DNA of 64,000 bases, taken from Ruditapes philippinarum (Eukaryota). The translations under genes were made by a program, and so were the position numbers. Location of the stretch: positions 248,001-312,000 of the forward strand of contig NW_026858509.1 of the NCBI RefSeq assembly GCF_026571515.1. Reading direction: 5' to 3'. The notes beneath the pieces were generated by a model that saw nothing but the letters and a program-made list of their open reading frames with translations, did no database searches and was not told where the DNA came from. Shown one piece after another: positions 1 to 64,000 of the stretch (positions are counted from its first letter, which is position 1; each line of letters opens with the position of its first letter).

Positions 1-120
1 GGGTGTCTACCAAGTCTGTTCAAATAAACAAATAAAAGCCCTTGGGTAAAAATTGGCCGGGGGGGGGGGGGGGGGCTATAATACAGGTGAGCGACCTCAG
101 GGCCATCATGGCCCTCTTGT
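1..120 (+). mobile_element. 3' end of Helentron-type non-autonomous element (same family as 16481-18198)
   Basis: Ends caggtgagcgacctcagggccatcatggccctcttgt; preceded by the satellite unit gtctaccaag. Confidence 0.8.
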
Positions 121-886
121 ATGAGAAAGTTTATCTAAAATGGAAACATTCTTACCAAGTTATGTAAGATAAGCTTGTTTTTATATAGGTAATAAAGACC
201 GGGAAAATGTAAAGCGTGCAGGGCAATGTATCATTGACTTTGCTAAGATAGCGGTGCATGGGTCCCTTCTAGCCATATGCAGGTAGGTCTTGAACTTGTA
301 AATCTTTTTTTTTCCCATAAACTCATTTAGATGCCAGATCGTCAATAATTTATCTGAGACAGTCAGTTTTGAGTTTGACAGTTTTTGTTTTTAAAGTAAA
401 TAGTGGTTTGTTAGTATTTAGGCGGCCCAAGATACACTTGAGACAGTTATTATGGCCTTAAGCTGTTTCCTAATAACAACCTGTGAATGCAATATTTTCA
501 AAATTTTGTAAACTCTTGATTAAGTAAACTTCTCTTATAACGGTATCGTTTATAACGATGCTGTTGCAGTGAACCGACTCTTGATTTTTTAGATTGGTTG
601 CCTCTTGGATATAACATTATAAATTTGGCGGTCCTCTAAGTATCATTGAATGCTGAATTTACTGTAATCTGTTTAACTGTAGATGCATACATATATACAG
701 TACAACAATACAATATAATGCATGATTCTCCTTGAAAATCACTAACTCTTCATATTATTGTTAAAATAATGTATTTACCACTTTCAGCTTAGCTAGAAAA
801 ATAGTCCACATCACCTGGGTTGAGAGGCAAACAACTAAACCTCTTGTTCACCCCTATCTCATCTATATGATTTTCTATTTTTTCAG

Positions 887-1111
887 TCAAGCCCGTGTCT
901 CTCTGCAGTGTGTAAGGGAGGCAACTCACAGTTGCAATGATCGCAGCAGGAACCTGTTCTCCCTGATAACCAATGTATTTGAGACGACCATCGCTACATC
1001 GTGTAAACCAGATACATGTAATCTTGGAATGGCTGAGCATTGTATAGATCAGGGGTTTACAGCCTTGGTCATGCCTCTTTACAGAGATCAGAGTTCAGTT
1101 TTATCATGCCA
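887..1111 (+). CDS. Exon E1 (phase 2-2): helical Cys modules
   Basis: tttcag|t ... tgcca|gtaagt; [16 protein letters not shown]...CNLGMAEHC...VLSC. Confidence 0.85.
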
Positions 1112-4100
1112 GTAAGTAAACGCTTCATTTAATTGAATTTTTTTTTATATTTAAAAAAGAATATTTTTGAAAAATTAAAATCTCCATTTAACATATGGGA
1201 AATTTTAGGTTTATATAATAATTTTTACACTTACCCTGTCTTTTCTTCTAATGGTAGTAGTAATGGTAAAGAGTCACAGTTTTAATATTACAAGTATTTG
1301 TTATATTTAAAAGTATTGCTTTTATGTTTCATGTAAATTTGGAATATGAATGGTATTATATAGGCCCCTACTATTATTGCCCAGAAATAATTCACAGTGG
1401 AGCATCTGGTACCTTCCTTCACCATTTAAAACTGGAATGATTTTAAACAGAGCCTATGTGAAATAAAACTAAAGATCATATTAAAGAATAACCTGATATA
1501 CCAATAAAAAGCTTGTAAATTGTGTGATGACAGTCTTGAATAGGTTTTTTTGGTATTGCAATACCTCTGTAGACTACTAGATATACATTTATAACTTCTA
1601 TAAATACAGAATTTATTTTCCTTTAGTGGTATGAAAATAAATATTTCATGAGTGGTGGTAGCCACGAGTAAATATAACAATTTTCATTCCACAATGTGAA
1701 AATGAATCCTGTATTTATAGAAAAAACTTGAATTTTCTGTTTATTATATACACTTTTCACTTTCTTGACATCACATTTTGAAAGTGTCAGCTTAAAGTTT
1801 GTGTATTGTCTGAATTTACAAGAAAGAAGTTGGGCAAGACACCATTGAAAATACAGAAAATATCTTTCACTGTAGTGAAAAATAAATTTTTACAGTGAAA
1901 ATACAGACAATGAAACCAAGCATTTTATTTAATTAATATTTCTTTATATTTCATTTATATTTATATAATAAATCCCTTTCTTACCTTTGCCCATGAACAA
2001 GAAAAACCTTCAGCTAGAAATGAATGAATCCCTTTCATCCAGGCACATCTTTAAATCACTATTTACAGCTGGATACAATCTACCGTGGCCTGTGCCTTCC
2101 AACATACAGTAAGCTGTGAAGAACAATATAGGGAACATTGGCATGACAAAGAAGATAGGCCCGGCATGGAAGATAGGTCCGGCATGGAAGATAGGTCCGG
2201 CATGGAAGATAGGTCAAGTATGGAAGATAGGCCCGACATGAAAGATGGGTCCAGCATGGATTATGATAAAGGCAAGATGGGAGATTCAGATTCAAGCATG
2301 TCACTTGGGAGTTATATAGACTTAGGCTCTCCAAACAGAGAGTCTGATTCAAATAGCAGGGACTCTGGTGATTCTGCAGAAAGGGATATGTATGGTTCCC
2401 AGTCATCGTAAGTATTAGATACATTTTCATGAGTCTACCTCATTGTTGATTTTTGTTGTTTTCTGTTCGTATTGTAAAAGTTCCTTATTTGATATATATG
2501 ATAGTTCATGTATAGAGCATTGATAATTGATAGATATACTTATGATAAACAAAATGAATCGTATACATGAAGAATATATGACTTCAGGAATAATGATTTT
2601 TTTTTCTTTTCTTGTATTCCTTTGAGTCCTTTCTAGAAATGTAGAGAGATTTCATTATTTTATCTTATCTAAATGTTTAAAAAGGAATTGTAATTTATGT
2701 TATTTTTAACACACAATTCTCCCCTTTTGGGCAGCTCTATACTGGTGAGATGCTAATTATTTACATTCCAGAAGGGTAAAAGTTAAACATACATACAAAC
2801 GTATGGCAAACATTGTTTTACTTTTATATATTATACTAGGTCTGATGAGAAGGATAGTATGGGTAGTTTTGAAAGTACAGAAAGCAACAAAAGATTGAGG
2901 GAGTATTTGGAGTTTGTTAAAGATATGAGACAACAAGTAAACATGAAATATGATTATCAAGACAAAATGGAACAAGAAGATGATGAAAGCATTGAAAATG
3001 ACGGTAGGTTTCCTCGTCAGATTAATGGACCATTCCATTTTTTAATGACTATGTATTATTCCAGTGTAGGAATTGGACAAACAGTCAGTCAATTTGAAGA
3101 GGAATGTATACACTGGAAAGGTCCATTGATTTGTACTGTTGGTTTTGTAATTGATTGATTGATTAATGAAGTTGAATGGAAATATAAAAAAAACTTACCT
3201 TGCTGAATATATGCAATGAATTTGCCATTCTTTGAATGCTGAACAGTCCATAGGTTAGTTTAAGCGATTTTAATATCAAAAATGATAATAATAGATGGTT
3301 AATGCACCATTGATTATTAACATCTGCAGGACACATTTAAAGCCCAAGCCTGCATGCAGGGCGAAGAATTTAATAAGTCTGAGGCCTTGTTAATCATTTA
3401 TGTTTCTTATTGATATATTTATGAAGGGACCTGTGTGTATTGTATAACTTTGAAACTTTTCTCATGACCAGATTTGGAAACATGTGAGCAGGAGAAAGTA
3501 ACAGGGCCATGCCGCGGAGCATTGCCTCGATGGTTTTTCAACTCTGAAACAGAGGACTGTGAGAGATTTATCTATGGTGGTTGCCAAGGTAACAAGAACA
3601 ATTTCGATAGTAAGGAAGAATGTATGGCACGCTGTATAAAGATTCCCGTCTGTGAACAGCCAAAGGTTGTAGGACGTTGCAAAGCTGCGTTTAGACGTTT
3701 CTTCTATAACGGGACATCAATGGCTTGTGAAGAGTTTATCTACGGTGGTTGCGATGGTAATGGAAACAACTTTGAAACAGAAGAAGCTTGCCAGAAAGCA
3801 TGTGAAATGAGGGAAGAACAAGGTTTGTTATTAATTGATTGAGAGACTGTTATAACATTTTACTGGTTAAAATTTAGAATACAGAATGTAAAAAATCCTT
3901 GCCACTTGCGATCTTCTGCAAAATAGATTATTTATTTTAAAAAAGTGGTAAAACCTGAATTTCTGCCATTAAATCAGTTTGTATTACATGTTTTTTAAGA
4001 ATGATTTTTAAAAATATATGTCATTAAAATAAGAGTGTCAGCACAATAATTTGAAAGGATTGCTCTTGAACTGTCTTATATAATTTTGTTAGTTCTTATT

Positions 4101-7100
4101 TGGTACTTAATTTGGTTTTGAATTTAAAGGAGAGGATGACAATAAAATAATGGAGGACAAAGACAAGAAAGAAAGAAGTGGTAACAATCTTGCTTATATG
4201 CTAGAAACAATCAGAGGAAATGCACATGGTCTGGTTAAAATGTTAGAAGGTGAACCATCGAGGGATGAAGATAAGGACATGCCAACACAGATTTTTGATC
4301 AGCTGGAGACTGAAGTCATGAAACTGAAAGAGGAAATTAAAGAAGCAATGGGTGGGTCAGAAAAGCAGAGGATTATTAGGAGACTGCAGGTGACAGAAAA
4401 GAAATTTAAAGCTTTCATGGAAATGAATGGGATGTCAGTGGATATTGATGAAGACCATGATGAAATGAGAGAAAGAATTGATGAAGTAAAGATGTATCTA
4501 GATGAGAGATTAAAGGATCAGATGGAAGAGTTGAAAGGAAGATTTGAAAGTATCAAGTATTCTATAAATTTCTTGACTTCAAAACAGGACACCTTCTGTG
4601 ATAAAGATGATGCAGAAAAGATGGACTATGAAGATGTCAAACCTGGTCTTGAAGTATTCTTTGCAATTAATGCGCTACTGGAAAGTCGTTATGTAAACAA
4701 GGAAAAGATTTGTAGGTAAGTGAGAAATCTTGTTTCCTTGATTATATCAGTTGTAGCTATAACTGTATAGATAGTATTTTGTGTTGGATGCAATCTTGAG
4801 TTCTATGTGTACCTATGAAAAGTCAGATGAGCAGCGTCATGACAAAACCAACATAATGGGTTTGCGACCAGCATGAATCCAGACCATTCTGCGCATCCGC
4901 GCAGTCTGATCAGGATCCATGCTGCTCGCTTACAAACCCTATTACAAGTAGAGAAACTGATAGCAAACAGCATGGATACTGTACTCTTGATTTTTATCAC
5001 CTTTAACGCATGAAAAAAACTCATTTTTTTTCTAGAATATTTTATTTTGATATCAGATAATGATAATAAAAACGGTAAAAATATAAATAAGTTCTACTTT
5101 GTTTTAGGATATCTTACTAATAATTAGCTAATAATTAATAATAAAATGAGAAATAAATTTTACTTTTTGCAGGTTACATGAAAAGATTGAGATGTCCATC
5201 GAGGAGATGGATATGTCTAGAGACATCCCTGAAGAACTTAAAGAGAACATGGAAGCCTCGCTAGAGTACCTGAGTATAGTAGTAGGAAGAATATGCATGC
5301 CCGAGGATGGAGAAGAAGAAGAAGAATGTTTACCATATGAGGATCCAGATGGTACTTGTGATTCACTAGCCACTGCCTTATGTCTGAATACAAATGAATT
5401 TTCTGCTGCAGTTTTAGTAGCTCAAAGGGACAACATGTTTGATAAAGTTTGTCAGTAAGTGTGAACTTCTTGTAAATGTATATTTGATCTTTAGTTAAAA
5501 TTCCAGAATTTTAGTGTTTGTCAGTCAGTGTGAACTTCATGTAAATATATATTTTGATCTTTATAGTTTAAATTCCAGTATTAGAGTTTGTCAGTTAATG
5601 GGAACTACAATGTACATGTTAATGTATATTTGATCTTTAGTGTCAAAGTTTCAAAAAGACAACAATGTACTGATTTTAACATTATTTAGTTTTTACAGAA
5701 TTTATTTTAAGTTTGATTGTGTAGGAAGCTAAAAGCATATAGATACATTTTCAAATGCGTTCCTTGAACCAACCAGCACTGAGCAATGACTGTAAAGTTT
5801 CTTGCTCAAAGAAACAATAGCTTGTTCCTGACAGGGTTTGAACCCATATGGCAAGCAATTATGAGATTACTAGTCTGACATGTTAACCACTTGGCCATGC
5901 GGCCAAACTGTCACCTTAGGGCAGTAACATGTTAACTTCTTTTAAAATTAAATAGGAGTTAACCTGTTATTGTACTAAGGAGACAACATGTATTATTGTG
6001 ATCTTTCTAGAATGGCTGAAGATGCTCTAAGATGTGTTAAGCGAACAACAGCAACATGTCCAGAAGATAACATTCCAAGAGATGCTACACGTGTTAAAAT
6101 TATTATAGACCGACTGCTAGGTGATAAATGTATATTACGACATGAATGTAAGCCTACACCTGAGTGTGACCCTGATGGGGCCATCGAAGAATGTTTCACT
6201 CTTCCAGCAAGAGGCGCAGACTTCTGTCAAGAATTTGAAAGTTCAAATTTACCATGCATTAAGAAGAAACTTGAGGCATGCAAATATTCAGAGGACGTTA
6301 CTCTTGTACAATATGAAATGGAATTGTTTATAAGAAGTTACGACCCTTCCAAAGAATGCGGTATAGATGTCAGCTTAATGTTGGAAGATGTTACAACATC
6401 TGTATCCGTGTGTTTTGTGAAGATGATCCATGGTCTGAGACATGGTTTGGAAACCATGGATACATTCAACAAGGCAATGTGCATGGCTCAATTATCTTAT
6501 CACAAATGTATAGAAGACAAGGATGTCCCTTACCTTGTTGATCTAATTAATTCACAACATAAAGAATTTTTTGGGAACTTCTGGGAAAGAAATTGTGGGT
6601 GGATGGAAGACATGGACGAAGAAGATGATGACAAACTAGAGATTGTGCCTATAGGTATTTATAGATTTGATGTACTTAGGGCTTTAAGGCCCATTATGCC
6701 TCAGAAATGCTTTAATTTTTATTTCTTTATGAAAGCTTTTTATTTTCATTGTCCTATTATAGTTTATTACAAGTAACTTATTGGCTTATTGCCTGAACTA
6801 TATTTTGTTCCTATTGCTTTTTGCAATTGGTACTGTTACAGTGATTTAGTATTTTGTATGGAAGTCACAATACTACTTTGTTTACATTTTGCTTCTTTTC
6901 TGTTGAATAATTCCACATTCAGTTCTACTTTCTTCAGTTTATAAGCCTTACATAAACATTGAGATACACCTGTTTTTCAAATATTTTTTGTAAACAAATA
7001 GATTACATACATACTTGAAATGCATACACAGAAATCATGATTACATTTTCAGATTTGACAGGTTGTAATGTAGATAAAGTTTTGCGTGTAACAGCATCAT

Positions 7101-10100
7101 TCTGGTATCAGACGTCATCTGTTCTTGGAATACACTGGAGCACTGATTTGTATGCCAGTTACTGCAAGTAAGCAAACTTTGTATTCATTATAAAGTAGTG
7201 TTTAAACTACTACCCTGATGATGCATTTTGGAAGTATCCTGACACAAAATCTGTACAAAAGTGATAACAATTGTCTGTGTGTGTTTTGAGAATTTTTAGA
7301 TTGACTATTCATAGAATAGGATGTCTGTTGTATTCACACCAGCATAAGCGTCTTTGTCAGTATTGCTGTCACCATCATACTTTGGATAAGTTTTTTCTTG
7401 CAAGTTTGTTTCTCCAAAACTAAAGAAGGGAATTGGTTGAAACGTCATACACTAATTTTAGAGCATTACAGGAGGTCACTGTACAAGGTCCATAAATCTA
7501 ACATGAATTTTGACTGAATGATGGCCAATTTAAACTTAAGAAATTATACATTATCCAGGTTCTTGTTTTACTATCAAGTACTGTCAGAGAAAAGTAAAGT
7601 ACACTGTCCTATCCACAGCTTTTGTTGAATTTTCTACATTTTCAATTCATATTACATTTTAATTTTGACCTATTTGTTAATCCATTACATCAATTTATTA
7701 CCATAAATGAGCATTTGTGTAAAATGTTAATGGTTTAATTAACCCTACTGTCAAATTTTTGAAAATTTGTTTCATTGTAATGTTTCAATTATAACTTCAA
7801 ATTGGCTCACATATTCAGCAACCTCGCACAATTACACGTTTAACGATCGTTACAAAACGTTACGAATGTTTCTATCGAATGCCATATTCTTGAATTCTTC
7901 ATGTTAATGATTATATCTATGTTCAAGAAACAAATAGGTCACCCACACAATACGTGCAGTCCGAACAAACATTTGTAAAAGGTTACTGCTGCTATCTGAC
8001 CTGCATCTTTTTATGTAAATAAGAACTGACATCAGCTTTGGTACATATCTCAATCTATATTGCATAGTACATGAGGTACACTGACGGTTAACGGTATTGT
8101 TGTTTTCATCGTTAACTTTTCAAAATTGTAAACGTGAGCCTACTTGACAATGTTACTGACCATAGCTTTTGTAACAGTATGCTCAATCTTAAATTTCTTG
8201 TTACCATGGCAATGAGGGGACATATCAAAATTGCCAAAAATCACTATTTCGCATTGATTTTTCCATTTCAAAGTGCTGCAACTTCTCAATGGATTGAGAT
8301 AGAGTCAAAGGCTTTTCAGCGTTGGTTACACATTACCTTTAAATATGATCGACCTGGAGTCATTTTTAGCTTCTCACAAGTTCAAAATCTTCTTGGCAAA
8401 GAGGGGGGCAGCTGCCCCCTTCAAACCCCTAAGCCGTTTTTTCACTATTTGAGGCCTCAAAGGGGGTAGGGGGTCAAAAGTGCATTGTTTTAGTGTATAT
8501 ATGAGGTAAAGGGTTAACACTAGTAATTTTTATGAATTTGAAATTAATGATAATGATAAGTTTGCAACAGTCAAATCAGTTTGTCTTATATAAAACATAG
8601 TTATAAACAACTTTGTTAATCATGGTTATAAATATGAAAACTAGAGTCTTCACAAAATTTAAACATGCCATCAATAAATTCATTACAATTCTGCAGGAGA
8701 AAGACATAAAAAACACTTTTCAAATTTTCATAAAAAAGATAATGAACCAAAAGGTTTGCTTGTTCTCAAAAAGTAAGTGACAGTCTTGAGAAGACAATGT
8801 GATTTACATTTACATTTTGAAAATTCTTGTTACAGCAGATAAGATTTTCATTCTTCTTGTTTTTAGTGATGAACACATTGAAGGCTTGAAAAATGTGTAC
8901 ACAGATGAACTTGGTGAAACCTGCCCACAACCAGCTAAAGATTTTCTGAATGGTGCTCTCCCTTACTTCTCTTCTTTGAAGGAAGAATACTGCCCCTTTG
9001 AACCTAAAAGTAAGTTAATTTGTTTTTAGAAAAAGTAAATTTCCATTTGGATATGCCATGAACTGTGGTTTTATAAAATTCAGACATGAAATACCACCTA
9101 TATAATTATTTTTCTTTAAAGTTTCCTTTTTTAAAATGAGCCTTTCACCATTATAGATACGCATGTACATGTATCTTGGGATTAATTTGCATGGATTTAT
9201 ATTGAAGTGCAAAATTAAATACCAAACCTAACAGATATTTGTCATTAAATCACTTAATTTGTTGATATTTTCACAGTCCCTGAAGGAAGCTGCTCAGTGG
9301 AAGGTGCTCGGCAATGTGTTACTAAGTTTGGAGAGTTCATGGCCCAATATTCACCAAGGGGTGATGTTTGTCAGTAAGTTTATTGTGAATTTATTTCTAC
9401 TTTTATATAGGCTTTGTATGTGTAGGGGATAGAGGCAGGGTTGGTGTGGAAGGTGAGAGGGCTTGCACTTTTGCTCGAATGACTGATTATTTGAAGGCCA
9501 TTGACTTCAAATTATAGTTGTAGGTTGAAATCCCAGCAGGAACATTGTTTTCTTATATAAATGGAATGATCAAGCTTACTTAAGGTTCTACCCATCTTGA
9601 GTACTTCCTCTGCTAGTAAAAGGTGAAAAGTTGTAGTACATGTATCGCCTTTCTTTTTTACTTTACATAAGTTTTCTAAATGATGTCAAAGAGTAGCATT
9701 GAATTATTTACGAAGTTTTAACTAAGTTTTAATTTATGTGATTTATTGAGTGAAATCTAATATGACATTGTGTAATTTTTACGTTTTACAGAAAACGTCG
9801 TGAAAGTATGGAATGTGTGATAAAGTTTTCTATAGGCTGTGATGGAGATGATGAGGAAGCTATTCTTGATCAATTGACATACCTGAGGTTAACTGCTACT
9901 GAAGAATGTGAGCAGCCATCTTGGTGTAACCATGGGGACATGGGAGAAGGGGATGATGGGAATGATGATCAAAAAGATGATGACAAAGAACCAGAAGGAG
10001 ATGATAGAACTAAGAGGGAGGTGGAAGTGAGAATGGAAGATATGAACATTCCTGAAGCAATAGGTATAAGGCATATTTAAATCTGCTTAAAGGAGCTCCA

Positions 10101-13100
10101 CTAAGGTGAAAAAGCCTAAAACATGAAATGAGCCGTGTCATGACAAAACCAACATAGCAGGTTTACGACCAGCAATGGATCCAGACCAGCCTGCGCATCC
10201 GCGCAGTCTGATCAGGATCCATGCTGTTTGCTATCAGTTTATCTACTTGTAATAGAGTTGGTAAGCGAACAGCATGGATCCTGATCAGACTGCGCGGATG
10301 CGCAGGCTGGTCTGGATCCATGCTGGTCGCAAACCCACTATGTTGGTTTTGTAGTGTGTCGGCTCAAATTTAAAATTCTTACATACATCAAGTAAAGCAC
10401 TTAAAATGAAGAAATCTGCAAAGGATGATAAAGAGATATACTTGGAATTAAATTAAATATCATTTTTTATGCAGTTCTTTGCCTGATTTGAGTGAAAAGT
10501 GTTACACCATAAAAATTATTATTCTAGAAACATATGATTAAGGAATGATAAAAAATTTGCTTACAAGTTATTGGTCAAGAGTATTATCAAATGGTACACA
10601 AATGTCATAAAAAATGTTTATGTCAAAACCCTCAGTGGAGTCCCTTTAAAATTATTTTGGTTTCCTCAAACAAATTTGCATTTGGCATATATCCCATTTG
10701 TATTGCTTTTGTTAGATATACAATGTGCAAGTGTATTGACTCCATGGTAATTTCTGTTACAGTGAACCTCACATGTAAAGCTCGTGGAGGCTGTGATGTC
10801 ATGTTTGAAAGATGCTTGAAACAGACTCATGAGGAAACTTGCAGGTAAGCAAATACCGGGAAAATAGAGAATACATGGAGGAGCTTATATAGTTTTCATT
10901 ATGACATTTTATGCTTGTGGAGACAGTCATGATGATTTATCAGACTTGTCATGTCATTACTTTTAAAAGCACAACTACAAAAAAATCTAATTTAGCAATT
11001 ACAAACTTTTGTGGATTTTCTCTAATATTGACCTTCTTATGAGTGTGCATTCTTTTGAATTGGTAAATGCTTGAATACTGTAAACCAGAAGATATGTATA
11101 AATTGGTTTTATCTTTTCATAATTAATATGATGTTCATAACAGCATGTACCAAGTCATGAGCAGTTGTAAAAACTTGCCCCTTACTTCACTTCAGTGTTG
11201 TTATATTTTTCTGGTCCTTCGGGGTCATTGATTCAAGGACATAACAGTTGACAAATATCGCTTAAGCTAATACTAGGGGCCATGAAAGATGTTGCTTTTT
11301 CCATTATCTCTCATGAACAGACCAAATCAAACCAAGCCTGTTTTTTTTATATTACATTGTTGTTTTTATTGGATCTAAGGGATTACCCCTTGTCCAGATT
11401 TTATTTTTACCAATTTCTGTCAAACTATTACTTTGATTTTAGAATTTTACACGACATATGTGATTGACGTTGCATTTATTAGCTCATATTAAACCATGTT
11501 AATTAAAATCTGTTTTACAGCAATGCAAAGTGAATTACAATCAATATTTTATTAAAATTTACACAGATTATCATATTTATCTTGTTTGCTGCTGTCTATC
11601 TTAGTACAACTGTTATTATAATGTTTCACAGGAATGCCACGGAGGTAAAAGAATGTATCAGTGCTCAATTGTCATACTGTCCGATATCACTGAAGATCGT
11701 AGCTCGTAACCACATAATGACTTATCTACAGATGAACAATGCCAACAAGAATGAAGACGAAGAAAACACAAACACTGAGAACCCTGAGAATGTTGATAAT
11801 GAAAGCTGCGATATTGTTCCTGAAGACATAATCGAGTTAGAAAACAAAGGATTAAACACCTGTATAGAGACGTTAGATGAAAAAATGAATGAAACATGGA
11901 GTGTATGTGATTCGTTACACAGTTTCACTCAATGCATGAGGTAATTTATCAAAGTCAACATTGTTTTGTATTTTTATTCAGTAAAACAAGTCGGCTTTTT
12001 TCATCGATCAGTTTTTGATTTTGTCATTAGCCTATCGTCCTCACTGTTGTGGTTTTGAATTCTGCCAGAAAATTTGAATTTATTTATTTGGGAAAGATAT
12101 CCAGCTGACTTATGGAACAAGTCAGCGGTTCTACTTGGGTGCCTGCTAGAGCCTGAATTGATACAAAAAGGGGCTCCTGAGGTCTGCCTCAACCACTATA
12201 GCTGGAAAGTCATCTCATATCTTTATTTTTGGTTGGTTACATTACTTTAAACTCAACCAAATAAAAAGAAATGCAAATTAAATGGAAAAATAATACAAGC
12301 TAATAATAACAAAAAGATCAAAATCACAGCCACCAAGATGAAAAATATTAGTACAAAAGCAAACAAGAAATTCTGCCAGTTTGTCGAAATTTGGAAAGCA
12401 CAGGATTAGTTATCCAAGGGTGGTTTGTTCAATCGAAGTGCAAGACAAATTTTGTGTGACAGTTGATCTCATACATTGAGTCTAACATTGGTCCTTTAAC
12501 CTCTGTTAGCTCTGATTCAGAAATCATGTGAGATTAATATCTGGTCACTTGTGGAGAAATTGATAGTTACTGGTTAGTTATCCAGGAAAGCTGATAAGGT
12601 GGATAGACTGTGGAAATGTTAAGAAAAAATGAGTTAATTTCGGCATAAAAAACATTAAAAGTAAGCAATAACAATGTTCCTGTAATTTGCACTCACTTGT
12701 AACTGTTATGTTAAGAAAATACTTCTTTTAATATAAAATAATATAAATGTATAATGTAACTGTTGTAGGAGTGATTTATCTAGCGAGGACATACCTGCCT
12801 GGTACCAAGGGGTCCTGAATGTACAGTACCATATCTTTGATAACTTCTACAATGACTTTTGTCCAAAGGAGGATGATGATGATGGTATGCTTTTTTGAAT
12901 TTCCTTTAAACATGCTTGAAATTAACATTATATTACAAAGTAACCTCCAAATAAAACCCCACTTCTATAAAGGCCATGTGTGGTATTTCCCTTGGGTTGC
13001 CTTTGTTTACTTGTATCACTGTAGTTATTTACTCTGTTGCTTTTGGAATTGCTAAAATTTACAAAACATAGTTCATTCCAAGTTATTACATGTATTATTT

Positions 13101-16100
13101 GAATTGGTAATATTTAATTTATAAAGAAGTTTAAGAAAATATGGCATGATGGGTGATAAGAATTCTAAATTGAAGACAAAATAAGTACATATGTGCAGAA
13201 GTAGCATGTTTACACATCCACTTTAAGTAATTATCCCCCGCCGATGGAATCGGGAGGGGGATATAGTTTTGGCGTTGTCTGTCCGTCCGTCCGTCCATCC
13301 GTCCGTCCGAATTTCGTTTCCGGAGTAGTTCTCTGCAACTACTGGCTGGAATTCAACGAAACTTTATGGGAATCATCAATATCAAGAGGAGATGTGCATA
13401 TCGTCGGCTTGTTCCGGTTTGACCCTTTAACTCAGAGTTATGGCCCTTGATTAGTTATGTAGTATGCATATAGAGTAAAAATCGTTTCCGGAGTAGTTCT
13501 CTGCAACTACTGGCTGGAATTCAACGAAACTTTATGGGAATCATCAATATCAAGAGGAGATGCGCATATCATCGGCTTGTTCCGGTCAGACACTTTAACT
13601 CAGAGAAATGGCCCTTGATTAGTTATGCAGTATACATATGGAGTAAAAATCGTTTCCGCGCTACTACTTTGCAACTACTGGCTGGAATTCAACGAAACTT
13701 TATAGGAACCTTCAATACCAAGAGGAGATGCGCATATCGTCGGCTTGTTTGGGTCAGACACTTTAACTCAGAGTTATGGCCCTTGATTAGTTATGCAATA
13801 TGCATATGGAGTAAAAATCGTTTCCAGAGTAGTTCTCTGCAACTACTGGCTGTAATTCAACGAAACTTTATGAGAATCATCAATATCAAGAGGAGATGCG
13901 CATATCCTCGGCTTGTTCTGGTCAGACCCTTTAACTCAGAGTTATGGCCCTTGATTAGTTATGTAATATGCATATAGAGTAAAAATCGTTTCCGCACTAC
14001 TTCTCTGCAACTACTGGCTGGAATTCAACGAAACTTTATGGGAACCTTCAATACCAAGAGGAGATGCGCATATCGTCGGCTTGTTCCGGTCAGACACTTT
14101 AACTTAGAGTTATGGCCCTTGATTAGTTATGCAGTATCCATATAGAAAATATTTGTTTCCTCGCTACTTCTCTGCTACTACTGGCTGGAATTCAATGAAA
14201 CTTTATGGGATACTAAGAGGAGATATGCATATAGTCGCCTTGTTCCAGTCAGATACTTATAACTCAGATTTATGGCCTTTGATTAGTTATGTAGTATGCA
14301 TACATCTCATTGGCATTTCCAGATTTTACTATTTAACACAAAGTTATGGCTCTGTTATTGCCCTGAATATTTATCAAGTTCAAAGAATATTACTGTTTAT
14401 GCCATGATTAATATATAAATATAGCCTGATGTCTTCAGTTGTTGTGTTAATAATAACCAGTACTCGGCGGGGGATATAAATTCAACTAATTTGCTTGTTA
14501 GTTATGCATTATGCATATGGAGTAAAAATCGTTTCCGGAGTAGTTCTCTGCAACTTCTGGCTGGAATTCAACGAAACTTTATGGGAATCATCAATATCAA
14601 GAGGAGATGCGCATATCGTCGGCTTGTTCCTGTTTGACCCTTTAACTCAGAGTTATGGCCCTTGATTAGTTATGTAATATGCATATTGAGTAAAAATCCT
14701 TTCCGGAGTAGTTCTCTGCAACTACTGGCTGGAATTTAACGAAACTTTATGGGAACCTTCAATACCTAGAGGAGATGCGCATATCGTCGGCTTGTTCCGG
14801 TCAGACACTTTAACTCAGAGTTATGGCCCTTGATTAGTTATGCAGTATCCATATAGAAAAATATTTGTTTCCTCGCTACTTCTCTGCTACTACTGGCTGG
14901 AATTCAATGAAACTTTATGGGATACTAAGAGGAGATATGCATATAGTCACCTTGTTCCAGTCAGATACTTATAACTCAGATTTATGGCCCTTGATTAGTT
15001 ATGTAGTATGCATACATCTCATTGGCATTTCCAGATTTTACTATTTAACACAAAGTTATGGCTCTGTTATTGCCCTGAATATTTATCAAGTTCAAAGATT
15101 ATTACTGTTTATGCCATGATTAATATATAAATAAAGCCTTATGTCTTCAGTTGTTGTGTTAATAATAACCAGTACTCGGCGGGGATATAAATTCAACGAA
15201 TTTGCTTGTTTTATTGCCAATCACCGTTAGTTTTACATGTTGTTACAGCAGTGGATTGTAGAGCAGTGAAGTGTGCCATGCCAAAAGGATGTAACAAAAC
15301 GGAATGGTTTACGCCAAAAGGGAAATGTTGTCCACAATGTCCCCCAGGTAGTTAACATTTCTAACAAACTATTTGATCATTTGTATGCTCCTTGGATTTG
15401 TCACAACCTTTTTTTAACTGTTAGTTTCTCCCTGATATATTTTGACATGTAATTCAAGGACATTGAAAACTCCGAGAAGATAAAGATATTTTCACAAAGT
15501 GGTACAAATAATGTGTTGAATGTCACAAAGACATTTATTACACATTAAGGAGTTGGCATGACAAAACATATGTTTACATTGCTATTATTTTATGTAAATT
15601 TTAATCACATGATCTGCCATGTCTGATTTTAGATTGTTCGAGAGTTTCATGCTACCGACCACAATGTGATGATCCAATTATGGTAGAAGGTGAATGTTGC
15701 CCGCAGTGTCCTGAAGGTATATACATATACTCTGTATTTTATTATTTTAGCTTGTCTGTTTAGAAGAAAAAGGTCAAGCTCTTATGATTGGTGTGGCATC
15801 GCCATCATTGTGCAAAAACTTTAATGTAGCCCATTATTCAAACATTTTAAAAGTTATCAACAAGAGTCATTGTTTTAGTTTGGTTATTAGTTTATACTAA
15901 TTTATTTTAGTTTGTGTTGAAAACTATAATACCATGTTTTTTTCTGCTTGTTTTTAAAACACAGAGAAATGCAGAGATCATGAGATGATTTGGATGAATA
16001 TACATTCCTTGCTGAAGAAAGTTGCCCTCATATCTTTCTTCCCTATCTCTAATAGAGAAAGCATGTGCCAAAAGTAAGTTCACTTAATTATAATGTTTTA

Positions 16101-19100
16101 AGTTTTATTTTTACTAAATAATGCTTGATTTGTAAATTGGACATGCCTTGCTTTGAATGAGACATTGTAGATCATGTAAGTGTTTTTTTTTTTTATCTGG
16201 GTGCTAAAAATTAAGTAGCCAACAGTGTAGCCTTTAATTTGACTGCACACAAGTGTATGTCAGCCTGTCTTTTTACTAGTAGGATAGGAAATTCACTATC
16301 TATATTTAATCCAAATTTCATAGCTGATAACTAGTGTTAAAAGAACTTCAGCACAACCAGTTTGTGATTTGTTTTTTCAAAAACCAGTTGTTTCTGAGTA
16401 TATAAACAGTCATGTATATAAAGGCAATTTAACATGATTAAACATAAATCATAGCTTTTAATGGTTTTTCATACCTGTATTTTTAGCTCACCTGAGCATA
16501 TGCTCAGGGTGAGCTATTAGGATCACTCTTCCTCCGTCGTCTGTCTTCCGTCGTCTGTCGTCCGTTGTCCGTTCACACTTTTCAAACGACATCTCCTCTG
16601 AAACCATAAGGCAGATCATAATGAAACTTCACAGGGATGTTCCTTGTGTGAAGCCTTAACAAAGTTGTTCAAAGAATTCCATTCCATGCTAAATTCTGGT
16701 GAACCAAAAGGAAAAACTTAAAGAATCTTCTCGTAAAAAAACCAAAAAAGCTAAAGCTTAGATATTTGGCATGAAACATCTTTCTAGTGGATGTCTACCA
16801 AGTTTGTTCAACTTAAAGTCCTAGGCTCAAAATTGGACCAGCCCAGGGGGTCATTGATTTTCCCTATATGCATATAGTAAAAACTTAAAAAAATCTTCTT
16901 TTAAAGAACCCAAATAGCTAGACCTAAGATATTAAGCATGAAACATCTTCTAATGAGTGTCTACCAAGATTGTTCAAATCAAAGCCCTAGGGTCAAAATT
17001 GGCCCCGCCCCAGGGGGTCATTGATTTTCCCTATATGCATATAGTAAAAACTTAAAAAAAAATCTTCTTCTAAAAAACCCAAAGAGCTAGAGCTTAGATA
17101 TTTGGCATGAAACATGTTCTAATGGATGTCTACCAAGTTTGTTCAAATAAAAGCCCTGGGGTCAAAATTGGCCCCGCCCCAGGGGGTCATTGATTTTCCC
17201 TATATGCATATAGTATAAACTTAAAAAAATTTCTTTTAAAGAACCCAAAGAGCTAGAGCTAAGATATTTAGCATGAAACATCTTCTAATGGTTGTCTACC
17301 AAGTTTGTTCAAATAAAAGCCCTGGGGTCAAAATTGGCCCCGCCCCAGGGGGTCTTTGATTTTCCCTATATGCATATAGTAAAAACTTAAAAAAATCTTC
17401 TTTTAAAGAACCCAAAGAGCTAGACCTAAGATATTTAGCATGAAACATCTTCTAATGAGTGTCTACCAAGATTGTTCAAATAAAAGCCCTGGGGTCAAAA
17501 TTGGCCCCGCCCCAGGGGGTCATTGATTTTCCCTATATGCATATAGTAAAAACTTAAAAAAATCTTCTTCTAAAAAACCCAAAGAGCTAGAGCTTAGATA
17601 TTTGGCATGAAACATGTTCTAATGGATGTCTACCAAGTTTGTTCAAATAAAAGCCCTGGGGTCAAAATTGGCCCCGCCCCAGGGGTCATTGATTTTCCCT
17701 ATATAAATAGAGTAAAAACTTAAAAATCTTCTATTAAAGAACCCAAAGAGCTAGAGCTAAGATATTTAGCATGAAACATGTTCTAATGGATGTTTACCAA
17801 GTTTGTTCAAATAAAAGCCCTTGGGTCAAAATTGGCCCCGCCCTAGGGGGTCATTGATTTTCCCTATATTGCATATAGTAATTAAAAACTTAAAAATCTT
17901 CTTTTAAAGAACATAAAGAGCTAGAGCTAAGATATTTAGCATGAAACATGTTCTAATGGGTGTCTACCAAGTTTGTTCAAATAAAAGCCCTTGGGTTAAA
18001 ATTGGCCCTGCCAGGGGGAGGGGGGGCAAAAGTCATTGTTTTTCATTATTTGTGTATAGTAAAAACTTAACATCATGAAACATCTTCTAATGGGTGTCTT
18101 CCAAGTTTGTTCAAATAAAAGCCCTTTGGTTTAAACTGGCCCACCCTGGGGGCCTATGTACAGGTGAGCGACCCCAGGGCCATCATGGCCCTCTTGTTTA
18201 TTTAAATCAGCCATTATCAAAAATATAGGTTTAGTGTCTTAAAATGATGACCAAAATTTAAAGGTAAAAAGTTTCTATATAAGTTCATGTCATTTAGTTT
18301 GACAGCTGGCTAAATTTACAATAGCTTTGAGGCTACCTGAAATTTAGAAAGTTTAAATGCTAAGTAAAACTTAGGTTGCCTTCAGTTCTTTTCATAGTAT
18401 ATATTTTATGAATGTAATGAACAGGGGAGAAGCAATGTTTGAGGAGATTACAGAACTGATTAAAGCCTGTCCAGACAAGCCCAAAAAGAAGCTTGGTGAG
18501 GTGATGGAAAGACTTGAAGGACTTATAAACACCATGGGCTTCTGTAGTAAGGATCCAATGCCGCAAGACTGTAACAAAGACCAGGCAATGATGTGTGTAC
18601 TGGACATGGTACACTCTCTTCTTGAAGCTGAGAAAACTGGATTTATGTATTCCATGTGCTCGTAAGTATATTTAGGAAATAGATATCAATTCTGAGTGCA
18701 TTGTTGTAGAATAATGCACGGTTTGAGTTCAAATGCGTAGTAATATAATCACGAAGGCCGATATGCCTGAGTGATTAATTACAAAGCATTTGAACGAAAA
18801 ACGTGCATTATTATACAATAATGCACGAAGAATTGATATCTATTTCCATTCTAATACGTCAAGAAAAAATATAATTTTTATTATAACGTTGGACTTTATG
18901 TTTGGATGTTGAATTTGTTTTCGCCTCAGAGTTTCCAATAGAAACGTTCTTTAGAGGCCGTTCCAGTGGGTTGAAAAAAAACTGTTAAATCTACCGTTTG
19001 TAGAAACATTTTGAAAATAACGAATTTTGAAAACGTTGATACAATTTTGTTTGTTTATTTATTTCAGTTTATAATTTTCCAAGCGAAATACAAATTATTA

Positions 19101-22100
19101 AAAGTGAAATAAATGTAAAACTAAACTAGTTTGCGACATTAAATAGCGAACTTGATTTGATTGTTTTGCACGTGCTGTTTGGCGCTACATTGTGACGTCA
19201 CGTAAACAACACTTTAAACGTCTGTACAGCGTTAACGACTGAATTAAAGATATTGGTGTTCGGATTAATTTTCTTAGTTAGACCATTTTCTTTCATTCTA
19301 GATAGTTTTCACAACAAAATTCGAAAAAAATTGTTTTAATTTATCAGATTTTTTAAACAAAATGGCGCCTTCAATGTGAAAATACACAGGGAGATAATAA
19401 GAACAGCGAGTGCATTGTTGTAGAATAATGCACGCTTCCGGCCTTCTTTGTCTATATAGAAAAAATTCCGATAGTGTTAGAATTTGATATTTTGTTTCTA
19501 TAAAAGCTTTCTTAAAACTGTAATACAACAGAGTCAAACAATAAGCTTTAAGAGAAATACTATCCGATTTATATCATATTTCTCCCCCACCCCCTCTTAT
19601 AAATCCCGCCCCCTCAAGGTTTGTTTTGTTTTTGAACAACAGCCCTTATTAGGACTACAAATGTACCTCACCCTATCATTATTGTCTCAGGTTACTGTAT
19701 GTTTAATGCTTATTGAACATTCAACAGAGAGTCACCTTTAGCTCAAAGTTTATTTCTTTGGCTAATACTCTTTGGAAATTGCATGGAGGTAAATAATTAC
19801 TATTTTTGTACTTCAAAATTAAACCTTTAAGGGGATGACTCAAGGGGTAAGAACCTTATTAGTCTACAGACAAATATACATGTTACTAAGAATAAAAAAA
19901 TACCATTTCAGTTTCTCTTAAGATGGAAAAATAAGTCCATTGCAGTTTAAATTTATCAATATAAAGGAATAGAAATAAAGAACAACATACATGTAATTCA
20001 TGTTGTACTAATCAGTGGTATGTCTTAAATTTTACATACAAGTTTTAAAGAAAATAAAGAGACCACATGAGAAGTGGAGAAATAAATTGTTTGAAATGCA
20101 ATCCATACAAATGTTTAATACAATATGGTTTTACAATATGTGCTGTATTTTGTGATATTTTCAGACAATCACAGTTGCAAGCAGTATGTGTTGCAAGCAA
20201 TACATTTGGCTGCAAGGCACCAGTTAAACATAGCATTGAAAGCACATTCATGAGTGTGAAAAATATAGTGCATAATAAATGTACCCCACCACCTGATCCT
20301 GAACCAAGCATGCAGTGTACTATTGAAGGAAAGGAGACCCGCAGGTGTAGTGTTAACCTGGCATCTCAATGCATGTACGAAGTCTACAATGACCTCACCT
20401 GTGATAATCCTGACTTCAAAAAAACTTGTCCGTAAGTAATTTAATTTCTAATGAATGATTAAAATACTAAATTGAGTATTTGACTTATCTCACCCTTAGA
20501 AAACAGGACAGGATATCTGGTCTGGAGTTCATAAAAAGTCCTAAGTGTATCCTACATTCTAGGACATAACACCAAATTTAGGACTAATTTAAGACCGTTT
20601 CCATAAACAGTTTTATCTTTTTGTCTTTGAATTTATTCACTTGATTGACAAAAGTTAAAGTATATGATGCCCCTAGCCAATTTGTCAATGTTCATCTGCA
20701 ATTTGCTTCTCTGAAAGTAAAAAAAGAGTCAAAACATAGGAGTCAGAAGTTAGGACATTTTCTTTTTAGGTGGCCCAGATTTGGTCTCAAGAGTTATATC
20801 AGTCTTATGACTTTTTATAAAAGGCAGCTCTGGCTCACATATACAACTGATTTAATGTAGTATTCAATATTCACTAGTGAGGTATATAATATTCAGTATT
20901 CGCTCAAACATCACAGACAAGTATCTTGTATATATCAACTATTTCAATGGTTGAAGATGCTAGATTCTGTTATTTGTGAAGATAATTTGGAAGGCAGCAG
21001 TGTTCACCTCTTTGTCCTGATTCTTATTAAAACAATATCCAACTGAAGATTTAAGATTTATTATTCATTGATTAATTCTGTTTTCATATTTCAGGAAAAT
21101 ACCATTTATGTCAGCTTGTATAGAAAGACATAGTTACTATTGTGATCAGGCAGACAAAGATGTTGTCATGAAAATGAAGAACAGAATCATGTCAAGGGTC
21201 AAAGATAATTGTCCAGAGGTCAAATGTGATGTATGTGAAGCACAGAAATGTATGGACAGACTTCTGAAGGCATCAGATGATGATATGTTTTGCAGGTTTT
21301 TCTTTTCTTTATTTCATATTTTGATTATTCAGGTTTTTTTTAAGGTTTAAATGGTCATTGGTAAACATCTTCATACACACTTATCATTATTACCACATGA
21401 TTTCCAGCGACTTCATAATAGGCTCATGATGTCGGGTGATTTATTTAGTTTAAGCTTTTCATCTAGTGTCCGGCCGGCGTCCGTCCATAAATTTTTACTT
21501 TAAACAACATCTCCTCTTAAACTGCTGAACCATTTTCATCCAAACTTTACAGGAATGTTTAAGGGTGGTCACCTTTGAAATTGTACAAAAAATTGAATTC
21601 CATACGGAAATCAGGTTGCCATGCCAACTAAAAGAAAAACCTTAAAATAACTTCTTTTTGAAAAACCCCAAAGTCCTAGAGCTTTGATATTTAGCATGAA
21701 ACATCTTGTTTACCAAGTTTGTTTATAAAAAAGCCCGGAGGTGAAAATTCGCCCCACCCAGCGGGTCATTATTTTCCTTATATGTATATAGTAAAAACAA
21801 ACAAAAAATCTTCTTTTAAAAAATCCAAAGAGCTAAAACTTAGATATTTAATATGAAACATCTACTAGTGGTTGTCTACCAAGTTTGATCAAATAAAAGC
21901 CCTGGGGTCAAAATTGTATCATTATTCTCTTTCACTCTGTACACAAATTAAATAACTATTGTAACTAATGAGATAGACAGACTTTGGGGGTCATAGGTCA
22001 ATTAATAATTACTTACTCTTACACAGAGTTTGTTATTTTTTTGTTCCAGAGATGCACTTGAGGTAGAGAAATGTGTCAAACAAAGAACAGAGCACTGTAG

Positions 22101-25100
22101 TAAAGAACATGCTGGTGAAATTTGGAAAAAGATGAAATCACTGTCGCAGCGAGTAGAACGAGTCTGTATGGCTAAAATAAACAGTTGTCTTAATGACTTC
22201 ACAGATACTGGTACAAACCTTTATACCTTAATTTTTTATAATAACTTTCAAAACTTTAACCAATTTAAGATCACTCTTAAATTAAGATGTTTAAATTATT
22301 AACCATCTTAATTAATAACTCTTAAAGCTTTAACCATCTAAACATAACTCTTAAAGCTTTAACAATTAAATGATGAATTTTAAAGCTTTAACCATTGTTA
22401 GATAACTTTTAGAACTTTTAACATCTAAACATAGCTCTTAAAGCTTAATCATTAAATGGTGAATTTTAAAGCTTTAACCATTTATGATAACTTATAAAGT
22501 TTAAACCATTGTAGGTTAACTTATAAAGCTTTAATCATTTAAACATACATGTAACACTTAAAGCTTTAACCATTAAATAATGAATTTTTAAGCTTTAACC
22601 ATTGTAAGATAAATTTTAAAGCTTTAATTATTTAAACATAACTCTTAAAGCTTTAATCATTTTTTAATGAATTTTAAAGCTTTAACCATTGTAAAGTAAC
22701 TCTGATAGCTTTAATTGTATTAACATAACTCTAAAAGCTTTTAACATTTTATAGTTAAATGTTAAAACTTTAAGCAATTTGAGATAACTTTAAACCTTTT
22801 ACTATTGTAAGGGAACTCTTAAGCTTTAGCCATCTGAAGATAAATTTTAAAGATTTTGATACATTGTTATAAGTTTGAAAGGGTTATTCATTTTTAGATA
22901 TTTTTTTACTATTAAAGTTAACCTTAATTATATAAGCTACCATAAAAGATAAGTCATTGAATAGTACAATATTATTTTGACTGTATAATTTTGATCAAGT
23001 TCAGTACAGTTTGAATGATGAGTTAATTTAGCTAAATATAATTGTATTCATAGAGATAATATACATTTCCTACAGCTTTGGCATTGATGGTGTATGATGG
23101 TCCAACGTTCATAATAATAGATGATGAAAGTGGTGATAAGGAGGAGGATAATAGCTCTGAGGAAGATGACATGGAAAGTTCTATCTCAGAAAGTGCCACT
23201 TCTCAAAAAAGTTCGAAAGCGAAATCCAAAAAATCTCAAAATAATTCCGAACAGAATTCCAAAAAATCTGAAAATAAATCCAAACAGAATTCCAAAAAAT
23301 CTGAAAATAAATCCAAACAGAATTCCAAAAAATCTGAAAATAAATCAAAACAGAATTCCAAACAGAATTCTAAAGTGAGCTCCAAGGACAAATCAGCTAA
23401 ATCAAGTGCGGGCTCTCAGGAGAAATCCATTTGTAATGGCCAAGAAAATAACTGTGAGAATATTGCATACTTGGATGAACCATGGTGGGATAATAAATAT
23501 TTCAAATTCTTGTTCAGCCCGGTTGGTGAGGTAAGTGATATGGAAGGTGAAGATGAGGATTACAGTGAAAGTTCTGATGAAACTTCAGATATGTCTTCTG
23601 ACACTGAAGGAACATCAAAATCGGCATCAAGGTCAGCTGGTAGTAAAAAAGCATCAAAGTCGGCATCAGGGTCAGCTGGTAGTAAAAAAGCATCAAAGTC
23701 GGCATCAGGGTCAGCTGGTAGTAAAAAAGCATCAAAGTCGGCATCAGGGTCAGCTGGTAGTAAAAAAGCATCAAAGTCGGCATCAGGATCAGCTGGTAGT
23801 AAAAAAGCATCAAAGTCGGCATCAGGGTCAGCTGGTAGTAAAAAAGCATCAAAGTCGGCATCAGGGTCAGCTAGTAGTAAAAAAGCATCAAAGTCGGCAT
23901 CAGAATCTTCCAGCTCAGGTAAATAGGAAAATGTTGATTTTAATCTAAACAAACAACTGTAAAAGAATAAGTTATTCAGCTGAAGGTACAAAAATCAGCT
24001 AACTTTGCTGCTTAGTCATTGATCAAAGTCTTTTGAATCAGGGTCTTTCAAATATTTCTATTTGAAAGACCCTGTTTGAATTTACAAAGTCATTAAAGAG
24101 GTCCAGAATAAGTTCACAGTTAACAGGTAATTATGAAAGTGCTGTTTTTAATCATTTGATCTTTTGATAACAGTCTGTAGAAAAAGCAAGAAATTATTTA
24201 CAGTAGATCTATACTCATGTTTTTAACATTTCTCCAATCATTTTCTTCAAAGTGTGAGTAAAGGATATAGACATTCGATTTTTAATACCTCCTTTTAAAA
24301 AATAGGAGCATGCTGATATCAAGTCAATATGTATGTATGTCACCTCTTCCTTTGCCAATCTCTAACTTATGAAAGGAATGAGCCATGGTTTATGGACATT
24401 GTAACTTGATAGGTACATTTCTCATGGCCAGTAGATGACCCCTATTAATTTGAAAGTCATTAGGTCAAAGGTAAAGGTCATCATGTCCTAAAGCTTGTCT
24501 GACCAGTAATTAGGGAATGCTCCTATGATCTAGTCATGGAAAATAAATGAGCCCAATTGATTTTAAGATCAGTAAGTCAAAGGTCAAGGTCACCATGGTC
24601 TTTAATTGTAAGCTTTCATGCACAGCCTTACTAAAATTTGGTGTGCTGGTTGGACTACATGATGATCCCAATTAATTTTGAGGTCAGTATGTCAAAGGTC
24701 ACAGTGGCATGAACCACTAAAAGCTGAGAATTGTGTAGATCTGAGACAGCTATATTTCACTTTTATATCCCATCAACAGCCTATATAACAAACGGTAAAT
24801 ATTGCACATTCTTTTAATTTACTGTTTAAAAGCATTGAAGAAAGAAAATGCACCAAAGGGCTCCTGAGGTCTTCCTCCACCAGTAAAGCTACAAAGTGGC
24901 CAAATGACATATGCTATGTTAGTGCAACTTTAAACCCAACCAAAAAAGATAACAAAGATATGTGTGTTTAGTTCTGTAGATTTTGCTGAGGTCAATGGTG
25001 CCAGATTGAAAAAAACTTTTATTACTAAAGCTAGACACATTTTACCATAAATTATTTAGATTGTGTTAGTGCCTAAAATTCTTGGTTTACTTTTTGAGAA

Positions 25101-28100
25101 CAGAATAGCACTTGTACAGGATGCATGGTGGCCTGATAATATACTGGATATACTAAACCCAAAGCAAATGTCTCCATAGCATTGGGCCTATTGTAATAGA
25201 GAGCTAATGCACCTTTTTCGTGTATTCACATAAGCATAAGGTTGCATTTAAAGTGGTATTTAATAAGTCCAAGGGCTTCTGTAGATTTTGATGCACAAAA
25301 AAGGCACATTAGCGCTATTCATGCATATAAATATATGACTAAATCAGTAATTCTTTGTTTCATTATCTGTATTTTGTTTTAAGAAACCATTGAATCTATC
25401 CATTAATGCATGATTGTTTTCTTTTCCATTTAATGTATATCTGCGTTGGCAGTTTTTATTCAAGAGTATGTTTTTTAGGAACAAAGAGTACCCCAAAGAA
25501 AGAATGCATGCACAAGCGTCCAGTACCTTTACATCCACATTTGAACAAACTCTGTCTTAGTTTGTATCAGTCATTTAGCTGTGTTGAAAGTCATCTAATC
25601 TTGCTGGACGATGGTATCAAAGAATCTATAAAAATCACCATATATGGCGTCCTTGAATTAGCTAGCCACAAATGTAGAGGTAACAAATTTCTTATTCTTT
25701 GTTTTGTGTTGTTTGGATTTTCTGTCATCACTTTGGTTGACATGAAGTGTAAATACTAAATCAGTCTTTTCAATGTAATATAACATAATATTTGTATGAA
25801 TTTCAAATGATGCATTGGCTAAAGTAACATGTATATGCCTATGAAAACTTTAATTGTGACTCTAATTTAATGATGGAAAAAGATACACTGAATGTAGTAT
25901 GATTTTAAAATGTTTCAAGCAGATTGACCAAACTTAATTTATTGTAAACTTCTTGGTCTGCCAGCTACACTCAATAAGGGGAGCATGGTATTAATAATCC
26001 AGGGATCCTCAGCTGAGGCATTATTTCTCCATGGCAACTGATCTCAGACATTGAGTCTTATAGTCATTTGTCTCTCACCACTGTTTCTGAAACCTTGTCA
26101 AATAAGTGTTTGGCTGCTTGTGAAAAAATTGGTAATAACTGGTTAGTTATCAAGGAAAGCCGATTTAATTGATTGACCTCCAACATTTGACAAAATATTT
26201 ATTAAAATAGTGTAATAGCTAGAAAAACAAACAGTAAAATTCTCAAAACTTATAAAAGAACAAGTCTGTTTCACAGATACAAAATGGAAGGAGTTGACAG
26301 AATGACAAATGATAATGTTTTTCCATTTTCCAGCCTTGCCCCTGCAGTGCCATACCTGTAGTAATACAGATAGTTATGAAGAATGTGATGCTCAAGGAAT
26401 CATGACATGTCCAAATTCACACAATGTATGTATTCTTTTTTACCATCTACCCACTGAAACTGAAAGTAATTAGTTAGCTTTTGCTACAAGTGTAGACAAG
26501 GGCCAGCCTGCATTTCTGTGCAGTCTGACCAGGCTCTATACTGTAGCTCAGTTTTTGAATTTTGATATTGAACTTCCTGTTTTGACTGGTTTGTTCCAAA
26601 TTCAAAAGCAAGGCATTTCCATTACAGAAATTCAGCATCTGAAAGGTTAATCTTTTAAATGCTAGTGACAATAATATTGCAGATAATAAAGAGTTAGAAC
26701 AGCAAGACATTGGTGCAGTCTGACCAGACTCTGTACTGTTGGTTTCTTAATTTCAGAAGCCCTCCTTTTAACTTTTAGCAATGAACATTTTCAGACAGTT
26801 CCATTATATAAATTAAGCATGATGTAATATAGTCAAAATTTGCTTATCTGCTAATACATAATCCATAAAATGGCTGTAAACATTTCCAGCGATATAGAAA
26901 ATATGTGACTTTTTCACAGATTGAAAACTAACATTTTTAATTGACAATGGAATTTATAACAGAAAGATAGCCTAATGAAGATATATACATTCTTTTATGT
27001 ATCAGATTCATCTTTATTTCAGCAATGTATAACATCGGAGAAGTTGAAGGAAAATGGTGAAATTGCTACCATATTTAAGGGTTGTGTTAAAAAGGAGGAA
27101 GATTGTGGAATGGAAGATGGCAGGAAGAAAACATGTTGCTCCACGCCACTTTGTAACAGAGGGCCACTAACTAATGAAACAGATGATAGTCCAGGTATGT
27201 AATTACATATCAGGTGGTCAGTGGATACTTCTTTATTCATCCAGCTTCTTCTTTTATAAATTGTTCACAGAGTTTCATGCTAGGACCTTTTATAGTTTGG
27301 TAACTTTGATCAATCAATGAATTATAGGTTATAAAGTACTACTTGTCAATGTAGACCAGATAACCAGGAAAAAATCAAATAAATCTTTGCAAGTTAGACA
27401 AAGTAAAAAGAGATATGTAATGTTATGTGTTATGAATTATAGAAACTATCTATTTATGTCTACCAAATAAACACATTTAATGTACCTTTTCATTTTTATG
27501 AAATTTCATATATTTATTTATACTTGCAGAACAACCGAAATGTAATGTTTTTTCCAACGCTTACTGTGCATTATCGCTGTCCTCTGGTCTTGTAAAAGCT
27601 GGCCACATGGATTGCAGGTATAGTTTTCAGTTTAACTTCCACTTGAAATGCCATTGCAACTTTTCCCCATCTTTGGTTTTCTTGTATTTATAAGTCACAT
27701 AGGGACAACCTTATAAACTTGTTTACTACACAATTAATAATAGACTTACTCCGAAAATAAGTATATTTTGGATTTTCCCAGCTAATCCGGGGGTACACTG
27801 AAATATTAAAGAAAGATGCTCAGAACTGAATTGAAAGTTAATTTTAAGTGTTAATTCTCAGCCTTATTTAAATATAAAGCATTAATTTAAAAACTCTCTT
27901 TCACTCTCCCTTGTGCAACATCATTATTTACTAGTATTATACTTTTGTACAGATCAATAATAAATATGATGAAATACTATTCACATTTTCTTTTATTTTG
28001 TAACAGATTACTGTCACAATCCTTGGACTGTATCAGCACAATAGATAAGAATTGTTTGAGTAAAGAAGAATCACAAATGTTCATAATGCTCAACCGCCGT

Positions 28101-31100
28101 CTCAGACAGTCTCGCGCTTGGACCCACTGCCTAGCTAGGGAACGCTCGTGCCATTGTGGTGGAAACACAGTCTTGTCGCTACAGTCTATCATGAATCCCT
28201 ATATTGATGTAGATCAAGTTTGCAAGTAAGAGTTACAAATGTTGTTTGTGTCCCGTACCATGAATATTTTTAGTTATTTTGCTTATTGATTTTTGCATAA
28301 TTTTCCAATAACTTTTTTCTTATTGTTGCTATCAAATTCACTATTAAGCTATTGTGTAAATTCATTATTATCTTATTAATTTATAGTTAGAAAATAAGAA
28401 TATTTATGACTTTAATTTTCATTTGCTCTCACATCATTTTGCTTTGAAACGACTTTTAGTGTGTTAATTTTTCTGCCTGCATTTTTAGAGATTTAAAATA
28501 TTATATATGAGAACTGCTTTCAGGCAAGTTAAATCTGCATATGATATATCAATGAGCATAGACTGGGACAAATGTTCAGCCGAGGAACATGCATATGTAA
28601 AATTAAATATGGCCGTAGCTCACTCCAGAATCAGCGGTACCTGTAAAGGTAAGACAAATTTTACATTTCATTGCTTTAAAGTGGTTTATTTTATGATAAC
28701 CAGCGACATTTCTTGTATATGCATACAGTACAGATATTGTAATTGTTAACTCACTAACTATAATGTATGGAATCATATACATGTACTGCTTTTCACAAAA
28801 TGTTGAAAAACTGTCACATGTCACATTGAAGAATCTATGATTACCACTATACAATTGCACACATGTGGATCGGATGTTAAATTCTTATATGTTTGATATT
28901 ATGTTTTCTACATGATATTCTGATAAAATGTTTTCATTTCAATGTGATATTTTTTTTTTAACCAAACATTGTCCGATTAATTAAGGCTGCTTCCTTAACT
29001 GGACAATCATTGTTATCTATTTCCTCAATCAAATTTGGATTTGAGACTATATTGCTTTATTATTGTGGTGCTTTTGTTTTGTATATGAACAATTACATCA
29101 ACCTATGTTTTTTAGCTCATCTGTTTCAAAGAAAAGTCATGCTACTATGATTGCTGTGTCATCTTTATCTTTGCTGTTGTTGTTGTCATTGTGCAAAAAC
29201 TTTAATGTAGCCCATTATTCTCATGTTAAAAGATATCAACACCAAACTTGGAATTTTTACTTATCATAACAAGGTGCATTTGTTAAACAAGGGGCATTAT
29301 TGTGAAAACTATATTCTTAAGAGTTATCCCCCTTTTTAACTTAAAATTTTTGTCAAAATTTGTTATTGATATTCATTTCTCTTACCAGACCAGCATTAAC
29401 AGGGCATGTGGTGCTCTTGTTTTTTTTCAGAGGCTGGTTGTCCAAAATATGAGTCGTTGTCCGACAAAATCCTGGACACCTGTACAGAGGGAACCTGTGC
29501 TGATAATGAGGGATTATGTAAGGAAGGATTTTCTTGCTGCGACTACGACTGTGGGGCATTATGTTTTGAACTGGAAAACAAACCAGATAATGATGATGAT
29601 ACTGTACCTGCTAAAGGTGAGGTTTTAATTGCTAGTGCGTTAGCATTTGTGGTTAGAGAAACATTTATGTTTTTGAATTTGGGTAGGGCAAGGGAAAAGT
29701 TGTACTTGGAGAAATGGAATGATAGAAAGATGTCTGTGTGCATAGCACTATAGTTACTATACATTAATGCAAGTCATGTCTTTATGAAAGGGCTTTCTTT
29801 ACACTTGAATAAGCTCTTTGATTTATTTCTTCTTTGAGTACGTAAGTATATTTCACAATATTTAAGGTCAGCTCAGCTTAAAACCATTTTATATTTATTT
29901 GATAGAAATGTTTTAAGGTTGCTGAATCATTAACTTACCAGTCACCACTTTTGGTTTGAATAATTTCAGCCATATTGAATTCTTTCAAGATAGAAAACTA
30001 TCCTGACAATTTACGAGATATGTTTGATTCTACTAAGATATGAAACATTGCTATTCATAGAGGAATTAAGTTTATCCATCTTCTTGTTAAGCTTGAAAGT
30101 TTCTGCATGATCTTAACATTGTTCATTTGACTGGAAGCCTAATATTGGAAGAAATTATTACAATATTTTTTATGATATTTACAGACAAGGATGGTTTTTG
30201 TCCTCTCCCTGACAAGGTGCTGGAATTTGGTGTTTGTATGACTGAATGTGATGCCGATTCTGACTGTGAAGGTGTGAAGAAATGTTGTAAAAATTCATGT
30301 GGTGGTGGCATATGTGTTGATCCTGTATCAGAAGATCCTAAGAAAAGTAAGTTGTTTATGCTATACATGTATTAAAAAAAAGGAAAAAAAAATTTTGTTT
30401 AGTAATCTCCACCCTACCCCAAGTTGTTTATGCTATACATGTAGTAAACAAAAGAAGAAAATAGTTTTGTTTAGGACTCTTCACCTTACCCAACCCCATC
30501 AAAAAAAGAAGAAAAAAAGGAGCTGTTCAGGTCTTTAGAAATACAAGTAAAGTCTTTTTGAAGAAGTCAGGCTTTCAAAGCAATAGCCATTTTAGTTTTA
30601 TTTACATGTATATATTATAGCTATTTAAAAGTTATATATCAATGAAAAATTATTGGAAGAAAACAAAACATCTTAAAAAATTTGAAAATTACACTGCCTT
30701 ATACAGAATTATCAACTTTTTAAGTATTTCATCATAGATTAAAGTACATATAAATAAGTCTATCTTACTCAAAGGCAATTTCAGATTTTTTATTATGAAA
30801 ATTTTTCTGAGACTTCTGAAAATTACTGTAAAACTTGCTCTAAATTAGTTATATGTTGAATGAACTTTCAGAGAAGGATGGTTTCTGTCCACCTAAAGTA
30901 GAGGGAGAAATAGGGATATGTCAGTTTGAGTGTGACTATGATAGTGAATGTTCTGGTACCAAGAAATGTTGTGAGGCAGGATGTGGCCCAGGCCGGTGCC
31001 TGGAACCAGTAGACTTTGAACCAGGTAATTAGCCCCCAAATGAATAAGCACATAGAAATAAAATACTATGAAAATATATTAATAGTTCAAGAATTTCAAA

Positions 31101-34100
31101 TGTTTTGAAAGTTTGACAAATCTATTCAAGAAATTCAGCAAGCAAATGGTTGAATTTGATATCTTTTCATAAGTACTCTGTTGTCAAGAAGGTAAATATA
31201 TTTTTATATATTTTTTTTATAAATTTAACTGTTTAGCGATATCCAATTTCATCTCTATTTTTAGCACTGTGTAAAGATGGTTCAGAACCTGTTAAGTGTT
31301 TTGCAAGTCCATGCAGCGTGACGAAATGTTCAAACATACCAGATGTTGAATGTGTGTAAGTATATTTATGAGATATGGGGTCTGAATGAGTCTTTCCGTT
31401 AGCTGTTCAATAATGTCAGTTTCTCTATATCTGTAATAATGTCAGTTTCTCTATATCTGTAATAATGTCAGTTTCTCTATATCTGTAATAATGTCAGTTT
31501 CTCTATATCTGTAATAATGTCAGTTTCTCTATATCTGTAATAATGTCAGTTTCTCTATATCTGTAATAATGTCAGTTTTTCTATATAAATGAAAAAATAA
31601 TCTGTTAAGGGAACAAAAGCAAGCAATCAGTTCCTTGTCAGTCAGTGTGTCTGAGTCGGAGTTCTATCCCTATCTATATCTAAACACTAATACGCAACAC
31701 AAAACTTTGTCTTCCATTAACAAACCAATAAATGTAGACAGCTGAGTTTTGTTTGTTTTTTTACCTGTGATAAAAAATACTTACAATACAATTAATTTAC
31801 TCGAAAGAGTAAGTCATGGGTATGGGGATAGTTTGATATTTATTGAACAATGTGTAAATCATTTTAAAATACTGTTTCATTTCTTGTAATTCAGAGATAA
31901 CTACTGTAATGGATGCCATGCTCAGTTTATATTGGATGGTAAAGATGTTACCTCCATGTGTGAAGATGATGGTAAGTAACCAAGTTTATTTGTATTCCCA
32001 CAAACAAAATAAACTGACAAGATGTTATTTAGGAAAAATACTTTGCTTGTTATTTGTTGGTAACATAATTATAAAACCTTTCTTTATTTATTATATAATC
32101 ACCTTCGTGCAGTAATGTATTAACTCCTATTATAATTTAATAGGAGTTAAACTGCTACTGCACTAAGGTGACAATGTAATGGCTTGTTAATCTTCTTAAT
32201 TTTATGTGGATACATGTACATATATGCTATTCAATTGCTGCACAGTTGCAGCCCTTTAATCGGAGATGTACACAGTTACTTCCCTTGAAGTTTTACAGCT
32301 TAGCAATAGTTACCCTTAGCTTTGTGAAATAATGTGAAATGACTGTGTTCGTGAGGTTAACTTATGAAAATGACTGTGTATTTAGGAAAACGCTGTGAAA
32401 TGACAATACTATTTAGATTAACCAGTGAAATGACTATGTATCTCTTGATAAACCATGTGACTAGATAAACCATGTGAAATGATAGTACTATTTAGATTAA
32501 CCATGTCAAATGACACTACTATTTAGATTTAACCATGTGAAATGACAGCACTAATTTAGATAAACCAAGTGAAGTGACTGTACTATTAGATTAACCATAT
32601 GAAATGACTATTTATCTTTAGAAAAACCATGTGAAATGGAGGTTGATGTTGGTACTGAAGAGAATTGTGATAAGGAGAAAATGGTGGGACGTTATTTCTT
32701 CAACAAAGATACATCCAAATGTGAGAAATTCAACTACACAGGTTGTGGTGGAAACAAGAATAACTTTATGGAATTACAAGAATGTAGAATAAGCTGTAAG
32801 TTTTTTGTTGAGTAAAACTTTTATATCATATTGGAATTATTAGCACATATATTTACATGTATGTTTATGCCTTTTGTAATATGTTTTTATCTTTTACTAT
32901 GATTTAATACTGTATGGTAGAACAAAACTAAACCAATTTGAGCACTCACTGTCACACATTTTCATTTCTAAATGCATTCTCATAAATCATCTATTCTGAT
33001 GGTTTATTTCCTTCTACATGTAAGACATAGGTTGTTTTTTTGTTTTTTTTGATGGAGTGATGAAGGTATCTGAATTCAAATCACTTCCTTCTTACAGCTG
33101 TAATCTAGATTCTATTAGGAACTTTGAATTTGGGCAAGCAAGTTTCTTTCTTTTGATAAAATTAAACGTTTTCACTAAAGTTAATGACAGTATTATTTCT
33201 ACTTAGAATAAAAGAGAGAAAAAAGGCATTTAATTTTTTCTTTGATGGGCATTTGTAAAACCATCATATTATTTTTGAAGGTTTTAAAATCTTAAATTCT
33301 TATTGAATAAAGAACAGATAATCATTACTTCATAACCTCAAGGGATCTTTATAAAAACGTTTTCATTTTGACAATTGTAGATTTGAGCATTTTATCATTT
33401 GACAATTCTGTAATTTGTCCCTTAACCCATTACGCGATATACACGCTGAAAAAATGCCTAATTTAGGCCCCCAACACCTGTTTTTGTTTGAGAAATGTTG
33501 TTAAAAAAAGTGGCAACTTTTCTGTTTGGGGGTTTGAAGGGGGGCGGAGTCCCCCTCATCGCCAAGAAAATTTTGGACTTGTGAGAGGCTATGAATGACC
33601 CCAGATTGATCATAAGGTAACGTGTAACCAACATTGAAAAGTGTCTGACTCTAATTCAATCCATTGAGAAGTTGCAGCTTTTTGAAATCAATTTTGATGG
33701 AAAAAATCAACGCAAAATAGTGATTTTTGGCAATTTTGAGATGTCCCCTCGTTGCCATGGTAAAAGAAAATTTAAGCCTGAGCATGTTGTTGAAAGGGCA
33801 ATGGTCCAGTCAACATTTGTGCCAAGTTTGATTAGTGTTGAAGCAGTTTTTATAGTATTATAGTAATTTGAACTTGTAATGGGAGACTTTTCAATGAAAA
33901 CAGCCATTTTTCACAAAATGCTCACAAAGTAATGGGTTAAAATACAAGAAACATACTGTTAAAAAATATGTTTAAAATCAATATGTTCTTTTATGTTCTT
34001 TGTTTTATCTTTAGGTATGCCGGTTTGTGAACAGGTTGGGAAACAAGAAGGGTTCTGTAATTTAGAAATTCCATCATGGAGCTTCGATGCTGAATCTGAA

Positions 34101-37100
34101 ATGTGTGAGGAGTTCCATTTTAGTGGTTGTGGTGGAAACAAAAACAGATTTAATTCACAAATGGACTGTCTAGATAAATGTGTCGGAGGTAAAATAATTT
34201 ATTTTCTATGGCAACATATTTCCTCGGTTATTCCCCTTCAGCCCTGCCCCACAAACTTGAAAACAGGATGAATGTTCACTTTTGTGAAGCTAATGAATGA
34301 TAATGTGAAGATTATTACATTTAACTGTGATGTATGTATTTTAAGACTTAAATTAAGTGCTAATGTTTACCGGTAACTAAAAAGCTTAAATTAACTATTA
34401 TGCACATAAACTTTAAAATGATTATACAATTTTCCTACTTTTTCGCTTCCATAACAGTGTTTCTCTTAAAAATGATGCACAATGATATTTCTGAATTAAA
34501 AAAACATAGATTTATCTGGAAGACTATGGGTTAGAAATTTTGTTGTTCATAAGCCATGTTTTGTGATTGTTTTAGTAGTTAAAAATGTTTTGATAAAATT
34601 TCAGAAGAAAAAATGCTTGAAGTTTGTTCAAAGGTGAATGAAACGCTAGTAATGAAGACAGGTGTCTGGAAACATCAACTATCAGGTCTAGTAGGATCGC
34701 TAGTGGATCATCAGTGCAGGTAAAACATTCTTTTTTATTCTTGTAATTTTCAAATGATAGTAATTGCAATGTTAAGTTGGTTACCCATTGAGACAAATAC
34801 TACTATATGGGGCGTCTGTGGCCGAGTGGTTAAGGTATTTGACTTCAAACCACTTGCCTATGACCACTGTAGGTTCCAGCCATGCAAGCGTCTTTGGATT
34901 CTTTCATGTGAGAAAGCTATCGAGCTAGCTACATGTAATATGGAACGTCTGTGGTTCTACTTAGGTGCCCATTTGTGCCTTCCTCCACCTTTAAAGCTTG
35001 GAAGTCACAATATGACCTACACTGTGTTGTTGAACATAAAACATAATGAAGAAAGTACTACTATGTATCCTCATATGACATCAGTACGGGTTAGTTCCAG
35101 AAAAATGACCTGACAGTGATATCAACATTATTTGCAAAAAAAGTTCTTTTACTATCAAGGAACTCCACTTAGGTCCAAAAGCTTAGAAACTTTGAAAAGT
35201 AAACACAAACACTTAAACTTGCATTCATAAATTTATTATAATTTTACTTTACTATTTCTTGTGTTCTCATTGTATTCAGATTTTTCAAAACTGTAAAAGA
35301 ACAGCTACAAATGACCTTGAAATGGTGCTACCTTGAAGGTAAGAGGGAGGAGCTGATGAATGATACCATGAAAATGCTTGGATTTGATTGGACAGTGTGT
35401 ATTGAAGAGGAGGAGCAAGAAGAAAATGGGGAGGTGACTGAGATGGAAATGTGCTACTCTTTTAAGGACATTAAACAGGAATGTTTTATGGAAATAGATC
35501 CTGAAAATGCTGAACAACAGCATTGTGTGTAAGTTGACTGAAATATCTTTTGTTCATTGTTTTATGTAAACATTTGTAATGCTTTTGTATAGTAAAAATA
35601 AGTTTTAAAAAGTTAAACACCAATGAAGAACTTTGATCATGTTTATCATTTTCGCCAAATTTGAAAGTAAGTCTAAAATAAATGTACAACTTAGAATCTT
35701 ACTGAGTATTTTGTAAGATGTTTATCAATCAAGGATGTCACTTTAATTGTACAATTTGTTTTAATGTATTTCAGAGACCTGGAATCTGTGCGAGACTGTA
35801 TTGTGGAGAAAACCAAAAGTTGTAATCTGTTCCAAATGTCGCAGATCAAGTCTCATTTTGAAATGATAGTTCAATACTTGGAGGATGCTGATATAAAGTG
35901 TGATATTACACTCCCAGAACAACAAGATAACCAGTTAAAACCAGTTCAAGAGTGCGTCGAGGCATACTTGCAAACTTTCATCACTGGTCTGGCGGCAGAA
36001 TTTATTCCACTGGGGAAGAACGAAGAGATGTGTACAGCAGCCGGAACTTTCCGGAAATGTATTTACCTCATTAAGAATCTTCCTGTTAGAGGTATTGCAG
36101 ACAAAATGGTTCACATTGCTAGCAAGTTACATCAAGATTTGTGCAAGGATGTGAAAGAAAATGGTGAGTTATTAGATATTTAATGAGATTTTTTTTTCTA
36201 GATAAAACTCCAGCTGGCTTGTGTGGGAGATTTGTGAGTAAGGTCAAATGTTTTTGTTGAAGGTCTGTGGTTGATGTTTAAACACTGCAAACTGTTAAAA
36301 AAATCTATATATAATGTAAGTTAAATACTCAAAAATGCACTATTTGCTGTTTTAAGTACATCTTATATACCTGTTGAGGACCTTGTATGGTGGAGAATAG
36401 TAGAATAGTATATAAGAAATACATTACACCAACTTAATGTTGGTTTTGTGTTTCACCTTACCCTCATTTCTTGTGGAAAAAAAACAACCTGAAATGAAAA
36501 TTTGTATTTTACTTTTAGATATTTATTGTGAGTTAATTAACCCCTTCCTTGATGATGGCTACAGATTCTATCCATGTGACCAATGCAGACAAAAATCTAC
36601 GAACACATTGGTGCCGTCTGATCACTGTCTGAACTGTTCCCAATTTAGTTGATACTTGTTTTGAATTTTTATTGCTAAAAACAATGAATGGTTTTGTCCA
36701 GATTGAAATCAGTTTATGATATTTAGCGTGATAAGTTAAAAAGGTTTTTAATATGAAGCAAATTATTATGTACATATAAGTGTTATGCTTGTTTTCCGAT
36801 CCATATCCATATAATAAATTATTATATTGTGATGTAAAATAATACATGCTTGTAAATTTGTAAAATGAAATATGTTTAAACTAAATGCATGTAAAGTTTT
36901 GTTTTTATTATTTCATATTATATGATCAGTGCATGTTTTACATTTCAATACTGATCCAAATTATTAACAACTTTTTTTATAATATTATTTTGACTTTTGA
37001 TTCATTATGCTTGATTATGTATTTGACAGAGGTACCAGAGAAGGTCACTGCTATAAGCTGTTACACCTGTCACAAAGCAGACAACAATGATGCATGTAAT

Positions 37101-40100
37101 GAAAACACTGAAACTTGTCCATTCAATAAACAGGTAAATATTCACTGCTGATCATAACTGTACAAAAATTTAAAATTGCTGTTCATAGGTAGGTTGAAAG
37201 GTATACAAGATTTTAAGTAAAAGTCTTACATTTTGCCTCTAACATATAGTATGCTCATGTCCTCCTTAAATTTTTAAGAATATAACAAAAAGATTTAGTC
37301 AAGTAATATTTTTCTGGACAACAGTTTATCCATTAAAAAAATTAAAAAGTAATTGTAAAATGACATGATTAATGACATTTTTAACATTAATTAATTAAAT
37401 AATGATTAAGGTAATCACAGAAACATTGATTTATGATTTATGAATGATCAATAAAAGAAAAATTAATCATTTAATAATCATGACGAAAATGAATATCTTT
37501 ACCCCCAAGTCCGGTTTACCAGCATTGCTTTTTGGCACCAGGCTCAAACAAGTTTGTGAAAAGTTGTTTTTTTTATCAAAATAAAAACTGTTGAACTATG
37601 GACAGTTCCATATTCAAAACAATGTAAATCCATTACTTAAATTCACCAGGCTAAGGCCTATATGATAATGAAATAAGTAAATATTCAAAATATTCTTTCA
37701 AACTGGCTAATTGCTGATAATAACGAAAACCTACTCCCTATTTTGTTCTTACAGGCTTGCCTTACGGACATTATGAGAAAAGGTAATGAGACATCAATAA
37801 CAAAGAAATGCATCACCCCAACATCAGCAGACGCAAGGATGAAAGAATGTAAAGGTTCTGGAAACACATTGAAATGCGTTTACTCATGCACGAGTGATCT
37901 CTGTAATAAAGAAGAAGAATACACTGAAGATGATACCCAGCTTCCATTGAGAAAGAAACGTGACATTGTTATTCCTGATGGTAATGTTTTATCGTTGTTG
38001 AAGATTAATTTGTTTAAGAAGTAAACAGTTGAAGGTGCATTGTAGTTTAAACATTATTGATTGCACTTCCTTGTGATGAAAGTTTCAACCTTTTTTAAGA
38101 ACCTTTTTCTCAAGTCTTCTTCCTGAAATTAATCTGTAAAGTAGTGTTGTCATATAAATAAACTTGGCTGTGAACCCAAAGTAGGACTTAAACCCATGAT
38201 CCCAATGATGAGTGGCAGTAATTTTTACAACTAAACCATAGCTATCCTAAAAATATATTTTTGATTGAATATATCCATGTCATTAACAGGTTTTTAAACT
38301 GTGGTGTATATACAGCTGTCTTCTGGGATATATTTAGATCTTGTATTGTATGACATTGCCAAACAATAAAGAAATATTTATTTGAACAAGTAAACATGTG
38401 ACAGTTGCTTTATTGGATGCACAGGCTGGCTTTGCTTTATTGAACAACCAAACAGGCAACAGCTGAAATTTCCATGCTGGCTTGGCTTTATACTGGTATC
38501 AAGGGCTAATCACTTTCTGTTTCAGCAGTGTGCGGATTATAATTATATTCATTGAATGAGTGTTACATAATTGTCTTTTCACAGCTTCAACACAGTGACA
38601 GTTTAGCAATATTCTTCTTTCTTTTACAGTAAATGAGGTCGATAGCTGCATGTATAAGGATGTAGGAATGCTCGCCAAAACTATTGTTACGGAGATATTT
38701 TTCATGCCTTTTAGTCATGTGAATGATTACATGGAATTCTGCGAGTAAATATTATAATTTCTTATTTACTTTAAAAACATTATTATTTGTGGGACACTAT
38801 TTTTTGTGGTTTTCATGGGTATCTCAATCCATGAATTTCAAATCCAACAAATTTAATTTCATCAGCTGTAGAATCATTACATTGTTTGTAGTCTTTTTTT
38901 GAAAAAATTTAAGAAACCACCAAAATGTCTTTTGTGACAAAACAACAAAACTTCATGCCCACGCAATAAAATGAATTTACAGTATTTGACAAAACTTTCC
39001 CTGAAATGGGAGTTTCTCTAGTTGTCTTATGATATCTGTGATGAACAACAACAAGCAACACAAAAACAATAAAGATTTTATGTTGCACACGGAGACATGC
39101 GTACAGAGATGCGTACAGAGAGGCCTTCTATAGAGCAAAAGACATGATAATTACTTCAGAAAAATATTTAACATGTGAAGAGCAGGACAGAGTTTTTGTT
39201 TTTCTTAAATAGTTTTCTTCTGACTGCATTTATAAATCTAAACACGGCATTTGGTATTTACCCTGTCTGTTTGCCTGAACTTATCTTATATGTCTATTTA
39301 ATGAACTGCAGCTAGTTTATACTACTAATTTATGAAGTTCTTTATGTTTGTTAACATGATAATCAACTCTAATATATGAAATGATTTCAGTATGAAGGAG
39401 TCAAAGGGGTCGTAAAGTAATGGAATACAAAGCAAATTGCTCCATTGAGATGACAGAAAGAATCGACACAGTTTCTAAAAGCTTTGCAGACATTTCATAT
39501 ATGTCTTGTCCTCAGCCAATCGTAGACATGGAGGAGGAGCAAGATGATGAGGAGGAGCAAAAGAAAGGAGAAAAGGAGGAGTTAGATGAAAAAGAGGAGG
39601 AGACTGTTTGTTATTGGGAGAAATGTTTTAAGCCAATTGTACCTGTCTTAAAATCTTCGCAGCCGAAATGCATGTGAGTTCATGCTTTAATGCAGTGACT
39701 ATTCATAACATAGAAAATATTAATTAAAGTAATGCAAAAGTGTAAATAATGATTTGAAAACAAAATGTTTTATTCAAATGTTTCAGCATAATGCATTTCA
39801 TACCTATAAATAAGAATATTGAAATCATTTGCAATGTTTTAAGGCCTTGAAATTGTATTCTTTTGACCCATATTGTAGAAAAATTAAATTTGTTCTATAA
39901 TTTTGTTAAGTTTCATATTACGTCTGGCTTTAAAAATATCATATCTTTTGATTGTGTTTTGCAACATGATATTCATTAGGTTGTTTAGTACCCTATGACA
40001 AATTACAAAATAAATTTTTCTTATTTCTCTAAGTTTACTAAATTAACTTTCGAGATTTCTAATTTTCTTTGCTTGTCAAAAATGTCATTTTTATCTAGGT

Positions 40101-43100
40101 TAAAAAAATTCTTTTTTTGTTGAGCTCCCAAATTTTAACCACATTTGCACAGTACTGTGGTCAAATGAACGTTGCACCAAGTGCCACGGGTCATATTTTC
40201 AGGATTTTGCGATGTAATCATTTTTTGACAGAATTATGGTCTTTCATTAATTTTACATATGTAATCTGATCAGAAAAAGGTGATTGTGCTTTCACATGTT
40301 ATATATTTAAAATATTTGTTATTTTCAGTCATGTCATGAAGTCACTGGAGTGCGTTAGTAAAAAATTAGCGGAATGTGACAATGATAAAATTTTAGCCCT
40401 GAGAAGTTTTTTGAAGAGTGTCCGAGTGATTGTTTCAAATGAATCTTGCGTTGATGACATTACAAACGTGATAAATAAAGCCCGTGTTGAACCTGAGTGT
40501 GACTTAGAGGCAGCTCAACAATGTGCTGCTACTTTTGCTAACCTACCGACAGATGATGCTGATACAAGATGCTTGTAAGTAGGACTGGTCTTTTATTTTG
40601 TTTAGTTCTGCTTTGTTTTGTCTTGTTATGTCACATAAATTGCTAATTGATAACTAAAATCATGTTACTGACTATTCTACTGGTATAGAGCCAATTATTG
40701 CCAACATGTGAGCCTGTATATTCATTTCTTTGTTTTGTCTTTGCTGTGTCATACAAAGAATATACCAGTACAGAGATATGGGTTAACTATCTAGAGGCTG
40801 TATAGTTATGTGACTGTGTGATATATAGAGGATATTGGATGAGTGTAGGTTCCATACTAAATTTAACAGTGCATAAAGCAAATGATGTCATGTTAAAATA
40901 TATGCCCATACAATCAATAGCATTTTTATGGAGTCCCAAAATCACACGGGTATGCGATAATATGTGATAATTATTCTACTGGTAAAGCACATTGCAACCA
41001 TGTGCGCTTGCACATCAGTGCAGTCAGAACAAGTTTTTGGTGCTTGCTGCATAGTTTATTATTTCAAAATTGAAACCAAGACTAATAATATCTGTCATAT
41101 GTTGCGGTCCGGACCGGAATATCCGTCCCGAGGGGACCCGCCCATTGGGCGGTAACGAGGCTTGCCGAGTTACCGCCCATGGGCGGGTTCCCGAGGGACG
41201 GATATTCCGATCCGAACCGCAAACATATGAAAGATATTTTTTCTTGCATATTCTGCCATATTATTTCATATTTAAAATGGTTTACCTCAATATGATATAT
41301 GTTCATGGAAATTAAAGTCATTTCATCCATAACCATTTTCTTACATTAGCGTATGAACTTACAATTTAAATAACAACGGCGAAATGACGTCATCCTAAGA
41401 CATATTTCCCTTCTAAAACGACGTCATTTTAACGCAGTTCATTCATAAATGGCGCTAAAATGACGTTGTTGTTTGGCACGCGACTCATCTGGCACCCCCC
41501 ATGCCAGATGAAATTTCCTGCATGGGTAAAACTCACGGAAACGCCAGTCTGCTATGCAAGAATAGTCCATTCCACAAGTAGGATAAGTGTCAGATAAGAA
41601 AAAGGTAAACCTCAGATGTTGAAAAAACTGGCCTGGAGATTATAAACTCACTATCAATTCTCTAGAATTTCATTGGTCAATATAAATTCTATGCTGGTTT
41701 CTGACCAAGCAAATGCCTGGCCTTAGATGTGTGTATGAGCATAGGAAAATTAAAAGATCAGGACACTATACTGCAATATATTTAATGTTATATTTTATCT
41801 GTTTGTACTGTACTTGTACAACATTGTTTGTAGCATCTTAACTTATAGATTTGACTGACAGTGAATTCAGTCTGACAGTTTCATCCCGACTCTAATTTCT
41901 CTTACTCTATATTTTGATAATACATGTAGTAAATGATAATGTTTCCTATAATGAATATCTACCATTTCTACAACTTATATCTCTTAATTTTGTTTTATTG
42001 TCATTTAACAGATGGAGTAGGTATCTGACAATATTTTGCCAGGTTTAAATCTCACTGAAAAAAATTGTTTCATATTTTTTACAGGAGGAACAGAAATCAA
42101 GAGGCCTGTGTGAATTACCATGTAAAGAATTGTAATGACTCAGCAGAAAAGACTGCAGTGTTATTGGAAGTAGAGGCACTTAATGATTGTGATAATGATT
42201 CAACTATTGAAGCTGATATTGATATGTATGCTAGTGAATATGAGTGGTCGGAATGTAAACTTAGTGAAGCTGCTATGAAGAGTCAAACATCTCTCCTGGA
42301 TGGTTTTGACCCAGCTAGTAAATGCGCGTAAGTGTAGAATGCTTTATTATTACAAAAATATATTTTTTTACTGTTAATGATGAATTATAGATGATAATAG
42401 CAATAGTTTATTAAGAATTTAAAGATGGTGCTTCAAATATTTTTGACCGATCTTTCAGAATGTTATTGGTTCTCCTTGAATAATATAAATGAATATTTTT
42501 ATTAATGTGACTTAAAAGGTAAAAAGATATACTGCTGTACATTTTATCCAAAATGTATTTAGATATATTAAATGTTACTTTGATGTTTGAACATATTTTG
42601 TAAGTTTTCCAATTATAAAATCTTGTGTTTTCTTGAATCACAACTGTGCTCACGGATATACATTAATGGAGGAGAAAACAAGCATTAAACCACACAAGTG
42701 TGCATCATAGTAGCAGGGTTTTTTAAAATACATGGCTCGGGTGCCGTGTAAATTTAGCTGACTGCATTGACGGCCCATTTTCATTATTAAAACATTACTC
42801 TCAAAAGTGATAAATCTCACCTAAACCACTCATATGAAAACTTAGGTAATTGAACTGCAAATCCATATTTTTGTTTCAAGCAAGGCTAAATCTGTTCAAG
42901 AAGTATTACTGAGAGATTTTCATTTGCAGTGATGTTCCTGATGTATGGGATCCAATATTGGCAGATAACAATGGTTGCTTGGCATTACCATTCACAGTTG
43001 TGAAGGCTAGCTTTAAGAGGGGTACAGGCTGTGACTTAGCTGATGCAGATGTACAGTATCAACCCTGGCAGGATTGTATTGAATCATTCTTTACCGATGT

Positions 43101-46100
43101 AAGTACTGTCAAAATTGAATTGCTGAAGTATCTTCATTTGTGTATCAAAAATGCACCAGTAAATTGTAACCACAGCCCTCCCATCCCTGGGGAAGGGCTT
43201 GGGATAGTGGGGGGATTAAGCCTATCTTTTTATATTTTTTTCTGTCCCCTCACATTCAAGGGGCAATGCTATGGGTTTTTTTTTTGAAAATCTGAATATT
43301 TCCAAATCACAGTGCTAGGAATATTTGCTGGGATTTTAATTTTAATGGGACAAGGCCCTTATCTAAGTCTGGAAAGTCAAAGTTCCTGCTACTTTTGGAG
43401 CAAAGGAGCCATGTTTAGATGATTATGAAAGTAAAATATAAACCCCCCCCCCCCCCCCAAAGAAAAAAGGAAAAAAAAAGATTTTGATTCATTTTGCATT
43501 TTTTTTGTTGTAAAATAAAATGTTTGTAAGAACATTATTTAATGTTTGAGAGGTTAATTTGAAAGCAATTGATTATCTTATTATTCAGTTAGAAAAATGT
43601 CACTAAATTGGTTAATCAGTGTAACTTTTCTGCAATAGTCTTCTTGTTTTTAGCATTTTAGTTAGCTCTTTGTGTCTGAAAAATTCTTGCTGTTTCAAAA
43701 TCTCAAATTTTGGTCAACAGTTCACACTGACAGATTACTGTACAAGTATGGAGAAGTTACTACAATGTGTGATGGATACTGAGCCTGAATCTTCCCTTGA
43801 TAGCTACATGATGGGAGCACATATAAAACAACTGAAACATATCAATGAAACATGCCGGGAACCAGGTGTGTAACCTTTTAAGCATTATTAACCCTTAACT
43901 TAGCTTTCTGGAAACAATAAACCTTTGCCACCTCTATAGAACTATAGAACAAGCCAGTGTGCAGTCTGACAAGGCTCTATACTGTTGGCATCTCATTTTT
44001 TGTAATTTTATATTGAAATCCCTTAGACATTAAATGCACTATTTTATAATCAAAGCTGAGCAAATTTATTACAAATATTCAGCAGTTTAAGGATTTAACA
44101 AACCAAATGATCTAAGCTCATTAATAAGTAAACACATTTCAAAATTATATAGAAATTAATGTAATAAGCTAAAGTTTATCACTAAAACTTTCTTCAGGAG
44201 CAAGCAGTTACCAGACTTTTGACATACTTCATTGATACTCTCCATTTTAGAGATTTCTATTTAAATAAACAGCTTCATCCCTCAAATTTTTTTAGCCTTA
44301 AAACAGATTTTTTATGTTAAATGTCTCCCTTACAGAGATTTGTATCAAAATAATAATTCTCTTTTCTTTTTATTTTTTTGCAGAGGAGACAATTCCAGCT
44401 GGTAAGATTTTTTCATTTTCCCTGTTTGTAAAAATTGTGTGCAAATTGTACATTTGCAATTATGACTTTTTCAGCAAATATGCTTCCTGAAGTACATGCT
44501 TCAGATACAACCTGTGGGTAGCCAAAATTATTTGTTCTGACAAAATTAAATACAAAATGAGCTATTGCCTAACTTTTTTATGTCAAGTTTTCTTTATTGG
44601 TTGTTTCATGCTGAACGATATGAATGTGATTTGCTGAACTTCTAATGCCAAATAGAGTTACATCTGGTGATTAATTTAATTTAAAGTGCAAGGCATAATT
44701 TTAGGTATTTTGATGACCTTTTCAAGTCTCGTGTTTTTTAATATGAAGAAAATATTCATTTAAATATTAACTTTTATATTCCAACATTTTACATGAAGTT
44801 ATAATGATATTTCATTGTTGTTATAAATTTTGTTTTGTGATTAGATGAAGGCTGTAAACCAACTGAACAAGCTGTGTGTGTGATGACATATGGAATGTTA
44901 TTCTTCACGGCACCTTATTTACGAAACACTGAGAAAGAGAATGTTTGTAACAGGTATGACTACAATGCTGTATAAATACAAAACAGAAAATAATTTCAGC
45001 TTATAATGTTTTTTGTTGGCATGGCTAAATAAACAAAAAAACACACACTCTTCAATACACACACCCTGAGGTCTTTCTCCACCAGTTAAACTGAAAAGTC
45101 GCAAAATATAACCTTTACAGTGTTGGTGCAATAAAAAAGCTACACCTCCCCCCCCAAAAAAAAATTCCAAAAAAAAAAATCAAACAAAACAAAAACATGC
45201 ACACACATACACGCAAACACTCACCCACACATGCACACACTGTTTCAGTTTAATAGCACACACATTGTTTTACTTTGATAGGTTTGACCTACAGATACAA
45301 ATATATCTAGAGACGGAAAGAGCATTTTGCCATTTATCTAGGTACATAAGTTTGTGGATCAGATTTGATGTTCATTTTGGCATATAAGGAGAGCCTGCAC
45401 TACTACTACTACTTCTTTGTTGAAGTAGTAAAACTTAAAGCTGTTTAAAGACCTGAATAGAGTTTTATGTTAAGAGAATAAGGCCTAGTTCTACTCAATA
45501 TGACAATATAAGGGTACAAGTGCTGATTTCACCTGCATTGCACTATATTCCCCTGCATAATTTCATTAGTTTCATATTTATTTTCTGTCTTTAACATGTA
45601 GCCCCCTATTTGGGACCAAGAGATAGTACTATAAGTTTCCAGATTACTTTCTTGTATTAATTTATATTTGTTATCACATCAGTGTGAATTAAGAACGCTG
45701 GAAGACAATCTCACCTCTGATGGGGTATGAACCCAAAACCTCCTAATTGAAAGTACTGTGTTCTGTACTTAAACCACTATGGTTGAGCAAATGTTGTAAA
45801 ATTCTCGGGCATCTTCAGACTAGACTAGCTGAATTTGTCTAATAGATATTCATAGCCTTCGATATTGGATCAGTTCCTTTAAAGTTTAAAGGGTTTCAGT
45901 ATCAAATACAAATCAAAGCACAGAAAGTGCTGAATTTGTTTGGGTCTCAGAATGTCAGAAAGGTGAAGGTTGCGAGATTATAAACCAATTTGTTTTTGTA
46001 TAGTGCCACCAATGCTTTCCAGCCTTTTAATTGTAGTAAATTGGCTATAAGGCTAATTGCAACACTGATATTCAATTCAATGTTTGTTTGACTTAAACAA

Positions 46101-49100
46101 TTTGAAAAAAAAATGAGTTGCCTTAACTTGGATTTTAACTCCAGACCTCTCACTTCCTAAGCATGCGCAAACCTCTCGGCCACGGTGAAGTTATATATTA
46201 ACGTCCTGAAGAAAACCATATTATTCTAAATTAGGGTTTGTAACGATGCTAACTGTTGTTTAACACAGATGTAAATAATCATGGAGCTTACTTTAAGCAT
46301 GTATATCTATAAAGAATAAAACAATATTAGAAATCTTCGAACATTCGTGATCTATTTTGCTTGAAAATTAATGCGCCTGTCATTTTACGCAGTCATCTTT
46401 ACGCAGTGATCTCCCCTGAATTTTTCGGCGTTAGTGTACATATAAAAAGTGGACTACTTTCGGCATTTGCAATTAACAGCATCAGAGTCTGAAATTTCGC
46501 TACCATTATTTGTTTGGTCTGACGACCCAAACAAATAAAAATGAGCTAGCAACAGTATAGAACCTGGTGTGTCACTTTTTTCTTGGGTTGGGGGTAGGGA
46601 GAATGAGTGCAGTGTGGGTGAACGCTTAAAACTATCAAATTATCAATTGACAAAATTGTATACAAGAAGTGTAAAACTGAAAACCCTTTTTTTGAATATA
46701 TTTTTGTTCTAAATGTTTTCAAGGTATGGAGAAATGATGGAGAGTTGCTCAGAGTGGAATAGTTGCCCATCTAAACATGTAGATGGTGTAAGGGCATTGT
46801 TTGACAGCATAAAGGAAAAGTATGAAATTTTTGTTTTTTCTTAATTTCTAAAAAATAAATATTATTTTCCTCCTCTAGTTATTGCCTTATGATTATGTTA
46901 TCCATTGTTGGATAAGTAGCAGTTGTTTTTCTTACTTAATGCTTTTTTTGTACATATTTTCTGTTGATTTCTTACTTGAGATCATAATTTCTGTTGTTTT
47001 CTTACTTGAGGGTATTTTTGTACATATTTCTTTTGTTTTCTTACTTGAGTTTTTTTTAATATACTTCTGTAGTTTTTTACTTGTGTTTCCTTTTTTCGTA
47101 CATATATACTGTTGATTTTACTTGAGGGTTGGTTTTTCATGAAGACATACATATAAAGGACATGATGTTTTATATGATTTATTTTCAGTTCTGATGTGTG
47201 CATGAAGCCTGAGGAACCAGTCTGGCCATGTGAGTGGAAGAAGTGCTTTGAACCAGTCTATCCTTTCATGAATTCTCTTACACAGGATACAGAGTGCTGG
47301 TGAGAAAATTTGTAGATAAAACGGAGCACAAGACTTAGTCCAGCTGCTTTATTTTAATAAGCTGGTTGTCTTCCTTTTTAATTAGATTGGATAATGACTT
47401 TCTAACCAGAGTTGATTAGTTTGATATTTAAAAAAAATGACTACTTTGTTGTGTCTAATATTTGAATGTTGATGAAAACTTTACAGGAACATTAAACCAG
47501 ACAATCTTTTTGCATTCTCTTGTCTGATTCAATAGTTTTTGAAATATTGAACCAATTTTATATTAAGGTCGATTGGAATGATACTCGAGCAAACATTTAT
47601 TGTGGTAGATAACTAATATTTATTGTCACATTAAAAATACAGTTGAAAAATAGTAATTTTGTAGTCAAGCATGGCCTGTGGTTATGTTCACCTGTATCCA
47701 TGAGATGCTTTAAAAGAAATGGGCTTAAAAAGTAACTAGGCTATACATTTGCACTTAGTAATTAACAGCTCGACAAGTGCTTTCAGTGCTTTGATTTTTT
47801 TTCTAGTCACATCAAACGTTCTATGAGTTGTATCAAGAAGATGTTTCCTGAATGTGACATCACTCAGAAAAGCGCCATTACAAGCTCACTTAAAACACTG
47901 CGAGGTACACTACCAAATACTGACTGTATTAAGGAAGTCTCAGAAGCAGTGTGTGAGGCCCAGAAGGTTGATCCAGAATGTAAACTAAAAGAAATCGATA
48001 ATTGTGAATTTGACTATGACTCAGATGATTATGAAAATGATGATGATAAATGCTTGTAAGTTTTGTTTTATATAACCTATTCTAACAAATAGTTAAGAAT
48101 AAAATACATGTGTATATTTGGTCTGTCATAGTCACTGTACATAATATACCCTGGCATGTTATCAATATACATATTATTTACAAATAAAAATTTTATATGG
48201 AGTCAAGGCCTATGAGCAATTGCTCATAAAATGAGGTAAGCATTATAATGGGGCACTGTATAAGGGGGTGGCAGTGTATTATGATATATTTAATGAGTGT
48301 AGGACAAAGTCGTCCTAGACAAAAACCCAAAAAATGACAGGGCGGACAAAAGCCCTCCTATGGAAATGAGAAGGCAGACTAGCACCCTCCCATGAAAATG
48401 ACAGGGCAAACAAGAAAAATATGTATATATGTAAAAATTTAAATTTAAATAAATATAATAATTATAAAATATAATATATAAATATTTTACAGAGCATACA
48501 AAAATAGGATAGCCTGTGTGAAGTATCATACAAAAATGTGTGAAGATTATGAAGACAAGACGAACGAATATGTAGCACCAGATGGTTGTCTTGACAACGA
48601 AGATATTGTTGCTGATTTCAACCCCCACCCATGTGATTATAGCTGGCAAACATGTGACTTGACAACAGCTGCTATGTCTAGTTTAGACTTCATCAGTAGT
48701 GACAAGAAAGATGATTGCCTGTAGGTTTTATGTTCATTTTCCATCTATATTTTTATTCTTTTTAGAAAACCTCCCATTCTTTCTCTTTTTTTGTTCATTT
48801 TTTTGTTGTTATCATGCGTTTTCAACAGTATACCACAGATTACATATAGCTGGCACTTTGAATATTTTGGAACTCGTTTGTTGTAATCAGCATGTGACTC
48901 ATATGACTGCTTTTCCGGCACTGTTGAAAATCCAGTCTGATAAACAAGGGAAAAACAATTGAAAATGCATGATCAAAAAAATGGTTTGAATTCATTGTCA
49001 CTCAATCTTATTATTCTTCTTTAATGGTTCTTTTCTTGCATGTTATAATTATCATTTCAGTTGACCATTTCATTGTATGAATATTTAGAGGATATTCATG

Positions 49101-52100
49101 TTTTTTTCTATAAATACGGGATATATTTTCATTGAGTGGGATGAAAATAAATATTTCATGTGTGGAGGTAGCCATGAGTGAAATATGATAATTTTCAAAC
49201 CACCAGATTTAAATAAATCCTGTGTTTATAAAAAAAAACTTGTATTTTCTGTTTATTATATACTTTTTAAAATACTTTTTTGACCTGATAATTCAAAAGA
49301 CTTCCCCTTTATTTTTGTGTATTAGCTGAATTTAGAAGACAGCTACATGTAGTAGTCTTGAAAGACACCAGTGAAAATATGGAAAATAAATCTCACTGGC
49401 TTTGCAGTGAAAAATAAATTTGTACAGTGAAAATACAAAAAAATACAATATTAATTATCATCAACATTTCGTTGAAAAGTATATGATAAATATTCTTACT
49501 GGCATGATAACGTTCTGTATAAATCTTATATTTAATTATTCTATAGAGAGACCTTTCCTACACTTCATTAGAATTATATATAACTTTAATTTTTAGACTA
49601 TATAGTTGAAGGTTAAATACTTTACATATCTTTTATAATATTCTGTAATATTGGGTAATATTATCTTTATATATTCATTTGTCTTTTAGTATTGGGTAAT
49701 ATTCTTGGAACATATTTCTTTTATGTAATTTGTATTTAGATATTGGGTAACATTCCCATATATCATAGTTTGGTATCCTTTCTGTTGAAAATGAGTTAAA
49801 TTGTATACATATATGTATACTCTTTCTATTACTTAACACTTATTTGTATATTATTATTGGGTAATATTCTCTGTACATATTCATTTGTATTCATGTATTT
49901 GGTATCATTCTCTTCTCATACATGCATTTCTTTTAATTAGTATGTAGGTAAAATTATTGCAACATACAAGTTTGTATTTTAGTATGTAGGTAAATTCATT
50001 GCAGTACAGTAAACTCCGCTTATAACGAACTCATTGGGACATTCAAAATCTGTTCCTTATATCCGGAGTTCCTTGTAAGCATATAGCGAATGAGTTCCCT
50101 GTATCAGGAGTTTTTATAGCGAACAGATTTACATATAACGAACTGATTGTTTACCATTGTCCTCCATTTTGAAGAGCATTTGATTAAGAAATATTAGTCA
50201 TATATTCAATAACCGAGAGTGTACTTTTTGGAATTTAAATAATTGCTATTCCAGTTTAATATTTACTCCCTATGTCAATTTCTCATAAAATATAATATTT
50301 TGTTTCTAAACTCTTTTCGTTTTCTTTCCATGATTGAGAATAAACAAGACTTTGAATATCTTCTTTTATAATTTAAGGGTGACTTTTACTTATGGAAGAT
50401 AAAGATTTCTTTTCATTTAAATCAAGCGTACATTGCAGATTGCAAGCATGCGTGATTATGTTGAAAACCGATTATAAATTATTATAATTATGTTACTCAA
50501 GCACAACTGTTGACGAAAAGAAATAAATAACTGTTTTATCGTGGTGAAAAGAGCTCATGCTAAAAATATCCTAAATAGAAAACTATACAAATTCATTTTA
50601 ATAGATGTATTAAAGTATATACAACGATAAACAGTACATTCGGCAGAGTTTTAATCCATGCCAATGAAAACGAAAGTCTATTTACGGATAGCCAATATTT
50701 TGGAGTTCGTTATAAAAGTGTAATTTTCTGTACTTTTAACTAGATTGTGACTAAGAAATGAGTTCCTTGTAAGCGATAATTCCTTATAACCGTGTTCGCT
50801 ATAACCATATTTTTTTATATTAAATAAAGAAGGGCAAAATTCGGGCCAAAATAAATTGTTCCCTATAACCGGAAGTTCGCTATAACCGTGTTCGCTATAA
50901 GTGAAGTTTACTGTATACAAGTTTGTATTTTAGTATGTGGGTAAAAGCATTGCGACATACAAGTGTGTATTTTAGTATGTGGATAAAAGCACTGCAATAT
51001 ACAAGTTTGTATTTTAATATGTGGGTAAAAGCATTGCAATATACAAGTTTTTATGTATGTATGTTGATAAAAGCATTGCAATATACAAGTTTGTATTTTA
51101 GTATGTGGGTAAAAGCATTGCAATATACAAGTTTGTATTTAAGTATGTGGGTAAAAGCCCTGCAATATACAAGTTTGTATTTTAATATGTGGGTAAAAGC
51201 ATTGCAACATACAAGTGTGTATTTTAGTATGTGGATAAAAGCACTGCAATATACAAGTTTGTATTTTAATATGTGGGTAAAAGCATTGCAATATACAAGT
51301 TTTTATGTATGTATGTTGATAAAAGCATTGCAATATACAAGTTTGTATTTTAGTATGTGGGTAAAAGCATTGCAACATACAAGTGTGTATTTATACCCCC
51401 AAAAACGAAGTTTGGGGGGGTATATAGGAGTCACCCGGTGGTCGGTTGGTTGGTCGGTCGGGCGGTCGGTCGGTCGTTCGGTCGGTCGGTCCAGACGTCC
51501 GTTGCAATTTTCTTGTCCGGACCATAACTTGAAGACTAATGGTTGGAATTCAATATAACTACATACAATGGTCAAGCACATTGAGAGGAAGTGCAGTGCA
51601 CAAGAACCATAACTCTATCTTGACTAATTACAGAGTTATTGCCCTTTGTTACTTTTCCTTGTCCGGGGCATAACTTGAAAACTACTGGTTGGAATTCAAA
51701 ACAACTTCATACAATTGTCAAACACAATAAGGGGAAGTGCAGTGCACAAGAACCATAACTCTATCTAAAGTAATTACAGAGTTATTGCCCTTTGTTACTT
51801 TTCAATTGCTTTCTTTTGTCCGGACCATAACTTGAAGACTAATGGTTGGAATTCAATATAACTACATACAATGGTCAAGCACATTGAGAGGAAGTGCAGT
51901 GCACAAGAACCATAACTCTATCTTGACTAATTACAGAGTTATTGCCCTTTGTTACTTTTCCTTGTCCGGGGCATAACTTGAAAACTACTGGTTGGAATTC
52001 AAAACAACTTCATACAATTGTCAAACACAATAAGGGGAAGTGCAGTGCACAAGAACCATAACTCTATCTAAAGTAATTACAGAGTTATTGCCCTTTGTTA

Positions 52101-55100
52101 CTTTTCAATTGCTTTCTTTTGTCCGGACCATAACTTGAAGACTAATGGTTTGAATTCAATATAACTACATACGATGGTCAAGCACATTGAGAGGAAGTGC
52201 AGTGCACAAGAACCATAACTCTATCTTGACTAATTACAGAGTTACTGCCCTTTGTTACTTTTCCTTGTCTGGGGCATAACTTGAACACTACTGGTTGGAA
52301 TTCAAAACAACTTCATACAATTGTCAAACACAATAAGGGGAAGTGCAGTGCACAAAAACCATAACTCTATCTAAAGTAATTACAGAGTTATTGCCCTTTG
52401 TTACTTTTCCATTGCTTTCTTTTGTCCGGACCATAACTTAAAGACTAGTGGTCGGAATTCAATATAACTACATACAATGGTCAAGCACATTGAGAGGAAG
52501 TGCAGTGCACAAGAACCATAACTCTATCTTGACTAATTACAGAGTTATTGCCCTTTGTTACTTTTCCTTGTCCAGGGCATAACTTGAAAATTACTGGTTG
52601 GAATTCAAAACAACTTCATACAATTGTCAAACACAGTAAGGGGAAGTGCAGTGCATAAGAACCATAACTCTATCTAAAGTAATAACAGAGTTATTGCCCT
52701 TTGTTACTTTTTCCCTTTTCTTTTTTTTTGTCCGGAGTTTTTAAATTTTAAAAAATTTGGTATGAATTCTTATAACTTTTAAAAAAAATGGGCGGGACAA
52801 AAGGAAGGAAGGCAGTGGCACAAGAACCTAAAATCCCTCTTGACTAAAAAACAGAGTTTTTTGCCCTTTTTTTAAATTTTTGCAGGTTTTTAGTCCGGAG
52901 CATAAAATTTGGGAAAAACTAATGGTTTTTGGGAAAAAATAAAAAATTCAAAACCAAAGGTCAAAACACATTGAGAGGGGAAAATTTCAGTGCAAAAAAG
53001 AACCCTAACTCCCCCTTTTTTACAAAAATAAAGAGGGTTCTGGCCCCCTTTTTTACTTTTTTGTCTGGGGTAACTTTAAAACGTACTGGTTGAAATTTTA
53101 AAAACAAACTTCCAAAACAATGGTCCCAAATACAAAAAAGGAAAGGAAACAAGTGCACAAGAACTATAACTCCATCTTCAGTATTTATAGAGTTATTGCC
53201 CTTTGTTCCTTTTCCTTGTCCAGAGCATAACTTGAAAACTACTGTTTGGAATTCAATACAACTTCATACAGTTGTCAAGGACATTAAAAGGAAGTGCAGT
53301 GCATAAGAGCCATAACTCCATTTTGACAAAATACAGAGTTACTGCCCTTTGATACTTTTCCTTGTCTGGAGCATAACTTAAAACGTACTGGTTGAAATTC
53401 AAAACAACTTCATACAATGGTCAAGCACAAAAAGAGGAAGTGCAGTGCACAAGAACTATAACTCCATCTTCAGTATTTATAGAGTTATTGCCCTTTGTTC
53501 CTTTTCTTTGTCTTTCTGGACTTATTACAGAGTAATTCAATAAAACTTCATCAATGGCCAACCACATTGAAAGGAAATGCAATATACAAGAACCACAACT
53601 ATCTTTAATTGCCCACAACCATAACTCTATATTTCAATTCTTTTACAAGATATTCTGTTACTAGTTACATCCTCATTTCCGAAGCAGTCTTGTGGGGGTA
53701 TTAATCACATTTAGTGATAGTTCTGGTTTAGTATGTAGGTAACATTATTGCAACATACAAGTTTGCATTTTTGTATGTAGGTAAAATCATTGCAACATAC
53801 ATGTTTTGTATTTAAGTATGTGGGTAAAAGCATTGCAACATACAAGTGTGTATTTTAGTATGTAGGTAACATTATTGCAACATACAAGTTTGCATTTTTG
53901 TATGTAGGTAAAATCATTGCAACATACAAGTTTTGTATTTAAGTATGTAGGTAAAACCATTGCAACATACAAGTTTGTATTTTAGTATGTAGGTAAAACC
54001 ATTGCAACATACAAGTTTGTATTTTAGTATGTGTGTAAATTCATTGCAACATACAAGTTTGTATTTTAGTATTTAGGTAAAACCATTGCAACATACAAGT
54101 TTGTATTTTAGTATGTGGGGAAATTCAATGCAACATACAAGTTTGTATTTTAGTATGTGGGTAAATTCATTGCAACATACAAGTTTGTATTTTAGTATGT
54201 AGGTAAAACCATTGCAACATACAAGTTTGTATTTTAGTATGTGGGTAAAATTATTGCAACATACAAGTTTGTGATAAAACCATTGCAACATACAAGTTTG
54301 TATTTTAGTATTTAGGTAAAACCATTGCAACATACAAGTTTGTATTTTAGTATGTGGGGAAATTCAATGCAACATATAAGTTTGTATTTTAGTATGTAGG
54401 TAAAACCATTGCAACATACAAGTTTGTATTTTAGTATTTAGGTAAAACCATTGCAACATACAAGTTTTGTATTTTAGTTTGTAGGTAAAATCATTGAAAC
54501 AAACAAGTTTTAATTTTGATATGTAAAGTTAAATTATTGCAACATACAAAATTCACTGCAACATACTGTTATTTTATGTAGTTAAACATTATTAGGTATA
54601 ACTAAACTTCTAATGTTTTGTGTTTGTTGTAGCGATAATCGGTAGAGTATACAAACTGTTTTCAATTCAGCATTTAAACTGAAATGTTTTCTGTACTTTT
54701 TTAACATCTTCAGTTTTCCCTTTATGTCTTTTATACAAAATTTCTGCTGATTTAACAGATTGCCTGTCTGTGTACAATGTATAAATGCTTTTCTGCAGGT
54801 ACTTGCTTGTCAAACTGCATGAATGATATTTTAGAAAGTTCTTTTTATCATTGCTATATGGAGAAATTTTAGATCAACATTTGAATACTACGAGGGATGT
54901 CCGGAAAGTTCATATACATCTTCATTTTTTTATTGTAAAACAATACATACGCTGTACAAATTTTGTCAGCATAAAAATACATATCTAGCGAACACATTTA
55001 TCAAAAATTACTGAACTGTGACTAACGTTTGTATTTTAAAAGTATTTACATACAACATATATACATAATCATGGAGCACTTTGACAACGTCAACGGCGTC

Positions 55101-58100
55101 AAATTAAATTCATGTTTACCAACTATTTAATTTCTTCCGATTTCAAAAGCCATCATGGTACCTGTCTGACGTATACTTAATACATGTTATTGCTTCATAC
55201 ATTTCATATTTAAAATTATTATTTAAAAATAAAGATTTCACTGGTTCCCATACTGTGTGTAAGATGTCTGCCTTTTTCAAAAAATGTTGTAACGCAATCT
55301 ACGATATTTCAGCCATGCTACTTTTGGTCACTTCTGGAGCGTTTCTTATACAATATCCTGTCATCACCGCTTCTTTATCTTGTTTGACATTTATTCATTT
55401 AAACACAAGTTGCCTTTAACATTTCATGGTTAATTTTGTTTTAAAGGTAAAGATTATAATCTCAGATGGCGCCATATTAGCGTTGCTATGAAGTTAAATA
55501 TCATTACGTTGCTCCGTCCGTTAATTTGACGTCATTTTTGCAACACAAAATGTACGCACCTTCATTGCCTATAATCGCCGTAAACAAGCTGTTTATTTAC
55601 GTATGACATCATAATTTACACTGAATATCATGTTATACTATCCTATGATGTCACAAAATTAAAACGAGAGATTGCATTAAAATTACATCTTTTAGCAACT
55701 TTTTATTCGAGTAGCTATCATCATGAAATCAAAGTGCTCCGTGGTTCGTTGATCATGTTGCCATGGTGATCGGCGCTTTGCGAATATTACTTTTATCATG
55801 TTTTTTAATTTAGAAATATGTAGCAGATAAATACTTAAGTAAAGTATTAAATCATCATATTGATATGTCTGCTTAAAATAATTTTATAGCCTTGTCTACG
55901 AACTTTCCGGACAGCCCTCGTACATGTATTTTCTGTAATGAATATACATTTTGTGTGAATATATATTTTATTTTTATACTTTAATTTATGACTTTTCTTG
56001 TAACAATTTTTACAAAGTGAATACTGTTTTTAGATATTTTTGGTATTTTTTTGCATTCCATTAACCAATATGCTTTAAAGGTGGAGTTTTAAAGTGATTG
56101 AGTATAGGTCAAGGTCACTGAGGCTAAATATAGATTTTCTTACTTTTTCTCATACTGCCATTTTTATGCTTGCAGAGCATTCATCAGTCTTGCTAATGTA
56201 TTCTTCTTGTTTGAATTTTTACTTTCTGCCATACTAAATATTGTATTTGGATTTCTCCATCTTTAAATCTTGACAAAATCATTTATCAGTTTTAGGGAAA
56301 ATTTCAAAATATGAATTGACTTAATATTGAGCAGTGCAGACAATGATGCTGCAATTTGTTAATTATAAACATACATATTTTTTCTTCTTTGTTTTCTGTA
56401 AATTTTCTGACCCAGTCATACTTTATAACTATTTCTTACTTGCTTATTATTATTTTTTTTTTATTTTGCTTTTTTTGTCTAAAGAAAAATACAAGGCTTT
56501 AAATATATATAAGGTTCAAATTTTGGTAATGATTGTTAGATAATGATATTATGTGAAGGTGTAAGTCACAGACTAACATTCATACTAACCTGGTGATATG
56601 CTGAGAACGTCAGTGGTTCTACTCAGGTGCCCATTTGTGCCTGAAATAATGCAAGGAAGGGCATGTGAGGTCTTCCTCTACCAGTATAGCTGAAAAGTCC
56701 CCATATGACCAATACTGAGTTGGTGCAATGTAAAAACCAAACCCCCCCCCCCCCCCAAAAAAAAAAAAATTAAAACATTAAGGTTTTCACATCCTTTGCT
56801 ATGGTCAAACCATTTGTGTGTGAGAGCTCCTTTCACCATTTGTAATTGTATTAAGACATATCCCTGTTCAACTATCATGTTCTAACTGTTGTATTATCTT
56901 TAAAAAATGTTTATTTTATTTATTATTGCTATACTGTTCATTATTTAGCAATCTTTCAGTCTTATAATCATGTGTCTGTGTGTTGTTTTTCTCTGTTGTT
57001 GTTTTCTCTTTTGTATAGTTATTTCAGACTTTTGTCTCCCTTTAGTAGTTAACTGCTTTACAACAAAGTTCCTTTAATGTTCAAGTCTTAATACTTCTAG
57101 TTCTTCTGTATTGCTTGAAAAAGATGTTTCGCTTTTAATCTCCAATAACTTCCTTTTTTTTCACTCCTTCCTTTGCAAAGTATATTTCATTATTACAAAA
57201 CAAAATATATCTTGAAATTCCATTATGCCCTAATGATTTTACTTTTTGAGATGATTCCATCATATTTAAAATAACACAAGTTTAATATTTGAAATTATCT
57301 AAATTGGATTTTTTTTATTGTAAAAGATATCTTAATAAGATGATTTTGTTTGTTTGTTTTTATTGTTGTTTTGTTTTTTGTTTTTGATTTTTAAATAATT
57401 TAGATTATGTGGATCTTTTTGACCCTTTGTTGTGCAAAAAATCTGAAAAAAAGTGTGATTCTCTTAATCAAAGTTTTCTTTAATGAGACATTATTTGAGC
57501 CACGCCATGACAAAACCAACATAATGGGTTTGCGACCAGCATGGATCCAGACCAGACTGCGCATCCGCGCAGTCTGATCAGGATCCATGCTGTTTGCTTA
57601 CAAACCCTATAACAAATAGAGAAACTGATAGCGAACAGCATGGATCCTGATCAGACTGTGCGGATGCGCAGGCTGGTCTGGATCCATGCTGGTCGCAAAC
57701 GCATTATGTTGGTTTTGTCGTGACGCGGCTCATTTGTTTGAATATATTTACAGAACTGCTGTAGATGTTAATGATGCGGTAGGGCAAAATCTACCAGGCT
57801 GCTCTCCTGTACCTTTCTCTATTGTTGAGGCAGTTTTGATCAACAACAGTGACTGTATTGACTCATTGCTTGTCGGAGTAGAGACACACCCTTGGAAGAC
57901 ATGCATCAGTGAATTCTTCTCAAGTGTCAGTATAAATAAAAATAGTTTTTAAATCTTTACCATAAATCATCCAGTTAGTTCATTTGGTAGAGTATTGGAC
58001 TGCGAATCGGGCGACTCTGGTTCAATTCCCAGATAATGCAAGTCACTTTTGTTATGATTGATCATGAAATCCTTTCTACGGTCATTTGCACTGTACCTCT

Positions 58101-61100
58101 GCTCTGGCATGAACAAATGATAATAGTTTCTTGCAAAAGTGAAGGGAACTAGTACTGGTAAACTCCTTGACAGGCTCTGTCCAGGAACAATGTGGTGGCT
58201 GAACTGTGCTCTGGTAAATTCAATATGGCTCCCTGTCGTGATCCAGAGGGTAAACTACCAACACCAAGTCCTAGACTTATGTGAACAACAACCCCCTTTT
58301 ACAGTCCCCCATTACTCATACATAAATTATGAATACCCTGTAGTCTCTTAACCAAATGCTACATTTTGGTGCTACTTTTATGCATACGAATAACTGTTTT
58401 GTTTGCAGTATCCATGATACAAATATTGGTTCATATTTTTGTAGAGCATACAGATCTCATTGTGTCTAGCATTCAGAAAATCTATGAATTATATGTCACA
58501 GGGTGAGAAAATTGGCATCCCTGACTGGGACTTTAACCTGGGACTCTCTGATAACTGTTCTGTAGGTCGACTGACTGAGCCAGCTCCCCTTCTGGTGAAC
58601 AGTTTTATACCATTACATTTTCCCCAGTTATAATAGAATTTGCTCTAAAGGGTACAGAGAAAAATGTGAATGGACTAGGAGTAAAATACATCATGTTGAG
58701 CAACAAAGGTCAGAGGGAGTGAAAAAAGTGCATCCTGACTGACATTGACCCTCAAAATACTGTTCTGTAGCTCTACCGACTGAGCATTAAGTTTACACAT
58801 TTTGTGTACATTTATTATTAGTGGTCTCTGCAAATACATGTAGTTTAATGAAGTAAAACATTTGATTCACAGCTAAATTTTTCAGATGAACATGCCTTCT
58901 GCCCATTTCCAGGGTTTTCTATAAATGTCATGAAGCTTAATTTGAGCAGCCAGTAGTATACATAACAGTAAAGCCTGGTCAGACAGGATATATTTGCAAC
59001 TTATAATTTGGGGCATAGGTTTGAAGGTTTTCACTTTTATGTGATGCTACAAAAACAACCGATTTTTGCCAAGTGTCAAGGGGGATACTGAACCAATTTT
59101 AACAGCATTGTAACAGATGATATGCATTGCCAGTCTGTTAATCATGAAAACTCTGTAGCATATAATGCATTATTCCTGCTTGTCTTTAAAGAGTTGAATT
59201 ATAGTAGATGTAATAAATGACAGAAAAATACTGCATGCTAGCCCACAGGAAGATGCTGGTTATCCAGCTTTTCAATGTTTGATAAAAAACAACAAAAAAT
59301 GATGCTTTTTTTATTTTTCAGTTTACATTGGAATCTATGTGTAAAGGTTACCAAGATTTCCTGAAATGTTTGATGACAACTGAGACAGTGTCACATGTTG
59401 ATTATGACTTGATAACACCTCATATGGAGACATTCAAATATCTAAACCAGTCTTGCACACAGCCAGGTAAATAAAATTTATTGTGCAAATTTGCAAAATG
59501 TTGTTATTGTTTATTGCTGCATGTACATGTATTTATTTAAGGCATGATCATTTGAAGTGTTATTTAACAAGTTAGAAATATTATTTTTAAATCATAACAT
59601 TTGGAGGAACACTATCTTGATAAGGTGAAATATGCATTTGAGCAAAGAAATATGTTGAAAACTCCAGGGAAACAAGCCGTTTTTCAATGTACAGTAAAAT
59701 CTCACTAATGAGACCACTGAAGGGATTTAACATATCTGGTCTTTATAACAGTATATTATACCTCATTTGCATATGCTCTTCTATATTTAATATGACGTCA
59801 CCCGGTCCATAAACCGCATACAGACCAGGGGCGGTCCATAATTCTTATGAAGACCGTTTAAACGTAACTTTCACGACGTGCGAATTTCACGATGACACAA
59901 ACAGAATGGCCAGGCGATTTGCCTTTTTATCAGAGACATAAATTTATTACATGTTGATCAAAAGTTAATTTAATTATAAATTTTATTTATACAGTTTTTG
60001 AAATTCTTAAAGTTCGGGTTTTTGGCCTAGTAACATTAAATATTTAATTTGATTAACAAAAATGGAATATTAAAAGAAGAGCATGATTTTTTTGCTGCAT
60101 CGCTTGAAAATAATAAAACAAAATCCGACTAGGGTTTTGGATATTTCACACACTGAACAAGTAAAATTATTATTTGAAAGAGAATAATAGTAAAATGACA
60201 GCACAAAACAAATGGATGAAAGGATTTAGATTCGGTATAATATAACAAATAAAACATGGCCTTTCGGGCAAAATGCAAGTTTACGGACTGGTTGGTCAGA
60301 CCTCGAAAGGAATATGGCCCTCAGCTGCGCTTCGGGCCATATACCTTCCTCAGTCTGACCAACCAGTCCGTAAACTTGCATATTGCCCTCAAGCCCATGT
60401 TTTATTTGTTAATTGGTCTCATTAATGAGTTTGGTAAGACAGAAAACCAAGCAAGACTTTTAAAGGATTTCATATTCATTGTACAAGTGTTTAATTCTGT
60501 TTAATTTATGTTTGTTCTATTTGCAGATGGTCCTATCCCTGCAGGTAAGAATTGTTATTAAATTATATTGTGAAATAAATCTAAAACCCTTCTTTTTTCT
60601 TCAAATAATTAGTTGTTTGAGTTTTGCTAAAATTCTTTAATATTTTCATATTGTTGCTCTGACAAGAGGAAGAGAAACTTTTAACCGAAATTACATCATT
60701 CTTTAATGTTATGGTTGAGTCCACATCTACTGTCATAATAAGTAATACTTAGTTCAGCCTCTGACAACTGTGTAGGGGAACAAATTCTTTTGCTCCATGG
60801 TCTAGATCGTTGTTATTTTCTCATGTAAGCTGGAGGTCAGGAGTTCATATCCCAGCCACAGTAGGATCATTTCTTATGCATTTGCATTTTTCTGTACCAA
60901 ACTAAAATGATAAAGGCTCATCTGGGGTGCCTGGCTCTTGGAATTTGTTTGAAAACAGAAATGGTTTCTGATTTAAAAAACAGAAACGGTTTCTGATTTA
61001 ATTATTAAAATAATTTCTGATTCTGTTTCTGATTTAAATATGGAAATGTTTTCTGATTTAACAACTGAAATGGTTTCTGATTTAAAAACAGAAATAGTTT

Positions 61101-62071
61101 CTTATTAAATTAGAGAAGTGGTTTCTGATTTAGAACCAAAATGATTTCTGCTTTGAAAATGAGTCATAAGTTCATCATAAATGGTGATAAGTGTTGGTAC
61201 ACTTCAATCCTAATATATCTTCTAGATATCATTGTTTCAGATGAAGGTTGTCAACCAACAGAAGCTGCTAGGTGTATTCTCACACATGGGATGTTATTTA
61301 CCTTCGCTCCTCTTTCTTCTGTACAACAGAAACAGCAAATGTGTGACAGGTGAATTTATGATTATTACAGAATTGTTTCTAATCAAAACAGCAATGAATA
61401 TGTGTTTCACAGTTAAATAAGAAGTAAATAATTATGTGCAAAAGTTTAAAAAATGTTGTCAAGTGACTACTAAAATATCCCCAAAGTAACTAGATCACAC
61501 CAAACCCTTAGGTTTATTAAATTAACTCACATTTTTGTCATAAGTTTATTTATTTATGTTAACCAAGAAAGTTTAATTTAAAAGCATTTTGTTTTTATAC
61601 AATTAATCAGGTACAAAACTGTAACTGAAGAATGCATGACCAAATGGAACAGTTGTAACTCCACCCATGTGGCTGATGTTAAACAATTCTTTGACAAGAT
61701 CGTAGATGAGTATGTATAGCAATATTTTGTGAATACTGAGTATTTTTATCACTTTTTTAGTTTAAAAAATATATATAGTACAATTTTTGTTATTCTGTTT
61801 TCATTCTGCATATATTTACATGTCTACATGGAGACAGAAGTGCATCCTTTGAGCTTTAATTAGTCAAAATAGAAATTAATTTACTATTCTTATTGAATGA
61901 TTTTAGATCTGAAATGTGTTATGCACCAAAGGAGATTGAGTGCCCTAAAGAACCAGAGGAACCCAAAGAACCAAAATGTGAACCTGGAATGGCCATGACT
62001 TTAATTTCTGAGCTCAGCATATCCTTGTCAAAATGTATCACATCAATGACAATAAAAGATCAAGTTTGCCA
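887..62071 (+). CDS. Partial giant multi-exon gene (58 exons in window, ~3,820 aa, no start or stop): Cys-rich acidic mosaic protein with ~32 six-Cys helical modules, 4 Kunitz, 3 WAP, 2 LU, 2 half-VWC domains
   Basis: Exons joined by hand at AG/GT sites. Each donor phase matches the next acceptor phase through 58 exons, except one 1-nt frameshift in E42. Recurrent C-x8-C-x7-C motif and recognisable Kunitz/WAP/LU Cys patterns. Confidence 0.88.
1586..1972. mobile_element. Large-hairpin non-autonomous element (Crypton-like architecture); same family as 49088-49492
   Basis: ~150-bp imperfect palindrome centred on gagtggtggtagccacgagt; body shared with the 49 kb copy. Confidence 0.6.
2069..2407 (+). 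CDS. Exon E2 (2-2): module C4/C5 then MEDRSG repeats and Ser/Asp-rich low complexity
   Basis: ttacag|c ... tcatc|gtaagt; [16 protein letters not shown]. Confidence 0.8.
2840..3003 (+). CDS. Exon E3 (2-1): acidic helical segment
   Basis: ctag|g ... gacg|gtaggt; in frame with E2 and E4. Confidence 0.75.
3472..3822 (+). CDS. Exon E4 (1-1): two tandem Kunitz/BPTI domains (P1 Arg and Lys)
   Basis: [27 protein letters not shown] and [26 protein letters not shown]...C. Confidence 0.95.
4130..4715 (+). CDS. Exon E5 (1-2): charged coiled-coil-like region plus module Cys
   Basis: aaag|ga ... tgtag|gtaagt; 189-aa ORF. Confidence 0.85.
4829..4978. mobile_element. Truncated copy of the palindromic Sola-like MITE
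   Basis: Left arm and centre match 57497-57650. Confidence 0.8.
5173..5454 (+). CDS. Exon E6 (2-2): helical Cys modules
   Basis: ttgcag|g ... tgtca|gtaagt. Confidence 0.87.
5740..5900 (-). mobile_element. Degenerate tRNA-derived SINE
   Basis: Reverse complement reads tggccaagtggttaa...gggttcaaaccc...tttgagcaagaaacttta. Confidence 0.55.
5910..5985. repeat. ~76-bp hairpin (mini-MITE); second copy at ~32099-32173
   Basis: tgtcaccttag..gttaacttct / taggagttaac..ctaaggagaca; same arms at 32.1 kb. Confidence 0.65.
6011..6654 (+). CDS. Exon E7 (2-1): three helical Cys modules
   Basis: ttctag|a ... atag|gtattt; within 262-aa ORF. Confidence 0.9.
7053..7167 (+). CDS. Exon E8 (1-2)
   Basis: tttcag|at ... 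tgcaa|gtaagc; [11 protein letters not shown]...ASYC. Confidence 0.8.
7743..8513. mobile_element. piggyBac-like non-autonomous element
   Basis: TTAA|ccct ... aggg|TTAA; TIR degenerate. Confidence 0.55.
8867..9009 (+). CDS. Exon E9 (2-1)
   Basis: ttttag|t ... aaaa|gtaagt; ..[16 protein letters not shown]. Confidence 0.82.
9277..9373 (+). CDS. Exon E10 (1-2)
   Basis: tcacag|tc ... tgtca|gtaagt; [15 protein letters not shown]. Confidence 0.82.
9792..10063 (+). CDS. Exon E11 (2-1): module end, acidic linker, furin site RTKR
   Basis: ttacag|a ... atag|gtataa; RTKR at 10006-10017. Confidence 0.85.
10091..10645. mobile_element. Kolobok-like MITE (TTAA target, AGG..CCT ends) hosting a nested palindromic MITE
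   Basis: ttaa|aggagctccactaagg ... ccctcagtggagtccct|ttaa. Confidence 0.65.
10130..10365. mobile_element. ~235-bp palindromic MITE, GAG..CTC ends, 4-bp TSD (Sola-like)
   Basis: aaat|gagccg...cggctc|aaat; long inverted arms ggatccagaccagcctgcgcatccgcgcagtctgatcagg. Confidence 0.85.
10763..10844 (+). CDS. Exon E12 (1-2)
   Basis: ttacag|tg ... tgcag|gtaagc. Confidence 0.8.
11632..11940 (+). CDS. Exon E13 (2-2)
   Basis: tcacag|g ... atgag|gtaatt. Confidence 0.85.
12769..12884 (+). CDS. Exon E14 (2-1)
   Basis: ttgtag|g ... gatg|gtatgc; ..[11 protein letters not shown]. Confidence 0.8.
13231..15210 (+). mobile_element. Helentron/HINE (pearl-like) element with 168-bp internal tandem repeats and a duplicated 3' end
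   Basis: 5' ttatcccccgccga; (GTCC)n microsatellite; units at 13315, 13483, 13651, 13819, 13987; subterminal inverse tcggcgggggatataa plus short hairpin and cttgtt, ending at ~14499 and ~15210. Confidence 0.85.
15249..15347 (+). CDS. Exon E15 (1-1): half-VWC-like Cys module
   Basis: [14 protein letters not shown]...[10 protein letters not shown]; NAGNAG acceptor cagcag. Confidence 0.85.
15633..15716 (+). CDS. Exon E16 (1-1): half-VWC-like Cys module
   Basis: [28 protein letters not shown]. Confidence 0.85.
15965..16073 (+). CDS. Exon E17 (1-2)
   Basis: acacag|ag ... caaaa|gtaagt; EKCRDHE..ESMCQ. Confidence 0.78.
16481..18198 (+). mobile_element. Helentron/HINE (pearl-like) element with ~9 x ~167-bp satellite units
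   Basis: 5' ttttagctcacctgagc and GTC-rich microsatellite; 3' caggtgagcg, hairpin agggccatcatggccct, cttgtt; inserted in a T-run. Confidence 0.88.
18398..18661 (+). CDS. Exon E18 (2-2)
   Basis: tcatag|t ... tgctc|gtaagt. Confidence 0.85.
18676..19492. mobile_element. Large-hairpin element
   Basis: gaaatagatatcaattct...agaattgatatctatttc palindrome (18676-18846); arm copy gagtgcattgttgtagaataatgcacg at ~19408. Confidence 0.65.
20165..20431 (+). CDS. Exon E19 (2-2)
   Basis: tttcag|a ... tgtcc|gtaagt. Confidence 0.87.
21095..21295 (+). CDS. Exon E20 (2-2)
   Basis: tttcag|g ... tgcag|gttttt (weak donor). Confidence 0.83.
21450..21920 (+). mobile_element. Degenerate copy of the 16481-18198 family
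   Basis: gtccggccggcgtccgtcc, acatctcctct, and 2 units with gtctaccaagttt..aaagccctggggtcaaaatt. Confidence 0.7.
22050..22210 (+). CDS. Exon E21 (2-1)
   Basis: ttccag|a ... actg|gtacaa. Confidence 0.8.
22225..22860. repeat. Degenerate ~29-30-bp minisatellite
   Basis: Repeated aaagctttaaccatt....ataactctt. Confidence 0.85.
23076..23918 (+). CDS. Exon E22 (1-1): Ser/Lys/Asp/Glu low-complexity exon with 11-aa and 13-aa tandem repeats
   Basis: ctacag|ct ... tcag|gtaaat; 282-aa ORF. Confidence 0.8.
23613..23903 (+). repeat. Coding 39-bp tandem repeat x ~7.5 ([13 protein letters not shown])
   Basis: Near-identical catcaaagtcggcatcagggtcagctggtagtaaaaaag units. Confidence 0.95.
25479..25679 (+). 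CDS. Exon E23 (1-1): completes the module interrupted by E22
   Basis: ttttag|ga ... agag|gtaaca; [19 protein letters not shown]. Confidence 0.8.
26334..26425 (+). CDS. Exon E24 (1-0): Ly6/uPAR (LU) domain 1, N-half
   Basis: [24 protein letters not shown]. Confidence 0.85.
27023..27194 (+). CDS. Exon E25 (0-1): LU domain 1, C-half
   Basis: [20 protein letters not shown]; 10 Cys together with E24. Confidence 0.88.
27530..27617 (+). CDS. Exon E26 (1-2)
   Basis: ttgcag|aa ... tgcag|gtatag. Confidence 0.8.
28007..28225 (+). CDS. Exon E27 (2-2)
   Basis: taacag|a ... tgcaa|gtaaga. Confidence 0.85.
28524..28648 (+). CDS. Exon E28 (2-1)
   Basis: ctttcag|g ... aaag|gtaaga; the upstream ttttag acceptor gives a stop. 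Confidence 0.75.
29111..29421 (+). mobile_element. Degenerate short HINE ending in the E29 polypyrimidine tract (related fragment at ~15745-15860)
   Basis: tttagctcatctg ... cattgtgcaaaaactttaatgtagcccattattc ... gtgctcttgt. Confidence 0.6.
29431..29616 (+). CDS. Exon E29 (1-1): WAP four-disulfide core 1
   Basis: [23 protein letters not shown] (8 Cys). Confidence 0.87.
30185..30346 (+). CDS. Exon E30 (1-1): WAP domain 2
   Basis: [38 protein letters not shown]. Confidence 0.92.
30872..31024 (+). CDS. Exon E31 (1-1): WAP domain 3
   Basis: [39 protein letters not shown]. Confidence 0.92.
31265..31355 (+). CDS. Exon E32 (1-2): unnamed Cys module, N-part
   Basis: [29 protein letters not shown]. 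Confidence 0.85.
31409..31586. repeat. 26-bp minisatellite x ~6.8
   Basis: taatgtcagtttctctatatctgtaa, perfect copies. Confidence 0.95.
31895..31971 (+). CDS. Exon E33 (2-1): unnamed Cys module, C-part
   Basis: [25 protein letters not shown]. Confidence 0.85.
32320..32640. repeat. ~31-bp minisatellite overlapping the E34 acceptor
   Basis: tatttagattaaccatgtgaaatgac units. Confidence 0.85.
32622..32795 (+). CDS. Exon E34 (1-1): Kunitz domain 3 (atypical reactive loop)
   Basis: [33 protein letters not shown]; last Cys codon split T|GT with E35. Confidence 0.9.
33426..33936. mobile_element. piggyBac-like MITE
   Basis: TTAA|cccattac ... gtaatggg|TTAA. Confidence 0.7.
34015..34188 (+). CDS. 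Exon E35 (1-1): Kunitz domain 4
   Basis: [35 protein letters not shown]. Confidence 0.92.
34605..34719 (+). CDS. Exon E36 (1-2)
   Basis: tttcag|aa ... tgcag|gtaaaa; 115 nt like E8 and E41. Confidence 0.78.
34809..35045 (+). mobile_element. tRNA-derived SINE (decayed relatives at ~12020-12265, ~24855-24945, ~45065-45140, ~56590-56745)
   Basis: A-box tggccgagtgg, B-box-like ggttccagcc; shared body ggttctac..ggtgcc..cctccacc..aaagct..aaagtc..atatgacc. Confidence 0.7.
35280..35528 (+). CDS. Exon E37 (2-2)
   Basis: attcag|a ... tgtgt|gtaagt. Confidence 0.85.
35775..36163 (+). CDS. Exon E38 (2-1)
   Basis: tttcag|a ... aatg|gtgagt. Confidence 0.88.
37030..37133 (+). CDS. Exon E39 (1-0): LU domain 2, N-half
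   Basis: [23 protein letters not shown]. Confidence 0.87.
37755..37980 (+). CDS. Exon E40 (0-1): LU domain 2, C-half, then furin site RKKR
   Basis: [24 protein letters not shown]; RKKR at 37950-37961. Confidence 0.88.
38630..38744 (+). CDS. Exon E41 (1-2)
   Basis: ttacag|ta ... tgcga|gtaaat. Confidence 0.8.
39391..39673 (+). CDS. Exon E42 (2-2), contains apparent +1 frameshift near gggg 39406-39409
   Basis: tttcag|t ... tgcat|gtgagt; as written hits TAA at 39413-39415. Confidence 0.7.
40329..40574 (+). CDS. Exon E43 (2-2), super-repeat copy 1
   Basis: tttcag|t ... tgctt|gtaagt; paralog of E51. Confidence 0.87.
41088..41563. mobile_element. Large-hairpin element (GC-rich arms)
   Basis: Palindrome 41088-41237 centred on ggtaacgaggcttgccgagttacc; tttcttgcata / tatgcaagaa inverted pair. 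Confidence 0.7.
42085..42327 (+). CDS. Exon E44 (2-2)
   Basis: ttacag|g ... tgcgc|gtaagt; paralog of E52. Confidence 0.87.
42930..43098 (+). CDS. Exon E45 (2-0)
   Basis: ttgcag|t ... gat|gtaagt; paralog of E53. Confidence 0.85.
43721..43865 (+). CDS. Exon E46 (0-1)
   Basis: caacag|ttc ... ccag|gtgtgt; 145 nt like E54. Confidence 0.83.
44384..44401 (+). CDS. Micro-exon E47 (18 nt, 1-1), EETIPA linker
   Basis: Long pyrimidine tract-tgcag|aggagacaattccagctg|gtaaga; paralog of E55. Confidence 0.72.
44845..44953 (+). CDS. Exon E48 (1-2)
   Basis: [23 protein letters not shown]; 109 nt like E56. Confidence 0.87.
46724..46819 (+). CDS. Exon E49 (2-2)
   Basis: [23 protein letters not shown]; paralog of E57. 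Confidence 0.82.
47189..47299 (+). CDS. Exon E50 (2-2)
   Basis: [26 protein letters not shown]. Confidence 0.83.
47807..48055 (+). CDS. Exon E51 (2-2), super-repeat copy 2
   Basis: ttctag|t ... tgctt|gtaagt. Confidence 0.87.
48493..48720 (+). CDS. Exon E52 (2-2)
   Basis: ttacag|a ... tgcct|gtaggt. Confidence 0.85.
49088..49492. mobile_element. Large-hairpin element, second copy of the 1586-1972 family
   Basis: Shared atgaaaataaatatttcatg..tagcca.gagt..aatcctgt.tttata..ttttctgtttattatatac..gtgaaaaataaattt. Confidence 0.6.
50007..50913. mobile_element. pogo/Tigger-like (Tc1/mariner superfamily) MITE
   Basis: TIRs cagtaaactccgcttataacgaac / gttcgctataagtgaagtttactg; TA target duplication; no ORF. 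Confidence 0.88.
51390..53728 (+). mobile_element. Helentron/HINE element with alternating 146/157-bp units, inserted in a TT of the 42-bp minisatellite
   Basis: 5' tttatacccccc hairpin and (GGTC)n; tgtcc unit starts at 51514, 51660, 51817, 51963, 52120, 52266, 52423, 52569; 3' gggggtat, hairpin atcacatttagtgat. Confidence 0.85.
54891..55920. mobile_element. Tc1/mariner-like non-autonomous DNA transposon
   Basis: TIRs cgagggatgtccggaaagttc / gaactttccggacagccctcg; TA duplication; internal inverted pair catggagcactttga / tcaaagtgctccgtg. Confidence 0.88.
57497..57731. mobile_element. Second full copy of the palindromic Sola-like MITE
   Basis: attt|gagcca...cggctc|attt. Confidence 0.85.
57754..57925 (+). 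CDS. Exon E53 (2-0)
   Basis: ttacag|a ... agt|gtcagt; [21 protein letters not shown] matches E45. Confidence 0.83.
57968..58268 (+). mobile_element. tRNA-derived SINE with Meta-type central domain
   Basis: tagttcatttggtagag..ggttcaattcc head followed by gattgatcatgaaatcctttctacggtcatt. Confidence 0.6.
59322..59466 (+). CDS. Exon E54 (0-1)
   Basis: [24 protein letters not shown]. Confidence 0.85.
59752..60413. mobile_element. Large-hairpin element nested in a small pogo-like MITE (59692-~60432)
   Basis: Palindrome 60243-60412; tatattatacc / ggtataatata inverted pair; host arms cagtaaaatctcactaatgagacc / ggtctcattaatgag. Confidence 0.65.
60527..60544 (+). CDS. Micro-exon E55 (18 nt, 1-1), DGPIPA linker
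   Basis: ttgcag|atggtcctatccctgcag|gtaaga. Confidence 0.72.
60952..61152. repeat. ~24-bp degenerate minisatellite
   Basis: aaaacagaaatggtttctgattta units. Confidence 0.8.
61241..61349 (+). CDS. Exon E56 (1-2)
   Basis: [23 protein letters not shown]. Confidence 0.87.
61611..61709 (+). CDS. Exon E57 (2-2)
   Basis: [24 protein letters not shown]. Confidence 0.83.
61907..62071 (+). CDS. Exon E58 (2-2); gene continues past the window
   Basis: ttttag|a ... tgcca|gtaagt. Confidence 0.83.
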
Positions 62072-62808
62072 GTAAGTGTATATTTCTCTTTTTAAAATTT
62101 TATGTAGTAGAACTTTTGTCTGATATTTTTTGTATATTTTAAAAAGTGTAAGTATATTTTTCTTCAAGTTGCTGTTATATTGTTAGTTATTTAAGACTAT
62201 TCAAAAAAATAATAAAGAACATACAACATTCTCAGTTTTTATTTCACGACGCATCTGCTTATATAAAATTCACATGACACGATATATCAAATAATTGATC
62301 ATTAAGTATTTATATAAGGCTGGCGTGTATTGGCCGCTCACTTATGGTAGGTTAAGGCTTAGATGCTCCTACCACAAGAAGTTATATCAATCGAAGGTGA
62401 TCAGGCGTTATCAGCAAGTTGCAATACCAAAACTTTATAAACACAAAAATGCAATGCAAAGATTTGAAGCAAACCCAAGCTAAATAAAACTAATGCAACG
62501 CAATGGCTTTGAGCAACTCAAGCCAGCAAATAGCTACACACCAACGCATTACCTCTAGAGTCTATCCAACTACATGATCATAGATCTCAGCTCCCCACGG
62601 TAACGTAATGGAAACCACTACCAACGTGAAGAGAAGAAAAACTATGAACACGCAGTTAGACTTGTGAATGTGCGAAAGAGGTACTAATTAATGTGCCAAA
62701 ATAACCTCAACAACTGCTATTTAAAGAACTGTACGCCTGATCATCCCTCAATCGATATAATTTTACGCCACAATAAATTTTAATTTATCCCCCAAATTAT
62801 AGCGAGTA

Positions 62809-63585
62809 TTACATGTTTTTAATAATTGATTCCTTTAAATGGAAAAGGTAAAATTCCAAGCCAACGGCATTTAAATGTACCCCGTCATCACGGAAAAAAT
62901 TTGTTTCCGTGTCAATGTCAGGGGAGATAGTATCACTTTTCCCCGACAGTTTTAACAATTTGTCTGCCCTGACGATTAACCCTTTTTCCGCTTTGATTCA
63001 ATTGGTTTCAAAGTAAGAGCCCTCTCCAGACCCTCCTTGGTAATATGTCAACCCAAATAAGTGTCGTCTGTGGAAAGCATCACGGAGGTAAGTAATGTCT
63101 GATTCAATAACCTTTTTTAGTTTGATTAGAGAAATAGATGTTAAATCATTACCACCTAAATGTATGATGATGATCGAAGGTGGTGATGAAAGTAGGACTT
63201 GTGTTTGTATTGAATGCCTAAAATCTGCCCATTTTAGACCTCTTACACCCCACCATGCTATAGTCTTGCCCTGTATTCTTAGGTTGGGCTTTGCTGTTGT
63301 CACGGCTCGTACTCCTGCCCAATAAGGTATTGAGTCACCGACCACCCAGACGTCAGCATTATCTTGCAAGAATCTGCTGTCCATTCCGACGTCTTCCGAC
63401 TCTGGTCTGCTCAAGCCACGTGCTTCCACGTGTTCCGCTTCTGCGCCATTCGCTTCATCTGCATTTCGTTTGCGCCCCCTTGTAACAGGTCTATCATTTG
63501 TAGGCCGCTCCTGATTCACAACTCTGCCCTGACTCGCCGCTCCTCTACGACCCATAGCTCTCCTTACGCCTCTACCTCGTGGCAT
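62809..63585 (-). pseudogene. Frameshifted SGNH/GDSL hydrolase ORF of the type carried by DIRS/Ngaro tyrosine-recombinase retroelements (intronic, antisense)
   Basis: Block I VWVVGDS, block II WGVRG and block III IHLGGND in ORF 63585-62998. Block V DDGVHLN lies near 62870-62890 after frameshifts; stop at 62809-62811. Confidence 0.75.
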
Positions 63586-64000
63586 TGCTGATATCTTAAA
63601 TCTATTTTAGCTGTCAATTTTAAATCTCTCAACGTTGTTGTCGTGTCGACTATAGCTAGCTAACTGAGAATGTTGTACTGGGAATGTTGCACGGGATTTT
63701 CGTGCAACGCGTTAACCCATCTAATGAAATTATACCTATTCTATGCGCTAACTATAACGGGAACCTGACTTATAAAATAAGCGAAACGTTACAATGTAAC
63801 GGAAGGAAACAATTTATTTCTCAAGCTAAATAAAGGAAATTATTTTCATATAAATAATTTATATTATATTTAAGATACAAAACTTTGATTTATTCTAGTT
63901 ATAGAACTATTTCTGATTTGATAAAATTATTGAATGATTTCTAACAAATAACAGACACATTTTTGATAAGTTGATTTATACAGAATTTACTTTGATTTGT

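What the first reader, a model, noticed from the sequence alone, without database searches (positions are those of the whole stretch)
887..62071. Giant (>3,800 aa) mosaic protein on a backbone of ~32 six-Cys helical modules, with Kunitz, WAP, LU and half-VWC cassettes
Seen: 58 phase-compatible exons encode repeats of C1-x(4-8)-C2...C3-x8-C4-x7-C5...C6 with helical-looking sequence between the Cys, interleaved with 4 Kunitz, 3 WAP, 2 LU, 2 half-VWC and one unnamed module. There is no start or stop, so the full protein is larger. Known, from memory: the C-x8-C-x7-C spacing occurs in neuritin/CPG15, the RGM N-terminal three-helix bundle and nematode DUF19-type proteins. Inference: this is an extracellular scaffold combining tandem helical bundles with protease inhibitors. 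I do not recognise this architecture as any named protein (not papilin, kielin/chordin or lustrin). Candidate roles are shell/periostracum/mucus matrix, egg coat or haemolymph defence. Because RGM-N, VWC and three-finger folds bind BMP/TGF-beta ligands in other proteins, a growth-factor trap is also possible.
Basis: partly seen in the sequence, partly recalled or inferred. Interest (0 to 1): 0.9.

Follow-up and report, generated by a model that had tools for sequence, protein, structure and literature searches.

The report
Giant membrane-anchored helical-repeat mosaic protein gene
The window holds the middle of one very large, transcribed animal gene (about 6,700 residues predicted) for a membrane-anchored surface protein made of cysteine-stapled helical repeats with plugged-in protease-inhibitor domains; related proteins occur in molluscs and ribbon worms, and none has been studied.

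Summary
My own splice model gives 55-59 phase-compatible + strand exons between 887 and 62071 (about 3,650 aa). Spliced transcript contigs from two studies confirm all 10 introns tested, joining LU, helical, WAP, an unnamed 8-Cys module and Kunitz exons in one open frame. Pfam confirms 4 Kunitz and 2 WAP. The third WAP, both LU and both VWC halves are sub-threshold.

New here:
- The gene runs about 55 kb further downstream. It passes more modules and a VWA domain, then reaches a VWD domain starting with NDPH, an EGF, one transmembrane helix and a 100-aa tail with a stop codon. It is therefore a type I membrane protein of about 6,700 aa.
- A profile of 23 modules finds only 28 proteins among 1.84 billion. 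The large ones are uncharacterised mollusc and nemertean proteins. Six of them show the VWD-TM-tail end, and two of those a signal peptide.
- Whole-module exons are phase 2-2, half-modules 2-1 and 1-2, and foreign cassettes 1-1. This is the pattern of exon shuffling into a phase-1 intron inside the module.

The module has no Pfam, PDB-sequence or convincing fold match. Only a language-model lead points to nematode DUF19/CPG4, and nothing supports RGM or neuritin. The function (a protease-resistant, possibly shed surface coat) is inferred. The scan had noted two sub-features of this same window.

The parts
189..282 (+). C-half of a helical module (low-scoring exon; its N-half lies upstream of the window)
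   Evidence: Splice model
887..1111 (+). Whole 6-Cys helical module, phase 2-2
   Evidence: module HMM hit
2069..2407 (+). Module start (C1-x7-C2) followed by an acidic 18-nt x6 coding repeat
2840..3015 (+). Acidic linker exon (donor uncertain, 3003 or 3015)
3472..3822 (+). Two Kunitz domains on one phase 1-1 exon; P1 residues Arg and Lys
   Evidence: Pfam E 8.5e-42; sequence read
4133..4715 (+). Acidic, helix-prone 193-aa exon with no family
5173..5454 (+). Remainder (C3 to C6) of the module begun at 2069
6011..6654 (+). Two whole modules plus an N-half on one exon
   Evidence: 98.6% identical to metagenome fragment P0002
8836..9009 (+). Helical N-part exon (acceptor 8836 or 8867)
9277..9373 (+). 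C-half, phase 1-2
9792..10063 (+). N-half plus acidic tail, phase 2-1
10763..10844 (+). C-half, phase 1-2
11632..11940 (+). Whole module with an acidic insert
12769..12884 (+). Doubtful exon (score 10)
15249..15347 (+). VWC-like half cassette, phase 1-1
   Evidence: Pfam VWC E 0.001, below cut-off
15645..15716 (+). VWC-like half cassette, phase 1-1
   Evidence: Pfam VWC E 0.0028, below cut-off
18398..18661 (+). Module (acceptor 18398 or 18454)
20165..20431 (+). Whole module, 8 Cys
21095..21295 (+). Short whole module
22050..22210 (+). N-half, phase 2-1
23076..23918 (+). Ser/Lys/Gly-rich low-complexity cassette, phase 1-1, with 33-nt x4.3 and 39-nt x7.5 coding repeats
26334..26425 (+). LU (three-finger) first half
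   Evidence: Pfam UPAR_LY6 E 2.4e-4, below cut-off
27023..27194 (+). LU second half
   Evidence: weak; donor confirmed by RNA joint
27530..27617 (+). C-half
   Evidence: Both splice sites confirmed by RNA
28007..28225 (+). Whole module
   Evidence: RNA joints
28524..28648 (+). N-half, phase 2-1; the cassette block follows it
   Evidence: RNA joints
29431..29616 (+). WAP-like 8-Cys cassette
   Evidence: RNA joints; Pfam WAP only E 0.74; Cys spacing fits
30185..30346 (+). WAP
   Evidence: Pfam E 1.1e-09; RNA
30872..31024 (+). WAP
   Evidence: Pfam E 2.2e-10; RNA
31265..31355 (+). Unnamed 8-Cys module, first exon
   Evidence: RNA; no Pfam hit
31895..31971 (+). Unnamed 8-Cys module, second exon
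   Evidence: RNA
32622..32795 (+). Kunitz (P1 Asp); its sixth Cys codon spans the splice
   Evidence: Pfam E 6.9e-16; RNA
34015..34188 (+). Kunitz (P1 Asn)
   Evidence: Pfam E 8e-15; RNA loose end at 32798 matches its start
34605..34719 (+). C-half closing the module opened at 28524
35280..35528 (+). Whole module
35775..36163 (+). Whole module plus N-half
37030..37133 (+). LU first half
   Evidence: Pfam UPAR_LY6 E 0.0015, below cut-off; BLAST to the LU region of P0003
37755..37980 (+). LU second half
39516..39673 (+). Acidic stretch plus C-half (the exon may start earlier, as the ORF opens at 39396)
40329..40574 (+). Whole module (the one folded)
42085..42327 (+). Whole module
42930..43098 (+). 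Block-repeat exon A (3 Cys)
43721..43865 (+). Block-repeat exon B, N-half
44845..44953 (+). Block-repeat exon C, C-half
46724..46819 (+). Block-repeat exon D, N-half
47189..47299 (+). Block-repeat exon E, C-half
47807..48055 (+). Whole module
48493..48720 (+). Whole module
57754..57925 (+). Second copy of block exon A
   Evidence: 18/53 identical
59322..59466 (+). Second copy of block exon B
   Evidence: 16/48 identical
61241..61349 (+). Second copy of block exon C
   Evidence: 17/35 identical
61611..61709 (+). Second copy of block exon D
   Evidence: 14/30 identical
61907..62071 (+). Second copy of block exon E; last exon inside the finding

Best explanation
The window holds the central part (about 3,650 aa) of one transcribed gene, which I predict to have about 106 exons and 20.2 kb of coding sequence (about 6,700 aa). 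It encodes a type I membrane protein.

The ectodomain is a long array of about 75-aa disulfide-stapled helical modules with the motif C1-x7-C2 ... C3 ... C4-x6/7-C5 ... C6. Foreign domains have been shuffled into this array: Kunitz, WAP, LU, VWC-like, VWA and Ser/Lys/Gly-rich low-complexity cassettes.

The shuffling route can be read from the intron phases. Whole-module exons are phase 2-2. Many modules are split between C3 and C4 by a phase-1 intron. Every foreign cassette is a phase 1-1 exon or exon pair sitting in such an intron.

Next to the membrane lie a VWD domain that begins with NDPH, an EGF, one transmembrane helix and a 100-aa cytoplasmic tail.

Inferred, not shown: the protein forms a protease-resistant coat on an epithelial surface, analogous to a transmembrane mucin or proteoglycan. 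Its Kunitz and WAP domains would block serine proteases; two Kunitz domains have Arg or Lys at P1. Its Ser-Gly-rich cassettes may carry glycans. The huge ectodomain can be released or held non-covalently after Asp-Pro autocleavage at the NDPH site, as happens at GDPH in MUC4, MUC2, RGM and FCGBP.
For: Shown:
- Exon chain, strand bias and intron phases. The phase tally is 27 exons 2-2, 16 exons 1-2, 15 exons 1-1 and 14 exons 2-1.
- Spliced transcripts from two studies join the LU, module, WAP, unnamed and Kunitz exons. All 10 tested introns are confirmed, and the longest laid contigs are 13.5 and 17 kb. The joined stretch is an open 540-aa frame.
- Kunitz and WAP by Pfam; VWA at E 3.2e-30.
- Downstream exons carry NDPH..TFDG and GLCG..DGN VWD motifs, an EGF, a TM helix, and a tail ending in a stop codon with a poly(A) signal 22 nt later.
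- Relatives: six scanned relatives (Tubulanus, Haliotis, two Elysia, Aplysia, one unnamed transcript) end in [N/G]DPH-VWD, one TM helix and a short tail, and two of them (Tubulanus, Elysia crispata) start with a signal peptide. The five that match the profile show 16-26 modules; Aplysia shows none. Pfam places VWD and EGF_Teneurin in Tubulanus, Haliotis, Elysia crispata and the unnamed transcript; Elysia chlorotica carries the same pair, and Aplysia VWD without the EGF, only in precomputed annotations.
- One module folds as five helices at pLDDT 80.
- Cassette content differs between species: SUEL lectin, LDLa, VWA, Lustrin_cystein, or none. This fits plug-in shuffling.

Established knowledge: Asp-Pro autocleavage in GDPH-type VWD domains; P1 of Kunitz is the residue after the second Cys.
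Against: - RNA continuity was tested over only 6 kb of the roughly 126-kb locus. The link from the window to the TM end rests on phase compatibility, transcript length and homologue architecture.
- The predicted size (about 6,700 aa) exceeds that of any relative found (up to 4,861 aa).
- The 5' end and signal peptide were not located.
- VWD and EGF are weak by Pfam when scored exon by exon (E 0.009 and 0.075).
- Molluscs have N, not G, before DPH, and cleavage is untested.
- No tissue, localisation, glycan or inhibition data exist.
- Two of the four Kunitz domains have atypical P1 residues (Asp, Asn).
- Raw RNA-seq runs X21 and X23 barely cover the exons.
Confidence: 0.6

Rival explanations
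1. It is the same polypeptide, but its main role is as a structural matrix component (shell or periostracum, byssus, egg coat or mucus gel) after release from the cell. The membrane anchor serves only for trafficking and secretion.
For: - Kunitz, WAP, VWA and low-complexity Ser/Lys/Gly cassettes are common in mollusc matrix proteins (my own knowledge).
- The NDPH site would allow release of the ectodomain.
Against: - The TM helix and cytoplasmic tail are kept in nemerteans, which have no shell, and in gastropods.
- No proteomic or tissue evidence was available here.
Confidence: 0.2
2. The exon chain belongs to two or more adjacent genes, for example a secreted module/inhibitor protein in the window and a separate VWD-EGF-TM gene downstream.
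For: - Bivalve database models are shorter and lack the VWD end: Ylistrum 2,979 aa, Pecten 2,359 aa, Pinctada 1,641 aa.
- My dynamic-programming model forces phase compatibility, so an unbroken chain is partly a product of the method.
Against: - No stop-terminated exon, TM helix or signal peptide was seen inside the chain.
- Transcript contigs up to 17 kb lie on the locus.
- Gastropod and nemertean relatives are single polypeptides running from the modules to the TM helix.
- Lottia's two adjacent models (159187 and 231431) look like one gene split by annotation.
Confidence: 0.12
3. It is a BMP/TGF-beta ligand trap or RGM-like co-receptor, with helical RGM-N-like modules, VWC and three-finger domains binding growth factors.
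For: - It combines a helical Cys-rich region with a [G/N]DPH VWD, as RGM does.
- VWC-like and LU-like cassettes are present.
Against: - No RGM_N or neuritin hit in Pfam for any of the 23 modules.
- No RGM chain among the Foldseek or VIA matches.
- No PDB hit with the module profile.
- It has a TM helix, not a GPI anchor.
- The VWC and LU hits are below Pfam cut-offs.
Confidence: 0.05

Closest known systems
Uncharacterised giant proteins of molluscs and nemerteans: Tubulanus polymorphus LOC141900431 (XP_074643426.1), Haliotis rufescens LOC124139581, Elysia crispata RRG08_004071, Aplysia LOC101851458, Lottia LOTGIDRAFT_231431 and 159187, Pecten LOC117338893, Ylistrum LOC132551440
   Same: - Arrays of the same helical Cys module: 13-26 profile hits per protein in all but Aplysia, which showed none.
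- In the full-length ones, a VWD starting with [N/G]DPH, one TM helix and a short tail; a Teneurin-type EGF by Pfam scan in Tubulanus, Haliotis and Elysia crispata.
   Different: - Only 20-35% identity per module.
- Cassette content differs between species.
- Ours is predicted to be larger (about 6,700 aa against 3,256-4,861 aa).
- None has a described function.
Nematode DUF19 (PF01579, T20D4.11-like) and CPG4 (PF15481) domains; insect DUF1397
   Same: - Extracellular, Cys-rich domains.
- They are among the nearest ESM-Atlas clusters for two separate exons (0.86-0.88, 177-186 shared features).
- UniProt names the Lottia fragment a 'DUF19 domain-containing protein'.
- From my memory of Pfam, DUF19 has 12 Cys in about 150 aa, which equals two of these modules.
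   Different: - No HMM match in any module or in the genome.
- The module profile did not retrieve nematode proteins.
- The known members are small secreted proteins with one or two domains.
Transmembrane mucin MUC4 and SUSD2-type proteins
   Same: A juxtamembrane VWD with a GDPH-type Asp-Pro site, an EGF, a single TM helix, a short tail and a huge ectodomain that can be shed (architecture from my own knowledge; our part).
   Different: - No NIDO or AMOP hit was seen.
- There is no Pro/Thr/Ser mucin domain.
- The ectodomain is folded helical modules plus inhibitor domains.
Repulsive guidance molecule (RGM)
   Same: A helical Cys-rich N-terminal part followed by a VWD-like domain with a GDPH autocleavage motif.
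   Different: - RGM has one N-domain and a GPI anchor.
- There is no Pfam or fold match here.
Papilin, WFIKKN, eppin and lustrin A (Kunitz- and/or WAP-bearing extracellular proteins)
   Same: Kunitz and WAP inhibitor domains embedded in a large extracellular protein.
   Different: They have a different backbone (TSP1/Ig, follistatin/NTR, Cys/Pro-rich repeats), no helical module array and no VWD-EGF-TM end.

Membership tests
Mollusc/nemertean giant helical-repeat VWD-EGF-TM proteins (uncharacterised) | Tandem array of the ~75-aa module C1-x7-C2..C3..C4-x6/7-C5..C6 | tested here: met
   A profile of 23 modules from this gene hits these proteins in 12-17 stretches each. The same HMM gives 13-26 modules per relative.
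Mollusc/nemertean giant helical-repeat VWD-EGF-TM proteins (uncharacterised) | Juxtamembrane VWD beginning with [N/G]DPH | tested here: met
   NDPH..TFDG exon at contig 355947 and GLCG..DGN exon at 359995. BLAST matches them to the VWD start and end of P0022, P0028 and P0001. The motif is conserved in 7 relatives. Pfam VWD scored by exon reaches only E 0.009.
Mollusc/nemertean giant helical-repeat VWD-EGF-TM proteins (uncharacterised) | Teneurin-type EGF after the VWD | tested here: inconclusive
   The EGF is split over two exons, with Pfam E 0.21 and 0.075. BLAST to P0022 residues 3780-3915 gives E 4e-6 and 3e-12.
Mollusc/nemertean giant helical-repeat VWD-EGF-TM proteins (uncharacterised) | Single TM helix and cytoplasmic tail at the C-terminus | tested here: met
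   Hydrophobic stretch in exon 366610-366778, last exon open to a stop at 367538, poly(A) signal 22 nt later.
Mollusc/nemertean giant helical-repeat VWD-EGF-TM proteins (uncharacterised) | N-terminal signal peptide | tested here: inconclusive
   The 5' end was not located. Module-like exons continue to at least contig 241218.
Pfam DUF19 (PF01579) | Match to the family HMM above 23.2 bits | tested here: not met
   No hit in any exon, in the Lottia 'DUF19' protein or in the whole genome at E<=10 (the controls also did not ring, so this test is weak).
Pfam DUF19 (PF01579) | Similarity by other means | tested here: inconclusive
   DUF19 and CPG4 are among the nearest ESM-Atlas clusters for two exons (0.86-0.88), which the tool rates as a lead only. 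A profile-profile comparison could not be run because no DUF19 alignment was available.
RGM | RGM_N helical domain | tested here: not met
   No Pfam hit in 23 modules. No RGM chain among the Foldseek or VIA matches. No PDB hit with the module profile.
RGM | GPI anchor | tested here: not met
   The protein has a TM helix followed by a 100-aa tail.
Kunitz/BPTI (PF00014) | HMM match above 21 bits and six Cys | tested here: met
   Four domains score 141.6 (two domains together), 58.6 and 55.2 bits. The sixth Cys of the third domain is completed across the splice.
WAP four-disulfide core (PF00095) | HMM match above 20.8 bits and eight Cys | tested here: met
   Two domains score 38.8 and 41.1 bits. 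The third (29431-29616) scores 10.6 bits only but has the eight-Cys spacing, so it is inconclusive.
Ly6/uPAR three-finger (PF00021, PF00087) | HMM match above the cut-off | tested here: inconclusive
   First-half exons score 21.9 and 19.3 bits against a 24.8 cut-off, and second halves score 13-16 bits. Each domain is split over two exons, and the joined sequence was not searched.
VWC (PF00093) | HMM match above 27.6 bits | tested here: inconclusive
   Scores are 19.8 and 18.4 bits, covering only the C-terminal half of the model.
Transmembrane mucin (MUC4 type) | NIDO and AMOP domains and a Pro/Thr/Ser mucin domain | tested here: not met
   No such Pfam hit in any exon or relative scanned. The low-complexity cassettes are Ser/Lys/Gly-rich and total about 670 aa.

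The most novel reading that the evidence does not exclude
These proteins form an undescribed class of membrane-tethered surface coat, found so far only in molluscs and nemerteans. In it, a rod of DUF19/CPG4-superfamily helical modules replaces the mucin domain. A conserved phase-1 intron inside the module serves as a docking site where each lineage plugs in its own 1-1 cassettes, such as protease inhibitors, lectins, VWA domains and glycan-bearing repeats.
Probability: 0.35. Interest if true: 0.6.

Novelty: new variant of a known kind. Interest (0 to 1): 0.5.

Why it matters
If the reading holds, a protein family of 3,000 to nearly 7,000 residues, conserved in two phyla and transcribed, has no name, no Pfam model for its main module and no literature. 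It would be a candidate major component of mollusc epithelial surfaces or secretions, which bears on host-microbe defence, aquaculture disease and biomineralisation.

The locus is also an unusually clean natural example of exon shuffling: phase 1-1 cassettes sit in a phase-1 intron inside a repeated module. In addition, it offers about 70 paralogous copies of one small helical disulfide module for structural study.

Tried and rejected
- AlphaFold2 on the 214-aa three-module exon without an alignment failed (pLDDT 34.6) and was not used.
- An alignment meant to give that exon depth (A3) stretched single modules across two modules, so I discarded it.
- Foldseek against the PDB found nothing at E<=0.001. 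VIA-align wide gave only generic three-helix matches at Z<=8.1, within the tool's stated noise for helical models.
- The module profile against PDB sequences found nothing meaningful.
- The DUF19 HMM against the whole genome gave no hit, but the control genomes were silent too.
- Pfam on all 23 modules at E<=10 showed no recurrent family.
- Cys co-loss statistics over 51 modules, meant to infer disulfide pairing, were uninformative.
- A search for VWDE-like relatives with the Aplysia C-terminus returned only family members. The Elysia C-terminal fragment against the PDB matched only EGF domains.
- Literature searches for 12 gene identifiers returned nothing. 'DUF19 + mollusc' mostly hit DUF1943/1944 vitellogenin papers. 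One oyster 'DUF19 domain-containing protein' of 19 kDa appears in a norovirus-ligand table (PMC10058639) and is not obviously related.
- The 5' end was sought in 48 kb upstream without a convincing signal-peptide exon.
- A possible missing exon at 25479-25679 scores too low to call.
- P0008 and P0031 are repeat-derived false positives of the profile search.

Spliced sequence was joined only inside a local script, to check the reading frame.

Full report
**Setting.** The window is G000:C6996:248001-312000 of a 1.4-Gb, 33% GC animal genome. Another agent's note calls it the Manila clam; I did not check this.

- Stop-to-stop reading of the + strand shows many Cys-bearing open segments that end just before GTAAGT-type donors in the same phase.
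- A splice-site and codon-usage dynamic-programming model trained on the window gives 59 phase-compatible exons. When run on 264 kb of the contig it gives 55 exons between 887 and 62071 (10,959 nt, about 3,650 aa).
- HMMs of the two module halves hit 16 and 14 places on the + strand and none on the - strand at E<=0.1.

**Transcript evidence (decisive).**
- The run search found 14 runs holding about 0.2 of the words of a 2-kb stretch that is about one-third exon.
- When contigs of X5 and X3 (two studies) were laid on 26900-32850, they skipped all ten predicted introns with GT..AG ends. A loose end matched the start of the exon at 34015.
- Only one donor had to be moved, from 29634 to 29616.
- The longest laid contigs are 13.5 and 17 kb.
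- Joined in a local script, these eleven exons read as one 540-aa open frame. The order is: LU second half, C-half, whole module, N-half, WAP-like, WAP, WAP, 8-Cys unnamed module, Kunitz, Kunitz. The sixth Cys of the third Kunitz is completed across the splice.
- So the mosaic exists in RNA.

**Cassettes.**
- Pfam confirms four Kunitz domains and two WAP domains well above their cut-offs.
- The third WAP scores only E 0.74 but has the eight-Cys spacing.
- The LU and VWC pieces are below their cut-offs, partly because each LU domain is split over two exons.
- Two Kunitz domains have Arg or Lys after the second Cys (the P1 position, from BPTI knowledge). The other two have Asp and Asn.
- The low-complexity exon 23076-23918 holds near-perfect 33- and 39-nt coding repeats. 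It is 29% Ser and 17% Lys.

**The module.**
- An alignment of 23 single-exon modules gives the motif C1-x7-C2, about 22 residues, C3, a variable loop, C4-x6/7-C5, about 17 residues, C6.
- With this alignment AlphaFold2 gives five helices at pLDDT 80.
- Foldseek, VIA-align and a profile search of PDB sequences give no specific relative.
- Pfam gives no recurrent hit over the 23 modules.
- The ESM Atlas places two different exons nearest to nematode DUF19 and CPG4 clusters, and less closely to insect DUF1397 (0.86-0.88). UniProt labels a Lottia fragment as DUF19.
- The DUF19 HMM itself finds nothing. I therefore treat DUF19/CPG4 as the likeliest superfamily, but unproven.

**Beyond the window.**
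- Downstream, the chain continues through more modules, two further Ser/Lys/Gly cassettes, an LU, a VWA (E 3.2e-30), a WAP-like exon, VWD exons (NDPH..TFDG and GLCG..DGN), an EGF, a TM helix and a last exon. That last exon is open for 100 codons to a stop at contig 367538, with a poly(A) signal 22 nt later.
- In total I predict 106 exons and about 6,700 aa.
- Upstream, module halves continue to at least contig 241218. About eight tandem Pacifastin/VWC-N-like exons lie at 215872-224772. The 5' end was not found.

**Relatives.**
- The 23-module profile, scored against 1.84 billion representatives, gives only 28 hits.
- The large hits are uncharacterised proteins of scallops, pearl oyster, Lottia, Lymnaea and Batillaria, and of the nemerteans Tubulanus and Lineus. 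The short hits are 90-100% identical fragments of this gene from metagenome contigs.
- A second search adds Elysia, Plakobranchus, Aplysia and Haliotis proteins of up to 4,861 aa.
- Six relatives (Tubulanus, Haliotis, two Elysia, Aplysia and one unnamed transcript) end in a VWD starting with [N/G]DPH, one TM helix and a short tail. Two of them (Tubulanus, Elysia crispata) start with a signal peptide. The five that match the profile show 16-26 modules; Aplysia shows none. Pfam places VWD and a Teneurin-type EGF in four of the six.
- Cassettes vary: SUEL lectins and WAP in Pecten; Kunitz, VWA, LU and SUEL in Ylistrum; LDLa and LU in Haliotis; none in Tubulanus.
- No paper mentions any of twelve identifiers.

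**How the mosaic arose.**
- Exon phase classes are 27 (2-2), 14 (2-1), 16 (1-2) and 15 (1-1).
- Whole modules are 2-2, N-halves 2-1 and C-halves 1-2.
- Every foreign cassette (Kunitz, WAP, VWC-like, VWA, Ser/Lys exon, and LU or the unnamed module as exon pairs) is 1-1 overall.
- The RNA-confirmed block shows the logic: the N-half at 28524 is followed by seven cassette exons, and the module closes with the C-half at 34605.
- This agrees with two notes made earlier on this window.
- Multi-exon blocks were also duplicated: 42930-47299 matches 57754-62071, and 39516-42327 matches 47189-48720, at 28-50% identity for all but one exon pair.

**Function.**
- Shown: architecture, transcription and conservation.
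- Inferred: a membrane-tethered, protease-resistant coat that carries serine-protease inhibitors and perhaps glycans. Its ectodomain would be released or held after Asp-Pro cleavage at NDPH, by analogy with GDPH sites in MUC4, MUC2, RGM and FCGBP.
- Rivals are a matrix role after shedding, a split into several genes, and a BMP trap. The last has no support.

**Verdict.** This is a real and well-observed gene. It belongs to a conserved but unnamed family and is built from known cassette types on a poorly characterised module. It is interesting mainly for annotation and domain evolution, with function untested.

Noticed in passing
L004:7872-8159, L010:5613-5783 and neighbours (contig 215872-224772, 23-32 kb upstream of the window): About eight tandem exons of about 40 aa match Pacifastin_I (32.7 bits, above the cut-off) and the first half of VWC. 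They are phase 1-1 like the other cassettes. They may be an N-terminal inhibitor array of the same gene or a separate gene.
   Followed up: partly
window 42930-48720 versus 57754-62071, and 39516-42327 versus 47189-48720: Multi-exon blocks of the gene are duplicated internally, at 28-50% amino-acid identity for all but one exon pair. These are old segmental duplications inside the gene.
   Followed up: yes
window 23221-23362, 23613-23903 and 2151-2260: Coding minisatellites: 33 nt x4.3 at 95% identity, 39 nt x7.5 at 98%, and 18 nt x6. They are likely length-polymorphic between individuals.
   Followed up: partly
window 13314-15014, 16712-18012, 50914-54549: Large intronic satellite arrays with periods of 168, 167, 42 and 146/303 nt. 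They fill the 9-kb intron between exons 48720 and 57754 and other introns.
   Followed up: no
window 62998-63585 (- strand): A 195-aa ORF with an Arg/Gly-rich start and a sub-threshold GDSL/SGNH hydrolase match (E 1.2e-4). It lies in the intron after the last in-window exon and may be part of a mobile element.
   Followed up: partly
window 10127-10392, 57525-57761, 4857-5003; contig 228071-228313 and 233315-233524: A dispersed repeat gives near-identical ORF fragments (..QSDQDPCC.., ..[22 protein letters not shown]..) in several introns.
   Followed up: no
window 29089-29287: All four runs pile up here (word depth up to 75), with many loose ends on both sides. It is probably an expressed dispersed repeat inside the intron, not an exon of this gene.
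   Followed up: no
window 25479-25679: A possible extra phase 1-1 exon with a C-x8-C helix C pattern lies between the Ser/Lys cassette and the LU exons. Its score is too low to call without RNA.
   Followed up: partly

What the first reader, a model, noticed from the sequence alone, without database searches (positions are those of the whole stretch)
4597..62071. Disulfide topology readable from paired Cys loss: C1-C5, C2-C4, C3-C6
Seen: modules lacking C2 also lack C4 (E8/9, E17/18, E27/28, E36/37, E41/42, E44/45, E52/53). Modules lacking C1 also lack C5 (end of E7, E13/14, E21/23, end of E38, E45/46, E53/54). One module keeps only C3 and C6 (E5/E6). The C3-C5 distance stays at 16 residues in several C4-less copies ([48 protein letters not shown]). 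Inference: intramodule bonds are C1-C5, C2-C4 and C3-C6, with C3-C6 the invariant one.
Basis: partly seen in the sequence, partly recalled or inferred. Interest (0 to 1): 0.7.

Follow-up and report, generated by a model that had tools for sequence, protein, structure and literature searches.

The report
Repeated three-helix module losing cysteine pairs
A giant, likely cell-surface animal protein repeats a small six-cysteine module 32 times in this window, and copies that lose cysteines almost always lose them as fixed pairs, which likely reveals a disulfide wiring already known from similar three-helix domains.

Summary
A 59-exon window stretch of one giant + strand gene encodes 32 six-Cys modules among Kunitz, VWC, WAP and LU domains. 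Of 31 complete modules, 8 lack both C2 and C4 (none discordant) and 6-7 lack both C1 and C5. A context profile blind to the C-terminal half labelled all 15 lone N-half cysteines as expected, so the labels are not circular. Scallop, limpet and nemertean relatives show the same paired losses. An AlphaFold model (pLDDT 80) is a three-helix bundle whose helix layout fits C1-C5, C2-C4, C3-C6, the order published for RAMP1; S-S distances were not available. Corrections: the losses are not independent (a five-module block is duplicated; the tree forces only 1-2 origins per type); one module keeps C5 without C1; C3-C6 is not invariant, being co-lost twice in a relative, and C3 alone is lost in a conserved module downstream. 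About 16 extra cysteines were ignored. The wiring is a known kind; the giant repeat-plus-VWD membrane protein family appears undescribed, and kinship with RGM-N is plausible but unproven.

The parts
189..62071 (+). Window part (59 exons) of one giant multi-domain gene that starts upstream and likely runs to about +119.5 kb in window coordinates
227..1004 (+). Module M2: C2-C6 present, C1 absent in the model (the one unresolved exception; C1 position is near a split codon, not RNA-checked)
1017..3003 (+). Module M3: C1-C5, then a low-complexity insertion; no local C6
3474..3821 (+). Two Kunitz domains
   Evidence: Pfam PF00014 E 6.3e-42
4597..4599 (+). Lone Cys ending an amphipathic helix; C6-like context, likely the displaced C6 of M3 or of a degenerate module
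4711..5296 (+). Module M4: only C3 and C6
5327..6149 (+). Module M5 (six Cys) flanked by two extra Cys (5327, 6147) also present in the scallop orthologue; likely a fourth, clamping bond
6165..6359 (+). Module M6, full six-Cys copy within one exon; modelled as a three-helix bundle
6411..6596 (+). M7, lacks C1 and C5
7064..8993 (+). M8, lacks C2 and C4
11861..12862 (+). M11, lacks C1 and C5
15251..15715 (+). Two VWC-like half repeats
   Evidence: Pfam PF00093 E 0.0015-0.0047, below cut-off
15970..18545 (+). M12, lacks C2 and C4
22186..25675 (+). M16, lacks C1 and C5; 313-residue Ser/Lys-rich insertion between C2 and C3
26348..27194 (+). LU (Ly6/uPAR)-like domain
   Evidence: weak Pfam PF16975 E 0.08; Cys pattern
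28149..28644 (+). M18, lacks C2 and C4; one extra Cys at 28155
29433..34187 (+). WAP domains and two Kunitz domains
   Evidence: Pfam PF00095 E 2e-10, PF00014 E 1e-15
34625..35400 (+). M19, lacks C2 and C4; splice joints RNA-supported
35953..36144 (+). M21, lacks C1 and C5
37032..37979 (+). LU-like domain
   Evidence: Pfam PF00021 E 8.4e-4, below cut-off
38647..39509 (+). M22, lacks C2 and C4; the assembly has one base more than the RNA near 39403
39609..47201 (+). Five-module block M23-M27 (contains C2/C4-less M25 and C1/C5-less M26)
47229..61919 (+). Duplicate five-module block M28-M32 (contains C2/C4-less M30 and C1/C5-less M31)
   Evidence: the five best of 496 module pairs are M23/28, 24/29, 25/30, 26/31, 27/32 (25-40% against a median of 7%)
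61977..62069 (+). N-half of M33 (C1, no C2, C3, two extra Cys); its C4-less C-half lies beyond the window

Best explanation
The window holds 32 copies of a roughly 70-residue module with six cysteines in one giant protein; each copy is predicted to fold as a three-helix bundle likely stapled by C1-C5, C2-C4 and C3-C6, and copies lose cysteines pairwise likely because a leftover free thiol is harmful in a secreted protein. Shown: the module spacing (C1-x7-C2-x10-27-C3-x8-C4-x7-C5-x22-C6), the paired losses, exon joints in 14 kb. Predicted: helices at residues 5-12, 22-38, 45-61 of M6, placing C1/C5 at one end, C2/C4 in the middle and C3/C6 at the other end. Inferred: the bonds themselves; the loss mechanism; that the two- and one-bond subtypes arose a few times and were then spread by module and block duplication; that the modules act as stiff beads of a long extracellular stalk which carries protease-inhibitor (Kunitz, WAP), VWC, LU and VWA domains and low-complexity loops, anchored through a C-terminal VWD-EGF-transmembrane end.
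Confidence: 0.88

Rival explanations
1. The apparent co-loss only reflects two or three ancestral subtypes copied many times; it carries little information on bonding, and the true pairing might differ.
For: Duplicated five-module block; loss labels cluster on the tree (0 and 1 of 500 shuffles as low) and one origin of the C1/C5-less type is not ruled out; all 6 window C1/C5-less modules share a layout without the intron after C3.
Against: Even one origin per type gives three disjoint pairs that use all six Cys (C3+C6 co-loss in P0001), and the same pairs follow from the helix layout and from RAMP1.
Confidence: 0.07
2. Some canonical cysteines are bonded between neighbouring modules or chains rather than within a module, so the simple intramodule scheme holds only for part of the copies.
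For: Conserved orphan C6 in the downstream module and two scallops; orphan C5 in M2; 16 extra Cys, several conserved in the scallop orthologue.
Against: 85 of 122 homologue domains with C3 are plain six-Cys modules; a single module folds confidently alone; losses stay within one module.
Confidence: 0.2
3. The missing cysteines are artefacts of wrong exon choice or of labelling a lone Cys as C1 or C2 to fit.
For: Most exons are predicted by hand; the assembly has at least one single-base discrepancy with RNA; the C2-C3 loop varies in length.
Against: RNA joints support M19, M21, M22, M25 and M26; M7 lies within one exon; blind classification 15 of 15; independently annotated homologues show the same types.
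Confidence: 0.03

Closest known systems
RGM N-terminal domain (Pfam PF06535; RGMA/B/C, PDB 4ui1, 6z3m)
   Different: One copy in RGM against dozens here; no Pfam hit over the cut-off; the motif after C5 ([FY]HS or G[DN]L, recalled as RGM-typical) is in 0 of 131 modules; transmembrane end instead of the GPI anchor (recalled); the genome has its own separate RGM gene.
RAMP1 ectodomain (PDB 3n7p chain D)
   Different: Different Cys spacing (27, 40, 57, 72, 82, 104), single domain, receptor chaperone; no sequence similarity detected.
DUF19 / T20D4.11-like (PF01579) and DUF1397 (PF07165)
   Same: UniRef names the limpet homologue P0002 'DUF19 domain-containing'; the Atlas's top feature hit is a DUF19 cluster (0.76, lead only); DUF1397 hits 2 of 8 modules (best E 0.0027).
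   Different: No Pfam DUF19 hit on the homologues or in the genome (a blank whose control also did not ring); those families are small secreted proteins.
VWDE-like proteins (VWD plus EGF); name recalled
   Same: C-terminal VWD with [GN]DPH, EGF and membrane anchor in P0001, P0026, P0039 and in exons downstream of the window.
   Different: Here a very long N-terminal array of six-Cys helical modules with Kunitz, WAP, LU, VWC and VWA domains precedes it.

Membership tests
RGM_N (PF06535) | Score over the Pfam cut-off (24.2 bits) | tested here: not met
   No window exon or whole homologue hits; 1 of 8 modules reaches E 0.0017; genome search finds only the separate RGM locus
RGM_N (PF06535) | Six Cys with C3-x8-C4-x6/7-C5-x21/22-C6 spacing | tested here: met
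RGM_N (PF06535) | Three-helix bundle fold | tested here: inconclusive
RGM_N (PF06535) | Sequence similarity beyond the Cys pattern | tested here: inconclusive
   Own RGM-N scores 10.0 bits on the module HMM; 29 of 1000 Cys-preserving shuffles score as high; hhalign E 0.73
RGM_N (PF06535) | Conserved helix 2-3 linker that binds BMP/GDF | tested here: not met
   [FY]HS or G[DN]L after C5 in 0 of 106 homologue and 0 of 25 model modules; linker role from PMC7354924 passage; motif letters recalled
RGM_N (PF06535) | BMP binding | not testable with these tools
   needs an assay
RGM proteins | Single N-domain, D-P-H cleaved VWD-like domain, GPI anchor | tested here: not met
   Dozens of modules and a transmembrane segment; D-P-H VWD present
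DUF19 (PF01579) | Score over the Pfam cut-off | tested here: not met
   No hit on 6 homologues at E up to 10 or on 35 exons; only a UniRef name and an Atlas lead
RAMP ectodomain | Sequence or profile similarity | tested here: not met
   No Pfam or PDB sequence hit
C1-C5/C2-C4/C3-C6 disulfide three-helix bundle | Direct demonstration of the three bonds | not testable with these tools
   Model coordinates are not returned; inferred from co-loss and helix layout

The most novel reading that the evidence does not exclude
These giant lophotrochozoan proteins and RGMs share one ancestral plan, three-helix six-Cys module(s) followed by a self-cleaving D-P-H VWD domain; RGM is the one-module form and this is a roughly 50-module membrane-tethered form whose modules, with its VWC domains, bind and sequester BMP/TGF-beta ligands under the protection of built-in protease inhibitors.
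Probability: 0.12. Interest if true: 0.72.

Novelty: new variant of a known kind. Interest (0 to 1): 0.36.

Why it matters
Reading disulfides from paired cysteine loss is a standard inference (recalled) and the resulting order is already known from RAMP1, so the finding as stated would not surprise a specialist. Its use is practical: it defines a repeat that Pfam does not cover, present by the dozen in uncharacterised giant proteins of bivalves, a limpet and a nemertean, gives its likely fold, and shows that the bundle tolerates three, two or one bond and very long loop insertions. The pairing of this module with a D-P-H VWD domain makes a testable link to the origin of RGM-type proteins.

Tried and rejected
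Single-sequence AlphaFold of exon 6012-6653 failed (pLDDT 34.6). Word-index protein search with that exon found nothing; genome search with it found only itself. No listed RNA holder was on record as RNA. Foldseek found no PDB match, so the second look had nothing to align. PDB sequence searches with the module profile and with the own RGM-N gave nothing useful. hhalign module against RGM-N not significant. DUF19 genome search blank, control also blank. Atlas: not available for the window sequence, no usable hit for P0039. Alignment A4 misplaced C-halves and was not used. The module tree (152 rows, 57 columns) is mostly unresolved. Reading the Cys at 4597 as C1 of M4 was my first view; dropped after the C1-versus-C6 test, though that test is right in only 72 and 67 of 79 leave-one-out cases. 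No extra exon supplying C1 of M2 was found. Literature: ten searches found no paper naming six of the homologues' identifiers and no text with RGM-N bond numbers; four papers were not held; the PMC7354924 supplement, whose Fig. S5 likely shows the RGM-N bonds, could not be read; limpet ids absent from the main text of PMC3374290. Earlier scan findings: none. No complex prediction was run because no binding is claimed.

Full report
What is there. The window lies at G000:C6996:248001-312000 in a 1.4-Gb animal assembly; a mollusc is likely, since the closest named relatives are scallop and limpet proteins. An exon scan, manual checks and RNA contigs gave a model of 61 exons, 59 in the window, that translates as one open frame of 3922 aa with 267 Cys. 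RNA evidence covers only 34010-48400: contigs of two studies show 11 listed joints in both and 2 more in one, an 18-base microexon, and one base fewer than the assembly near 39403. Pfam finds Kunitz and WAP domains over the cut-off and weak VWC and LU hits, and nothing for the helical modules (35 exons). Flanking DNA holds VWC/pacifastin-like repeats upstream and roughly 20 further modules (not assembled), VWA, WAP, VWD-like exons with an NDPH motif, EGF and a hydrophobic segment downstream to about +119.5 kb. That this is one chain is inferred from homologues that hold modules, VWD and EGF together.

The observation. The window has 32 modules. Among the 31 complete ones C2 and C4 are both present in 23 and both absent in 8, with no discordant case; C1 and C5 are both present in 23, both absent in 6, discordant in 2; C3 is in all and C6 in 30. 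C3..C5 is 16 residues in 5 of 7 C4-less modules with a C5 (17 and 19 in the others). The Cys at 4597 ends an amphipathic helix and scores as C6-like (-6.0); the scallop orthologue also has a Cys after an insertion at this point.

Is the labelling circular? The C2-C3 loop varies, so a lone N-half Cys could be called C1 or C2 at will. A profile of the flanking residues trained on 80 six-Cys homologue modules (leave-one-out 78 and 76 of 80) and blind to the C-terminal half called all 15 lone Cys of the window as by hand: C1 in the 8 C4-less modules (M4's included, where only C1 versus C2 was offered), C2 in the 6 C5-less modules and in M2.

Relatives. A profile search of 1.84 billion representatives gave 25 hits; the long ones are from Lottia, Ylistrum, Tubulanus and an unnamed assembly, and further searches added Mizuhopecten and Pecten proteins. 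An iterated HMM found 129 domains in 7 of them (P0003, P0012 and P0040 left out as near-duplicates). Of 122 with C3, 85 were plain six-Cys modules; the other 37, sorted by eye, were 16 C4-less, 15 C5-less, 3 six-Cys with shifted spacing, 1 with a displaced or missing C6, 1 truncated, and 1 with C1 and C2 but no C4 at a frayed gene end. None of the 16 has a C2 by eye (profile: 9 C1, 3 C2-like, 4 false pairs overridden); none of the 15 has a C1-C2 pair (9 C2, 2 marginal, 4 with a single Cys before a long insertion). Of 7 without C3, 2 in P0001 lack C6 too, 2 orthologous scallop modules keep C6, as does the matching module of this gene at 73618-74125, and 3 are truncated or short-spaced. So all three pairs are seen as co-losses, but C3-C6 is not invariant and one conserved orphan exists. 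HMM detection favours modules with more Cys, so it should not hide single losses (inference).

Independence. On a weak tree of 152 modules without the Cys columns, the C1/C5-less label needs 11 changes and the C2/C4-less 18 (shuffled means 20.1 and 22.5), but starred branches force only 1 and 2. The Fisher values therefore overstate the evidence.

How it likely works. The modules are likely stiff, disulfide-stapled beads of a long extracellular stalk. Loss of one Cys leaves a free thiol, so its partner likely follows; two-bond and one-bond subtypes then spread by duplication. The bundle tolerates large loop insertions (313 residues in M16). Sixteen extra Cys, some conserved in scallop such as the pair flanking M5, likely add clamps within or between modules.

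Comparison and verdict. The module resembles RGM-N in spacing and fold but fails the Pfam cut-off, lacks the linker motif (0 of 131) and shows only marginal similarity beyond Cys (29 of 1000 shuffles as high); the genome has a separate true RGM. DUF19 and DUF1397 are leads only. Ten literature searches found no description of these proteins (search listings only, apart from the passages named and a blank look-up in PMC3374290); most subscription papers are not held. Interest 0.36.

Noticed in passing
window 39391-39404: RNA contigs of two studies and one raw read have one base fewer than the assembly in a short A run; likely an assembly error that breaks the frame of the gene.
   Followed up: yes
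window 44384-44401 and 60527-60544: Paired 18-base microexons in the two duplicated blocks; the first is RNA-supported.
   Followed up: partly
L008:9618 to L009:125 (window 73618-74125): Module lacking C3 but keeping C6, also in two scallops: a conserved orphan cysteine, candidate for an inter-module or inter-chain bond.
   Followed up: partly
window 23076-23918; L008:4517-5043; L010:8924-9561: Long Ser/Lys/Gly-rich insertions sit between C2 and C3 of C1/C5-less modules, usually followed by an LU or WAP domain; same unit in scallops and limpet.
   Followed up: partly
L012:3947-4023 (window 107947-108023): NDPH motif at the start of the VWD-like region, [GN]DPH in three homologues; possible self-cleavage site as in RGMs and mucins (recalled).
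   Followed up: partly
window 9990-10010 and 37950-37965; L010 near 93300: Basic motifs resembling furin sites (TKR, RKKR, RRRR) in linkers between modules; the chain may be cut into several pieces.
   Followed up: no
L016:1501-1716: The genome's own RGM N-terminal domain on another contig (40.2 bits).
   Followed up: yes
window 13314-15014, 16712-18008, 50914-54549: Intronic tandem arrays with units of 167-168, 42 and 146/303 bases.
   Followed up: no
window 4815-4990, 10130-10360, 57500-57730: A dispersed intronic element with long inverted ends recurs several times, MITE-like.
   Followed up: no
window 63001-63606 (- strand): A 202-codon open frame in an intron, resembling an SGNH/GDSL-type ORF of a mobile element (recalled resemblance).
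   Followed up: no
window 34890-34930, 40730-41690, 45530-46970: Intronic repeats with hundreds-fold RNA read depth, far above the exons; reads likely come from copies elsewhere.
   Followed up: no
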